Assembly: GCA_963764695.1 (NCBI GenBank)
Contig: CAVXTW010000015.1
Coordinates: forward strand, 477,845-509,682
Reading direction: 5' to 3'
Source: an uncultured delta proteobacterium
GTDB taxonomy: Bacteria; Myxococcota_A; Polyangia; Haliangiales; Haliangiaceae
Length of the DNA stretch: 31,838 nt
Part shown: positions 1 to 31,838 of the stretch, one piece after another
Position numbering within the stretch: position 1 is the stretch's first letter
How the letters are laid out: each line of letters begins with the position of its first letter
Made by a program: the position numbers and the translations under genes
The notes under the pieces: generated by a model
The model's input: only the letters and a program-made list of their open reading frames with translations
What the model was told of the DNA's origin: nothing
The model's database searches: none

Positions 1-122
1 ATCGCGTCGAGTACCACGTGTTCACGATAGCGTGTTCGGTCGAACGCGACAACGATGAATCAGGCGCGGACCTGGACGTGTGGGCGCGTGTCCCGTTCGT
101 GAGGCGGGTGCGGTCTGCGCGA

Positions 123-887
123 CTACTCTTTCCGGGGATTGCCGGCGAGCAGCCGGCTACCCGGGTTGCCATCGGGGAACGTCACCTCGGCCGCGCTCGG
201 CCGGATGTAAACGGGAGTACCCGTCCGGGCCACGTTAACGCGCGATCCGGCGAGCGCAAGTCGCGCGACCGAGCGGGCCGTCGGCGTGATGCGCGCGCGA
301 GCGAGTGGCTCGGCGGCGCCGGCCAGGGCTGCACCATGAGACTCGAGCGCGTCGCCGATCAGCACCGCGCGCGAAAGCTGCGCCTCGCGCAGGAGCTCGG
401 CCACCACTGCGGCGAGCTCCGCCGGAACCATGATACGCTCCGCCCCCATCGCGTCGACGCGGTCGCCCTCGACGCGGAAGAAGCCGGCGCAGACCTCGCC
501 GCGGCGGGCATCGAAGGCCGGCACGACCAGCGTGTCGGCCAGCGGTTCGACGGCCGCGGCGTCCAGCGCCAGCGCCGCGAGCGAGGACACCGACCACAGC
601 GGCAGCCCGGTGGCGAAGCACAGCCCCTTGGCGGTGGCCATGCCGATGCGCAGGCCGGTGAAGGAGCCGGGGCCGGCGCCGATCGCGACCGCGGCCAGCT
701 GGGCGAGCTCCACGCCGGCCTCGCCGAGCACGCCGTCGATCAGGGCGATCAGGTCGTCGCTGCGGCTCTCGGCGCGCCCCTCGGCGGAGAGATCCACGCC
801 GGGCCCCAGGAGCGCAACGCTTGCGACCCGGGTCGATGTGTCGATGGCGAGGACCGGAGACACCCCGGGTGTACCGCTCCAATCCAT
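123..887 (-). CDS. tsaB: tRNA threonylcarbamoyladenosine biosynthesis protein TsaB (YeaZ)
   Basis: 254-aa ORF with the YeaZ/TsaB hallmarks AIDTST...SVAL and GPGSFTGLRIG...AKGL; divergent from the next gene. Confidence 0.85.
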   Translation of the reverse strand: MDWSGTPGVSPVLAIDTSTRVASVALLGPGVDLSAEGRAESRSDDLIALIDGVLGEAGVELAQLAAVAIGAGPGSFTGLRIGMATAKGLCFATGLPLWSVSSLAALALDAAAVEPLADTLVVPAFDARRGEVCAGFFRVEGDRVDAMGAERIMVPAELAAVVAELLREAQLSRAVLIGDALESHGAALAGAAEPLARARITPTARSVARLALAGSRVNVARTGTPVYIRPSAAEVTFPDGNPGSRLLAGNPRKE

Positions 888-961
888 GCTGTAGCGCCTC
901 CTACCACGTCTGGTACGCTGGTGAAAGACCCGTGGCCCTGAGCTCGGACGTCAAGAAGGGG

Positions 962-2740
962 ATGAAGCCGGAGGAGCTGGAAGAGCTACTCAACGGCCTC
1001 GAGAAGCTGCTGGAGCGCACGAAGGTGCTCTACGAGCAGTACTTCATGGGCATCCAGAAGATGGCCCCGCTGCAGCTGCACCGCGACGTCGAGCGCAAGG
1101 TGCGCGAGCTGATGCAGCAGCAGATCCGCAACACGGCGCTGCGGTTCCGGTTCACGACGATCAGCCAGAAGTTCGGGTCGTACTCGACCTACTGGAAGCG
1201 GACGCTGCGCGAGATCGAGCAGGGCAAGTACGTGCGCGACCTGGCCCGGGTCAAGCGCAAGGCCGACCAGATGGGCGAGGAGCTGCCCGAGGAGCTGCTG
1301 GTCAAGCTGCCCAAGCTGGTCCAGGACCGGATCCGGCGCGATCGCGAGCGCATGGCCGAGCGCGCGATGCGCGACGCCGAGCACGAGATCCGGGCGCGGG
1401 GCACGTCTGCCGGCGACAGCGGCGCCGACGACAGCCTGGCGCTGCACGAGATCAGCGACGTCGAGGCGCAGAGCCTGTTCAACGAGGGCGACCTGGACCT
1501 GGACAAGGTGTTCGAGGCGCTGACCGAGGCGCCGGCGCCCGAGGGGACGCCGGTTCCGGGCGCGACCCGGGCGGTGCCGGCCGCGGACGAGTCGGATGCC
1601 CGGCGCTCGGTCGACTTGCTGGAGCCGGATACGGAGACGCTGGAGCCGGACGGCGGCGGGGCGCCGGCGATGGATTCGTGGGCGGAGTCGCCGGAGCCGG
1701 ACGAATCGCCGGAGCCGGCCGTGGAGCCGCCGACGCCGGCAGAGTCGATGGTGGCCCAGGGCAAGGGACGCGCGGCCCGCGCCAGGGGTCGAACCGTGAC
1801 GTCGCCGATGGGCAAGGCGATCGCGGCGAGCCGGCCGTCAACCTCGGACGCATCGGATGCGTCGGACGGGTCGGATGCCCAGCCGGTCGCGCCGGTCGCG
1901 GACCCGCCGGTCGCGGACCCGCCGGTCGCGAACCCGCCGGTTGCGGCTCCCCCGGTCGCGGTCCGGTCAACCCCGCCGGTGTTCCGGGTCCCGCTGCCGC
2001 CGGGGGCAAGCCCGCGGCCGAGCGCGACCCCGCCGGAGCCTCCGGCTGCGGTGCCTCTGCCTCCCGTGCTGCCGCGCACCGCGACCGGGCCCCAGACCGC
2101 GCCCGCGCCCGTGCCGCCGCGGACCATGACCGGCCAGACGCCGCCCGTGTCGCCGGGCCCGCCCCCGCCCGTGCCGCCGCGGACCATGACCGGCCAGACG
2201 CCGCCCGTGTCGCCTGGCCCGGCCCCGCCCGTGCCACCGCGGACCATGACCGGCCAGACGCCGCCCGTGCCGCCGCGGACCGTGACCGGCCAGCAGACGC
2301 CGCGCGCCGCCACCGGACAGCCGACGCCGCGGGCCGCGACCGGCCAGCCAGTCCCACCGCGGACCGTGACCGGGCAGCAGACCCCGCCACCCCGCGCCGC
2401 CACCCCGCCGCCTCCGCCACGTGGCGCGACTCCGCCGCCTCCGCCTCGGGCTGCGACCGCGCGCCGGGCCGAGCCGCCTGCGCACCCGGCGCCCGACCTG
2501 CCGCCCGGCATGGACGACCGCGAGTGCCGCGAGCTCTATGCGCGCTACCTCAAGGCGCGCCAGCTTGTCGGCGAGAGCAACGACGACGTGACCTACGAGC
2601 GCCTGGTGAGCTCGCTCAGCAAGCAGGCCAGCGCGATCATGAACCAGCACAGCGCGCGGGGCGTCCAGTTCCACGTCGTGGTGCGCGGCGACAAGGTCGT
2701 GCTCAAGGCCAAGCCGCTCAAGCCGGGCAAGGACGAGTAG
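962..2740 (+). CDS. Pro-rich repeat protein with conserved N- and C-terminal domains (hypothetical)
   Basis: ATG at 962 preceded by AAGGGG. The listed ORF start at 821 adds an unlikely 47-aa leader. The charged helical N-domain (MKPEELEELLNGLEKLL...) and a globular C-domain (ECRELYARYLKARQL...) flank about 300 aa of PPVPPRTMTGQTPPVSPGP-type repeats. Confidence 0.6.
   Translation: MKPEELEELLNGLEKLLERTKVLYEQYFMGIQKMAPLQLHRDVERKVRELMQQQIRNTALRFRFTTISQKFGSYSTYWKRTLREIEQGKYVRDLARVKRKADQMGEELPEELLVKLPKLVQDRIRRDRERMAERAMRDAEHEIRARGTSAGDSGADDSLALHEISDVEAQSLFNEGDLDLDKVFEALTEAPAPEGTPVPGATRAVPAADESDARRSVDLLEPDTETLEPDGGGAPAMDSWAESPEPDESPEPAVEPPTPAESMVAQGKGRAARARGRTVTSPMGKAIAASRPSTSDASDASDGSDAQPVAPVADPPVADPPVANPPVAAPPVAVRSTPPVFRVPLPPGASPRPSATPPEPPAAVPLPPVLPRTATGPQTAPAPVPPRTMTGQTPPVSPGPPPPVPPRTMTGQTPPVSPGPAPPVPPRTMTGQTPPVPPRTVTGQQTPRAATGQPTPRAATGQPVPPRTVTGQQTPPPRAATPPPPPRGATPPPPPRAATARRAEPPAHPAPDLPPGMDDRECRELYARYLKARQLVGESNDDVTYERLVSSLSKQASAIMNQHSARGVQFHVVVRGDKVVLKAKPLKPGKDE
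1895..1965 (+). repeat. 15-bp tandem repeats (gccggtcgcggaccc) encoding PVADP x ~4
   Basis: Direct read of near-identical 15-mers within the CDS. Confidence 0.6.
2101..2290 (+). repeat. 60-bp tandem repeat, ~2.7 copies, in-frame (PPVPPRTMTGQTPPVSPGPA)
   Basis: Rows 2101-2160, 2161-2220 and 2221-2265 are nearly identical at exact 60-nt period; degenerate 'accggccag' repeats continue to ~2400. Confidence 0.8.
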
Positions 2741-2746
2741 GCGCGC

Positions 2747-4075
<1,329 letters not shown>

Positions 4076-4113
4076 ACCAACCCGACCAGGTCTTCGACCA
4101 CGTTCTGTCGGAC

Positions 4114-7100
4114 CTAGTGGGGCTGGGCGCTGCTGCCACTGTCGGCGAAGCGCGTCCGGCCGGTGTGATTCCACCAGTCGAGCCAGCGCTGCCGGGCCTG
4201 CTCGCGCTCGCGGCGCGGCAGATCGTGGTGGTAGCCGAAGTACTCGCCGGTCGCCTTGCGCAGGTCCTCGGCGGCGGAGCGGCGGATCTCGGTGTCCTTG
4301 TGGGCCAGGCCTTCGAGCAGCCACTCGATGCGGTTGCGGGTCCGGTTCTTGTCCCACCAGTGGCGCCACTTGCGATTGCTCGGGCCGAAGTCCTGCTTGG
4401 TCAGGCGCACCAGCGCGCGGCCCGCGATTGTCGCCGCCTCGCCGCCGCCGGCGTGGAGGTCGAGCAGGTCCGGGATCGCGCTGATGTCGGCCAGCTCGCC
4501 CAGCGCGGTCGCCGCGCACTCGATGGTGGTGAGATCGTCGCCGTGCAGCGCGCGTCGCGCGACAGCCAGCGCCGCGGCCAGGTGGGGCTGCGGATACGAC
4601 GCCAGCGCCTCGATCGCGATCGCCCGGGTGCCGCGGTCGGGGTCGAACAGCCGCTCGACCAGCGGCGGCAAGAGCGCCTCGAGCCGCATCTCCGACGCGC
4701 ACAGCGCGGCGTAGTAGCGGACGTCGTTGCCGCTGTCGCGCAGCTTCTCGCTCACCACGTCGGCCGCCGGCGCGCCCATCCGCACCGCGAGCTCGAGCAG
4801 GTGGCCGTGCTGGGCCGCGCGCACGTGGCGGCCGCCGATCTGCCGGCGGTCGAGGATGAGCCGGCCGGGGAAGTGGCGCCGCAGCCACGGCAGCACGTCG
4901 GCCGGCCGGGTGAGTGCCTCCTCCATCGCGCCGGCCGCCGCGGCGTCGTTGGCGCCGTCGACCGCGACCATCAGCGCCTCGACCTCGGGCGGGATCGGAA
5001 TGTCGGCCGCCGCGCTGCCGCTCGCCACCCGCGACTCGCCGGGCCGCGGGATCTCGCCCAGCAGGGTCGGCATCACGTCCGGCGAGACCGCCGCCATGCG
5101 CACTGTCGCGCGGTCGTCGACGCGCTCGGGCGCCTCCGCATCCGCGCGCTGGTCGACCGGCGCGTCCGCGGGCGGCGTCGCGGCCGGCATCTGCCTGCTC
5201 TGCGACATCGCCTTGCCGCGCATGATGATGCGGCCGAGCGCCTCGCTGGCGGTGGCGGCCAGCGGCAGGATCTCCGACGCCTCCGCCACCATCAGCATGT
5301 CGCCGCCGCGATGGCCGATGACCAGCGCCACCACCCGGTTGCGCAGCACCACCGGCAGCAGCAGCGCGCTCGGCGGGATCACGCCGCCCAGCCGCCGGAT
5401 CATCGCGTCGATGTCCTTGTCGCCGGTGGTGACCGGGCCGATGTAGGGCGACGCCGTGTTCACCGCCTGGCGGAACGCCGACGCGGTGTCGAGCGGGATG
5501 AGCACCTGGGCGATGTTGCTCTGCTCCACCTCGTCGCCGGCGATGGCCACGCGGCCGATGGCGGCCCCGCCCTGCACGGTCAAGAGGCCGACGTACCAGG
5601 TGCGCGCGCGGATGGCGCGCAAGAGGATCTGGAAGACCTCGTCGCGATGCTCGGCCGCTCCCAGCATCGCGCGCGCCTCGCTCACGCTGAGCGGCGTCGG
5701 GTCGAAGCCGCCCATGCGGCGGACCGACTGCGTGGTCGCGCCCGAGTCGCCCGCCATCGGCCCGGTCGGCGCCGACGGCAGCGGGGCGACCGGCGGGCCG
5801 CTTGCCTCGTCCTGCGGCCCGATCTCGCCGCTGACCGCGCTCGGACCGCGGCCGTCGTCGAACCGCGCCATCGGCGCGGTGACCGCCAGCCCGCCCGAGT
5901 CGGGGCCGTCGTACTCGATCACCACCTCGGCGGAGCTGCCGGACAGCACCTCGGGCGCGTCGCCCGCCGACCCGTCCGGCACCGTGTCCTCCGGCACCAG
6001 CGGCAGCGGCTCGTCGGTGGTGTGTCGCCTGTATGCCTCGGCCGCCTTCTGATCGACCTCGATCTGTCGCTGGCGCACCGCCTCCGGCGTCATGTCGCGC
6101 GTGCGCCGCCCGCTCGGATGCAGCGGCTGCGCGTCGGCCAGCGCCAGTGCCGCCGGCGTGGGCGCCGTGATGGCCCCGGACGCGTCGAAGGGCGCCGTCA
6201 CCTGTGCCTCGAGCGCCGCCTCGGCCGCGTTCATCGCGACCTGCGGCATGTTCGCCGCGACCGGGGCCGCAGCCGACGCGTCGGCAGCAGCCGCGGCCTC
6301 GGCAGCAGCCGCATCCGCCGCCGCCGCCGCAGCGGCCTCGGCAGCCGCCGCGTCCTCAGCAGCCTGGGCGTCGGCAGCGGCCTGGGCCTGCGCGTTCGCC
6401 CACGCTGCCTCCTGGGCCTCCACAGCAGCCCGCGCCTCGGCAGCCGCCCGGGCCTCTTCTGCAGCCTGCGCCTCCGCAGCCCGCGCCTCTTCCGCAGCCC
6501 GCGCCCCTTCCGCAGCCCGCGCCCCTTCCGCAGCCCGCGCCCCTTCCGCAGCCCGCGCCCCTTCCGCAGCCCGCGCCCCTTCCGCCGCCCGCGCCTCGGC
6601 AGCCGCCCGCGCATCTTCCGCAGCCCCGGCAGCAGTCCGCGCCCCGGCAGGAGCCCTGCCCCCGGCAACCTCAGCGTCCGCAGCCGCCTGCGCAGCGATC
6701 GCGGCCGCGCCCGGCCTGGTCTCCGCCGCCGACGGCGCAGCGGCCCAGCGCGCGGCCGCCGCATCGGCGCCCGGCCTGGTCGCCTCGTCGGTCGGCGCCG
6801 AGGCCGCACGCGCCTCCACATCAGCGACCACCACACCGGGCGACGTGTCCACCCCGGCCAGCGCTGCAGCGAGCGCGCCCGGCCTGGTCTCCTCCGGCGC
6901 CGGCGCCGAGGCGATGCGGGTCGGGGCCGACGCCACCGCCACGGCCGGGTCGAGCCTGGTCGGCTCGGCGGCCGGCGGCTGGGCGAGCGTGCCCACCACC
7001 ACCGACGGCGAGCCGCCGACCGGCGGGATCATCGACGGACGCGACGCCTCGGCCAGGCGCATGAACCGATCGTCGCTGGCCCGCCCGTACACGCGGTCGA

Positions 7101-7530
7101 AGGCCAGCTCGAAGCGAAACTCCGGCGCCACGAACGGCTGCACCGGCGCGCCCAGCTCGCTGGCCAGGTCCTCGAGCAGCCCGAGGTCAACCGGATCGCG
7201 CGCCAGCACCCGCATGGCGTCGCCGTCGAACGACAGCGGCACGACGCGGAAACGCTCGGCCAGCGCGCGCGGACATCGGCTGGCCGCGCGCGGCTCCATC
7301 CCGTCCAGCTCGCGCGCCGTCGCCGGCGGCAGCCCGGTCGCCAGCGACAGGTACTGCAGGAGCCGCTGCTCGGGCAGAAGGTTCATCTCGAGCAGGATGG
7401 TGTCGAGCGCGCCATCGAACAGCACCTGGCGCTGGAACGCCCGCTCCATCCGCCGCACGTCGACCACACCGTCGCGGACCAGCAGCGAGCTCAGGCGCGA
7501 TGTCCCACTCGTCTGGCTCGTCTCGCTCAT
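4114..7530 (-). CDS. multidomain protein: N-terminal MshEN/GspE-N (T2SSE_N) c-di-GMP-binding-type domain, Ala/Glu-rich low-complexity repeats, GAF-like middle region, C-terminal PBS-lyase HEAT repeats
   Basis: 1138-aa uninterrupted ORF. The N-terminal RLSSLLVRDGVVDVRRMERAFQRQ fits the 24-residue MshEN motif RLGxx(L/V/I)(L/V/I)xxG(L/V/I)(L/V/I)xxxx(L/V/I)xxxLxxQ. The central region has (EARAAEGARAA)n and three ETRPGA repeats. The C-terminus has HEAT-like D.D..VR..A..ALG repeats. Confidence 0.75.
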   Translation of the reverse strand: MSETSQTSGTSRLSSLLVRDGVVDVRRMERAFQRQVLFDGALDTILLEMNLLPEQRLLQYLSLATGLPPATARELDGMEPRAASRCPRALAERFRVVPLSFDGDAMRVLARDPVDLGLLEDLASELGAPVQPFVAPEFRFELAFDRVYGRASDDRFMRLAEASRPSMIPPVGGSPSVVVGTLAQPPAAEPTRLDPAVAVASAPTRIASAPAPEETRPGALAAALAGVDTSPGVVVADVEARAASAPTDEATRPGADAAAARWAAAPSAAETRPGAAAIAAQAAADAEVAGGRAPAGARTAAGAAEDARAAAEARAAEGARAAEGARAAEGARAAEGARAAEGARAAEEARAAEAQAAEEARAAAEARAAVEAQEAAWANAQAQAAADAQAAEDAAAAEAAAAAAADAAAAEAAAAADASAAAPVAANMPQVAMNAAEAALEAQVTAPFDASGAITAPTPAALALADAQPLHPSGRRTRDMTPEAVRQRQIEVDQKAAEAYRRHTTDEPLPLVPEDTVPDGSAGDAPEVLSGSSAEVVIEYDGPDSGGLAVTAPMARFDDGRGPSAVSGEIGPQDEASGPPVAPLPSAPTGPMAGDSGATTQSVRRMGGFDPTPLSVSEARAMLGAAEHRDEVFQILLRAIRARTWYVGLLTVQGGAAIGRVAIAGDEVEQSNIAQVLIPLDTASAFRQAVNTASPYIGPVTTGDKDIDAMIRRLGGVIPPSALLLPVVLRNRVVALVIGHRGGDMLMVAEASEILPLAATASEALGRIIMRGKAMSQSRQMPAATPPADAPVDQRADAEAPERVDDRATVRMAAVSPDVMPTLLGEIPRPGESRVASGSAAADIPIPPEVEALMVAVDGANDAAAAGAMEEALTRPADVLPWLRRHFPGRLILDRRQIGGRHVRAAQHGHLLELAVRMGAPAADVVSEKLRDSGNDVRYYAALCASEMRLEALLPPLVERLFDPDRGTRAIAIEALASYPQPHLAAALAVARRALHGDDLTTIECAATALGELADISAIPDLLDLHAGGGEAATIAGRALVRLTKQDFGPSNRKWRHWWDKNRTRNRIEWLLEGLAHKDTEIRRSAAEDLRKATGEYFGYHHDLPRREREQARQRWLDWWNHTGRTRFADSGSSAQPH
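6478..6590 (-). repeat. 18-bp tandem repeat x ~6 (plus-strand unit gcccgcgccccttccgca) encoding AEGARA repeats
   Basis: Direct read; near-perfect copies at 18-nt period inside the giant CDS. Confidence 0.75.
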
Positions 7531-7567
7531 CTCTGGCTCATCCTCGGATCATCTCCCCCGCTCACGG

Positions 7568-8248
7568 TCATGACTCGGCCACGACCACGTAGGTCCCGGC
7601 CAGCCAGTCGTGCAGCGCCCGCTTCTCGCTGTCGAACCCGATCCAGAAGAAGCCCAGCCCCAACGTGACGAGGCTGGCCAGATAGGCGGCGGTGCGCGCC
7701 GCGGTGCGCGGGATCGACGGTGAATCGCCGAACAGATCGATGACGCGCACGCGCAGGACGCGCATGCCGAGCGTGCGTCCGGTGGTGGCCTGGAACAGAA
7801 ACAGATAGATGAGGGCGATGGCGAGCGCCAGCCCGATGCCGCCGACCAGCGCCGGCTCGCCGGCCAGAAACATGTCCAGCCAGAAATCCAGCCCGCGGAA
7901 GTTCGACGGCGGCAGCCGGATGCCGGTGATGACCGCAGCCAGCCAGGTGAGAAGCAGCATCACCGGCGCCAGCACGCCCAGATCGATGAGCGCGGCGGCC
8001 AGCCGTCGCCAGAACCCGGCCACATAGAAGGTGGGTGCCGCCGTGCGACCGCCGCGCGGCACCGGCTGACGCGGCCCCGGATGCGGCGGGTGACCCTGCT
8101 GATGCCCGTGCTGATGCGACGGATCCCAGCCCGGCTGGTGGGCGCTATTGCGCACGCGACCATCCGGGTCGCGGCGCCCCCCTGGGCCCACCGCTCGTTC
8201 CCCCGGATCCGCGCCCAGTATTGCCGGTTGCCGCACGGACATTGTCAT
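7568..8248 (-). CDS. RDD family membrane protein
   Basis: Start taken at MTMSVRQP (ATG 8248) rather than the listed 8431. The RDD-domain pattern RRLAAALIDL...GRTLGMRVLRVRVID...KRALHDWLAGTYVV and TM helices are present. Confidence 0.75.
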   Translation of the reverse strand: MTMSVRQPAILGADPGERAVGPGGRRDPDGRVRNSAHQPGWDPSHQHGHQQGHPPHPGPRQPVPRGGRTAAPTFYVAGFWRRLAAALIDLGVLAPVMLLLTWLAAVITGIRLPPSNFRGLDFWLDMFLAGEPALVGGIGLALAIALIYLFLFQATTGRTLGMRVLRVRVIDLFGDSPSIPRTAARTAAYLASLVTLGLGFFWIGFDSEKRALHDWLAGTYVVVAES

Positions 8249-8276
8249 GGGTTTTACAGCGCGCGCACCGCGGAGA

Positions 8277-9035
8277 TCAAATCTCGCCGAGGACGTACGC
8301 GAGGATCGCGGCTCCCGCAACTGCTGCCGTGTCGGCGCGCAAGATCCGGGCACCCAGTCCCACTGCCGCGAACCCGGCAGCGGTCGCCGCCTCGACCTCG
8401 CCGGCGGACAGACCGCCCTCGGGTCCCACAAGCACCGCGACCGTGGCCGGCGGCCGCTCGGGCAGGGCCGATCGCAGCGGAACTGCCTTCGCCTCCTCCC
8501 AGAAGACCAGTTTCAGCTCCGCGTCCGCCGTCCGCGCAAGTGCCTGGTCGAGGCTGCAGATCGGGTCGACCACCGGCACCTGCATGGCCCGACATTGCTG
8601 GACCGCCGCCCTCACCTGGACGCGGAAGCGCTCGCGCCGCTTCTCGGCCCGCTCCCCGTCCAGCCGCACCACCGACCGCTCGGCGGTCAGCGGCACGATG
8701 CGCCCCACCCCGAGCTCGACGAGCTTGGTGAGACAGTAGTCCATCCGCTCACCCTTGATGAGCGACAGGATGACGGTGAGCCGCGCGGCCGTGCGCGGCG
8801 AGGCGACCGCGGTGCGCGCCCCCACGTCCAGGGCCGCGCTGCGCGAGCCGACGCTCTTGACCTCCGCCTCGGCCTCGCACCCTTCTCCGTCGAACAAGAG
8901 CAGCCTGTCACCCGGGCGCATGCGGCGCACGTGAAACAGGTAGTGGTAGTCCTCGCCGCGCACGCTGCGCTCGCCGGGCACCAGCTCCGACGGTGGGATC
9001 AGGACCCGGAGCAGCTGAGCAGCACCGCGCTCCAC
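8277..9035 (-). CDS. rsmE: 16S rRNA (uracil1498-N3)-methyltransferase RsmE
   Basis: Family hallmarks HYLFHVRRMRPGDRLLLFDGEG, LIKGERMDY, VGPEGGLS. The listed start overlaps prmA by 37 nt, so the true start may be internal. Confidence 0.8.
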   Translation of the reverse strand: MERGAAQLLRVLIPPSELVPGERSVRGEDYHYLFHVRRMRPGDRLLLFDGEGCEAEAEVKSVGSRSAALDVGARTAVASPRTAARLTVILSLIKGERMDYCLTKLVELGVGRIVPLTAERSVVRLDGERAEKRRERFRVQVRAAVQQCRAMQVPVVDPICSLDQALARTADAELKLVFWEEAKAVPLRSALPERPPATVAVLVGPEGGLSAGEVEAATAAGFAAVGLGARILRADTAAVAGAAILAYVLGEI

Positions 9036-9787
9036 GCCGTGTCCTCCTCGTCCCGGCGCAGCTCTTCCAGCGCCATCCCGTGCCCGCGATATCGATCGGC
9101 GACAGGCTCAGCCTGCTCCGACAACAGGCCGCTCAGCGCCAGCCATCCGCCCGGCGCCACGCGCTCGCACAGCGGCGCCGCCAGCTCGGCCAGGACGTCG
9201 GCCTGGATGTTGGCCAGCGCGAGGTCGAACGGGCCGCGCAGCTCGCGCAGGTCCGCGTTCGAGGTCTGGATGCGCGCGGCCCGGTTGGCGGCGATGTTCT
9301 CGGCCGCCACCGCGACCGCGGCGGCGTCGTTGTCGACCGCCAGCACCTCGGCCTGCGGCCACAGCACCGCCGCGCCCAGGGCCAGGATCCCGGACCCGGT
9401 CCCCAGATCGAGCACGCGCGCCGGGCGCACGCCGCGATCGGCGAGGTCCTGCAGGATGCGCAGGACCAGCCGGGTCAACGCATGGGCCCCGGTGCCGAAG
9501 GCCTGGCCCGGATCGAGGTGCACCACCCGATCGTCGGGCCCCGGCTGGTGGCTGTCCCAGCTGGGCACCACCACGATCTGCCGCGTGAGCCGTACCGTCC
9601 GGAAGTAGCGCTTCCACGCGTCGCGCCACTCCGCTTCGGGCGCCGCCTGGCGCGAACTGACCCCGGCCGGGTCCAGCGGCTGCCCGGTCGCGGCCAGCGA
9701 GGCGGCCGCCGTGCGCGCGGCCTGCTCGGCCTCGGGGGCGCGCTCGGCCGGCACCCAGAAGACGACCTCCCGGGCCCGCACCTCCAC
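8999..9787 (-). CDS. prmA: ribosomal protein L11 methyltransferase PrmA
   Basis: DPGQAFGTGAHALTRL and DLGTGSGILAL SAM motifs. PrmA-like N-terminal sequence (LTDWVEISIPV) continues in-frame upstream to ~9901 with no ATG/GTG/TTG, so the true start may be CTG at 9901 or the start was lost. Confidence 0.8.
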   Translation of the reverse strand: MEVRAREVVFWVPAERAPEAEQAARTAAASLAATGQPLDPAGVSSRQAAPEAEWRDAWKRYFRTVRLTRQIVVVPSWDSHQPGPDDRVVHLDPGQAFGTGAHALTRLVLRILQDLADRGVRPARVLDLGTGSGILALGAAVLWPQAEVLAVDNDAAAVAVAAENIAANRAARIQTSNADLRELRGPFDLALANIQADVLAELAAPLCERVAPGGWLALSGLLSEQAEPVADRYRGHGMALEELRRDEEDTAWSAVLLSCSGS

Positions 9788-9985
9788 GCCGCCGGCAGCA
9801 TCCGGGACGGCCGCCGCGAGCAGGGCAGCTGCCTCGTCTGCGGCGCCGTCGTCCGGCGCGCCGCCGATGACGGGGATCGAGATCTCGACCCAGTCAGTCA
9901 GAGCGCGCCGCCGTTCGCCCGATGCCGTGACCGGCAGGCGTGAGCGTCGTCAGCCACGAATTTCTCCGTCCCCCCGCCGGGGCGC

Positions 9986-10201
<216 letters not shown>

Positions 10202-10285
10202 AGAGCCATCGTGGGTACACGAATACTCAACCAGAATCAAGTGTATGGCCGCGAAGTGAATTCAATATAGGTGTAAATATCCCCC

Positions 10286-10314
10286 TTGACTAGAATGTTT
10301 ACGGCGGATAGTGT
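10286..10314 (+). promoter_or_regulatory. sigma70-like promoter: TTGACT (10286-10291), 17-nt spacer, TAGTGT (10309-10314)
   Basis: Read directly in the AT-richer rpsU/small-ORF divergent intergenic region; downstream is AGGAGGG (10384-10390) followed by GTG 10394. Confidence 0.45.
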
Positions 10315-10393
10315 TCGTGTTCAGTTTCCGCCGGCGGGGCACTACAGCAGGCAGGTTGTGCGTCAACTGCTGCTTCCTACTAGGAGGGTGAGA

Positions 10394-10606
10394 GTGGCAA
10401 ACGTCACTGGGGTCAAGGTCTTCTCGGCAACCAAGGCCAAGGAGAGAGAGGGACTCGGCGAAGCGATCACCGAATGGCTGCGCGGAAATCCCAACATGGA
10501 GATCGTGGACAAGATCGTCACCCAGTCCTCGGACTCCGAGTTCCACTGCCTCACCATCACGTTCTTCTATCGGGCTCGCGATCGCTCTTCTTCCGCCGCC
10601 GCGTGA
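10394..10606 (+). CDS. small hypothetical protein (70 aa)
   Basis: GTG start 5 nt after a strong AGGAGGG Shine-Dalgarno. Product VANVTGVKVFSATKAKEREGLGEAITEWLRGNPNMEIVDKIVTQSSDSEFHCLTITFFY has mixed composition. The listed ORF 10286-10606 includes an implausible leader. Confidence 0.5.
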   Translation: MANVTGVKVFSATKAKEREGLGEAITEWLRGNPNMEIVDKIVTQSSDSEFHCLTITFFYRARDRSSSAAA

Positions 10607-10662
10607 AATCGTTTACCGCGCCCCCGAGTTGACGGGCTCTGTATCCGCGATACCTTGCGCGG

Positions 10663-12039
10663 ATGAGCGCACGAGCCCTGCGGCCGGCGGCGTTCGCGAT
10701 CGCCTGTGTCGTCGTGGTTGCCGGTGCGCGTTCGGCGCGCGCGCAGGCACCGGCACGACCGCCGGCGACAAGCGATGCGAACCCGCTGCCCACCATCCAT
10801 GAGTGGAAGCTCAAGAACGGACTGACCGTCGCCCACGTCGAGCGGTCCGGCCTGCCGATGGTCACGGTGCAGGTCTGGTATCGCTTCGGCTCCAGAGACG
10901 AGCCCGCCGGGCAGCACGGAGCCGCGCGCGCCTTCGAGCGCCTGATGTTCCTCGGCTCCGAGCACGTGCGAAGTGAGGACCACCGCCACTTCGTCGAGCA
11001 AGCCGGCGGCGACACCACCGCGCTGGTGACCGAGGATGTGACCGCGTTCCACGACGCGGTCCCGGTCGAGCACTTCGAGAAGGCGCTCGAGCTCGAGGCC
11101 GATCGCATGCGGCGCCTCCTGGTCCGCAACGAGGCGCTCGATGCGATCCGGCCGACCATGATCGAGGAGGTTCGGCGGCAGGAGTCGAGCCCTGTCTTCC
11201 ACGCGTACCAGCGGCTCTTGTCGACCGCGTTCGGCAACCACTCGTACGGGTGGGCGCCGCTCGGCTCGCGCGAGGACATCGCGAAGCTGAGCGGACAACA
11301 TATGAAGGCGCTCTACGACCGCTACTTCGTGCCGGGCAACGCGCTCGTGATCGTCGTCGGCGGCGTGCCGGCCAACGTCGCCGCCACCGCGGTGGAGCGC
11401 TGGTTCGGGCCGCTTCCGGCGACAAACGCGCCGGCCCGCACCGACGACACGCCGCCTGCCGTGGCGGCCAAGGAACCGCACCGCGAGCAGATGCAGGGCA
11501 GCCCGATCGGGCTGGTCATGGCGGGGCACCGCCTGCCGCCCGCGGTCGACGAGGACGTGCTGGCGCTGCAGCTGGCCGGCACCATCCTGACCACCGGCAC
11601 GTCGTCGCGCCTGCACCGCCGGCTGGTCGGCGGAAAGCTGGCCGACGAGATCGGCGGCCAGGTGCTGGTGCGCCGCGACGGCGGCGTGCTGGTCGCGTTC
11701 GCGCGGTTCTCGGGCGGCGCGCTGGCCCCGGTCGAGAAGGCGCTGATGAGCGAGATCGATCGACTGTCAACGCAGGCTCCCGGCGCGGCCGAGCTGCGGC
11801 GCGCCAAGGGGCAGATCCTGGGCGCGGCCTGGTTCGGCATGGAGAACGCGACCGGGCTGGCCAACCAGATCGGCGTGTCGTGGGGGCTGACCGGCAAGCC
11901 AGGGGCCTTCCTGACCGATCTGCTCGCGCTCGACAAGGTCACCGCCGCCCAGGTGCGGCGCGCGGCCGCAAAGTACCTGGCCCGCAACCAGCGGGTGATC
12001 ATCGCGGCCGAGCCGCAGCCGGCGGGAGGTGTGCGATGA
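10663..12039 (+). CDS. M16 (pitrilysin/insulinase) family peptidase homolog, secreted; HxxEH zinc motif apparently degenerate (RAFER)
   Basis: Signal peptide, then GSRDEPAGQHGAARAFERLMFLGSEH aligning to the M16 GSRxE...AHFLEHMLFKGT block; M16_C-like second half. Stop TGA overlaps the next ATG (ATGA). Confidence 0.8.
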   Translation: MSARALRPAAFAIACVVVVAGARSARAQAPARPPATSDANPLPTIHEWKLKNGLTVAHVERSGLPMVTVQVWYRFGSRDEPAGQHGAARAFERLMFLGSEHVRSEDHRHFVEQAGGDTTALVTEDVTAFHDAVPVEHFEKALELEADRMRRLLVRNEALDAIRPTMIEEVRRQESSPVFHAYQRLLSTAFGNHSYGWAPLGSREDIAKLSGQHMKALYDRYFVPGNALVIVVGGVPANVAATAVERWFGPLPATNAPARTDDTPPAVAAKEPHREQMQGSPIGLVMAGHRLPPAVDEDVLALQLAGTILTTGTSSRLHRRLVGGKLADEIGGQVLVRRDGGVLVAFARFSGGALAPVEKALMSEIDRLSTQAPGAAELRRAKGQILGAAWFGMENATGLANQIGVSWGLTGKPGAFLTDLLALDKVTAAQVRRAAAKYLARNQRVIIAAEPQPAGGVR

Positions 12040-14426
12040 CACGCGCGATGAAGACACGCGGCGCGATGGCGCTGGGACTCGTGCTCGCGGCCTGCGGCGG
12101 CGGCAGCAGCGAGGTGGTACCGCGGCTGCCCGGCGATGGCAGCGCGCACACCGCCACCCCGCGCGAGCCGGGCGGCAGCGGGGCCGATCTGTGGGCGGGC
12201 CGGACGCTGATCGCGGCGCCCACCCGGCTGACGCCGAAGCCGGTGAGCATGCCGCCGTTCGAGCGCTTCACGCTCGGCAACGGCCTCACCGTCATCGCGA
12301 TGGAGAGCCACGCCGCACCGACGGTGTGGGTCCAGCTGGCGGTGAAGGCGGGCCGGCAGAGCGAGCCGCCCGACAAGATCGGCCTGTCCAGCTTCGTGGC
12401 CTCGATGCTGCCCAGGGGGGCGCGCGGCCGCAGCGCCGCGGCCATCACCTCGGCCATGGAGCAGGCGGGCGCCGAGCTCAGCAGCAACGCGAGCCTCGAG
12501 GCGCTGCTCATCAACTGTCACGCGCCGACCGCCGGGCAGACCGCGTGTCTGCGCGCGGTGGCCGACATGGCGGCGGCGCCGAGCTTCCCGGCCGGCGCGA
12601 TGAAGGAGGTGCGCGACCAGCTGCTGGGCGCCGCGCGCCAGAACCACATCGATCCGACGCAGCAGGCAAGCGTCCACTTCCAGAACTCGCTGTGGGGCGA
12701 CGAGCACGTGCGCGGCGTGCCGCTGAGCGAGCGCACGGTCAACGCCATCAAGCGCGCCGATCTGCAGAGCTGGCATCGGGCCAACGTCACCCCCAAGAAC
12801 GCCGTGGTGGTCGTCGTCAGCCCGCGCAAGCCGGCGGCGATGAAGGCAGCCCTGGAGTCGGTGTTCGGCAGCTGGCGCGGGGCCGCCCAGGCCGCGCAGG
12901 CCGCGCCGGCGCCTCCCGCGCTGACCGGCATCCGCATCCGGCTCATCGACGTGCCGGGCGCGCGCCAGGCGCAGGTGCGGGTCGGCTCGTTCGGGCTGGC
13001 CCACAAGGACAAGGACTTCTACGCGGCGACCGTGGTCAACCACATCCTGGGCGGCAACGGCCATCGATCGCGCATCGGACGCGCGGTGCGCAAGCTGCCC
13101 GGCGCGAGCGCGACCACCAGCTTTGATCGCAACCTCGAGCGCGGCGCGTTCGTGGCGGCCGGCACCGCGCCGCCCGGCCAGGCCGTGGCGCTGATGCGCG
13201 TGATGATGGATCAGATCGGCCTGATGGCGACCGACGGCCCGCGCGACGTCGAGGTGCGCGTCGCAGCCAGCGAGCTGGCCGGCAGCTACCAGGCGCGGCT
13301 CGCGTCGCACCAGGAGATGGCGAGCGCGCTCCTGGCCGCCGAGCTGCACGGGCTGGGCGCCGAGTACGTGCGCGACTTCGCCGTCAACATCGCCAAGGTG
13401 GACGCGGTCGCGGCGCGCGCGAGCGCAGGACGCTGGCTCGACGGCAAGAACCTTGTCGTGGTCATGAGCGGCAGCGCGCAGGAGATCGAGCCGCAGCTGG
13501 CCGAGGCCGGCCTGAAGTTCGACAAGATCGCAGGCAGCACCGCAGTGGCCGAGAACGAGCGCGCCGCCGCCCAGAAGGAGGCGACCGCCGCGGTCGATCC
13601 GAAGAAGGAGGCCGCGGCGCGCGCCCTGCTCGACGCCGCGCTGGCGGCCAAGGGCGGCGCGGGCAAGCTCGCCGCCGTCAAGTCGATGTCGTGGAAGGGC
13701 AAGGCCACGCTCAACCTGCCGGGCGGCCAGGTGCCGGCCACCGTCGAGAAGCGCTACGTGGCGCCGGACAAGCTGCGCCTCGACATGGTGATCCAGATGG
13801 GCGGGTCGTCGATGAGCATCACGACCGTGCTGGCCGGCGACAAGGGCTGGGCCCAGGAGACGCGGCCGGACGGTGTCAACGCCATCGAGTTCCCGCCCAG
13901 CGAGGTGGAGGCGGGCAAGGCGCAGGTCTGGCGCGATCAGGACTTCGTGCTGCTGCGCCACCGCGACAAGGGCACGCGGGTCGCGCCGCTGGACGACGTC
14001 GAGCTCGAAGGCGTCGCCCACCACGCCGTCCGCGTGACGTCGCCCGACGGCAAGCGCACCGTCGCGCTCTACATCGACAAGAAGCGCAAGCGCCTGGCCG
14101 GCATGACCTACAGCGAGCAGGGCGTCACCGCCGAGGAGTCGTTCGGCGACTACAAGATGGTCAAGGGCGTCGAGATCGCGCACAAGCGGACCACCAAGAG
14201 CGCGCAGATCAACCTGACCACCAATGTCAGCGCCGTGACGATCAACTCGCCGATCGACGGCTCGATCTTCGTCAAGCCTGCGGCCGCGACGCGGCCGGGC
14301 GGTGGAGCGCCGGGTGGAGCGAAGCCTCCCGCGGGTGCGGGTGGAGCGAAGCCTCCGGCCGCGCCGCCGGCGTCGCCGAAGCCGGCCGCGCCCGCTCCGA
14401 AGCCGGCGCCGGGGACGCCGAAGTAG
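12036..14426 (+). CDS. M16 family peptidase homolog lipoprotein with C-terminal LolA-like/beta-rich domain and Pro/Ala/Lys-rich tail
   Basis: ATG 12036 after GGGAGG. Lipobox LAACGG. M16 block GRQSEPPDKIGLSSFVASML has no His/Glu at the HxxEH positions. Beyond ~aa 500 is an extra domain (KGGAGKLAAVKSMSWKGKATLNLPGG...) and a KPPA/KPA-rich tail. Confidence 0.75.
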   Translation: MTRAMKTRGAMALGLVLAACGGGSSEVVPRLPGDGSAHTATPREPGGSGADLWAGRTLIAAPTRLTPKPVSMPPFERFTLGNGLTVIAMESHAAPTVWVQLAVKAGRQSEPPDKIGLSSFVASMLPRGARGRSAAAITSAMEQAGAELSSNASLEALLINCHAPTAGQTACLRAVADMAAAPSFPAGAMKEVRDQLLGAARQNHIDPTQQASVHFQNSLWGDEHVRGVPLSERTVNAIKRADLQSWHRANVTPKNAVVVVVSPRKPAAMKAALESVFGSWRGAAQAAQAAPAPPALTGIRIRLIDVPGARQAQVRVGSFGLAHKDKDFYAATVVNHILGGNGHRSRIGRAVRKLPGASATTSFDRNLERGAFVAAGTAPPGQAVALMRVMMDQIGLMATDGPRDVEVRVAASELAGSYQARLASHQEMASALLAAELHGLGAEYVRDFAVNIAKVDAVAARASAGRWLDGKNLVVVMSGSAQEIEPQLAEAGLKFDKIAGSTAVAENERAAAQKEATAAVDPKKEAAARALLDAALAAKGGAGKLAAVKSMSWKGKATLNLPGGQVPATVEKRYVAPDKLRLDMVIQMGGSSMSITTVLAGDKGWAQETRPDGVNAIEFPPSEVEAGKAQVWRDQDFVLLRHRDKGTRVAPLDDVELEGVAHHAVRVTSPDGKRTVALYIDKKRKRLAGMTYSEQGVTAEESFGDYKMVKGVEIAHKRTTKSAQINLTTNVSAVTINSPIDGSIFVKPAAATRPGGGAPGGAKPPAGAGGAKPPAAPPASPKPAAPAPKPAPGTPK

Positions 14427-14429
14427 ACC

Positions 14430-15632
14430 ATGAGGTGGTGGCCGCTCGTGGTCGCGATCGCGCTGGCCGCGCCGGCGACCGCGCGCGCCGGTGAGGAGAC
14501 CGAGCAGCCACCCGACCCGGCCGGGACCGCAGCGCCGCCCGACGGACCGCCGCCCATCATCGAGCTCTACACGATGGGCCAGGGCGAGCTCGTGTTCGAG
14601 AAGTTCGGCCACGCCGCGCTGTGCGTGACCCACACGCTCGGGCGCCGCCGGACCATCTGTTACAACTACGGCACCACGAACTTCGATGCGATCGTGCCGC
14701 TGTTCTGGGGCTTTCTGCGCGGCCGCTCGGAGTTCTGGGTGTCGACCTCGAGTCGCCGCCACATGGTCCGCGACTATCGCGAGGCCGACCGGACCCTGTG
14801 GCGCCAGGTGCTGCCGCTCGCGCCCGAGCAGGCCCACAGGCTCGACGCCCTCCTGCGCGAGAACGCGCGCGAGGAGAACCGCTACTACCGGTACCACCAC
14901 TATCACGACAACTGCTCGAGCCGCGTGCGCGACCTCATCGACCAGGTCACCGGCGGTGCGCTGTCGGCGGCGAGCGACGCCGGGCCGCTGCCCACCTACC
15001 GCGAGCTGACCCGCACCGGATACGCCGGCACGCCGGAGCTGCTGCTGCTGAGCGACCTCCTGCTCGGCCGCGAGGCCGACGAGCATCCGACCATGTGGCA
15101 GGGGATGTTCCTGCCCGACGTGCTGCGTGCCGAGGTGAAGAGGCGGCTGGGCGCGGCGCCGTCGGTGGTCTACGAGCGGCGCGGCCCGCCCTTCCCCGGC
15201 GACCCGGGCATGGGCGGCCGCTGGCTGTGGATTGCGCTCGCCCTCGCCTTCGCCGTCCCCGCCGCCCTGGCCCGCCGCGTGCGCCGCCAGCGCCTCACCC
15301 TGGCCGCGGCTTTCTTCCCGCTCGCCTTCATCGGCCTGGTGCTGTGGTTCCTGGCCGCCTCCAGCACCCTGTCGGAGCTGCGCTGGAACGAGGTGCTGCT
15401 GGTGTTCGTGCCGTTCGACGCGGTGCTGCCGTTCCTGCGACCGGCCCGGCGCGCGCGCTACGCCGCGATCCGGGCCGGCGTCCTGCTCCTTGTCGGCCTG
15501 CTGCTGGCGGTCGGCGTGCTGCACCAGCCGCTGTGGCTGCTGCTGCTCATGCCGCTGCTGCCGATGCTGCTGGTCGCCGTGCCGGGGCGCGCGCTGTCGC
15601 GCGAGGCCGCGCCCAGCGTCGCCACCAGCTGA
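14430..15632 (+). CDS. DUF4105 domain protein with C-terminal multi-TM region
   Basis: Signal peptide, ELYTMGQGELVFEKFGHAALCV, CYNYGTTNF, YYRYHHYHDNCSSR (DUF4105-like), then hydrophobic helices. Start is 3 nt after the upstream stop. Confidence 0.65.
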   Translation: MRWWPLVVAIALAAPATARAGEETEQPPDPAGTAAPPDGPPPIIELYTMGQGELVFEKFGHAALCVTHTLGRRRTICYNYGTTNFDAIVPLFWGFLRGRSEFWVSTSSRRHMVRDYREADRTLWRQVLPLAPEQAHRLDALLRENAREENRYYRYHHYHDNCSSRVRDLIDQVTGGALSAASDAGPLPTYRELTRTGYAGTPELLLLSDLLLGREADEHPTMWQGMFLPDVLRAEVKRRLGAAPSVVYERRGPPFPGDPGMGGRWLWIALALAFAVPAALARRVRRQRLTLAAAFFPLAFIGLVLWFLAASSTLSELRWNEVLLVFVPFDAVLPFLRPARRARYAAIRAGVLLLVGLLLAVGVLHQPLWLLLLMPLLPMLLVAVPGRALSREAAPSVATS

Positions 15633-15643
15633 GCGGCTTCAGG

Positions 15644-15658
15644 CCGGCGGTGCGCCGG
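15644..15658. terminator. short GC hairpin (CCGGCG-GTG-CGCCGG) between convergent genes; weak bidirectional terminator candidate
   Basis: 6-bp perfect inverted repeat read directly; no U-tract. Confidence 0.2.
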
Positions 15659-15659
15659 G

Positions 15660-16430
15660 TCAGCGCTCGTCGGCGATCTCGACGTGCACGCCCTGCTCGC
15701 GGCAGATGTCGCGCAGCCGCGGCGCCAGCGGCGAGTCGGTGACGAAGTAATCGAGCTGCGAGATGTGGCCGATGCGGACCGGCGCGGTGCGCTCGAGCTT
15801 CATGCTGTCGGCCACCAGGATCGACTTGCGCGCGCACTCCATGATCGCACGCGCCACCTTGACCTCGCGGTAGTCGAAGTCGAGCAGCGTGCCGTCCTCG
15901 TCGATCGCCGACGCGCCGATGACCGCGTAGTCGACCTTGAACTGCCGGATGAAGTTGACCGTCGCCTCACCGACGATGCCGCCGTCCGACTGCCGCACCA
16001 CGCCGCCGGCCACGATGATCTCGATCTCCTCGCAGCCCTGCAGGATGTTGACCACGTGGATGTTGTTCGTGATGGTCAGCAGGCCGCGCTTGCCGCGCAG
16101 GGCCATCGCGACCTGCTCGGTCGTGGTGCCGATGTTGATGAGCAGAGACGAGCTGTCCGGAATCAGCGACGCGGCCACCGTCCCGATGCGCCGCTTGCCG
16201 TCCGTCGCCAGCTTGCGCCGCGCCTCGTAACCGACGTTCGCGATCCCGGAGGCCAGGATCGCGCCGCCGTGAAAGCGCTGCAGGACGCCGCGCTCGCACA
16301 GGTGGTTCAGGTCGCGCCGGATGGTCTGCGGCGTGACGTGGAAGCGGCTGGTCAACGTCTCGACCTTCACCCGGCCTTCCGACCGTGCGAGCGCGACGAT
16401 GTGTGCCTGCCGCGGGTTCAGTCGCTCCAT
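15660..16430 (-). CDS. DeoR/GlpR family transcriptional repressor
   Basis: N-terminal HTH (RQAHIVALARSEGRVKVETLTSRFHVTPQTIRRDLNHL) plus DeoR C-terminal sugar-phosphate-binding fold (VVAGGVVRQ..., IGASAIDEDG). Confidence 0.85.
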   Translation of the reverse strand: MERLNPRQAHIVALARSEGRVKVETLTSRFHVTPQTIRRDLNHLCERGVLQRFHGGAILASGIANVGYEARRKLATDGKRRIGTVAASLIPDSSSLLINIGTTTEQVAMALRGKRGLLTITNNIHVVNILQGCEEIEIIVAGGVVRQSDGGIVGEATVNFIRQFKVDYAVIGASAIDEDGTLLDFDYREVKVARAIMECARKSILVADSMKLERTAPVRIGHISQLDYFVTDSPLAPRLRDICREQGVHVEIADER

Positions 16431-16471
16431 GAAAGCGCGAAAAACGCTAGCAAGGAGCGCGGTCGCGCAGC

Positions 16472-16537
16472 AAACGAAAACGAAGTTTCGTCAATCGGGC
16501 GCAAATGTTTCCGTTTGACTTTCGTTTATTTTCGAAC
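16472..16537. promoter_or_regulatory. cluster of CGAA/TTCG half-sites (AACGAAAACGAAgtTTCGT ... TTTCGTTTATTTTCGAAC): putative GlpR-type operator array
   Basis: Inverted repeat ACGAA-GT-TTCGT (16480-16491), direct AACGAA x2, TTCGT (16521-16525) and palindromic TTCGAA (16531-16536) in the AT-richer divergent intergenic region. Confidence 0.5.
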
Positions 16538-16544
16538 TTAGGCT
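16515..16544 (+). promoter_or_regulatory. candidate promoter for the ABC operon: TTGACT (16515-16520), 18-nt spacer, TAGGCT (16539-16544)
   Basis: Read directly; the spacer is occupied by the TTCG repeats, consistent with repressor occlusion. Confidence 0.35.
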
Positions 16545-16670
16545 TGGGCCGCTGTCTCGAGGAGTTGTTTGCAGTTTCCTCGCAGTGGGTTGGTAGGGAC
16601 CCGATCTGTCCTGGACCCAGCGAAAGACTGGAGCGATGTCTCGATAGCTCCGGGGGAGGATGACCATCCA

Positions 16671-18491
16671 ATGAGGATCCGACTGATGGCGGTGATTGCC
16701 GCCGCGGCGTTGGCTTCGTGCGAGAGCCCGAAATCCGAAAAAGCGGAGAAGAGCGCCGGCGGCTCGGGCGCCACCGGCGGCGGCGCGCCCGCGGCCGGCG
16801 GCAGCATGGAGGCGGCCAAGAAGTGGGTCGACAGCGAGTTCCAGCCGTCGACGCTGTCCAAGGAAGACCAGCTCAAGGAGATGGAGTGGTTCGTCAACGC
16901 CGCCGCGCCTTTCCGGGGCATGGAGGTCAACGTGCTGTCGGAGACCATCCCGACGCACGAGTACGAGTCCAAGACGCTCACCAAGGCGTTCCAGGAGATC
17001 ACCGGCATCAAGGTGAATCACCAGCTGCTTGGTGAGGGCGAGGTCGTGCAGGCGGTGCAGACGCAGATGCAGACCAACCGCAACCTGTACGACGCGTACA
17101 TCAACGACTCCGACCTGATCGGCACGCACTCGCGCCTGCAGTCGGCCGTCAACCTCACCGACTGGATGGCCGGCGAGGGCAAGGACGTCACGCTGCCGAC
17201 CCTCGACGTCGACGACTTCATCGGCAAGTCGTTCACCACCGGCCCCGACGGCAAGCTCTACCAGCTGCCCGACCAGCAGTTCGCGAACCTCTACTGGTTC
17301 CGCTACGACTGGTTCAAGAAGCCGGAGCTGCAGAAGCAGTTCAAGGACAAGTACGGCTACGACCTCGGCGTGCCGGTCAACTGGTCGGCCTACGAGGACA
17401 TCGCCGAGTTCTTCAGCGTGCACGTCAAGAACATCGACGGCGTGCGCATCTACGGCCACATGGACTACGGCAAGCGCGCCCCCGACCTGGGCTGGCGCAT
17501 GACCGACGCGTGGCTCTCCATGGCCGGCGCCGGCACCAAGGGCGTCCCCAACGGCCGTCCCATCGACGAGTGGGGCATCCGCATGGAGGAGGGCTCGTGC
17601 AACCCGGTCGGCGCGTCCGTCGCCCGCGGCGGCGAGACAAACGGCCCGGCCTCGGTCTACGCCATCCGCAAGTGGGACGAGTGGCTCCGCAAGTACGCCC
17701 CCCCGGGCGCGGCCGACTACGACTTCTATCAGTCGCTGCCGGCGCTGTCGAAGGGCAACGTGGCCCAGCAGATCTTCTGGTACACCGCCTTCACCTCGAC
17801 GATGGTCGCGCCCAAGAGCGAGGGCAACAACACGGTCGACGACGAGGGCAAGCCGCTCTGGCGCATGGCGCCGTCGCCGCACGGCCCGTACTGGATCGAG
17901 GGGATGAAGCTCGGCTATCAGGACGCCGGCTCGTGGACTCTCTTCAAGTCGACGCCGGTCGATCGCCGCAAGGCCGCCTGGCTCTACGCGCAGTTCGTGG
18001 TGTCCAAGACCACGTCGCTCAAGAAGAGCCACGTCGGCCTGACGATCATCCGCGACAGCGACATCCGCCACCAGTCGTTCACCGACCGCTCGCCGAAGCT
18101 GGGCGGCCTGGTCGAGTTCTACCGCTCGCCGGACCGCGTCAACTGGAGCCCGACCGGCGTCAACGTGCCTGACTATCCCAAGCTGGCGCAGCTCTGGTGG
18201 CAGAACATCGGCGACGTGAACTCGGGTGCGTTCACCCCGCAGCAAGCCATGGACCGTCTGGCCCAGGAGATGGACCAGGTCATGGCGCGCATGCAGGAAG
18301 CCGACGAGAAGGCCAAGGTCTACGGCGGCTGCGGCCCGCGCCTGGCGGCCCCCAAGGACCCGAAGGACTGGCTCGGCAAGCCGGACGGCCCCAAGGCCAA
18401 GCTCGCCAACGAGAAGCCGAAGGGCGAGACGGTGGACTACGACGAGCTGGTCAAGCGCTGGCAGGTTGAAGAGAAGAAGCCCCCGGGCTAG
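16671..18491 (+). CDS. ABC transporter substrate-binding lipoprotein (carbohydrate/polyol family)
   Basis: GGGGGAGGA upstream. Lipobox LASC. Long periplasmic-binding-protein-like sequence with a Lys/Pro-rich C-terminal tail. Confidence 0.8.
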   Translation: MRIRLMAVIAAAALASCESPKSEKAEKSAGGSGATGGGAPAAGGSMEAAKKWVDSEFQPSTLSKEDQLKEMEWFVNAAAPFRGMEVNVLSETIPTHEYESKTLTKAFQEITGIKVNHQLLGEGEVVQAVQTQMQTNRNLYDAYINDSDLIGTHSRLQSAVNLTDWMAGEGKDVTLPTLDVDDFIGKSFTTGPDGKLYQLPDQQFANLYWFRYDWFKKPELQKQFKDKYGYDLGVPVNWSAYEDIAEFFSVHVKNIDGVRIYGHMDYGKRAPDLGWRMTDAWLSMAGAGTKGVPNGRPIDEWGIRMEEGSCNPVGASVARGGETNGPASVYAIRKWDEWLRKYAPPGAADYDFYQSLPALSKGNVAQQIFWYTAFTSTMVAPKSEGNNTVDDEGKPLWRMAPSPHGPYWIEGMKLGYQDAGSWTLFKSTPVDRRKAAWLYAQFVVSKTTSLKKSHVGLTIIRDSDIRHQSFTDRSPKLGGLVEFYRSPDRVNWSPTGVNVPDYPKLAQLWWQNIGDVNSGAFTPQQAMDRLAQEMDQVMARMQEADEKAKVYGGCGPRLAAPKDPKDWLGKPDGPKAKLANEKPKGETVDYDELVKRWQVEEKKPPG

Positions 18492-18502
18492 ACCATCTCG
18501 CA

Positions 18503-19558
18503 GTGACGCTCGAGCTGAGAAGTGTGGTCAAGCGCGTCGGCGCCGAGACCCACATCTACGAGACCAGCGTGGTGTTCGCCGAGGAGGGTTTCAACATCCT
18601 CCTCGGCACCACGCTGTCCGGCAAGACCACGCTGATGCAGCTCATGGCCGGGCTCGAGAAGCCGAGCTCGGGTGAGGTCTGGTTCCGCGGAAAGAACGTG
18701 ACCGGCGTGGCCGTGCAGAAGCGCAACGCCGCCATGGTCTACCAGCAGTTCATCAACTACCCGAACTTCTCGGTGTTCGACAACATCGCGTCGCCGCTGC
18801 GGGTCGCGGGGCTGAAGTCGGCCGAGATCAAGACGCGGGTCCACAAGGTGGCGGAGCTCTTGCGGCTCACGCCGATGCTGAAGCGGCGGCCGGCCGAGCT
18901 GTCGGGCGGGCAGCAGCAGCGCACCGCGCTGGCCCGCGCGCTGGTCAAGGACGCCGACCTGGTCCTGCTCGACGAGCCGCTGGCCAACCTGGATTTCAAG
19001 CTGCGCGAGGAGCTGCGCGACGAGCTGCCCGCGCTGTTCACCAACCGGCGCTGCACGGTCGTGCTGGCCACGTCCGATCCGACCGAGGCGCTGCTGCTGG
19101 GCGGCCACACCGCGGCGCTGCACGAGGGCAACGTCACCCAGTTCGGGCCGACCGCCGAGATCTACCGCAAGCCGGCCAATGTCCTGACCGCGCGCGTCTT
19201 CTCCAACCCGCCCATCAACATGGCGCCGGTGGCGGTCGAGAACGGCAGCGTGGTGCTGAGCGACACCGTGAAGTGGCCGGTCCGCGGCGTCACGCTGGCC
19301 GACGGCAGCTACACCGTCGGCATCCGCCCGCACCACATCAGCCCGATCGCCAACGGCAAGGCCGCGGCGCAGATCGAGGGGCGTGTGCAGATCGCCGAGA
19401 TCAGCGGCTCCGAGAGCGTCATCCACTTCGAGCACGGCGAGCTCAGCTGGGTGTCGCAGTCGCACGGCGTGCACGCCATCGCCGTGGGCGAGACGGCCAA
19501 CTTCTTCATCGACGTCGAGCGCTGCATGTTCTTCGACGGCGACGGAAAGCTGATCTGA
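18503..19558 (+). CDS. ABC transporter ATP-binding protein (MalK/UgpC-like with C-terminal TOBE-like domain)
   Basis: Walker A GTTLSGKTT, Q-loop, signature LSGGQQQR, Walker B LVLLDEPL. Stop overlaps the next start (TGATG). Confidence 0.85.
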   Translation: MTLELRSVVKRVGAETHIYETSVVFAEEGFNILLGTTLSGKTTLMQLMAGLEKPSSGEVWFRGKNVTGVAVQKRNAAMVYQQFINYPNFSVFDNIASPLRVAGLKSAEIKTRVHKVAELLRLTPMLKRRPAELSGGQQQRTALARALVKDADLVLLDEPLANLDFKLREELRDELPALFTNRRCTVVLATSDPTEALLLGGHTAALHEGNVTQFGPTAEIYRKPANVLTARVFSNPPINMAPVAVENGSVVLSDTVKWPVRGVTLADGSYTVGIRPHHISPIANGKAAAQIEGRVQIAEISGSESVIHFEHGELSWVSQSHGVHAIAVGETANFFIDVERCMFFDGDGKLI

Positions 19559-20644
19559 TGGCCCGCATCACGCTCCAGAAGGTGCGGCACAGCTATCACG
19601 CGAAGCCGAAAGACCCGGCCGACTGGGCGCTCAAGGAGCTCGATCTCGAGTGGCGCGACGGCGGCGCGTACGCCCTGCTCGGCCCGTCCGGCTGCGGCAA
19701 GACGACGCTGCTCAACATCATCTCGGGGCTGGTGCGGCCGACCGAGGGGCGGGTGCTGTTCGACGGCGCCGACCTGACCGACGTGCCCACCGACCGGCGC
19801 CACATCGCGCAGGTGTTCCAGTTCCCGGTCGTCTACGACACGATGACCGTGCGCGACAACCTGGCCTTTCCGCTGCGCAACCGCGGCCTGCCCGAGGCGG
19901 ACATCCAGGCCAAGGTGGAGGAGATCGCGCGCATGCTCGATCTCGAGCCGCATGCTGGGCCGGCGCGCCTCGGGGCTGACGGCCGACGGCAAGCAGAAGA
20001 TCTCGCTCGGCCGCGGGCTGGTCCGCTCCGACGTCAACGTCATCATGCTCGACGAGCCGCTGACGGTCATCGACCCGCACCTCAAGTCGCAGCTGCGCTC
20101 CAAGCTGCGCGAGCTGCACCAGCGCATCACGCGCACGATGATCTTCGTGACCCACGACCAGACCGAGGCGCTGACCTTCGCCGACCAGGTGGTGGTCATG
20201 CACGACGGCACCGTGGTGCAGATCGGGTCGCCGGTCGAGCTGTTCGAGAAGCCGCAGCACACCTTCGTGGGTCACTTCATCGGCTCGCCGGGCATGAACG
20301 TGCTGCCGTGCGAGCTCAACGGTGACTCGGCGCTGCTGGCCGGGACCAAGGTCCGCGTGGACAACCCGCCGGCCGGGCCGCTCGACGGCAAGCGCCTCGA
20401 GATCGGCGTGCGCCCGGAGTTCGTGAAGCTGGCGAAGGAGGGCATCCCGGTCCGCATCGTGCGGGTGAGCGATGCCGGCCGCCACCGCATCGTCAACGCG
20501 CGCCACGGCGAGATCGGCATCAAGCTGCTCGTCGACGACGGCGTGCCGGTGCCGAGCGAGGTGGCCCACGTGCAGTTCGACCAGGCGCACACGCGCCTGT
20601 ACGCCGACGGCTGGCTGGTGGAGAAGGACGCCGACCGGGGCTGA
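19558..20644 (+). CDS. second ABC ATP-binding protein (MalK-like) with degenerate signature motif; reading frame broken near 19951-19957
   Basis: N-terminal half in frame 1 (Walker A GPSGCGKTT ... LDLEPH); C-terminal half in frame 2 (GRRASGLTADGKQKISLGRGLV, Walker B VIMLDEPL, H-loop VTHD, TOBE-like tail). Joining them needs one nucleotide removed. The signature reads LTADGKQK instead of LSGGQRQR. Confidence 0.7.
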
Positions 20645-20656
20645 CCGAGGTCAGAG

Positions 20657-22324
<1,668 letters not shown>

Positions 22325-22337
22325 GGGAGCGACGACC

Positions 22338-22625
22338 ATGTGGAGCAAGCTCTCGTGGATGGCGTGGACCTGGCAGACGGCTGTCTTCTTCCTGGCCATC
22401 GGCTTCTTGCTCCTGTGCATGGCCATCTGGGAGTGGCGCCGTCCGGGCGGCGCGCCCCGCCGCGGCATCCTGCGCATCGACACCACCCGCGGCGACCGCC
22501 TGTTCATCTCGCTGCTCGGCACGGCCTTCATCTTCCTCGGCTGGCTGGCCGCATTCGGCAGCGGCCTGTGGGGCGCGGCGGCCGTCGCCGTCGTCTACGC
22601 GCTCGCCGTCTTCCGCTGGGTGTGA
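22338..22625 (+). CDS. small 2-TM membrane protein (DUF2160-like accessory protein of glycerol-type ABC operons)
   Basis: GAGGGAG RBS 8 nt upstream; product MWSKLSWMAWTWQTAVFFLAIGFLLLCMAIW...LGWLAAFGSGLWGAAAVAVVYALAVF has two hydrophobic helices. The family assignment is from memory. Confidence 0.6.
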   Translation: MWSKLSWMAWTWQTAVFFLAIGFLLLCMAIWEWRRPGGAPRRGILRIDTTRGDRLFISLLGTAFIFLGWLAAFGSGLWGAAAVAVVYALAVFRWV

Positions 22626-22632
22626 GCGCCGC

Positions 22633-23595
22633 GTGAAGGCACTCCGCTTCTCGGACGCGCCGAGGCTCGAAGAAGTGGATGAGCCGCGGCCGGGTCCCGA
22701 CGAGGCCTTGATCCGCGTCCGCCGGGCCGGCATCTGCACGACCGACCTCGAGATCGTGCGAGGCTATCTCGGCTTCCGGGGCACCCTGGGCCACGAGCTC
22801 GTCGGCGAGGTGGTCGATGTCGGAGGGGGCGAGGGCCGCGAGTGGGTCGGCGCGCGGGTGACCGGCGAGATCAACCTCGGCTGTGCGCGGTGCGAGCGAT
22901 GCCTGTCCGGCCTGTCTCGGCACTGCGCGACCCGGACAACCCTGGGCATCGTCGGCAAGGACGGCTGCTTCGCCGAGTACGTGACCCTTCCAGTCCGCAA
23001 CCTGCACCGCGTCCCCGAGGGCCTGTCGGACGCTGTCGCCGCGTTCACCGAACCGCTCGCCGCCGCCTACGAGATCCTCGAACAGCTGCGGGTGGAGCCG
23101 GACAGCCGCGTGGCCGTCCTGGGCGACGGCAAGCTCGGCTCCCTGGTCGCACTCGTCCTGGTGCAGACCGGCGCCGACGTCACGCTGGTCGGCCGCCACC
23201 GCCACAAGCTGGAGAAGGTGGCCAGCCGCGGCGTGCGGACAGCGATGGTCGATGAGAGCATCGGTGGCAACTTCGACCTGGTCGTCGAGGCGACCGGCTC
23301 GGCCGCCGGCTTCGAGCGAGCCCGGTCCCTTCTGCGCCCACGTGGGACCATGGTCCTCAAGAGCACCTACCACGGCAAGCTCGAGCTAGACGCCGCGCCC
23401 CTTGTCATCGACGAGATCACCGTCGTCGGCTCGCGCTGCGGCCCCTTCGCCCCCGCCCTGCGCGCCCTGAAGGAGGGCCGCATCGATCCGGCGCCGTTCA
23501 TCGAGGACGCCTATCCCCTCGCCGACGGCCTGGCCGCGCTCGAGCGCGCCGCGACACCCGGCGTGGCCAAGGTCCAGCTTCTCTGCGAGGCGTGA
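22633..23595 (+). CDS. zinc-dependent alcohol/polyol dehydrogenase (MDR superfamily)
   Basis: GTG 22633, 8 nt after the upstream stop. Catalytic-zinc GHELVGEV, structural-zinc C-x2-C-x2-C-x7-C (CARCERCLSGLSRHC), Rossmann GDGKLG. Confidence 0.8.
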   Translation: MKALRFSDAPRLEEVDEPRPGPDEALIRVRRAGICTTDLEIVRGYLGFRGTLGHELVGEVVDVGGGEGREWVGARVTGEINLGCARCERCLSGLSRHCATRTTLGIVGKDGCFAEYVTLPVRNLHRVPEGLSDAVAAFTEPLAAAYEILEQLRVEPDSRVAVLGDGKLGSLVALVLVQTGADVTLVGRHRHKLEKVASRGVRTAMVDESIGGNFDLVVEATGSAAGFERARSLLRPRGTMVLKSTYHGKLELDAAPLVIDEITVVGSRCGPFAPALRALKEGRIDPAPFIEDAYPLADGLAALERAATPGVAKVQLLCEA

Positions 23596-23597
23596 TT

Positions 23598-23621
23598 GGC
23601 CGGGCAGCATCGGGCTGCCGG
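23598..23621. terminator. imperfect GC hairpin (CCGGGCAGC-atcgg-GCTGCCGG) between convergent genes
   Basis: Read directly; 8-bp stem with one bulge, no clear U-tract. Confidence 0.25.
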
Positions 23622-23641
23622 AGTCATCTCGGCCCGCTCGC

Positions 23642-24249
23642 TCAGCGGCCGGCGATCGGCTCGGCGCCGAGCTCGCGCATGACCTGGCGGAAGACCGGGA
23701 GCTCCTGCGCGCCCTGCACGGCGAGGCGGCCGTCGAAGATGAAGGTCGGCACGGCGTGGATGCCGAGCTCGTTCGCCTCGCGGACGCTCTCCTCGACGGT
23801 AGCGCGGTAGGTGCCGGCCTCGATCGCGGCCTGCAGCTCGTCCGGGTCGATGCCGACCTCGGCTGCCGCGCCGCGCAGGGTCTCGAGCGCGTACAGGTCC
23901 TGGCCCTCGGTCCAGTAGCGCCGCAGCAGCGACGCGTGCATCGGGTTCAGCTGGCCGTGCACGCGCGCGAGCTCGGCCGCCTCGTGGGCGCGCCGCGTGG
24001 AGGGCACGATCTCGCGGCGCACCATGACCAGGCCCTCGCGCTCGGCCCGCTTCTTCAGCGGATCGTTCGGGTCACTGGCCCGCGCACGCACGTACGCCGG
24101 CAGCGGTCGCCCCTCCGGCGGCGTGTCCGGTCGGAGGAAGAACGGCCGCCAGTCGACGGTGAGGTCATATTCCCGGCCCAGCTTGGCGATCTCGACGAGA
24201 CCGACGTAGCACCAGGGTCAGACGAAGTCGGACCAGATCGCGACGTCCA
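23642..24249 (-). CDS. DsbA/FrnE-like thiol:disulfide oxidoreductase with in-frame TGA (24217-24219) at first Cys of CPWC (candidate selenocysteine) and a 1-nt frame break near 24181-24183
   Basis: Minus-strand ATG at 24249 gives MDVAIWSDFV-TGA-PWCYVGLVEIAK; continuing with one inserted nt gives LGREYDLTVDWRPFFLRPD...IHAVPTFIFDGR, the FrnE/DsbA thioredoxin fold. The ORF track shows only the C-terminal 149 aa (23642-24091). Confidence 0.6.
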
Positions 24250-24324
24250 TGTATGGGGAATATAGAGCTGTGGCCGGGTGCGTCAAGCGAGTGTCCCGGG
24301 TCGCCTGCCCGGTATACTCATCCC

Positions 24325-24936
24325 ATGGCCAGTCTGGCGGAGCTGCGCGAGCGCGACGACGCCCCGACGGGAGATCAGTTCGTTCATCTTCGCGGCGTGT
24401 CGTGGGAGGACTACGAGCGGCTGCTGGAGATGCGTGGCGATCATTCGGCCCCGCGCATCTCGTTTCTGGAGGGAACCGTCGAGATCATGACCCCATCGCG
24501 GGACCATGAAGGCGTCAAGTCCTGGATCGGATGTCTGGTCGAGGTGTACTGCCTCGAGATCGGGGTCGAGTTCAGGACCTACGGATCCTGGACGATCAAG
24601 GAGCGACGCGAGGAGCGCGGCGTGGAGCCGGACGAGTGCTACGTGTTCGGAACCGATCCGGCCGATCGGCCCCACCTGGCCATCGAGGTCATCTGGACCT
24701 CCGGAGGCATGAACAAACTGGAGATCTATCGCCGCCTCGGCGTGCGCGAGGTATGGATCTGGCGTCGCGGCCACATCCAGGTCCACGCGCTACGCAGCGA
24801 CCAGTACGAGGCTCTACCCGCAAGCGAGGTCCTGCCCGGGATCGACCTCGACGAGCTGGCCAGCTATCTGGACCGGCCGACCACCAGCCAGGCCATGCGC
24901 GACTACCGCGCCGCCATCGTGGCCCGGCGCGGCTGA
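24325..24936 (+). CDS. Uma2-family (DUF820) PD-(D/E)XK putative endonuclease
   Basis: Start taken at MASLAELRERDD (ATG 24325). Conserved PHLAIEVIWTSGGMNKLEIYRRLGVREVWIWRRG block typical of Uma2 proteins. Confidence 0.7.
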   Translation: MASLAELRERDDAPTGDQFVHLRGVSWEDYERLLEMRGDHSAPRISFLEGTVEIMTPSRDHEGVKSWIGCLVEVYCLEIGVEFRTYGSWTIKERREERGVEPDECYVFGTDPADRPHLAIEVIWTSGGMNKLEIYRRLGVREVWIWRRGHIQVHALRSDQYEALPASEVLPGIDLDELASYLDRPTTSQAMRDYRAAIVARRG

Positions 24937-24964
24937 GGTTCAGCCGACCCCGTTCCGCGCCGGG

Positions 24965-26446
24965 TCACGAGCACGCCGTGCACTCGGGCGACCGATGCAC
25001 CTGACACGCGGCGCGACCGACGGCGCCGCGGCGCGACCGGGCCGGCAGCGCCATGGCCACGACACCGAGGACCGCGGCGACCACCGAGACGACGACCGCC
25101 GCGTGGAAGCCGTCCAGGATCTGAGCCGGCGACCCGCCCGGAACGGTCCAGGCGCTGTTGACCGCCGTGACGGCGGCCAGCACGAGGGCGCCGCCGACCT
25201 GGAACGATGTCGTCACCAGGCCGCTGGCGAGCCCCTGCTCGTCCGGCGCGATGCCGTTGGTGGCGGCGATGTTGAGCGGCCCGTAGGCCAGCGCGAAGCC
25301 GAGCCCGGCCAGCAGCACCGTCGGCAGGATGACGGGCACGTAGCTCGAGTCCAGGCCGGTGCGGAGGAAGAGCGCGTACGAAGCCACGGTCGAGCTGAGG
25401 CCGATCAAGATGAGCGGCTTGATCCCGAGTCGCTCGACCAGCGGCTCTACCCGCGGAGCGAGGATGGCGACCAGCAGGCCGCCGGGAAAGATGGCCAGCC
25501 CGGTCTCCAGCGCCGACCATCCGCGCAGCTGCTGCATGTACAGCGTCGCGATGAACTGAAAGCCGACGTAAGCCCCGAAGAGCGACATGGCGCCGAGGTT
25601 GGCGCGCACCAGCGAGCTCGAGCGCAGGATGCCCAGCCGCACCAGCGGCGAGTCGGTCCTCGCCTCGTGCCTGACGAAGCCGACCAGGATCGCGGCCGCG
25701 ACGGCGAACGAGCCCAGCGTACGCGCCGATGCCCAGCCGGCCTCCGGCGCCTCGACGACGGTGAAGACCAGCAGCAGCATCGCCGCGGTCAGCGCGACCG
25801 CACCGGCGACATCGAACGCCCGCGAGGAACCGTCGCGCGGCGGATCCGCCGGCACCAGCGCATACCCGGCAAGAAGAATGAAGAGCGCGACCGGCACCGG
25901 CAGGAAGAACACCCAGCGCCAGCTGATGACGGTCAGCACGCCGCCGAAGACAAGACCGAGCGAGAACCCGATCGCACCCGTCGCGGTGTAGACAAGGAGC
26001 GCCCGGTTGCGCGCCGGCCCCTCGGCAAAGCTCGTCGTGATGATCGAGAGCCCGGCCGGCGCCGTGAACGCCGCGCTGATCCCCTTGATGAGCCGCGTCG
26101 CGATGAGCAGCGGCCCTGCGTCGGCCAGCCCACCCAGCGCAGACGCAACCACGAACACGGCAAGCGAGACCAGAAACATCCGTCGCCGGCCCAGAAGATC
26201 CGCAGCCCGACCACCGAGCAGCAAGAACCCGCCGTACCCCAGCACGTACCCGCTCACCACCCACTGCAGCGAGCCATTGGACATGCCGAGATCGGCACCG
26301 ATCGACGGCAGCGCAACACCGATCATCGAAACATCGAGCGCATCGAGAAAGATCGCGCCACAAAGCACGAGCAACATCCCGCGCGCCCGCGCGCTCAGAC
26401 GCTCGACGCCGCTGTGAGGCGCAGGCAAGACATGAGTGGACGACAC
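24965..26446 (-). CDS. MFS transporter, DHA2 (EmrB/QacA-like, 14-TM) drug:H+ antiporter family
   Basis: GTG 26446 preceded by GAGGAG at 7 nt. The listed start 26563 adds a low-complexity leader. TM1 LDALDVSMIGVALPSI and motif GRAADLLGRRRMFL are present. Confidence 0.8.
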   Translation of the reverse strand: MSSTHVLPAPHSGVERLSARARGMLLVLCGAIFLDALDVSMIGVALPSIGADLGMSNGSLQWVVSGYVLGYGGFLLLGGRAADLLGRRRMFLVSLAVFVVASALGGLADAGPLLIATRLIKGISAAFTAPAGLSIITTSFAEGPARNRALLVYTATGAIGFSLGLVFGGVLTVISWRWVFFLPVPVALFILLAGYALVPADPPRDGSSRAFDVAGAVALTAAMLLLVFTVVEAPEAGWASARTLGSFAVAAAILVGFVRHEARTDSPLVRLGILRSSSLVRANLGAMSLFGAYVGFQFIATLYMQQLRGWSALETGLAIFPGGLLVAILAPRVEPLVERLGIKPLILIGLSSTVASYALFLRTGLDSSYVPVILPTVLLAGLGFALAYGPLNIAATNGIAPDEQGLASGLVTTSFQVGGALVLAAVTAVNSAWTVPGGSPAQILDGFHAAVVVSVVAAVLGVVAMALPARSRRGAVGRAACQVHRSPECTACS

Positions 26447-26796
26447 GACTGTTCTCCTCGGTCGGGAATCGTGAAGCAGCGGCCTGACAGCACCGCCGCG
26501 GGGCGGGCCGCTGGCCCGGCGAATCGCCGGACGGGCCCGCGAGACGATTGCTAGAACAGTCATCTAAAGAGCCGCGGACGGACGTCAAACACAGCTCCGC
26601 CCCGCGAGCACCCGAACAGCCCGGCAAGTGCCCATCATCAATCGGCCGAGGGCCTCGGATCGCGACCCGGGATCTGCCGGCGATGATGCCTCGCGCGCGA
26701 TCGGCCTCCGGCGTGCCGGTCCGCAACATCGCGATTACAGACTCCGTCCGGACAGGTTGTCGAGGTCGTCGGCCTCGAGGAAGCCGTGAACGGCCG

Positions 26797-28333
26797 CTAC
26801 TCGATCTCCATCACCATGGTCCCCGACGAAAGCGCCTCGCCGACTAGCCGTGTGAGCTCGGCCAGGATCTGGTCGGCGGTTGGCACCGTGCATCCCTCGG
26901 ACGGGTCAACACGTTCGAAGGAGGGCGCTCTGGAAGGCGCCACCCGCCGAAGCAGTTCCAAAAACTTCGGAGTCACTGGAATGGTCTCCACGAGATGCGA
27001 AGCATCCCGGAATCCGCCTTCCACGGCGTCAACGAATGGCAGCCGCTCCCCGCCATCGCTCATGTCCGAGAGAGCCTCGAGGATCCATCGCCAGTAGACA
27101 TCCGAGAGGACAAGCTCCGACTGGTGCGAACGGAACCGCGCAAATCCCTGGATCGGCCGGCTGACAAGGAACCGGGTGCGGTCCGAGGGATTGTTCGCAG
27201 TCACCGCAACTCCGTTCGTCAGAAAGGTGTTACTTGGGGGCCCGCGCCGGCCATCACCAGGGCGGGCACGTCGCTCGCAGGGATCGGTCGGGCAGTCAAC
27301 GTAGTCGTCGGGGAGCGGGGAGACAGGCTGGCCCTGATCCCCATTCTCGAGGCCCTTGGTGCCCTCGTACTGGTTGCCGAAGACGGTCAGCCCGGCCGAT
27401 GGTTCGTCGTCATAGAGGATGTTGGGGTCGTTCACTCCGGCGAAGGCGTTGTTCTCGACGACTGCGCGCGCCTCGACGCCGGCCCCGATGCAGTAGTTGT
27501 TGCCGGCGGCGGTGTAGTAGTTGTTGAGCAGGTGCACGTAGCCGAAGCGCATGCGGGGCATGCGCTCGACGACGCCGTCGGCCCACCAGTTGTGGTGGAA
27601 CGTGACCCGCAACCGGCCCTGGTCCTCCGCCTGGTTGTCGTCGTCGTGACCGATGAGATTGGAGAAGCGGTGATCGGCTGGCGCCGCGTCGGTGTAGTGG
27701 AACAGGCTCGACGAGATCGTCACGTTGTCGGAGCCGTGCGTGACGTCGAGATTGCCGTCGGGGGCGTCGAACACATCGACGTGGTCGATCCAGATGTGGT
27801 GGGCAAAGAAGATCTGGATCCCATCCTCGATGTCGGTCGTGGTGCCGTCAACGTGCAGGTTGCGGATGATGACGTTCGAGATGCGCTCGGTGAGGCTCTC
27901 GCCGTGGATGCGGATCCCGCCGCGGATCCCGGAATCCGGCCCCACACCGACGATCGTCTTGTTCGACGCCACGTCCAGCGCCGGCGTGTCGAGCATGCCG
28001 TCGAACGTGAATGACGCGCGGCTCGGGGTCCTCGGCCAGCGCCAGAAGCTCCTCGGCCGTGGTCACGGTGATGGGAGGCTCTTCTCCGCCCCCGGTCGTG
28101 GTCGGCACGCCGTCGCCGGCGACTGCAGCCCAGCCGCACAGACCTTCGGCGGGCGGGACGACCGGTGCACCGTCGGACAGATCGCCATCTCCGCCGCCAC
28201 CGCCGTCGGCGCCCGGCTGCCCGGCGGCGTCCATCCCCTCCCCGCCCGACTCGGAGTCGCTACAGGCCGACAGCGAGGCCGCGGCCAGCAACGCAATCGC
28301 AGCCGCTGGCAGGAAGCAGGCTCGAGTCCACAT
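26797..28333 (-). CDS. pectate lyase (PL1) lipoprotein with C-terminal extension; reading frame broken near 28001-28006
   Basis: N-terminal lipoprotein signal (MWTRACFLPAAAIALLAAASLSAC) and ...TVTTAEELLALAEDPEPRVIHV in one frame; DGMLDTPALDVASNKTIVGVG, NVIIRNL, WIDH, HNWW, RMPRMRFGYVHLLNNYY in the other (ORF 26797-27996). Removing one t in gtt restores ...RVIHVDGMLD... Confidence 0.7.
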
Positions 28334-28502
28334 ACCTTGACGGAGGCCGCGCCGCCCAGATCCGGGTCAGATCGGTCGTGGCGCCAACCCGCCGAACGGG
28401 CTCGGCAGGGGCTGGAGTCGCGGCCCCCCAGACGGCGAGCAGACATGTCAGCCAACCCGGCCCGCGTCGCCCTCCTGGCCATCGTTCGGGCTGGTCGCGC
28501 CC

Positions 28503-29952
28503 TTGCATCGCCACGGGCCGATGCAGCCTCCGGTGGCACTGTCCCGAAGCTCGGCCTTCTCCTGTCGCTGGCGGGTCAAGGACCGGCTGGTCGCGTCGCT
28601 CGAGCCCTTCATCGGCGATGTCGCCCGGCGCGTGGCCGGACGGGAAGGCCTGCGCGACGCGGTGGTGGCGGCGGCGAGCGCGGCGCCCGACCTGGCTCGC
28701 CACTTCGACTTCAATCCGTCGCGCCCGGCCGGCGACTTCGACTTTGGCTTGAAGCCTTCGATCCTGCACCGGGAGGACGATGCGGTCAACGACATGACCT
28801 TCTGGGCCGGCGACCGCGATGTCCGCCTGCATCTCGAGATGTCGGACAACTGCCTGCGGCCCATCGCCGACCTTGTCGAGCGGTCTGCCCGCGCATCGTT
28901 CTCTGCCGACCAGCTGCGAGCGGACCTGCCCGACGACCTGCACACGCTGTTCGACGAGCTGCTCGACTGCGGCTTTCTGTCGGAGGCGGCGGAATCGACC
29001 GCGACGCGCCCCCGCTGGAACGCGGCCGCGCCCGGCATCACTCGCCTGCAGCACGCGTCGCTTCTTTACAGGACGGGCACGACCTCGGTGCTCGTCAATC
29101 CCCACTTCCATTCCGGGCTCGGGGGCGCGGCCACGTCGAACCATCGACCTGGCCGACCTCGGTCGCGTCAACGCCATCGTCATCTCGCACGGCCACGCCG
29201 ACCACTGGTACCTGCCCACCTTGATGCTGTTCCCGCGCGATACGCCGATCATCGTCCCGGAGGCCCCGGGCTCGACGATCCTGTGCGACGACTTCGTCGC
29301 CGTGCTGCGCGGCCTGGGCTTCCGCCACATCGTCCCGCTGGCGTGGTACGCGCCGCCCCATGTCGTCGGTGACCTCGAGATCCACGCGCTGCCGTTCTAC
29401 GGCGAGCAGCCGCTCCTGACCGAGCAGCCGCGCGACCCGGCCCTGCGCAACTGGGGCAACACATACGTCGTCCGCAGCGACGGCTTCACGTCCTGGTTCC
29501 TCATCGACGCCGGCCAGGACGCCTCCGGCAGCATGGCCGACGTCGCGCAGCACGTCCGCTCGCAGTTCGGCCCGATCGACTTCCTGCTCAGCAACCTGCG
29601 CCCCTTCTGCGCGTCCACGCCGTTCTACATCACCAGCGGCCACTACTGGCTATCACTGACGGCCGACCAGATGCAGCGCTTCCCCTCGATGCGAGACCAC
29701 TGCATCACCCTGTCACCGCCCGGAGTCGCCGAGGTCTGCCGCATCACCCAGGCTCGCCACTTCCTGCCCTACGCCCACTGGTGGTCTGCCCTCGGCGCCC
29801 GCATCGAGCGCGAGGATCGCCTCCTCACCTGGCTATCCGACGAGCTGGCCCGAAACCGAGCCGGCACGCGCATCCTCGACTGGACCGTCGGCGACCAGCT
29901 TCACGTCCGCAGCGCAGGGTCCGCGGATGTCCGCCCTCCAGACCGGGCTTGA
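28503..29952 (+). CDS. metallo-beta-lactamase-fold hydrolase with ~200-aa unrecognised N-terminal domain; reading frame broken near 29115-29140
   Basis: Frame 0 ORF (28503-) gives the N-domain through ...LLYRTGTTSVLVNPHFHSG; frame 1 ORF continues RTIDLADLGRVNAIVISHGHADHWYLP (HxHxDH). Start uncertain: TTG 28503 or ATG 28521. A GGGGG run at 29121-29125 is a likely indel site. Confidence 0.65.
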
Positions 29953-29969
29953 TGCCCGCAGGCTCGGAC

Positions 29970-31013
29970 TCAGAGCCCCGCGGCGGCGAAGGTGGCGGTG
30001 TGGAACGCCAGGCTGTCGTCGATCCGGTCCTTCCAGAAGGCCCAGTCGTGGCGGCCCGGCAGGAGCGTGTAGCTGTGTCGGACGCCGCCGCGAGCCAGGA
30101 CGTCGTGCAGGTAGGCGGCGTGGTTCTGCAGCAAGTAGTCGTCCTCGGTGCCGCAGTCGATGTAGATGGCGAGATCGCCGTCGCGAAGCTCTGCCGCCAG
30201 GGTCGCCGGGTCGTGGGCTCGCCAGTTCTTGGGGTCCGGGCCGAAGATGCCGCGCACCCAGCGACCGAACGACCCGGCATTCACGCCCCACTGCGAGACA
30301 TCCTTGAGGAGGGCAACTCGTGCCGCGTCATAGGGGTGCGGTCCCTGGTAGAAGAGCGCGACGATACCGGAGTGGCTGGCCGCCGAGGAAAACAAATCCC
30401 GGTGACGCATCGCGAGTGACAGCGCGCCGAAGCCGCCCATCGAGAGACCCGTGATGGCACGACCCCGCCGCTCGGCGACGGTCCGGTAGCGAGCGTCAAC
30501 CTCGGTGATCAGGTCGCGGACGATGTAGTCCTCGTAGTCAGCCTTGTGGACGCAGGTGCTGGCGCGCGGCGACTGTTCCTCGAACGGAGAGTCCCCGGCC
30601 ATGCATTGCTCGTAGCGGGCAGGGGCTGCCGAGTTGGCGTAGAAGCCGGCATCGCCGTCCGGCATCACCACGATCGCCTGCAACCGCAGTCGGTCGGCAG
30701 CCCCGGCCAGGTCGCCATGTTCGAGCCAGTTCGACTCATCGCCGCTGATGCCGTGGAGCAGGTAGACGACCGGATAGCGCCGATCGCTCTCGGCGTACCC
30801 GGCTGGCAGGTAGACCCGATAGCTCTTGTCAACCCCGAGCGAGGCCGAGCGAAACGTCTGCGTGGCGACCGTTGCAGGCCCGCCGGCGACCGGTGCGGCC
30901 CGGCCTGGCGGGGCTGCCGGCGTCGTCGCCGCCGGCCCTGGTGACGACTCCCCACAGGCGACGAGGGACACGAACAGGGCAAGGCAGACGAGCCGGGCGA
31001 GGCAGGCGCGCAC
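29970..31013 (-). CDS. esterase-family (PF00756-like) serine hydrolase lipoprotein
   Basis: Start taken at GTG 31013 (VRACLARLVCLALFVSLVACG, lipobox LVAC). GLSMGGFGAL nucleophile elbow and HGISGDESNW motif. The listed start 31073 lies inside a palindrome. Confidence 0.75.
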   Translation of the reverse strand: MRACLARLVCLALFVSLVACGESSPGPAATTPAAPPGRAAPVAGGPATVATQTFRSASLGVDKSYRVYLPAGYAESDRRYPVVYLLHGISGDESNWLEHGDLAGAADRLRLQAIVVMPDGDAGFYANSAAPARYEQCMAGDSPFEEQSPRASTCVHKADYEDYIVRDLITEVDARYRTVAERRGRAITGLSMGGFGALSLAMRHRDLFSSAASHSGIVALFYQGPHPYDAARVALLKDVSQWGVNAGSFGRWVRGIFGPDPKNWRAHDPATLAAELRDGDLAIYIDCGTEDDYLLQNHAAYLHDVLARGGVRHSYTLLPGRHDWAFWKDRIDDSLAFHTATFAAAGL

Positions 31014-31049
31014 GCCTGACCCTACTACGGACAGTCTGGACTGTGAGCT

Positions 31050-31071
31050 GATGTCAAATATGTTTGACATC
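31050..31071. promoter_or_regulatory. 22-bp palindrome GATGTCAAA-TATG-TTTGACATC (operator candidate, box 1)
   Basis: Perfect 9-bp arms read directly; contains TTGACA. Confidence 0.55.
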
Positions 31072-31095
31072 ACCTTCTCGAGACCGCACTATCGG

Positions 31096-31117
31096 CATGT
31101 CAAAAATCTTTAACACG
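31096..31117. promoter_or_regulatory. related palindrome CATGTCAAA-AATC-TTTAACACG (box 2)
   Basis: Same ATGTCAAA-N4-TTTgACA architecture 46 bp downstream of box 1, immediately upstream of the GGAGAA RBS/GTG 31137. Confidence 0.5.
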
Positions 31118-31136
31118 CAGCATCGGAGAACGATCC

Positions 31137-31559
31137 GTGGCATTCCAGGAAAAGTCGGCGTGGATCATGTCCCTCGCCCTGCTCGTGGGCGGCGTCTTCT
31201 ACTTCGGCGTCGTGGCCCTGATGTCGTCGGCGATCGGCAGGCTGGCGCCCCCGATCCTGCCGGTCGTCGCCGTGTACACCGGCATTCTGGTCCTCATCGC
31301 GATCGTCGGCCACATCGTCGCCGCGGTCCTCGCGCCTCGCGATGCCGGCGCGCCGGTCGATGAGCGCGACCGCGCAGTCACCACGCGAGCCGGCCACCGC
31401 TCCGGCTACGTCTTCGGCGCCGGCGCGATCCTGTCGCTCGGGTTCTACCTCTTCAGCTACGACGGAAACGTCCTCTTCTACGGCGTCTTCGCCAGCCTCA
31501 TGATCAGCCAGCTGGTCGAGTACGGCACGCAGATCTATCTCTACCGGACGACCGTGTAG
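31137..31559 (+). CDS. small multi-TM membrane protein (partner of XRE regulator; DUF2975/YoaS-like)
   Basis: GTG after GGAGAA at 6 nt; product has 3-4 hydrophobic helices. Confidence 0.6.
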   Translation: MAFQEKSAWIMSLALLVGGVFYFGVVALMSSAIGRLAPPILPVVAVYTGILVLIAIVGHIVAAVLAPRDAGAPVDERDRAVTTRAGHRSGYVFGAGAILSLGFYLFSYDGNVLFYGVFASLMISQLVEYGTQIYLYRTTV

Positions 31560-31563
31560 GGCG

Positions 31564-31779
31564 ATGGCTCGCCGGCTGCCGATCGCCAACCGCGTGCGCG
31601 AGCTCCGCGAGCGACATGGAAGCATGACGCAAGCAGAGCTGGGCGAGGCCATCGGGGTCACGCGCCAGACGATCATCGCCATCGAACAGCGGCGATACTC
31701 GCCCTCGCTGGAGAGCGCCTTCCGCATCGCCCGCGTGTTCGACCTGGGCGTGGACGACGTGTTCACCTGGGACGAATGA
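31564..31779 (+). CDS. XRE-family helix-turn-helix transcriptional regulator (YozG-like)
   Basis: MTQAELGEAIGVTRQTIIAIEQRRYSPSLESAFRIARVF is a classic Cro/C1 HTH; starts 5 nt after the membrane-protein stop. Confidence 0.8.
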   Translation: MARRLPIANRVRELRERHGSMTQAELGEAIGVTRQTIIAIEQRRYSPSLESAFRIARVFDLGVDDVFTWDE

Positions 31780-31838
31780 GCGCCGACCAGGGCGTGACCA
31801 GGCCGGGCTATCGGGCGCGCTCGCTCAGGCCGTCCGGG
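31776..31838 (+). CDS. 5' end of a further ORF overlapping the regulator stop (ATGA); partial, product unknown
   Basis: ATG 31776 overlaps TGA 31777-31779; reads MSADQGVTRPGYRARSLRPSG to the window end. Confidence 0.3.
   Translation, partial: MSADQGVTRPGYRARSLRPSG

Follow-up and report, generated by a model that had tools for sequence, protein, structure and literature searches.

Probable assembly errors, as single-base insertions and GTCGAC-linked miscalls, in a contig of an uncultured myxobacterium

Homopolymer deletions are the commonest Nanopore error. Pseudogene-rich, host-restricted genomes of the Mycobacterium leprae type carry reproducible disruptions together with relaxed selection and further decay. 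As in such genomes, many unrelated genes are frameshifted in the DNA analyzed here, a stretch of 31,838 nucleotides from an uncultured delta proteobacterium of the Haliangiaceae (the window; contig CAVXTW010000015.1), but here the relatives are intact and pN/pS is 0.02 to 0.09.

Methylation-induced Nanopore errors are strand dependent and show R/Y ambiguity, with RA/TY as the minimal motif (PMC11610573; see also PMC12392509). The A/G and C/T miscalls lie directly 5′ of an A, are concentrated in a short strain-specific motif, depend on the strand, and recur from run to run (Lohde et al. 2024, PMC11610573; PMC12392509), and the window is alike in these respects. It differs from the published cases in its motif, GTCGAC, in its source, an uncultured metagenomic myxobacterium, in that methylation is presumed, and in that insertions accompany the substitutions. 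Annotation damage by long-read indels has also been described (Homopolish, PMC8011154; Sereika et al. 2022, PMC9262707; high-GC Propionibacterium, PMC11649196), with about one indel per 5 kb splitting conserved genes and with truncations, fusions, and extra coding sequences as the outcome. The window has a similar indel density and the same annotation effects. Unlike in those reports, only one of its six indels lies in a homopolymer and all six are insertions; the latter point counts against a Nanopore origin.

The window contains six inserted bases in 4 of its ∼30 genes (13%), or one per 5.3 kb, and these insertions account for all six frame breaks. A first-pass annotation had proposed five 1-nt disruptions in five genes plus a lost PrmA start, together affecting about 20% of genes. 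Four of those genes (ABC ATPase 2, permease 1, a pectate lyase, and an MBL-fold protein) are indeed broken, while the fifth, a DsbA-like gene, reads in a single frame; both the count of disruptions and the proportion of genes needed correction, and pectate lyase alone has three insertions, two of which hide its stop. Attribution to indels left uncorrected in a long-read or MAG-type assembly fits the four frame-broken genes but not the DsbA-like gene or the PrmA start (two of the six items). Nor are all other genes intact, as had been stated, since the window joins the pectate lyase open reading frame (ORF) artificially to its neighbor, and motif-linked substitutions occur in several genes whose frames are unbroken. 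The first-pass annotation did not include ∼15 base substitutions at GTCGAC-type sites in the window or the two insertions at the 3′ end of pectate lyase.

From the sequence comparisons below, the breaks are very probably consensus errors of a Nanopore-type assembly, accompanied by miscalls at GTCGAC, and the genes are most likely intact in the organism. The DNA of an uncultured, Kofleriaceae-like myxobacterium with high GC would have been assembled from long reads of the Nanopore type, with no polishing by accurate reads, where “Nanopore” is read from the error signature and from the naming of a sister contig. One kind of error would comprise purine/purine or pyrimidine/pyrimidine miscalls and single inserted bases in or next to the palindrome GTCGAC, which is presumably methylated by a SalI-type methyltransferase. 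A second kind would be a small number of single inserted bases elsewhere, including one within a homopolymer of G. Together the six insertions would break four unrelated genes, with neither the TGA of the DsbA-like gene nor the absent start of PrmA belonging to the error pattern.

Frame-broken genes and their intact relatives

ABC ATPase 2 (ABC_tran and OB_MalK domains; 19558..20644, + strand) belongs to a glycerol-type ABC transporter operon and is split by one extra C, with the frame change at 19948-19949 (GAG[C]CGCATG). Its Pfam halves lie in two different frames, and outgroup proteins align in frame 1 up to 19944 (residues 1 to 129) and in frame 2 starting at 19952 (residues 132 to 354). 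ABC permease 1 (BPD_transp_1; 20657..21527, + strand) is split by an extra C at 20892 (CTGG[C]TCATC). Across 289 aa, the corrected product matches an intact JGI protein (P0001) at ∼100% identity.

The assemblies of relatives came from JGI (L084, L085, and L089), carried a metaMDBG-style name (L086), or were built from short reads with MEGAHIT (L088); a JGI contig of sample 3300041965 was available as a gene table only, with no DNA. ATPase 2 is intact in five other close-relative assemblies with 91 to 98% nucleotide identity (JGI sample 3300041965, L084, L086, L087, and L089). L084 and L086 have one C fewer at the site, and the unbroken gene encodes 361 aa in L089 as well as in the contigs of P0001 and P0002, compared with 355 aa in L087. 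Permease 1 is likewise intact in five (JGI sample 3300041965, L084, L085, L086, and L087); the last four lack the extra C, and L089 does not reach the gene. L084 is 97.9% identical to the window, and in 5,075 aligned bases the only two gaps are the two extra Cs. Against L089, no uncompensated indel was seen across 6.7 to 19.6 kb of the window. Measured against L084, ATPase 2 has a pN/pS of 0.09 and permease 1 one of 0.017; both genes are thus under strong purifying selection, with no sign of relaxation. The SBP values of this calculation were out of frame and were left out.

Both extra Cs are shared with the sister contig (ENA ERZ25039516 contig_1386; 764 kb, 99.7% identical, Flye-style name), and this is the weakest point of the assembly-error reading. 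Between the two contigs there are 144 substitutions and one in-frame indel of 15 nt, and neither insertion lies in a GTCGAC motif or a homopolymer, which would have pointed to a systematic cause. These observations would suit a real, very recent inactivation inherited from a common ancestor, in which a glycerol-type transporter was lost while the other breaks may be errors. We consider this improbable. It needs two independent recent frameshifts in adjacent genes that are intact in all other close relatives, and the pN/pS values imply that selection acted during practically all of the time since the split from L084. Neither broken gene has further stops or indels, and the remaining operon is undamaged. 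Furthermore, the two contigs share at least one motif-linked error (position 9477) and may not be independent data. The disruption of a genuine pseudogene would be reproduced in independent assemblies; neither of these two is seen in the close-relative assemblies, which represent other strains.

Two candidate explanations within the operon were discarded. The 8-mer GATCTCGA occurs a few bases 5′ of both shared insertions, but 13 of its 15 copies in the window are clean. Relaxed selection in the ATPase genes had been suggested by residues unlike those of 60 to 74 outgroups at conserved sites; closer relatives have the same residues as the window, and it is the sister contig that deviates.

The pectate lyase gene (PL1, with a lipoprotein signal; 27230..28333, − strand) has three inserted bases by three-frame reading: an extra A at 28004-28005 (GTCGA[A]CGTG), one base at 27283, and one in the G run at 27236-27240. 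In the long ORF, the Pfam Pectate_lyase_4 match lacks its first 26 positions, and the corrected junction (PRVIHVDGMLD) is collinear with PDB 7bbv and 3zsc. The two 3′ insertions remove the natural stop, a TAA at 27232-27230, and join pectate lyase to the next ORF, a separate 135-aa frame (26797..27204, − strand) that is its own gene call in the sister contig. There the end of pectate lyase reads in one frame and terminates after PTDAASDVPALVMAGAGPK. The bridging frame (27283-27205) is rich in A/T at third positions, versus ∼90% GC3 for the genome. At the same position of the GTCGAC site, an A is inserted in the window and a T in the sister contig; because the inserted bases differ, this is not an inherited mutation.

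The MBL-fold gene (Lactamase_B_2; 28521..29952, + strand) is split by an extra A at 29139-29140 (GTCGA[A]C), and a switch of GC3 phase is seen around 29050-29100. In the sister contig the site reads GTTGAC with no extra base, and the gene is intact at 476 aa.

The GC3 phase anomaly at 6226-6675, in a gene for a 1138-aa MshEN-domain protein, was considered as a hidden double frameshift and proved to be an Ala/Glu-rich repeat with ∼100% GC at first codon positions. The window contains no Rfam matches at the gathering threshold and no tRNAs by ARAGORN.

Differences between the window and its sister contig

Of the 144 substitutions, 20 hit one of the two middle positions of a GTYRAC hexamer. The window has 54 such hexamers, and their middle positions make up 0.34% of its bases, where ∼0.5 substitutions would be expected. 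Three more are motif linked, at two TCGAT sites (28713 and 29097) and the GTCGAAC site at 29137. All 23 are G/A or C/T differences within TC[R]A or T[Y]GA, while only ∼2 of ∼270 other TCGA sites are affected. The differing GTCGAC-type sites, each with G/A or C/T in the center, are at 236-237, 1612, 1969, 3202, 7189, 7461, 8568, 10365, 24154, 26908, 27298, 27849-50, 28787-88, 29137, 29169-70, 30498, and 30831. At three sites the window has GTCAAC and contig_1386 GTTGAC, each one step away from GTCGAC. On each contig's own plus strand there are 19 G-to-A changes versus 2 C-to-T changes, and the two contigs are oppositely oriented. The direction therefore follows each contig's own orientation, which is impossible for real mutation in a palindrome.

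In reading frames that remain intact, changes tied to the motif, for example, convert D to N four times in the MBL-fold protein and S to L at a conserved serine of PrmA, the ribosomal protein L11 methyltransferase. The latter, at position 9477, is common to both long-read contigs, whereas 10 of 10 homologues (P0121-P0143, including L088 and L089) have Ser; shared errors therefore do occur. Not every one of the 28 GTCAAC hexamers in the window is an error: the copies found in the SBP, M16b, and ATPase 2 genes carry Asn codons conserved in relatives. The divergent sites create rare codons or strike conserved residues, and the real ones are kept in relatives.

Contig_1386 has even more 1-nt indels than the window. 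They break ATPase 1, ATPase 2, permease 2, the 3′ end of pectate lyase, and probably atpD, and they fuse two M16 peptidase genes. Nine of them are concentrated in a hot spot at 18.6 to 20.4 kb, where contig_1386 also carries alleles that resemble distant outgroups instead of its own clade. This could indicate a mosaic consensus of mixed templates, built from reads of co-occurring strains, or of other taxa with this highly conserved operon, that were recruited in the course of assembly or polishing; such cross-recruitment is plausible with operon proteins 80 to 88% identical across many Proteobacteria. For the window, we regard such an origin of the indels as unlikely, as its hot-spot alleles agree with those of clade relatives, no SNP cluster surrounds position 20892, and neither the GTCGAC-linked insertions nor the orientation-dependent substitutions would be accounted for.

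The density of breaks alone might suggest that every disruption is genuine, through a burst of pseudogenization or programmed frameshifting. This is highly improbable. The two contigs have different inserted bases at one pectate lyase site, the MBL-fold gene is intact in contig_1386, the “broken” genes are under purifying selection, and the motif errors depend on orientation. Relatives lack the extra bases and read in one frame, which leaves no slippery site conserved among them.

The DsbA-like gene and the start of PrmA

Two apparent defects differ from the insertions. The DsbA/FrnE-like thiol oxidoreductase gene (23642..24250, − strand) consists of 202 codons in one frame, from an ATG at 24250 to a stop at 23642, interrupted once by a TGA in that frame at 24220-24218 (MDVAIWSDFV-U-PWCYVG). 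The protein aligns over its full length with FrnE (PDB 5cp1), a thiol-disulfide oxidoreductase of the FrnE/DsbA family with a CPWC active site, and the TGA coincides precisely with the first Cys of that site; the Pfam DSBA match (11-189/191) begins directly past it. L087, a single relative with 91% nucleotide identity, has the identical MDVAIWSDFV-stop-PWCYVG and keeps the frame throughout. This TGA is probably a selenocysteine codon at a CxxC site, as in bacterial selenoproteins with a UxxC redox motif. A SECIS-like hairpin downstream has a 7-bp stem and a GUC loop 22 to 24 nt past the UGA, but its folding z-score (−0.65) is not statistically distinctive; it is identical in L087, so it provides no covariation, and it has no Rfam match. 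ORF calling had been thought to miss this gene through indels. The cause is instead its own in-frame UGA.

For PrmA (8999..9937, − strand), the missing start was confirmed: there is no ATG, GTG, or TTG from the upstream stop to 9787, and the conserved N-terminus (LTDWVEISIP) is encoded from ∼9901, ahead of the first usual start. Its explanation as an assembly error was not upheld, because the JGI relative L089 has the same sequence here. In L088, an in-frame GTG stands in place of the window's CCG. No homologue was recovered with the N-terminal 102 aa of PrmA as the query.

Two in-frame CTG codons (9937-9935 and 9901-9899) are present in the PrmA frame. A short leader ORF in another frame (9898..9967, − strand) has a Shine-Dalgarno-like GGAGA at 9967-9963, a GTG at 9957-9955, and 20 codons. 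It ends in a TGA (9900-9898) that shares bases with the PrmA-frame CTG, giving CTGA. This arrangement is present in the window, L088, and L089. It tentatively suggests that part of the pattern is biology, a possibility to which we give limited weight: PrmA may be translated by termination-reinitiation from the leader or by CTG initiation, and, separately, the insertions shared by the two contigs may mark a real recent loss of the glycerol transporter.

Consequences for annotation and strain comparison

In the window contig, and even more in contig_1386, gene calls will be truncated, split, and fused. False amino acid changes (such as D to N and S to L) are to be expected at GTCGAC sites in both assemblies. 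Without methylation-aware re-basecalling or accurate-read polishing, pseudogene counts, pangenome analyses, and SNP-based strain comparisons would be misleading. Two apparent defects, the UGA of the DsbA-like gene and the start of PrmA, should not be “fixed” in the process.

Gene content and the sister contig

The window (70% GC) holds about 30 genes, as judged from a GC3 frame plot and Pfam matches: TsaB, a PALP enzyme, a 1138-aa MshEN-domain protein, RDD, RsmE, PrmA, S21, two M16 peptidases, Lnb_N, a DeoR regulator, a glycerol-type ABC operon (SBP, ATPase 1, ATPase 2, permease 1, permease 2, DUF2160, and ADH), a DsbA-like protein, Uma2, MFS, a pectate lyase, an MBL-fold protein, an esterase, and two small genes. 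The source names of the closest PrmA and permease homologues indicate the Kofleriaceae (Myxococcota). Many Alpha-, Beta-, and Gammaproteobacteria and Anaeromyxobacteraceae MAGs have counterparts of the ABC operon proteins (16569-23595) at 80 to 88% identity. Judged by the organism's housekeeping genes, this similarity is far too high, and horizontal spread of this operon is therefore likely. A frameshift at 6226-6675 (minus strand) was excluded; the MshEN-domain protein carries an Ala/Glu-rich tandem repeat there (ARAAEG units) that displaces the GC3 phase and so gives the impression of a frameshift.

Exact-protein look-ups located a 764-kb contig with a Flye-style name (ENA ERZ25039516 contig_1386, here the sister contig) that matches the full length of the window in opposite orientation at 99.2 to 99.7% identity. 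The sister contig is more damaged than the window. Its ATPase 1, permease 2, and pectate lyase genes have gained or lost bases, and its ATPase 2 has several such changes. At a GTCAAC site (19021 of its piece L001, window 11766), an inserted T joins the two M16 genes into a 1254-aa call; these genes are separate in the window and in L089, a JGI contig from a close relative. Just outside the window, the atpD region (10730-12213 of piece L003) yields small fragment calls only, which suggests frameshift errors in the sister contig's ATP synthase beta-subunit gene, an essential gene.

About 38 substitutions and nine one-base indels fall in a 1.7-kb hot spot at window 18617-20353 (about 6100-7900 of piece L002). 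Here the window shares its alleles with L084, L086, and L087 (the last from a relative with 91% nucleotide identity), while the sister contig resembles distant outgroups and not its own clade. The differences between 18.6 and 20.4 kb are thus attributable to the sister contig, and its outgroup-like alleles and nine indels suggest that its consensus is a mosaic of two templates. The two contigs also differ at 1890-1904, in a gene without a Pfam match (821-2740), by an in-frame indel of 15 nt that looks like genuine strain variation.

Substitutions at GTCGAC sites

The window and the sister contig differ by 144 substitutions. The two central bases of GTYRAC hexamers account for 0.34% of the window but for 20 of these substitutions. 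Another three occur at two TCGAT sites and at a GTCGAAC site (29137). Every hexamer variant is one step off GTCGAC. At three sites, GTCAAC in the window faces GTTGAC in the sister contig, and GTTAAC at window 236-237 faces GTCGAC. Read on the plus strand of each of these oppositely oriented contigs, the changes are 19 G to A versus 2 C to T; mutation in a palindrome cannot track arbitrary assembly orientation. The variants match exactly the errors described by Lohde et al. for Nanopore Kit 14 sequencing of methylated DNA, namely, strand-dependent ambiguity between the two purines (R) or the two pyrimidines (Y) within a minimal RA/TY motif (PMC11610573; a second source for this error pattern is PMC12392509).

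Genuine GTCAAC sites are conserved among relatives; divergent sites of this type produce rare codons or altered conserved residues. The MBL-fold protein has four D-to-N changes at motif sites, including the Asp preceding HGHADH. At 9474-9479, both long-read contigs read GTCAAC, versus GTCGAC in L089 and the MEGAHIT contig L088. The change at 9477 converts the Ser of the PrmA GAHAST motif, present in 10 of 10 homologues read (including L088 and L089), to Leu and is probably a motif-linked error common to both long-read contigs.

Inserted bases in four genes

The first-pass annotation ascribed five 1-nt frame breaks and a lost PrmA start to uncorrected indels. That explanation stands for four genes and now has a mechanism attached, but it fails for the DsbA-like gene and the PrmA start. 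In pectate lyase, the lipoprotein signal and N-terminal ∼110 residues are in a separate frame from the Pfam domain, the match to which begins at profile position 27; the junction is at 28004-28005. Removal of one base yields ...EPRVIHVDGMLDTPALDVASNKTIVGVG..., collinear with solved pectate lyases (VIVVDGTI in 3zsc). The motif site there reads GTCGA[A]C in the window and GTCGA[T]C in the sister contig, another base in the same place. The MBL frame switches near 29139, at the window's second GTCGA[A]C insertion, and the gene is complete (476 aa) in the sister contig.

The 3' end of pectate lyase is a single frame in the sister contig, ending ...PTDAASDVPALVMAGAGPK-TAA. In the window, an additional A at 27283 and a fifth G at 27236-27240 (G4 in the sister contig) put this peptide out of frame, so that the natural stop is bypassed and the ORF continues into a separate 135-aa gene. 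These two breaks had been overlooked and bring the window to six inserted bases in four genes. The earlier count of intact genes was too generous.

The breaks in ATPase 2 and permease 1 are extra Cs shared with the sister contig. Outgroup proteins from syntenic loci align with ATPase 2 in one frame as far as 19944 and then, from 19952, in the next, and permease 1 switches between 20890 and 20892. Repaired permease 1 retrieved full-length 289-aa proteins with 97 to 100% identity from other assemblies. Permease 1 is intact on all contigs carrying them, as is ATPase 2 except on L085, a JGI contig that begins at permease 1; L089 has an intact ATPase 2 and ends short of permease 1. The alignment to L084 (97.9% nucleotide identity) covers 5,075 bases and has just two gaps, at the extra Cs of 19948 and 20892. 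Substitutions relative to L084 are overwhelmingly synonymous (26.8 synonymous versus 7.2 nonsynonymous in ATPase 2 and 19 versus 1 in permease 1). Genuine frameshifts in the two genes would each need to have arisen very recently, independently of the other. We consider it likely that these are artefacts too, with less confidence than for the GTCGAC-linked insertions, because the long-read contigs have one or more motif-linked errors in common and could stem from related data. The 8-mer GATCTCGA (19939-19946 and 20896-20903) lies a few bases 5' of each shared insertion, on opposite strands. The window has 15 copies of this 8-mer versus 1.9 expected, and the remaining copies are error-free. As a discovery, the frame breaks overall are an ordinary data-quality artefact.

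The DsbA-like gene and the PrmA start

The DsbA-like gene, previously read as frameshifted, opens at ATG 24250 and stays in a single frame until its stop at 23642 (minus strand), with one TGA (24220-24218), reading MDVAIWSDFV-TGA-PWCYVG. In alignment, this TGA pairs with the first Cys of the FrnE CPWC site, and it and its flanks are identical in L087, the 91%-identical relative. On this comparison, it is probably a selenocysteine codon in a U-P-W-C active site and not damage. A hairpin with a GUC loop lies 22 to 24 nt 3' of the UGA.

PrmA indeed has no ATG, GTG, or TTG upstream of 9787, and the conserved N terminus LTDWVEISIP is encoded nonetheless. An assembly cause does not fit, as the sequence in L089 is the same and likewise lacks a canonical start. 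Upstream of prmA (9898-9967, minus strand), a conserved GGAGA is followed by a GTG that starts a 20-codon ORF in another frame, the TGA of which overlaps an in-frame CTG of prmA (CTGACTGAC). This arrangement is found in the window, L088, and L089; the sole difference in L088 is GTG for the window's CCG. Because the start region matches in L089 and the leader ORF is kept in L088, the unusual start is a property of the lineage and not an assembly error. Two of the six items first listed, the DsbA-like TGA and the PrmA start, are thus real biology.

Follow-up and report, generated by a model that had tools for sequence, protein, structure and literature searches.

A Kofleriaceae member of the FrgA family with variant MshEN motifs, a GAF-fold middle domain and an RDD-family neighbour

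Does an MshEN domain that is uncoupled from any secretion ATPase still respond to c-di-GMP? The question is raised by a large open reading frame in the window analysed here, a stretch of 31,838 nucleotides from an uncultured delta proteobacterium of the Haliangiaceae (assembly GCA_963764695.1, contig CAVXTW010000015.1, positions 477,845 to 509,682). The frame is a genuine gene: its GC3 is 0.92 and homologues of the encoded protein are widespread. The family has no fewer than 561 members, found in at least 105 species-level genomes, mainly of Kofleriaceae/Haliangiales. An earlier note on this DNA had proposed a c-di-GMP-responsive scaffold or adaptor composed of an MshEN-type N-domain, an Ala/Glu repeat spacer, a GAF-like region and HEAT repeats, and all four parts of this architecture were verified (Table 1).

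Table 1. Positions of the features discussed, given in window coordinates
Feature	Coordinates	Strand	Evidence
Complete ORF, 1138 aa, FrgA-family protein (MshEN - linker - GAF - HEAT)	4114..7530	-	ORF list, GC3, homologues, BLASTP
MshEN domain, residues 1-175	7006..7530	-	Pfam PF05157, phmmer to solved-structure N-domains
Variant motif 1, residues 12-35, RLSSLLVRDGVVDVRRMERAFQRQ	7426..7497	-	8/11 strict key positions
Degenerate motif 2, residues 41-64, ALDTILLEMNLLPEQRLLQYLSLA	7339..7410	-	7/11 strict key positions
Low-complexity, presumably disordered linker, residues 176-605, ~430 aa, 35% Ala	5716..7005	-	Block conservation/occupancy, composition
18-bp tandem array encoding (EGARAA)n	6423..6667	-	TRF, protein positions
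ETRPGA, three scattered copies in residues 213-276	6703..6894	-	Regex
GAF-fold domain, residues 606-776, corresponding to FrgA 'UNK' domain	5203..5715	-	Fold match
HEAT/ARM alpha-solenoid, residues 848-1130	4141..4989	-	Paired helices, HEAT_2-type similarity
RDD-family membrane protein, 226 aa from ATG at 8248	7568..8248	-	Pfam PF06271, E = 9.3e-22
rsmE-like 16S rRNA methyltransferase	8277..9035	-	Pfam Methyltrans_RNA + PUA_4
prmA-like L11 methyltransferase, at the head of the packed cluster	8999..9787	-	Pfam PrmA, E = 4.3e-53; synteny
Sigma70-like promoter match upstream of prmA, the only one in the region (weak evidence)	10264..10292	-	1 site versus 0.1 expected (shuffles)

The N-terminal domain does not belong to an unrelated fold: PF05157 (T2SSE_N) matches residues 79-151 above the gathering score (48.7 bits versus a cut-off of 23.1, E = 7.6e-13), and phmmer aligned residues 7-152 to the N-domains of PilF, PilB and MshE with E-values between 4e-17 and 4e-9. 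As judged from these alignments to solved structures, both MshEN subdomains are present, the four-helix MshEN_N part at approximately residues 12-64 and a T2SSE_N1-like part at approximately residues 79-151. The Pfam scan of the protein identified no T2SSE ATPase domain with Walker motifs, and the TIGR02538 PilB model covers only its first ~140 positions in the window protein (27.5 versus 675 bits). There is also no catalytic domain: the protein has MshEN, GAF and HEAT modules only, and this supports its reading as a non-enzymatic, MshEN-based scaffold or adaptor.

The linker evolves fast and is not conserved across the family, neither in per-block conservation nor in occupancy. Its (EGARAA)n array has five perfect copies, or about 11-14 if degenerate ones are counted, and the nearest relative (L001) carries (ADARAA)n with fewer copies. 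ETRPGA occurs at positions 215, 251 and 271 and is found in L001 too.

The middle domain has the antiparallel sheet flanked by helices that defines the GAF fold, with a chemoreceptor GAF domain (3OOV) as best match and PtsP (3TRC) and DevS GAF-B (2VKS) as further ones; identities are 7-17% throughout. The GAF-like region proposed earlier is thus confirmed as a fold, but not by a sequence model: the Pfam GAF family had no match to the window protein at E <= 10. A PDB sequence search with residues 603-780 returned no match, and within the domain there is no Cys, no NKFDE cNMP motif and no NK dipeptide. The C-terminal HEAT repeats were borne out as an alpha-solenoid; it holds two 'T(K/G)x(D/Y)FG...W..WW' segments, and conservation over the entire protein peaks in the last ~60 residues.

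In one respect the earlier note was wrong: it did not recognise a characterised protein. The architecture 'MshEN - UNK - HEAT' has been catalogued with FrgA of Myxococcus xanthus (MXAN_1130, ABF88426) as exemplar (Wang et al. 2016, Suppl. Table 4), and the window protein is a homologue and positional orthologue of FrgA. Homology was traced through P0142 (MBJ6761242.1), a protein annotated as 'FrgA protein [Myxococcaceae bacterium JPH2]' that has 73% identity to the M. xanthus FrgA N-terminus: BLASTP aligned the window protein to P0142 with E = 9e-39 over 516 aa (GAF and HEAT) and the N-domain with E = 2e-14 over 150 aa, and the domain HMMs recognised all three modules of P0142 (N, 1e-15; GAF, 5e-16; C, 4e-46). 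MshEN, middle domain and C-terminal HEAT are collinear in the window protein, and domain HMMs found the same for 34 of 151 representatives. The window protein can be assigned as the Kofleriaceae orthologue of FrgA because all three of its modules show homology to an annotated FrgA and because the upstream genes (PrmA, RsmE, RDD) are syntenic. The architecture is not new; the window protein adds a member to the catalogued FrgA type.

The gene order upstream, prmA-rsmE-RDD-target, is the same as at the FrgA locus L081 (PrmA...RsmE...RDD-FrgA). The genes form a tightly packed, operon-like cluster that has a prmA/rsmE overlap of 37 nt, then gaps of 28 nt and 37 nt; a convincing terminator was not found. 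Synteny of rsmE extends to 48 of 80 loci and to L081. In 77 of the 80 loci the RDD gene directly precedes the target gene in the same orientation, while the contigs of the other three stop at or shortly before the 5' end of the target gene; the RDD gene is also adjacent in L081, L083 and L084. Sandaracinaceae have the order PrmA-RsmE-FrgA with no RDD neighbour. As an upstream partner the RDD gene is close to obligate: its pairing with the target gene holds for every Kofleriaceae locus in which this check was possible and for most of the FrgA lineages sampled. Its product has a ~75-residue tail rich in Pro, Gly and His with a conserved tip peptide, followed by three hydrophobic segments; the tip motif [DEQ]P.[ILVFM]L[GKR] had 32 strict matches, compared with 0.1 in shuffled sequences. 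No FrgB- or FrgC-like gene is adjacent in the window or in the 80 Kofleriaceae loci: the frgBC pair (histidine kinase and NtrC-type regulator) after frgA is a feature of the Myxococcaceae lineage and not part of the definition of the protein family. Because frgBC is missing from all these loci, the downstream wiring may differ from that of Myxococcaceae.

The claim of a 24-residue c-di-GMP-binding motif can be kept in part. Two segments of 24 residues, separated by a spacer of five (VLFDG, residues 36-40), form the canonical layout; Arg12, Leu13, Gly21 and Gln35 are invariant in the family, and both hydrophobic triads (L13/L57/L61 and L42/M28/F32) are kept. What does not stand is the match to the published patterns. 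Neither the strict pattern for each segment, RLGxx(L/V/I)(L/V/I)xxG(L/V/I)(L/V/I)xxxxLxxxLxxQ (Wang et al. 2016), nor the relaxed pattern [RKPN]hGxxhhxx[GAS]hhxxxxhxxxhxx[QNKRYWST] had a match in the query or in the searched set of homologues. Motif 1 departs at Gly3, which is Ser in 133 of 133 family sequences, and motif 2 departs at positions 1, 3, 10 and 24: Arg or Lys never occupies position 1, all of 134 sequences have Asp at position 3, and 130 of 134 have Ala at position 24. The acidic residue at position 3 of motif 2 is kept throughout the FrgA superfamily, with the signature GGx[LVI][DE][TS]xLLE. Scored with the NCBIfam model NF053729 ('c-di-GMP_motif', cut-off 38 bits), the full protein reaches 20.5 bits and its N-domain 23.7 bits; the family ranges from 19.6 to 32.6 bits and controls from 52 to 65. 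[quoted passage not shown] In key positions (motif 1, motif 2), the window protein (8/11, 7/11) falls between GSPII-C (8/11, 8/11), which binds, and GSPII-A (10/11, 6/11), which does not.

We consider it doubtful that the MshEN domain is a working c-di-GMP receptor, with the GAF and HEAT output of the scaffold following the c-di-GMP level. The fold, the two-segment layout, the invariant residues and the intact triads would all suit a receptor, as would the N-terminal 65 residues, which rank among the most conserved of the protein, and PilF provides examples of tolerated deviations: its GSPII-B, in which neither motif has Arg at position 1, binds c-di-GMP at 6 nM, and GSPII-C does so at ~460 nM despite a Glu at motif-2 position 3. 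However, both glycines that contact guanine through their backbone are replaced in every family sequence, motif 2 lacks Arg1 and Gln24 in addition, and mutants of VcMshE lose affinity: binding was undetectable for G11L, 72-fold weaker for G40I and 12-fold weaker for Q61A. The top PDB match of the window protein is PilF and its best-scoring segment is GSPII-A, which combines one good with one degenerate motif; further, the relaxed motif has no match in the family, none of whose members reaches the NF053729 cut-off, and FrgA itself is listed as a predicted non-binder (Wang et al. 2016). Judged from its sequence, canonical high-affinity c-di-GMP binding by the window protein is unlikely; the description as c-di-GMP-responsive loses the motif match on which it was founded, and c-di-GMP should stay out of the annotation.

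The deviations themselves point to a conserved variant of the supposed c-di-GMP motif and not to a decayed site: because they are invariant across the superfamily, the MshEN surface is likely to have a conserved, retuned function. One candidate function, to which we give little credence, is that the remodelled MshEN_N pocket takes another ligand, perhaps a cyclic dinucleotide that contains adenine (3',3'-cGAMP, c-di-AMP); on this reading, the purine Hoogsteen edge would be read in a different way by the Ser and Asp side chains that replace Gly. The fixed Ser and Asp (134 sequences) and the superfamily-wide acidic residue argue for selection, and the hydrophobic triads for stacking are retained; according to PMC8844925, Myxococcus makes 3',3'-cGAMP besides c-di-GMP. 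By our own reasoning, the N6 amino group of adenine could donate a hydrogen bond to an Asp carboxylate, and backbone amides are unable to accept one. This reading is purely inferential, however, the same conservation is equally expected of a protein-protein interface, and GSPII-C binds c-di-GMP with a Glu at the equivalent position. We know of no MshEN domain with adenine-dinucleotide specificity. If true, a retuned cyclic-dinucleotide pocket would mean that FrgA and its RDD partner form a second-messenger input, not recognised before, to the control of motility and polarity in myxobacteria. The combination of a GAF domain with CpcE/F-like HEAT repeats could also suggest bilin or tetrapyrrole handling, by a phytochrome-like sensor or a lyase-like protein, and to this we attach almost no probability: the absence of any Cys from the GAF domain makes covalent bilin attachment impossible and effectively refutes the idea. 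The chemoreceptor type of the best GAF match with its low identity, the generic designed alphaRep repeats as top HEAT matches, NCBIfam lyase scores of 11-19 bits versus cut-offs of 220-330 and the absence of PAS, PHY, kinase or other output domains are all against it as well.

The genetics of frgA, a frz-related gene of aggregation and motility, reportedly date from 2000. In M. xanthus, genetic evidence links FrgA to developmental aggregation and to motility reversal, frgA mutants resemble frz mutants, FrgA is proximity-labelled by MglA, and FrgBC is a cognate two-component system that affects motility. The literature other than Cho et al. 2000 yielded no biochemical function for any FrgA-family protein. 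Genetic evidence for a role of FrgA comes from M. xanthus only, and the source organism of the window is known from metagenome bins alone. The FrgA orthologue probably serves gliding myxobacteria as a cytoplasmic, non-enzymatic adaptor in signalling that docks to the RDD protein and has a retuned MshEN pocket. Gene adjacency suggests that the soluble protein would dock onto its RDD membrane partner. GspE N1 binds the membrane protein GspL and, by analogy, the T2SSE_N1-like subdomain is a candidate for the contact on the FrgA side, as is the HEAT surface; on the RDD side, the candidate is the tip peptide of the disordered tail. The GAF domain, as sensor or for dimerisation, and the remodelled MshEN_N pocket may take up inputs from ligands or partners, and downstream regulators of motility or polarity may be recruited by the HEAT solenoid. 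Such an adaptor fits the M. xanthus genetics, given the frz-like phenotype and the labelling by MglA.

The result is mainly corrective, as the architecture had been catalogued before. Of three testable points added here, two are new details, the GAF fold of the FrgA 'UNK' domain and the finding that FrgA is nearly always encoded right behind an RDD protein, whose tail tip peptide marks it as a candidate docking partner; the third is that the FrgA MshEN pocket is a conserved variant and not a decayed c-di-GMP site. FrgA orthologues are widespread outside Myxococcaceae: at least 105 species of Kofleriaceae/Haliangiales have them, with frgBC absent there.

Compared with known systems, the GAF domain differs from stand-alone and sensor GAF domains such as 3OOV, 3TRC and 2VKS, to which its identity is 8-17%, in having no Pfam GAF match, no Cys and no NKFDE. 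With MshEN domains that bind c-di-GMP (V. cholerae MshE, 5HTL; PilB of Geobacter and Myxococcus; Thermus GSPII-B and GSPII-C) the window protein shares PF05157, the two segments with their 5-residue spacer, Leu-type stacking positions and Arg1 and Gln24 of motif 1; in contrast to them, it has no fused T2SSE ATPase, lacks both Gly3 and Arg1 and Gln24 of motif 2, and stays under the NF053729 threshold. GSPII-A of Thermus thermophilus PilF (6F8L, residues 5-145) likewise has a better motif 1 followed by a degenerate motif 2, and in both proteins motif 2 begins with GG-x-L-x and lacks Arg1, Gly3 and Gln24; however, GSPII-A belongs to a pilus ATPase, retains Gly3 in motif 1 and has Ile at both motif-2 Leu positions, which are Leu in the window protein. 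The identity to FrgA (P0142) is only 28-32%, the Kofleriaceae N-domain is nearer to the c-di-GMP consensus (NF053729, ~20-33 versus 12 bits), the linker is much longer, Ala-rich and with a hexapeptide tandem array, and the downstream frgBC pair of Myxococcaceae frgA is missing. Both have a small residue other than Gly at position 3 of motif 1 and an acidic one at position 3 of motif 2, the collinear order MshEN - linker - middle domain - HEAT, and PrmA...RsmE...RDD upstream.

The target gene is a single ORF, and its third-position GC of 0.92 is typical of real genes in this window (window GC ~72%); an exact-sequence look-up found no identical protein on record. The N-terminal domain is indeed of the GspE/MshE type: MshEN (PF05157) scores 48.7 bits in a Pfam scan (gathering score 23.1), and residues 7-152 align to the N-terminal domains of PilF, PilB and MshE (phmmer against PDB sequences, E 4e-17 to 4e-9). 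The HEAT repeat has a sub-threshold Pfam match, and residues 923-1043 align to designed alphaRep HEAT proteins in the same phmmer search (E = 1.6e-7). Alignment with 44 homologues shows three conserved blocks: residues 1-175, ~606-776 and ~848-1130. Two other identities were considered and rejected: a secretion ATPase, because the ATPase domain is absent, and a bilin-binding or phytochrome-like protein, because Cys is absent from the GAF domain and the lyase HMMs score far under their cut-offs.

The earlier note did not recognise a characterised protein, but the architecture is already in Wang et al. 2016: their Supplementary Table 4 lists 'MshEN - UNK - HEAT', with Myxococcus xanthus FrgA (MXAN_1130) as the example. 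The 70-aa FrgA N-terminus, transcribed from that supplement with possible OCR errors, was used as bait and matched two fragments. P0137, an FrgA-like N-terminal fragment, was then queried by exhaustive phmmer against 1.8 billion representatives, and the resulting 151 proteins were scored with HMMs of the three Kofleriaceae modules: 34 have all three in the same order. One of these is P0142 (MBJ6761242.1), annotated as 'FrgA protein [Myxococcaceae bacterium JPH2]'; its identity to the N-terminus published for M. xanthus FrgA is 73%. In BLASTP, the window protein aligns to P0142 both across GAF and HEAT (28% identity, 516 residues, E = 9e-39) and across the N-domain (32% identity, 150 residues, E = 2e-14).

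The genomic position is conserved too. In the window, prmA, rsmE, an RDD gene and the target follow each other on the minus strand, with a 37-nt overlap at the first junction and gaps of 28 and 37 nt at the next two. The FrgA locus of JPH2 reads PrmA, three inserted genes, RsmE, a small gene, RDD, FrgA, a histidine kinase and an NtrC-type regulator; the last two are the counterparts of M. xanthus FrgB and FrgC (MXAN_1129, MXAN_1128), of which no linked homologue was found in the window or in 80 related loci. These 80 loci are labelled Kofleriaceae, Haliangiales or generic myxobacterial MAGs. The RDD gene lies directly upstream on the same strand in 77 of them, and the contigs of the remaining three stop at or just before the 5' end of the gene. 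RDD-FrgA adjacency is also found in two other FrgA-type lineages, while one Sandaracinaceae genome has kept PrmA-RsmE-FrgA without RDD. Homology of all three modules together with the conserved position thus identifies the window protein as an FrgA orthologue, and the 'UNK' domain of FrgA is therefore a GAF fold. A 2007 table (PMC2129111) gives FrgA as MXAN_3225, 'polysaccharide export'; this is at odds with three other sources (PMC5013675, PMC3892784 and a 2026 bioRxiv preprint), which place frgA at MXAN_1130 adjoining frgB (MXAN_1129) and frgC (MXAN_1128), and is probably a locus-tag error.

The full-protein homologue search was swamped by low-complexity words and gave 45 matches; the linker-free family profile found at least 561 proteins. 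The phylogenetic distribution, which the earlier note had proposed to chart, extends to at least 105 genomes when each GTDB species is scanned through one genome.

Features of the window with their coordinates
Feature	Position	Strand	Remarks
Repeat, 15-bp unit x4.8	1890-1961		PVADP; in ORF 821-2740
Repeat, 60-bp unit x2.9	2100-2275		20-aa unit PPVPPRTMTGQTPPVSPGPA; in ORF 821-2740
Target ORF	4114-7530	minus	single, 1138 codons; ORF list
Repeat, 18-bp unit, 11-14 copies	6423-6667		Tandem Repeats Finder
RDD gene	8248-7568	minus	
rsmE	9035-8277	minus	
prmA	9787-8999	minus	
Sigma70-like promoter match	10292-10264	minus	sole one near the cluster; low-GC intergenic region
M16 peptidase gene	10663-12039		
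DeoR-type regulator gene	15660-16430	minus	adjoins ABC sugar-uptake cluster
Split MalK-like ORFs	18503-19558 and 19952-20644		

The only terminator-like match (7677-7654) falls inside the coding region of the RDD gene and is no more than chance would give (1.2 expected); searches of the window for tRNAs and Rfam families found none. GC drops to 0.62 at 10001-11000 (0.72-0.76 around it), the divergent intergenic region between prmA and the M16 peptidase gene. Elsewhere in the window, a 639-aa ORF (821-2740, plus strand) without a Pfam match has a helical N-terminal part followed by a Pro-rich region with tandem repeats, and a syntenic copy is present in 11 related loci. Its 5' end overlaps a tsaB-like ORF on the opposite strand (123-887), so its true start is probably further downstream. 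The DeoR-type regulator gene and the adjoining sugar-uptake cluster occupy 15660-21527; the cluster comprises genes for a solute-binding protein, a permease and a MalK-like ATPase, and another ORF that has the MalK OB domain only. A mis-called start or a frameshift may account for the split of the MalK-like ORFs.

The c-di-GMP motif of MshEN domains consists of two tandem 24-residue segments, RLGxx(L/V/I)(L/V/I)xxG(L/V/I)(L/V/I)xxxxLxxxLxxQ, with 5 residues between them, and even the relaxed pattern requires Gly at position 3 (Wang et al. 2016). The earlier note had placed a match at residues 11-34; the segment is in fact residues 12-35 (motif 2: residues 41-64), and neither the strict nor the relaxed pattern matches the window protein or any homologue of the first search. 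Among 134 family sequences, Arg1, Leu2, Gly10 and Gln24 of motif 1 never vary, nor do the Leu positions of motif 2. Gly3 is lost from both motifs, being Ser in motif 1 (133/133) and Asp in motif 2 (134/134). Motif 2 never has Arg or Lys at position 1 and has Ala at position 24 in 130/134. Throughout the wider FrgA superfamily, too, position 3 is a small residue other than Gly in motif 1 and an acidic residue in motif 2, with the signature GGx[LVI][DE][TS]xLLE. In V. cholerae MshE, G11L abolishes binding, and G40I and Q61A lower it 72-fold and 12-fold, respectively.

The curated NCBIfam model 'c-di-GMP_motif' (NF053729, cut-off 38 bits) gives the window protein 20.5-23.7 bits and its relatives 19.6-32.6 bits; proven or canonical binders reach 56-65 bits. 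The model was rejected as a discriminator of binders and used solely to gauge how far a sequence departs from the consensus, since GSPII-A of Thermus PilF, a non-binder, also passes (52.4 bits). [quoted passage not shown] By a crude count of key positions (of 11; motifs 1 and 2), the window protein has 8 and 7, GSPII-C 8 and 8, and GSPII-A 10 and 6. We draw no firm negative, because two other PilF domains bind despite motif deviations: GSPII-B, which lacks Arg at position 1 in both motifs, binds at 6 nM, and GSPII-C, which has Glu at motif-2 position 3, at ~460 nM. The window protein does not match the canonical motif, and high-affinity c-di-GMP binding by the window protein appears unlikely. 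The invariance of the deviations speaks for a conserved alternative use of the MshEN_N surface rather than for decay.

The linker (residues 176-605) is non-conserved and 35% Ala. The repeat spacer of the earlier note was right in kind, but it is ~430 rather than ~250 aa long and its unit is a hexapeptide: the 18-bp array encodes five perfect EGARAA hexapeptides plus degenerate copies, and the three ETRPGA copies all fall inside residues 213-276. In the closest relative (locus L001; 84% identity overall) the array at this position is (ADARAA)n instead of (EGARAA)n and has fewer copies; the array thus evolves quickly, and the difference indicates within-array homogenisation and copy-number change. 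The linker also holds a basic segment, RRTRDMTPEAVRQRQIEVDQKAAEAYRRH, followed by 'EVVIEYDGPDSG' (residues 474-503; 6022-6111, minus strand). This stretch is conserved solely in the ~7 closest relatives and could be a linear motif specific to the clade.

The RDD protein (PF06271, E = 9.3e-22) carries an N-terminal tail of ~75 aa rich in Pro, Gly and His (8026-8248), and three hydrophobic segments come after it. Across orthologues the tail is variable save for a peptide at its tip, [DEQ]P.[ILVFM]L[GKR] (in the window protein RQPAILG, residues ~5-12), whose loose form is present in 55/75 orthologues and whose strict form occurs 32 times (0.1 expected in shuffled tails). The tail is disordered, and these orthologues are those of the 80 loci (L001-L080). 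The tip peptide has the look of a short linear motif for docking. Among RDD proteins, the one characterised example found is a Halobacillus Na+(Li+,K+)/H+ antiporter.

The window protein has no catalytic domain; its modules bind ligands or partners, and a membrane protein is encoded together with it. Mutants of its orthologous gene in M. xanthus behave like frz (reversal) mutants, and M. xanthus FrgA is enriched in MglA proximity labelling. The scaffold or adaptor idea of the earlier note is partly right, while c-di-GMP responsiveness is unsupported: its observations were largely correct, its interpretation only in part. Useful results gained along the way are the assignment of the GAF domain, the partnership with RDD and the variant motif with its conservation. 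We propose that the protein could be an adaptor docking to the RDD protein, which would combine a GAF ligand with whatever the remodelled MshEN_N surface binds and present its HEAT solenoid to motility or polarity regulators. In the docking that we propose, the T2SSE_N1-like subdomain might make the RDD contact, in analogy to the type II secretion system, in which GspE N1 binds GspL; alternatively, the HEAT surface might do so.

Follow-up and report, generated by a model that had tools for sequence, protein, structure and literature searches.

Gene organisation of the locus

Within the window, by which we mean the whole 31,838-nucleotide stretch of DNA that was analysed, positions 10663–15632 hold three genuine and closely packed genes, all on the plus strand. 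M16-A (10663–12039) encodes 458 amino acids with matches to the Pfam families Peptidase_M16 (5.4e-16) and Peptidase_M16_C (7e-18), M16-B (12036–14426) encodes 796 amino acids with matches to the same two families (3.2e-09 and 3.6e-18), and the third gene, here called gene C (14430–15632), encodes a 400-amino-acid protein matching PF13387 (1.7e-22), a family formerly known as DUF4105 and since renamed Lnb_N. These matches confirm the initial annotation of two M16 homologues followed by a DUF4105 gene, and the tight coupling it described likewise holds, the junctions themselves reading as an ATGA overlap between M16-A and M16-B (12036–12039) and a 3-nt gap, TAG acc ATG (14424–14432), between M16-B and gene C. 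Spacing that is either overlapping or 1–7 nt is seen in the window and in relatives as far removed as 39% identity. High GC3 (0.90 for M16-A and 0.96 for gene C) and dN/dS values of 0.20–0.36 against the nearest relative mark the members of the operon as genes and not chance ORFs. The Lnb-like gene C is the last of the unit, with no further conserved operon member found downstream of it in the related loci.

Scans of the window gave no Rfam match and no tRNA gene, and between positions 9900 and 15800 no terminator was found; the promoter scan over the same interval picked up only a promoter-like site that precedes rpsU on the minus strand. A small plus-strand ORF of 70 amino acids (10394–10606), which starts at GTG and is preceded by an AGGAGG ribosome-binding site, had been proposed to head the unit. 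It encodes a highly conserved hypothetical protein (3310 homologues, dN/dS 0.03) for which searches of Pfam, NCBIfam and the PDB gave no match. The ORF runs opposite to the M16 genes, upstream of rpsU, in 32 of 41 related loci, and because its strand flips among loci we regard it as a neighbour that travels with rpsU and whose orientation has changed independently, and not as a member of the operon.

The M16 pair

M16-A is a secreted protein with a Sec signal (ARA/QA), and its best match in the PDB is 3amj_C, the solved active subunit SPH2681 (E 1.1e-42). Residue alignment of the two places A-R89-A-F-E92-R93 of M16-A (motif RAFER, nt 10927–10941, plus strand) on A-H-A-L-E-H of SPH2681, so that both zinc-ligand histidines are replaced by arginine while both glutamates are retained, E169 aligning with the third zinc ligand, E131 (numbering of the SPH2681 ligands from PMC12731061). 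With the two histidines gone, the presence of E169 does not suffice, and a zinc site is predicted to be unable to form in M16-A.

The N-terminal part of M16-B (12036–13505, plus strand) consists of a lipoprotein signal, a conserved extension of around 50 amino acids (VVPxLPGDG...DPWAG) and a clamshell half at residues 73–490. The lipobox, LAAC (nt 12084–12095, plus strand), is conserved and its Cys20 is invariant among orthologues. The best profile match of this protein is 3amj_B, the solved inactive subunit SPH2682 (E 8.5e-71), on which the motif position reads S119-F-V-A122-S123 (SFVAS, residues 119–123). In M16 enzymes the tyrosine of an R/Y pair in the partner subunit completes the active site (PMC12731061); in the C-terminal domain of the window's M16-B the arginine is kept (R352) and the tyrosine has become Ala357, beside a 2-aa deletion in the orthologue alignment.

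Taken against the hallmarks of M16B peptidases, the window therefore has the two-domain fold in two adjacent subunits of ~50 kDa, both above the Pfam gathering score, and the downstream glutamate of the third ligand (E169), and lacks both an HxxEH in one subunit (RAFER/SFVAS) and the complete R/Y pair in the other. The readings RAFER and SSFVAS given for the HxxEH positions at the outset thus stand in the alignments to 3amj_C and 3amj_B, and the finding that could have overturned them, an intact HxxEH elsewhere, is absent from both full sequences, which were scanned throughout. Since the zinc site is gone and the tyrosine of the partner with it, the pair is, judged by these residues, almost certainly non-catalytic, and the earlier description of a non-catalytic or atypical pair is upheld for the window. 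That it is atypical among M16B heterodimers is correct as far as the loss in M16-A is concerned, which is unusual; M16-B is by itself an ordinary subunit of the inactive type. M16-A could be imagined to remain a peptidase through metal bound at another site or catalysis by some other residue, as it retains the catalytic glutamate E92 and the ligand equivalent E169, but arginine is unable to ligate zinc, neither protein has another HxxEH and the tyrosine of the partner is lost in the same lineages, all of which make this very improbable. A pseudogene was also considered for M16-A in the window and is ruled out by an intact ORF and a dN/dS of 0.20.

The C-terminal domain of M16-B

The initial annotation gave M16-B an extra C-terminal beta-rich domain of ~300 residues with a Pro/Lys-rich tail, as is borne out by the translation and its composition, and the extra part can be divided into a linker of 30 residues, the beta-rich domain proper (230 aa, residues 521–750) and a 46-aa tail. 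The tail (14286–14426, plus strand) is of low complexity, rich in Pro, Ala, Gly and Lys and followed by the stop codon, and in the M16-B alignment of the related loci no residue of any orthologue aligns to it.

The beta-rich domain (with slightly wider limits, 13584–14285, plus strand; residues 517–750) is modelled as a half-barrel with helices of the LolA/LolB superfamily, that is, an unclosed beta-barrel with a helical lid. Its fold matches LolB and LolA strongly and the closest structural relatives are 3bk5 (LolA_like, PF17131) and DUF1329 (4z48), so we are confident, on the predicted structure, in assigning the domain to the LolA/LolB fold, and the fusion to a LolA-like domain proposed earlier is sustained. 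Membership at the level of sequence was not found for LolA, LolB, LolA_like, DUF4292 or DUF1329: a Pfam search with the domain gave no match at E < 0.1, with LolA, LolB and LolA_like below threshold, and naming it from Pfam or NCBIfam was dropped for want of a usable match. From the LolA/LolB fold, a putative lipid-binding function may be inferred for the barrel.

Free-standing homologues of the barrel have only sub-threshold matches to LolA_like or MucB_RseB, and three of the four examined do not lie beside M16 genes. One (L090) is itself a lipoprotein and is encoded divergently to an unfused M16 pair. Another candidate (P0328) proved to be a piece of the fusion gene, cut off by a frameshift in a long-read assembly, and was rejected.

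Gene C, a distant relative of Lnb

DUF4105 has been identified as Lnb, the lipoprotein N-acyltransferase of Bacteroides, and the 2024 paper on it describes Lnb as confined to Bacteroides (PMC11573676). The catalytic triad of Lnb BT_4364 is H49, N66 and C148, of which C148 is essential (PMC11573676). Gene C has candidates for all three in H61 (14610–14612), N79 (14664–14666) and C162 (14913–14915), on the plus strand, which are invariant in an alignment of 61 homologues and whose spacing agrees with that of the Bacteroides thetaiotaomicron triad when compared by the published numbers (PMC11573676). The protein is a permuted NlpC/P60, predicted to sit in the inner membrane, in which a signal or anchor at the N-terminus is followed by a periplasmic catalytic domain and by four C-terminal transmembrane helices; five helices are predicted by AF2 (4–12, 264–280, 287–311, 338–361 and 369–383), in agreement with hydropathy. 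With its Lnb_N domain, helical membrane part, length of ~400 aa and His-Asn-Cys triad, gene C is by sequence a full-length, distant relative of Lnb with a predicted acyltransferase activity. Its NCBIfam alignment spans profile positions 31–382 of 394, at a score of 108.2 bits versus an equivalog cut-off of 550 (NF051878), which places it in the wider DUF4105 family and makes a lipoprotein only a candidate substrate.

Gene C might, then, act on something other than a lipoprotein, either in phospholipid remodelling as a phospholipase A/acyltransferase (compare PLAAT, LRAT or YiiX relatives) or in the N-acylation of a processed peptide, with the barrel carrying the lipid product and the M16 chamber supplying or binding the peptide. 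The score far below the equivalog cut-off is compatible with this, as are the fold neighbours PLAAT4, a phospholipase/acyltransferase, and YiiX, which follow the best fold match, TseH, and the lipid-acting sister clades of DUF4105 (PMC12994826). The closest structures to the barrel (3bk5, DUF1329) are, moreover, without proven lipoprotein cargo, and the genuine Lnb of these genomes could be their second paralogue. Against this stand the full-length Lnb architecture with its five helices and triad, the lipoprotein N-acyltransferase activity of the sole DUF4105 protein characterised by experiment (PMC11573676), the lipoprotein nature of M16-B itself and the strong fold matches of its barrel to LolB and LolA, and we judge a non-lipoprotein substrate unlikely. 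In favour of the module proposed below, an independent paper describes conserved neighbourhoods in which DUF4105 and Lnt take each other's place (PMC12994826).

Conservation of the operon and lineage-specific loss of catalytic residues

Of the 76 Lnb-like loci that could be assessed, which come from different species of Haliangiales/Kofleriaceae, 49 have M16-A, M16-B with its LolA-like domain and the Lnb-like gene directly adjacent and in this order. The three genes so constitute a conserved envelope operon in myxobacteria of this type. Outside this arrangement, an unfused M16 pair lies divergent to an Lnb-like gene in a member of the Polyangiaceae (L059), and in two relatives the M16 pair is present but its Lnb-like neighbour is not, the place being taken by PepSY_TM (L001) and an amine oxidase (L006). 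At least five genomes have a second, unlinked Lnb-like paralogue, which could be a housekeeping enzyme. No shared theme was found around 27 such unlinked paralogues, whose neighbours include an FHA protein, an M36 peptidase, SIS, a helicase and DUF7802. Of two more distant homologues of M16-B, P0059 represents an M16 pair without barrel or Lnb and P0064 an M16-B fused to DUF3108, again without Lnb.

The motif HMFEH and the glutamate ligand are retained in 37 of 46 M16-A orthologues, and where HMFEH is kept the partner nearly always has the R/Y pair; in most relatives, no catalytic element of the M16 pair is missing. The zinc site has therefore been lost in particular lineages only, and the doubly dead state, as read from these residues, is derived and restricted to a few of them; the operon family as a whole does not share it, and on this point the initial annotation is to be amended. 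The loss of HxxEH in M16-A coincides with that of the R/Y pair in M16-B in all eight degenerate loci, and four relatives (L001, L005, L014 and L016) show additional ligand loss.

In the lineage of the window both M16 genes are intact, coupled and under purifying selection. Their dN/dS against the relative L007 is 0.20 for M16-A and 0.20 for M16-B at a dS of ~0.2, neither ORF is interrupted in four members of the clade (68–92% identity), and within it no domain of M16-B is better conserved than another. The dN/dS of M16-A is approximately equal to that of M16-B in the degenerate lineages and ~0.5–0.75 of it elsewhere; this relatively faster evolution of M16-A also fits a slow decay.

These data bear on whether co-location of the genes has any mechanistic meaning. 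The M16 pair might be a general periplasmic peptidasome that degrades peptides, a role already proposed for other M16B enzymes of bacteria, and merely happen to be co-transcribed with a housekeeping Lnb-type N-acyltransferase, with the dead pair a slowly decaying remnant of a peptidase that this lineage is losing, and for prokaryotic M16B proteins the physiological substrates are indeed mostly unknown, with assorted peptides degraded in vitro (PMC12731061). The absence of the Lnb-like gene from the operon in L001 and L006 would agree with this, as would the relative relaxation of M16-A in the degenerate lineages and the further ligand losses. It sits poorly, on the other hand, with a dN/dS that is not that of neutral decay, with intact ORFs and equally conserved M16-B domains throughout the clade, with retention of the overlapping start and stop codons, and with 49 species-level linked loci and the recurrence of the M16/Lnb-like adjacency in another arrangement in L059. 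On balance we hold mere co-location to be somewhat unlikely.

A candidate lipoprotein-handling module

The operon points to an undescribed lipoprotein-handling module. A role in envelope or lipoprotein processing had been suggested for it from the outset and is plausible, being better founded now that DUF4105 has been identified as the Lnb of Bacteroides (PMC11573676). The reading we tentatively prefer, at a little short of an even chance, is a periplasmic module handling lipoproteins or acylated peptides that in the lineage of the window is confined to binding. The three proteins would work jointly on the periplasmic side of the envelope, their substrate being a lipoprotein or some other acylated peptide: gene C would add an acyl chain to the N-terminus of the substrate, the LolA-like barrel would shield the acyl chains, and the M16 chamber would grip the unstructured peptide tether, which ancestrally it may have trimmed too. 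In the lineage of the window the chamber would be left with a binding or scaffolding role only, comparable to that of the mitochondrial bc1 core proteins. In its favour are the family and fold assignments, the invariant triad, the linkage in 49 loci, the pairings in L059 and L090, and the joint decay of the two M16 subunits under continued selection. The neighbourhood of Bacteroides lnb, which has no M16 neighbour, counts against a joint module, as do the low equivalog score of gene C, the M16 pairs of L001 and L006 that lack an Lnb-like gene, the unlinked paralogues, the free-standing barrels away from M16 genes and the faster evolution of M16-A in the degenerate lineages.

A more specific and rather doubtful version would have M16-A, M16-B/LolA-like and the Lnb-like protein form one machine for late lipoprotein biogenesis in Haliangiales/Kofleriaceae, in which non-Lnt N-acylation outside Bacteroidota is coupled to a lipid-anchored LolB-like acceptor or insertase and the M16 clamshell serves as a tether receptor for which proteolysis is dispensable. 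If true, this would provide a LolB-type function in a phylum in which, to our knowledge, none is known. How lipoprotein trafficking is completed in bacteria without LolB is an open question (PMC11784454).

The locus is of wider interest in several respects. A whole myxobacterial order has full-length Lnb-type genes with the triad, outside Bacteroidota, and their translational coupling to a lipoprotein with a LolB/LolA-fold domain makes them candidates for non-canonical N-acylation or handling of lipoproteins. For bacterial M16B pairs, a conserved genetic partner and a fused putative lipid-binding domain offer a physiological lead, and the joint loss, under continued selection, of the zinc site in one subunit and the R/Y pair in the other presents a natural experiment in pseudoenzyme evolution.

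Comparison with known systems

A search of the literature for an association of M16, LolA and Lnb found no paper, and the operon is best compared with known systems part by part. SPH2681/SPH2682 of Sphingomonas sp. A1 (3amj) is the best solved match of the pair, each subunit to its matching partner, and likewise consists of two-domain clamshell halves encoded by adjacent genes. The window differs in the two His to Arg replacements and the lost tyrosine, in an M16-B that is a lipoprotein with an N-terminal extension and a LolA-like domain, and in an operon that adds an Lnb-like gene.

Mitochondrial cytochrome bc1 core proteins descend from a processing peptidase, and core 1 and core 2, both M16B-derived, are likewise a pair that lost catalysis and was kept as a structural or binding module. 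They are significant sequence matches to M16-A and M16-B, but belong to another complex, compartment and lineage, and the analogy is one of evolutionary fate and not of orthology. Yeast core I and core II are without the HxxEH motif (PMC12731061).

The barrel differs from LolB and LolA, 3bk5, DUF1329 (4z48) and the LolB of P. gingivalis (9tpm) in being fused behind a 490-aa M16 module, and from LolA, LolB and LolA_like also in that no Pfam model of those families reaches threshold. Gene C shares with Bacteroides Lnb (BT_4364/BF9343_0945) the Lnb_N periplasmic domain, the helical membrane part, the length of ~400 aa and the spacing of the His-Asn-Cys triad, whereas it is distant in sequence, resides in a myxobacterial host and is operonic with an M16 pair. 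Finally, LnsA/LnsB of Staphylococcus aureus pairs an NlpC/P60-superfamily acyltransferase with a protein whose family is of protease type. The host there is Gram-positive and the partner family a different one, with no homology to the M16 pair implied; the NlpC/P60 kinship of LnsA and Lnb is noted in the Lnb paper itself (PMC11573676).

Organisation of the three-gene unit

M16-A (10663-12039), M16-B (12036-14426) and gene C (14430-15632) lie in this order on the plus strand, between the divergent rpsU (9986-10240, minus strand) and a convergent gene for a DeoR-type regulator (15660-16430, minus strand). The closest relatives of the window, which has a G+C of ~70%, are uncultured Kofleriaceae/Haliangiales (Myxococcota) genomes. 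All three are real genes, as judged from GC3 (0.90 for M16-A, 0.96 for gene C), family matches, many further homologues and dN/dS values of 0.20-0.36 against the nearest relative. Direct reading of the sequence places an ATGA overlap between M16-A and M16-B, with GGGAGG 7 nt upstream, and a gap of 3 nt separating gene C from M16-B. A scan of 9900-15800 gave no terminator-like site, and the sole sigma-70-like site falls at 10292-10264 (minus strand), before rpsU. The initial annotation had described an operon of two M16 homologues lacking HxxEH, one fused to a LolA-like domain, followed by a DUF4105 gene, and every descriptive point of it (coordinates, overlap, gap, motifs and families) was borne out.

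A small ORF (10394-10606, plus strand, 70 aa) with a GTG start and a strong AGGAGG ribosome-binding site had been suggested as the head of the unit, a suggestion we abandon. It has 3310 homologues, the top matches being 70-99% identical, and a dN/dS of 0.03, with no match in Pfam, NCBIfam or the PDB. It always adjoins rpsU, in an orientation that differs from lineage to lineage: 32 of 41 related loci have it upstream of rpsU on the rpsU strand, opposite the M16 genes, and nine, like the window, have it opposite rpsU. We regard it as an adjacent gene with a separate history.

The region holding rpsU, the small ORF and the space before M16-A (10001-11000) shows a fall in G+C to 0.62. Upstream of rpsU, a minus-strand block (4114-9949) encoding an MshEN-domain protein (1144 aa), an RDD-family protein, an RsmE-type methyltransferase and PrmA is kept with the operon across the order and in related loci. 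No Pfam model matches the 692-aa ORF at 662-2740.

Paired decay of the M16 active site

M16-A, which has a Sec-type signal peptide, aligns over its full length with SPH2681 (3amj_C, E 1.1e-42), the active subunit of the solved heterodimer from Sphingomonas sp. A1. The A-H-A-L-E-H of SPH2681 aligns with A-R89-A-F-E92-R93 of M16-A, and its third zinc ligand, E131 (numbering of PMC12731061), with E169. This residue alignment confirms the proposed loss of zinc ligands, since both zinc histidines are arginine in M16-A while the catalytic glutamate and the glutamate ligand are kept. The surviving glutamates might be taken to mean that M16-A retains residual catalysis, which is very unlikely with both histidines replaced. 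A profile of M16-B and its homologues best matches the inactive subunit SPH2682 (3amj_B, E 8.5e-71), so M16-B is an ordinary non-catalytic half and the departure from a usual pair lies in M16-A alone.

M16-A orthologues were taken from 50 related loci, giving 46 non-redundant sequences that cover the motif site. HMFEH is present in 37 of the 46 and HLFEH in one, a Polyangiaceae outgroup, leaving eight with a degenerate motif: RAFER (the window, L008 and L009), RSFER (L007), HTFER (L005), RMFER (L001) and RMFQY (L014 and L016). In a neighbour-joining tree the degenerate lineages occupy up to three basal branches, but the window clade, L001 and L005 have an ER-LMFLGS signature in common, which suggests that they partly share ancestry; the number of loss events may be anything from one to three. 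L005, in which the second histidine alone is lost, looks like an intermediate.

In M16 enzymes an R/Y pair from the partner subunit completes the active site (PMC12731061). Almost all HMFEH loci have this motif, VVRxxGGKTYGASS, in M16-B, and its tyrosine is gone in every degenerate lineage; in the window R352 is retained and the tyrosine is replaced by Ala357, adjoining a two-residue deletion. Loss of histidines in M16-A and of tyrosine in M16-B means that the catalytic chamber decayed on both subunits together, the strongest new result of this analysis. The earlier picture of a doubly dead pair thus holds in that the pair in the window lacks the zinc site, but this state is lineage-specific and M16-B is a normal inactive half.

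Despite the dead chamber, neither M16 gene has decayed. Against L007 (dS ~0.2) dN/dS is 0.20 for both, ratios for distant pairs being overestimated because extreme GC3 compresses dS, and conservation inside the window clade is about even over all the domains of M16-B (72-77% identity). In HMFEH lineages the rate of M16-A is roughly 0.5-0.75 of that of M16-B, and in degenerate ones the two rates are equal, which indicates modest relaxation, not neutrality. A slowly decaying peptidase that is co-transcribed with its neighbours, without mechanistic coupling, would fit this relaxation and is a serious, if rather unlikely, alternative; the maintained selection on both genes sits less easily with it. 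Frameshifts split the M16 genes at L005 (4276-8481) and L088 (3058-6726), both long-read metagenome assemblies, and probably reflect errors of assembly, not pseudogenes.

Additional regions of M16-B

M16-B begins with a lipoprotein signal (lipobox LAAC), whose Cys20 is invariant across 43 homologues. After the lipidated cysteine comes a conserved extension of ~50 residues (residues 21-72, window 12096-12251; VVPxLPGDG...DPWAG), P62 and P73 being nearly invariant; it has no counterpart in SPH2682 and may be an interaction segment. The M16 part is followed by a linker, a domain at 521-750 and a 46-residue tail (14286-14423) made up largely of Pro (15), Ala (13), Gly (9) and Lys (5), for which an alignment of M16-B orthologues from related loci gave no ortholog with aligned residues.

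The 521-750 domain has no Pfam model above threshold, and the label 'LolA-like' proved correct: it matches 3bk5, a 'putative outer membrane lipoprotein-sorting protein' (17.7), the DUF1329 protein 4z48 (17.5), LolB and LolA3 of P. gingivalis (15.9 each), E. coli LolB (13.8) and LolA proteins (10-12.4). An exhaustive phmmer search gave 1466 homologous cluster representatives, many of them free-standing proteins of ~250 aa with only sub-threshold Pfam matches to LolA_like or MucB_RseB, and several with lipoboxes (P0338, P0341 and P0343). P0328 was rejected as a free-standing LolA-like protein, being a fragment of a frameshift-split M16 gene. At L090 (2908-6750) an unfused M16 pair (an active HLFEH subunit, itself a lipoprotein, and an R/Y subunit) lies divergent to a free-standing LolA-like lipoprotein; M16 and barrel are therefore associated with and without fusion. 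No M16 genes were present in three other contexts of free-standing barrel homologues. In a different lineage (L087, 3910-7505) M16-B is fused to DUF3108 in place of the barrel.

Gene C and the conservation of the arrangement

Gene C belongs to PF13387, formerly DUF4105 and now Lnb_N, and aligns with positions 31-382 of the 394 in the NCBIfam profile NF051878 ('lipoprotein N-acyltransferase Lnb') at 108 bits, well below the equivalog cut-off of 550. Its length of 400 aa agrees with that of Bacteroides Lnb and its H61, N79 and C162, invariant in 61 homologues, have the same spacing, judged from published residue numbers; an AF2 model (pLDDT 91.2) places one membrane helix at the N-terminus and four at the C-terminus. 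Since length, triad and helices match, gene C belongs to the Lnb/DUF4105 acyltransferase family as a distant but full-length member, and we infer that it N-acylates lipoproteins. The sub-cut-off score would leave room for an acyltransferase acting on a non-lipoprotein substrate, which the agreement with Lnb makes fairly unlikely. Lnb appears confined to Bacteroides according to the paper describing it (PMC11573676); a later paper (PMC12994826) describes the DUF4105 clade as mostly, but not only, from Bacteroides and reports that, within conserved neighbourhoods, DUF4105 proteins and Lnt take each other's place. Neither paper mentions M16 genes, and the Bacteroides lnb neighbourhood is without them, whereas gene C adjoins M16-B.

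A linkage scan with an alignment of Lnb-like proteins as query, using one genome per species, gave 80 loci, almost all of them in MAGs of Kofleriaceae, Haliangiales, Nannocystineae or Polyangiaceae. M16 and DUF4105 neighbours do co-occur: 76 of these loci extend far enough upstream to be assessed, and in 49 of them M16-A, M16-B with barrel and the Lnb-like gene are directly adjacent, in this order. Spacing is tight, from overlaps to 7-nt gaps, in relatives down to 39% identity, and the unit ends at the Lnb-like gene, the genes downstream being variable or on the opposite strand. The 27 unlinked copies form separate clades and are paralogues, because at least five genomes have one linked and one unlinked copy (L041/L051, L036/L058, L032/L069, L037/L076 and L040/L057); their contexts have no common theme (an FHA protein with an M36 peptidase, a SIS-domain protein, a helicase, DUF7802). 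Two relatives (L001 and L006) have the M16 pair without the Lnb-like gene, and in a Polyangiaceae MAG (L059, 4830-9080) an unfused pair is divergent to an Lnb-like gene. In the literature searched, no description was found of an M16B pair that occurs together with an Lnb-type acyltransferase and has a LolA/LolB-fold barrel fused to it.

Proposed function

The three products are co-translated from a conserved unit and face the periplasm or envelope, one secreted, one lipid-anchored and one membrane-embedded with a periplasmic catalytic domain. The ancestral M16 pair had all catalytic elements, and in the window elements are lost on both subunits with selection maintained. We tentatively propose, at somewhat less than even likelihood, that the unit is a module for handling lipoproteins or a different acylated peptide, in which the Lnb-like enzyme would acylate, the barrel would shelter acyl chains and the M16 chamber would hold an unstructured peptide segment, which it would ancestrally have trimmed. 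The earlier interpretation as a lipoprotein or envelope processing module was largely right, with the corrections made here to the dead state, M16-B and the small ORF. The unit brings together parts that are each known (M16B pair, LolA/LolB-fold barrel, Lnb-type acyltransferase). In the window lineage the chamber may have been kept for binding or scaffolding, a fate resembling that of the bc1 core proteins, which descend from the mitochondrial processing peptidase.

Follow-up and report, generated by a model that had tools for sequence, protein, structure and literature searches.

The gene described here lies on the minus strand of a stretch of 31,838 nucleotides, the whole of which was analysed and is referred to below as the window. 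Genes for a Zn-dependent alcohol dehydrogenase, a Uma2 nuclease and an MFS transporter are found nearby, and a MalK-like ATPase gene approximately 4 kb away shows an apparent frameshift near 19950. Translated on the minus strand from 24250 to 23642, the gene forms one continuous frame of 202 codons, in which the TGA at 24220-24218 is the sole internal stop: the product starts MDVAIWSDFV-TGA-PWCYVGLVEIAK... and the full translation reads MDVAIWSDFV*PWCYVGLVEIAKLGREYDLTVDWRPFFLRPDTPPEG...ELGAEPIAGR*. A full-length homolog with cysteine at the position of the internal stop (P0004) aligns to this translation at 68% identity, gapless over 200 residues. The initial annotation of this DNA had set the start at 24249 and the TGA at 24217-24219, and had reported a 1-nt frame break about 35 nt further downstream. 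The ATG is at 24250-24248, so that the earlier start was off by one; the apparent break arose from this error and is absent from both the continuous 202-codon frame and the gapless alignment to P0004. The remark that the list of open reading frames shows just the C-terminal 149 residues of the gene was correct: the corresponding ORF (23642-24091) is seen in the mechanical listing. This ORF is an annotation artefact and not the real product. Positions of all features are given in the table.

Features of the candidate selenoprotein gene and its surroundings. Data are positions in the window (position 1 is its first nucleotide); functional assignments of the UGA, the hairpin and the promoter-like site are predictions.
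Feature	Position	Strand	Description
FrnE/DsbA-like selenoprotein CDS (predicted)	23642..24250	minus	Complete, 202 codons; ATG 24250-24248, putative Sec-UGA at codon 11, terminal TGA 23644-23642
In-frame UGA, predicted selenocysteine	24218..24220	minus	Position of the first (nucleophilic) Cys in CPWC
Redox motif U-P-W-C (Sec11, Cys14)	24209..24220	minus	From translation
Mechanical 149-aa ORF (stop-to-stop/gene caller)	23642..24091	minus	Start at GTG 24091; annotation artefact
bSECIS-like hairpin core CGGUCUC-GUC-GAGAUCG	24187..24203	minus	7 bp stem, triloop GUC; present in MFE and centroid folds
Extended candidate SECIS region, with 3 bp lower helix (GCU/AGC) flanking the core	24181..24210	minus	97.6% paired; one-sided changes only
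Sigma-70-like putative promoter TTGACG-16 nt-TATATT	24259..24286	minus	8 nt upstream of ATG; 10/12 match, 0.0 expected in shuffles

The sigma-70-like site upstream of the ATG is a putative promoter. Its -35 element is kept, as CTTGACG, at an equal distance from the start codon in seven related loci (L047, L001, L002, L048, L049, L050 and L053), and the location of the site favours ATG 24250 as the true start codon; an mRNA with no leader, or almost none, is probable. TGA is the terminator of 14 of the 18 Pfam-supported genes in the window – the gene under study among them – and the genetic code is therefore the standard one, any recoding being local. When the window was scanned for further coding frames interrupted by a stop, three sites came up, all of them at boundaries of adjacent genes: this is a weak negative, the same scan having missed the known Sec UGA. 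There is no conserved operon partner; the neighbours differ between lineages and context thus gives no clue to function.

When cysteine is written in place of the internal stop, residues 3-190 of the translation match the Pfam DSBA family (PF01323) with an E value of 5.8e-33 (114.7 bits against a cut-off of 25.6). The nearest protein of solved structure is FrnE of Deinococcus radiodurans (drFrnE; E=7e-27), whose first Cys of the CPWC motif aligns with the U. The central claim of the initial annotation, that UGA takes the place of the first Cys of CPWC, is borne out: the TGA column corresponds to this Cys in drFrnE as well as in the Cys homologs. NCBIfam has no model that covers the protein, its sole match being the unrelated (seleno)lipoprotein family NF041057 at 37 bits, against a cut-off of 190.

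The fold was analysed by way of the Cys homolog P0004, which stands in for the window protein. In its AlphaFold (AF2) model (pLDDT 95.7), residue 11 directly precedes a helix formed by residues 12-27, the canonical position of CxxC in the thioredoxin fold. The best superposition of the model is with drFrnE (TM 0.84, 32% identity); Streptomyces SCO1869 was also matched, and matches to periplasmic DsbAs are far weaker (TM 0.54-0.65). Because the window protein begins directly at strand 1 (M-D-V-A-I-W) it has no signal peptide, as judged by eye only. Features of the FrnE subfamily are present (UPWC motif, FrnE as top match in both sequence and fold, no signal peptide) and those of periplasmic DsbA oxidases are missing: nothing precedes strand 1, UPWC stands where these have a CPHC-type motif, and no dsbB-like gene is found among the neighbours. 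The 202-residue protein contains no cysteine other than Cys14. The C-terminal CxxxxC regeneration motif is absent, and recycling must therefore make use of another reductant. By every sequence-level criterion the gene is a member of the DsbA-like UxxC selenoprotein family (COG2761/PF01323). Its product would be a Sec-dependent thiol-disulfide oxidoreductase, with Sec11 attacking and Cys14 resolving, that is predicted to reside in the cytoplasm and to act as a reductase or isomerase.

The state of the UGA codon across homologs was determined from homologous DNA comprising 44 loci on contigs of one genome per species, 36 loci on metagenome contigs and two places found by one exact-protein look-up. 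The motif is readable at 75 sites (in genomes of Myxococcota and in metagenomes of soil), and the codon at the aligned position is TGA in 49, TGC in 15 and TGT in 11; neither TAA nor TAG occurs in this column at any of the 75. Cysteine codons thus stand at 26 of the 75 sites where the window has UGA. The argument that a substitution landing by chance on the catalytic Cys codon is unlikely has gained in force, with the identical TGA recurring at 49 loci. These 49 loci provide 46 distinct 99-nt Sec-form sequences, every one of which contains the TGA.

Sec forms occur in a "delta proteobacterium" MAG and a Kofleriaceae MAG (90% and 87% protein identity, respectively), on many soil contigs and in cultured strains: Archangium gephyra (two genomes, one of them complete), A. 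violaceum Cb vi76, A. lansingense and Vitiosangium. Pyxidicoccus fallax, P. caerfyrddinensis and Myxococcus sp. RHSTA-1-4 are further examples; the most distant Sec form (L076; 43% identity) is located on a contig of 421 kb. Cys forms were found in the M. xanthus group, the Corallococcus/M. qinghaiensis group, Citreicoccus and Chloroflexi. In a neighbour-joining tree the Sec forms fall into at least five clades.

Upstream of the UGA, the codons for W-S-D-F-V are conserved at the protein level among the 46 distinct Sec forms, and their variation is mostly synonymous. Serine is encoded by TCC in 36, TCG in 8 and TCT in 1, aspartate by GAC in 40 and GAT in 6, and valine by GTC in 20 and GTT in 23; replacements account for 7 of 230 codons and are conservative. 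Conservation of this kind means that both sides of the UGA are translated in one frame. It also bears on the fallback offered by the initial annotation, namely pseudogene decay or sequence error. On this view an ordinary Cys-type FrnE gene was inactivated when TGC or TGT changed to TGA, or only seems so because a base was miscalled in a long-read assembly. The window does come from a metagenome assembly (ENA ERZ25039516, contig_1386, 764 kb), a single base change is enough to turn TGC into TGA, and the frameshifted appearance of the MalK-like ATPase gene indicates that indels or pseudogenes exist in this region. The gene itself, however, has neither a frameshift nor a second stop, purifying selection persists on both sides of the TGA, and 49 independent loci sequenced in different projects share this TGA, some of them in complete genomes of cultured strains. 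Furthermore, a hairpin and a freezing of synonymous sites (both described below) are specific to the TGA forms. An explanation by decay or error is scarcely credible, and we regard it as effectively refuted by the comparative data.

Public gene calls at first sight suggest something different. Of the nearest 120 protein clusters, 90 are N-terminally truncated: 60 start at the Val that lies eight codons past the UGA (V/M-E-I-E-K), and 30 start further in. Taken at face value, the UGA would be a true stop that ends a 10-residue peptide, and the functional product would start downstream, at Val +8 in relatives and at GTG 24091 here. Yet in the window the codon eight positions past the UGA is GTC, which is no start codon, and the first in-frame start leads to a product of 149 residues that, judged against the P0004 model, would have lost strands 1 and 2 together with the CxxC helix. 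Even a product that begins at Val +8 is devoid of the entire redox motif. Moreover, the ten upstream codons and P-W-C would not stay conserved if they were untranslated or useless, and a conserved promoter-like site stands immediately upstream of ATG 24250. A true stop at this position is extremely unlikely.

A selenocysteine reading of the UGA in bacteria draws attention to the RNA that follows it. Here the stem of the candidate hairpin begins 14 nt and its loop 21 nt past the UGA, and the hairpin is encoded by the codons for V-G-L-V-E-I plus the first base of the next codon. For the single sequence, the proposal of a bSECIS 3' of the UGA fared unevenly: the hairpin is present in the MFE as well as the centroid fold, but the region after the UGA folds no better than shuffled sequences (z=+0.26). 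Folding of single sequences is uninformative in this genome of 70% GC, and evidence for the structure has to come from comparison. A search of Rfam gave no match to the hairpin or to anything else in the window.

The comparative data are as follows. The hairpin is intact in all 38 distinct Sec-form sequences that were folded and is lost in most Cys forms; some Cys forms (L037, L044 and L045) retain a hairpin. Stems of Sec forms are 7-8 bp long and are closed by loops of GUC, GUG or GGC; the first base of the loop is G in 46 of 46 distinct Sec-form sequences, and 44 of these have a loop starting with GU. Across 28 distinct 48-nt sequences, 97.4% of cells in the stem are paired, compared to 31-52% in slid registers. 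The pair formed by positions 21 and 31 is U-A in 20 of the 28 and C-G in 8, with no intermediates or mismatches: here, the double change from U-A to C-G couples a synonymous change in Gly (GGU to GGC) with a replacement of Ile by Val (AUC to GUC). Such covariation stems from few independent events, probably three or four. In the most distant Sec form (L076) an alternative stem (GGCCA/UGGCC, with loop GGUCG) is found at the same place. Support for the lower helix (GCU/AGC) is weaker than that for the core hairpin.

Codon choice within the stem points in the same direction. Leu at position +7 from the UGA, inside the stem, is encoded by CTC in 43 of 45 Sec forms, and Glu at +9, also inside, by GAG in all 45. 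Outside the stem, Leu at +13 is CTG in 34 of 45 Sec forms, and Glu at +16 is divided almost evenly between GAA (20) and GAG (21). The freezing of synonymous sites is confined to the interior of the stem. The peptide G-L-V-E-I/V is itself nearly invariant in Sec forms and varies in Cys forms (GLQEV, GYAEV, GLSEV and others); since the stem overlaps this conserved peptide, part of the conservation of the stem must be attributed to the protein level. Together, hairpin and frozen sites are what would be expected as footprints of a bacterial SECIS element embedded in coding sequence.

The existence of the hairpin is also relevant to the possibility that the UGA is decoded, but not as selenocysteine: Trp, Gly or Cys might be inserted owing to an altered code, a suppressor tRNA or near-cognate read-through. 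One database entry (P0052) does have W at this position, presumably as the outcome of a gene call that used a code with TGA=Trp. However, TGA serves as the usual terminator in the window and ends this gene too, the in-frame UGA is confined to the catalytic Cys of CxxC and alternates with Cys codons only, and a dedicated, conserved hairpin is located at SECIS distance. In addition, use of Sec is documented for relatives in the phylum (PMC5029168). Decoding as an amino acid other than selenocysteine is very unlikely.

A survey of 5200 genomes, in which the Sec trait was defined by SelA, SelB and SelD (PMC5029168), lists as Sec users Haliangium ochraceum, Plesiocystis pacifica, Myxococcus spp. 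and Corallococcus coralloides, as well as Cystobacter fuscus, Stigmatella aurantiaca and Anaeromyxobacter (Table S2 of that survey); the Sec trait is thus common in the phylum. Within the 31.8 kb window and the flanks that were fetched, no selA, selB, selD or tRNA-Sec gene was found: none of the approximately 24 ORFs of the window has a SelA, SelB or SelD domain detectable with Pfam, and tRNA genes of any kind are absent from 48 related loci.

The initial description of the gene as a candidate selenoprotein is upheld by the pairing of Sec and Cys forms, the conservation of the UGA, the hairpin downstream of it and the use of TGA as an ordinary stop elsewhere. On this evidence, which comes from sequence comparison, it is very probably a genuine Sec-encoding gene. 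Expression would proceed as follows. A probably leaderless mRNA would be translated from the ATG at 24250, and the UGA at codon 11 would be read by Sec-tRNA(Sec), brought by the elongation factor SelB; SelB in turn would be recruited by the small hairpin (CGGUCUC-GUC-GAGAUCG) that lies within the CDS 14 nt downstream. Translation would then run on to the ordinary TGA stop at 23644-23642. In the enzyme the selenol (or selenolate) of Sec11 would attack substrate disulfides or oxidised thiols, and Cys14 would resolve the mixed selenenyl-sulfide: the mechanism would be that of FrnE and thioredoxin, with a first residue that is more nucleophilic. We infer both the insertion of Sec at the UGA and the binding of the hairpin by SelB from the features of the sequence set out above.

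If genuine, this is a hidden selenoprotein: standard gene finding yields a stump of 149 residues, and three quarters of the nearest relatives are cut in the same manner. The signature UGA-N14-CGGYCUC-GUS-GAGRUCG could serve for re-annotation of the clade.

Several switches between Sec and Cys are suggested by the distribution of the two forms, one of them inside a named species. In Archangium violaceum, CP137851 has TGC together with an intact hairpin, and strain Cb vi76 has TGA, which points to a recent switch; the intact hairpin in the TGC form is consistent with a change in the direction from Sec to Cys. The possibility that the 'C' of the A. violaceum protein (P0007) is the product of a database conversion of U to C was considered and rejected, the DNA reading TGC. 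A wider proposal is that, in the aerobic Myxococcota of soil, this FrnE clade had the Sec form ancestrally and still has it predominantly, that gene callers have systematically concealed this, and that Sec and Cys have been exchanged repeatedly and recently: we regard this as a serious possibility that falls a little short of being probable. If the Sec form is indeed ancestral, then A. violaceum offers a natural and culturable Sec/Cys pair with which to test the benefit of selenium in a cytoplasmic disulfide reductase.

Comparison with known systems places the gene, its hairpin and its product in a familiar context. In the SECIS element of E. coli fdhF the spacer measures 11 nt and a U is bulged. 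As in recoding of the fdhF type by SECIS and SelB, the candidate element in the window is a short hairpin within the CDS that follows the UGA, with an apical loop that starts with G-U, and it constrains both codon choice and the overlapping peptide; it differs in having a spacer of 14 nt, a perfect stem of 7-8 bp and a loop of 3 nt, and in the lack of a bulged U. With periplasmic DsbA of the E. coli type (CPHC) the window protein shares the thioredoxin fold, into which a helical domain is inserted, and a CxxC-type motif at the beginning of helix 1. Unlike these DsbAs it has no signal peptide, starts at strand 1 and carries UPWC, and the resemblance in fold is the weaker one given above (TM 0.54-0.65): a role as periplasmic oxidant is not expected.

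The similarity to FrnE is closer. FrnE of D. radiodurans (DR_0659; PDB 5CNW, 5CO3 and 5CP1) is described as a stress-induced cytoplasmic disulfide reductase/isomerase (PMC8945050), and it has in common with the window protein a motif of CP(W/F)C form and the lack of a signal peptide. The window protein, in contrast, has Sec in place of the first Cys and is shorter by approximately 50 residues; it is also without the C-terminal CxxxxC tail that in drFrnE is proposed to regenerate the active site (PMC8945050). The tail is missing from FrnE of S. roseofulvus and D. maricopensis as well (PMC8945050), and the CxxxxC motif is thus not strictly defining for FrnE.

Closest of all is the DsbA-like selenoprotein family of Zhang, Gladyshev and co-workers, and here neither the mechanism nor the family is new, the latter having been known for two decades. 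The DsbA-like protein (COG2761, UXXC) was introduced as a selenoprotein family in 2005 on the basis of data from the Sargasso Sea (PMC1088965), and members were identified in 2006 in another myxobacterium, Anaeromyxobacter dehalogenans, as well as in Desulfovibrio desulfuricans and Desulfotomaculum reducens (PMC1794560). By 2016 the family comprised 45 genes in 41 organisms, which made it the tenth most widespread selenoprotein family of bacteria (PMC5029168, Table S3), and a review of 2026 lists it as "DsbA-like protein form 1, PF01323, UxxC" (PMC13188914). The window gene agrees with this family in its PF01323/COG2761 assignment, in a UxxC motif with predicted Sec at the first Cys, in the existence of widespread Cys homologs and in a small stem-loop 3' of the UGA with G in the apical loop. 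What sets it apart is its clade, for which NCBIfam has no model, which public gene calls truncate at the N-terminus, and whose members are Myxococcota of soil, for the most part aerobes (Kofleriaceae-like MAGs, Archangium, Pyxidicoccus and Vitiosangium). How widely the Sec form is distributed in these organisms, and how poorly it is annotated, is modestly new: the DsbA-like/FrnE selenoprotein family would thereby be extended into common aerobic soil myxobacteria, cultured genera included.

Three of the features considered here are listed in the table below. Close to the start codon of the selenoprotein gene lies a promoter-like site (TTGACG-16-TATATT), the -35 element of which is kept at a fixed spacing upstream of the gene in homologous loci (L047, L001, L002, L048, L049, L050 and L053). 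Together, the short distance to the start codon and the fixed spacing of the -35 element suggest that the selenoprotein mRNA is leaderless. The mechanical start of the divergent ORF encoding a Uma2-family nuclease is 3 nt away from the selenoprotein ATG and overlaps the promoter-like site; a Met at about 24322 (MASLAELRE...) is the likelier true start of the Uma2 gene.

Features in the window around the selenoprotein gene and at the apparently frameshifted MalK-like ATPase
Feature	Window position	Strand	Remark
Promoter-like site TTGACG-16-TATATT	24259-24286	-	ends 8 nt ahead of the selenoprotein start codon
Uma2-family nuclease ORF	24253-24936	+	mechanical start ATG 24253
Second MalK-like ABC ATPase	19273-20644	+	apparent frameshift near 19950

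Gene order was compared with that of the closest genome (locus L001, 2122-5201; 90% protein identity), where the selenoprotein gene is flanked by genes for a pectate lyase and an MFS transporter, whereas in the window (23642-27996) the pectate lyase gene is separated from the selenoprotein gene by both the MFS gene and the Uma2 gene. The two arrangements differ by a local rearrangement or insertion.

By Pfam domain placement, the second MalK-like ATPase occupies two different frames: ORF 19273-20325 is in frame with ABC_tran (profile positions 1-96 of 137), and ORF 19847-20644 with OB_MalK. The gene is either a real pseudogene or the product of an assembly indel error; it shows that this contig contains frame errors, but the selenoprotein gene is free of them. 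At E-value thresholds of 1e-5 or 1e-4 there was no Pfam match for a 639-aa ORF (821-2740, +), for the overlapping opposite-strand ORFs 27725-29224 (+) and 28260-29330 (-), or for a 218-aa ORF (31110-31766, -), and MshEN was the sole Pfam domain found in a 1138-aa protein (4114-7530, -).

At the Sec position itself, one homologous database protein, P0052 (MVNVRVWSDFVWPWCYVG...), carries Trp, presumably from a gene call made under a genetic code in which TGA encodes Trp. Among genomes named Archangium violaceum, the codon is TGC in CP137851 (3043-3045 of L045/L046) and TGA in Cb vi76 (L012), while the hairpin 3' of this codon is identical in both. This difference under one species name reflects a switch of very recent date, and the fact that CP137851 retains an intact hairpin is consistent with a change from Sec to Cys.

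Follow-up and report, generated by a model that had tools for sequence, protein, structure and literature searches.

A putative SECIS-type hairpin downstream of the in-frame UGA of a FrnE/DsbA-like gene in a soil clade of Myxococcota

The window, that is, the whole 31.8-kb stretch of DNA that was analysed, contains on its minus strand an open reading frame (24250-23642) of 202 codons, in which an in-frame UGA was found as codon 11. Translation from the ATG at 24250 gave M-D-V-A-I-W-S-D-F-V-UGA-P-W-C-Y-V-G-L-V-E-I-A-K-L and continued to the stop at 23642, the active site reading U-P-W-C; the GC3 of this frame was 0.95. When Cys was put in the place of the UGA, residues 3-190 of the 202-residue product matched the Pfam family DSBA (PF01323) with an E value of 5.8e-33 and a score of 114.7 bits, compared to a cut-off of 25.6. 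The best solved relative was FrnE of D. radiodurans (5CNW; E value 6.7e-27, residues 3-193), a DsbA-like disulfide isomerase of the cytoplasm, which likewise has a CPWC-type N-terminal active site and no signal peptide, whereas it differs in having Cys instead of Sec and in its C-terminal tail, which is longer (260 vs 202 aa). Alignment placed the UGA at the first Cys of the CPWC motif, with U-P-W-C in the window versus C-P-W-C in 30 full-length Cys homologs. No selenoprotein model of NCBIfam covers this protein, the sole match being to NF041057, at 37 bits where the cut-off is 190.

A sigma-70-like promoter, TTGACG-16-TATATT, ended 8 nt upstream of the ATG, and no Shine-Dalgarno sequence was found before this start codon. 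The same promoter layout was observed in six relatives (L002-L005, L009 and L071). Based on the position of the promoter and the lack of a Shine-Dalgarno sequence, the mRNA probably has no leader or only a very short one. The positions of all features are listed in Table 1.

Table 1. Features assigned to the FrnE/DsbA-like locus, with nt numbers counting the U of the UGA as 1
Feature	Position	Strand	Basis or remark
Sigma-70-like promoter TTGACG-16-TATATT	24259..24286	minus	Promoter scan: 1 site vs 0.0 expected
FrnE/DsbA-like gene, complete, predicted to encode a selenoprotein	23642..24250	minus	Translation; PF01323; 5CNW; GC3
UGA predicted to be read as selenocysteine	24218..24220	minus	Stands in place of the first Cys in the redox motif CPWC
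Candidate bSECIS-type apical hairpin	24187..24203	minus	RNAfold; nt 18-34
Hairpin 5' arm CGGUCUC	24203-24197	minus	RNAfold
Hairpin 3' arm GAGAUCG	24193-24187	minus	RNAfold
Apical loop G25-U26-C27 (GUC triloop)	24194..24196	minus	Closed by C24-G28; fits N1-G-[G/U]-N-N2
Possible short lower helix G11-C12-U13 (24210-24208) / A38-G39-C40 (24183-24181)	24181..24210	minus	Weakly supported

As for the rest of the window, TGA ended most of the ORFs with high GC3, and a scan for other in-frame TGA codons flanked by high-GC3 coding sequence yielded nothing but the ordinary stop of one gene ahead of the next, at 20642. ARAGORN detected no tRNA, and thus no tRNA-Sec, in the 31.8 kb, and Pfam annotation of 20 ORFs of the window revealed no selA, selB or selD; none of these three genes nor a tRNA-Sec was located in the 20-kb neighbourhoods of the relatives L070 and L071. 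It was also observed that the PrmA encoded in the window was 76% identical to proteins of Kofleriaceae MAGs; together with the Myxococcaceae MAG that gave the one genome match to the DsbA-like protein itself, this identifies the source as an uncultured member of Myxococcota from soil. Searching of the whole window against Rfam gave no match at the gathering score, and a search of the region 24120-24260 at E values up to 10 gave only a chance snoRNA match (E value 6.7).

Downstream of the UGA, which occupies 24220-24218, the sequence GGUCUCGUCGAGAUC is located at 24202-24188 on the minus strand. The first-pass annotation had described it as an inverted repeat that might form a minimal bSECIS hairpin and had placed it at 24187-24201. 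The repeat was real and, as described, lay 16-30 nt after the UGA with its apex about 23 nt after it, but the absolute position was shifted by one base. The two 7-nt arms that had been proposed were indeed complementary with one G-U pair; however, their innermost G-C pair cannot form because the arms are only 1 nt apart. RNAfold gave instead a hairpin extending from C24203 to G24187, in which a flanking C-G pair substitutes for the innermost G-C, so that the stem-loop was retained with 7 bp (C-G, G-C, G-U, U-A, C-G, U-A and C-G) and a triloop. The distance from the UGA to the loop was 21 nt (nt 4-24). Position 17-35, at which relatives have an outermost U-A pair, was a U.C mismatch in the window, leaving the 7 bp. 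The folding check that had been set beforehand therefore came out in favour of the proposed hairpin, with a stable stem-loop that has an unpaired G and U at its apex and a spacing within 16-37 nt.

The 19-nt hairpin had a free energy of -7.3 kcal/mol (z -2.2), with 9 of 200 shuffled sequences being as stable, and the 30-nt stretch that includes the lower helix had -9.7 kcal/mol (z -1.6); a 51-nt stretch folded with -20.1 kcal/mol, and a 66-nt stretch had a z score of only -0.65. As a background count, all 618 TGA trinucleotides of the window, which has 70% GC, were scanned for an uninterrupted hairpin with 7 bp or more following the same loop and spacing rules. Comparable hairpins were preceded by 75 of them (12%), and 8.6% of the TGAs had such a hairpin that also reached -7.3 kcal/mol. 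Taken from this single sequence, the evidence was weak and the hairpin was not beyond chance. Since the folds were not significant and the background among TGAs was 12%, the single-sequence evidence was dropped as a basis, and it is by comparison with relatives only that the hairpin exceeds chance.

The consensus bacterial SECIS, i.e., the model of Zhang and Gladyshev used in bSECISearch and outlined in PMC13188914, has an apical loop of 3-9 nt on an upper stem of 4-16 bp (PMC13188914, Fig 2 legend), a G at loop position 1 or 2, usually arranged as N1-G-[G/U]-N-N2 with N1 and N2 paired, a distance of 16-37 nt between UGA and loop, and a minimum free energy not above -7.5 kcal/mol. Like the consensus, the window element is a stem-loop inside the ORF, 3' of an in-frame UGA whose counterpart in homologs is Cys, and it has a 3-nt loop, a 7-bp stem, the C-GUC-G arrangement and a 21-nt spacing; among orthologs of the Sec form, its structure was conserved with changes on both sides of two pairs. 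In contrast to the consensus, it is situated at the minimal end of the range and has no well-conserved lower helix. Compared to the limit of -7.5 kcal/mol, the bare hairpin fell slightly short and the 30-nt stretch went beyond it. Of the five structural rules of the consensus, the element thus agreed with four, and the free-energy rule was borderline.

In the SECIS of E. coli fdhF, which is roughly 40 nt in size, SelB binds the upper stem-loop, which carries G23 and U24 in a GGUC loop and a bulged U17. The window element similarly exposes an unpaired G-U in the apical loop a little over 20 nt past the UGA; however, its stem has no bulged U, its loop is a triloop and not a GGUC tetraloop, G25/U26 are 2 nt farther from the UGA, and the whole element is much shorter. 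By analogy, the window element may work like the E. coli type, although it is not of the E. coli subtype.

A protein search with the DsbA-like product returned 568 homologs. Most of the closest ones were 180-187 residues long and started at the V or M of 'VEIEKL', directly after the position of the TGA; other gene calls started farther downstream, and the full-length matches had CPWC. DNA sequences of relatives were obtained from one genome (L001, a Myxococcaceae MAG), from 62 metagenome contigs and by exact-protein look-ups; scanning of the genome collection, which used a single protein query, gave one locus only, and no relatives were found in viral contigs. In the first set of sequences fetched, the corresponding codon was TGA in 43 of the 48 bacterial loci in which it was readable and TGT or TGC in the remaining 5, and TGA was found beyond this set in L070 and L071 too. 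The loci come from independent metagenomes and genomes, so that more than 40 independent loci, with protein identities of 47-95%, have TGA at the identical codon. For the eukaryote-like loci (L050-L063), no eukaryotic SECIS was matched in Rfam at the gathering score.

Upstream of the TGA, the six preceding codons of the Sec-form loci encode [IV]-W-S-D-[FY]-[VI] and vary synonymously (TCC/TCG/TCT, GAC/GAT and GTC/GTT), and an ATG or GTG in the same frame precedes the TGA in every Sec-form locus, mostly by 10-14 codons (16 in L001). The conservation of these codons, together with the in-frame starts, indicates that the region 5' of the UGA is translated, and for practical purposes this excludes that the gene is a pseudogene, that the TGA is a sequencing error or that translation starts downstream. 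The window gene accordingly belongs to a set in which an in-frame UGA stands at a Cys position and coding conservation extends to both sides of it.

An ungapped alignment of 36 distinct 63-nt Sec-form sequences, beginning with the TGA, was used to analyse the hairpin as a helix of 8 pairs (nt 17-24 with nt 28-35). Standard pairs occupied 97.9% of the helix cells, compared to 29-58% when the 3' partners were slid by 1-3 columns, and the covariation score was reached by none of 500 shuffles. Pair 21-31 had no mismatch, 21 sequences having U-A and 15 having C-G; pair 23-29 was U-A in 35 and A-U in one (L046), the latter switch altering two amino acids as well; and pair 20-32 was G-U in 35 and G-C in one. 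RNAalifold predicted pairs 18-34 to 23-29 independently, and no alternative conserved structure was obtained. The central loop codon (nt 25-27) was GUC, GUG, GGU or GGC, that is, G[U/G]N, in all 36 sequences. Individually, the relatives had stems of 7-8 bp with loops of 3 or 5 nt, and their 19-nt hairpins ranged from -7.3 to -12.2 kcal/mol; the 21-nt spacing is identical in all of them because the alignment is ungapped. In a neighbour-joining protein tree, L004, which has the C-G pair, was nested in a clade with GGU and U-A, indicating that the switch at pair 21-31 occurred at least twice. The expectation of the first-pass annotation that homologous genes would conserve a structure was thus borne out for the homologs with TGA, which have two compensated pairs and the G[U/G]N loop, and its proposal of a minimal bSECIS hairpin in a DsbA-like gene is supported by both the fold and this conserved, covarying hairpin of the Sec-form relatives.

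The helices farther out, which folding of the window sequence alone had suggested, were less regular. The lower helix (11-13/38-40) had 90.7% of its cells paired in the Sec-form relatives, with one compensatory change, and an outer helix (5-10/44-49) was only 76% paired. Lacking convincing covariation, both were rejected as parts of the element.

The stem is encoded by V-G-L on one side and E-[IV]-E on the other, and the common codons for these residues, GGC CUC and GAG GUC, are self-complementary; therefore, the Cys forms were needed as a control. The 11 Cys-form loci had on average 6.9 of the 8 pairs, with at least one mismatch in 8 of them and a perfect 8/8 stem in L064, L066 and L068. Their central loop codon was G[UG]N in 4 of 11 cases, versus 36 of 36 in the Sec forms. 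At the protein level, the loop residue was V or G in all Sec forms, versus V in 9 of 30 Cys forms, the rest having A, Q, S, T, N or K. The high average and the three perfect stems show that part of the complementarity is driven by the protein, through the peptide G-L-x-E-V. Codon usage, on the other hand, reveals selection on the RNA itself beyond that on the protein. In the 21 genes of the GGU type, GGU made up 4% (10/233) of the other Gly codons and was present at the hairpin Gly in 21 of 21, opposite the A of AUC; in the 15 genes of the GGC type, the partner is G (GUC or GCC). Likewise, the hairpin Leu codon was CUC in 33 of 35 cases, compared to 38-49% elsewhere.

In the protein tree, the Sec and Cys forms were interleaved, which involves at least 5 switches. 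Two Cys forms had hairpins identical to those of their Sec sisters (L064/L024 and L066/L026), and others were degraded, L065 having 6/8 pairs vs 8/8 in L001 and L039 having the loop ACC, unlike L042-44. Such identical or degraded hairpins in Cys sisters correspond to the pattern that has been called remnant SECIS elements (PMC1794560). Tentatively, the peptide G-L-x-E-[VI]-E might constitute a latent SECIS in the FrnE-like family, the Cys forms holding a near-complete hairpin at the right distance; in combination with the insertion of Sec at codon 11 of an mRNA that is probably leaderless in the clade of the window, we consider this a possible but rather doubtful proposal. If true, such a pre-adaptation would explain the interleaving of Sec and Cys forms as well as the Cys genes (L064 of Archangium violaceum, and L066) with hairpins identical to those of their Sec sisters, and changing the state would take no more than a TGC/TGA point mutation together with the fixation of V or G in the loop.

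Several other explanations of the locus were considered. If the TGA were a true stop, the locus would be a pseudogene or would be translated from a downstream start (GTG 24091 or the Val codon of 'VEI') into a DsbA-like protein without CxxC, and the hairpin would be irrelevant. The automatic annotations of relatives do start downstream, and the window contains no Sec machinery, but this explanation is very unlikely in view of the recurrence of TGA at the identical codon in so many independent loci, the protein-level conservation and the in-frame start upstream of it in every case; moreover, the Pfam domain already starts at residue 3, ahead of the TGA, which stands at the position of the catalytic Cys, and a product started downstream would be without the first beta-strand and the active site. 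Even less probable is another decoding of the UGA, be it by a reassigned code (Trp or Gly) or by non-specific near-cognate read-through, because Cys is the only residue that homologs have opposite the UGA and because a structured element with SECIS features follows the UGA; the use of TGA as the usual stop of the neighbouring genes also argues against a reassigned code. A pseudogene, a true stop and a reassigned code were consequently rejected on the conservation evidence.

A rival of a different kind accepts Sec at the UGA but regards the hairpin mainly as a by-product of the peptide G-L-V-E-[IV]-E, encoded by GGC-CUC...GAG-GUC, with a SelB determinant that is different, larger or relaxed. 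It would be in keeping with the near-complete stems of the Cys forms, three of them with all 8 pairs, with the incomplete pairing (76-91%) of the lower helices, with the short hairpin of the window and its marginal energy, and with the finding that some bacterial selenoprotein genes misfit the consensus model (PMC13188914). However, a peptide by-product does not account for the rare GGU exactly opposite the A in 21 of 21 genes, the perfect covariation of pair 21-31, or the switch in L046 that preserves the pair and also changes two amino acids. The loop is G[U/G]N throughout the Sec forms, most Cys forms having A, Q, S, T, N or K as the loop residue, the hairpin decays in the nearest Cys sisters (L065 and L039), and RNAalifold gave no alternative conserved structure. 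This rival is therefore considered unlikely.

The reading that we prefer, with a probability of roughly 80%, is that the hairpin C24203-G24187 is the functional core of a bacterial SECIS and that the product of 24250-23642 is a cytoplasmic FrnE/DsbA-like thiol-disulfide oxidoreductase in which the nucleophilic Cys of CPWC is replaced by Sec. The hairpin itself covaries and has the G[U/G]N loop in the Sec-form relatives; from these sequence data, we infer that the organism uses Sec, that SelB binds the element and that Sec is actually inserted. The mechanism of decoding by SelB and SECIS is taken from the established E. coli and Moorella systems. Transcription would start from TTGACG-16-TATATT and would yield a probably leaderless mRNA, of which ten codons would be translated before the UGA. 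With the UGA in the A site, the hairpin, starting 14 nt downstream, would be located at the mRNA entrance, where the C-terminal winged-helix domains of SelB, as part of a SelB-GTP-Sec-tRNA(Sec) complex, may bind the exposed G/U of the loop. Sec-tRNA(Sec) would be delivered in competition with RF2, and the ribosome would then unwind the hairpin and read G-L-V-E-I.

Selenoproteins of this kind have been described before. A DsbA-like selenoprotein (COG2761, UxxC) with a predicted SECIS was reported from the Sargasso Sea in 2005 (PMC1088965), one was listed for the myxobacterium Anaeromyxobacter dehalogenans and others in 2006 (PMC1794560), DsbA-like selenoproteins were counted in 41 organisms in 2016 (PMC5029168), and a 2026 review includes 'DsbA-like protein form 1, PF01323, UxxC' (PMC13188914). 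A literature search on selenoproteins and SelB in Myxococc found nothing. The window gene resembles the form 1 protein in the PF01323 domain, in UxxC aligned to CxxC, in the bSECIS-like hairpin downstream and in the conserved coding sequence that flanks the UGA on either side; it differs in belonging to a soil clade, with MAGs of Kofleriaceae and Myxococcaceae as the closest named relatives, and in that the public annotations of this clade are mostly truncated. The gene family and the mechanism are thus both already known, and knowledge of Sec decoding is unchanged.

For this locus, the result means that the 'DsbA family oxidoreductase' of 149-187 residues given by automatic pipelines would be a truncated form of a full-length selenoprotein, an annotation error that would likewise apply to about two thirds of the closest database relatives. 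With its 8 bp, its G[U/G]N triloop and its distance of 21 nt from the UGA, the compact and comparatively validated SECIS candidate could serve as the seed for a covariance model or for a rule in NCBIfam, and it makes a useful case in that the same 19 nucleotides are under constraints at both the RNA and the protein level. For the family, the predicted gene and its relatives would add a well-sampled soil clade of Myxococcota to the DsbA-like (UxxC) selenoproteins.

Prediction of a bacterial SECIS element from a single sequence has poor specificity in genomes as GC-rich as this window (70% GC): a hairpin meeting simple rules for the bSECIS loop, stem and spacing followed 12% of all TGA trinucleotides on both strands of the window. 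Among homologous loci in which the first active-site codon specifies Cys, a perfect 8-bp hairpin was retained in L064 (Archangium violaceum, GenBank:CP137851.1), L066 and L068, and L064 and L066 also kept the GUG loop of their Sec-form sisters L024 and L026. In the neighbor-joining tree of the DsbA-like proteins, Cys and Sec forms were interleaved, with at least 5 switches. The hairpins of these Cys-form genes may be either fossil SECIS elements or latent ones encoded by the peptide G-L-V-E-V-E.

Distant homologs (27-32% identical) were also noticed on marine metatranscriptome contigs (L050-L063), where the active-site codon is likewise TGA, reading U-P-W-C-[YWF]. No hairpin was present 3′ of the TGA in these loci, their codon style differed, and an Rfam search of these short contigs returned no SECIS at the gathering score. 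These homologs probably represent DsbA-like selenoproteins of eukaryotes (algae or protists), which would use a SECIS in the 3′-UTR.

A near-consensus promoter lies upstream of the selenoprotein gene (table below), with 8 nt separating its end from the ATG at 24250 on the minus strand of the window, and no Shine-Dalgarno sequence was found ahead of this ATG. Because of these two features, the mRNA is probably leaderless, with the Sec-UGA as codon 11. The arrangement cTTGACG...TAnnnn...ATG/GTG was common to the upstream regions of the closest relatives (L002-L005, L009 and L071), whereas members of other clades (L014, L015, L017-19, L028, L040 and L049) had an AGGAG ribosome-binding site instead. 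The terminator-like stem, located about 100 nt ahead of the stop codon of the same gene, is probably a chance match; one such site was found versus 0.2 expected.

The genome carrying L071 (NCBI GCA_973417575.1, contig CCXGZQ010000876.1) is that of a close relative, and the gene order around L071 was identical to that of window positions 14430-24936.

Features of the selenoprotein gene, and genes in the order shared by L071 and the window
Feature	Window position	Strand or orientation	Remark
Sigma-70 promoter, near-consensus, TTGACG-16-TATATT	24259-24286	minus	sequence scan
Terminator-like stem, 7 pairs, then T-rich tail	23746-23766	minus	inside DsbA-like coding region
Uma2 endonuclease-like gene		divergent	first
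DsbA-like selenoprotein			second
Zinc alcohol dehydrogenase		convergent	third
Sugar ABC transporter with solute-binding protein			fourth
DeoR regulator			fifth
Lnb_N-domain protein			sixth

NCBIfam contained no selenoprotein model covering this clade. About two thirds of the best 120 of the 568 protein homologs (P0001-P0120) were shortened gene calls (e.g., P0025, P0032 and P0042), starting right past the TGA, at 'VEIEKL', or farther downstream, and NCBI entries from metagenome-assembled genomes named 'DsbA family oxidoreductase' were among them. The clade is thus systematically mis-annotated.
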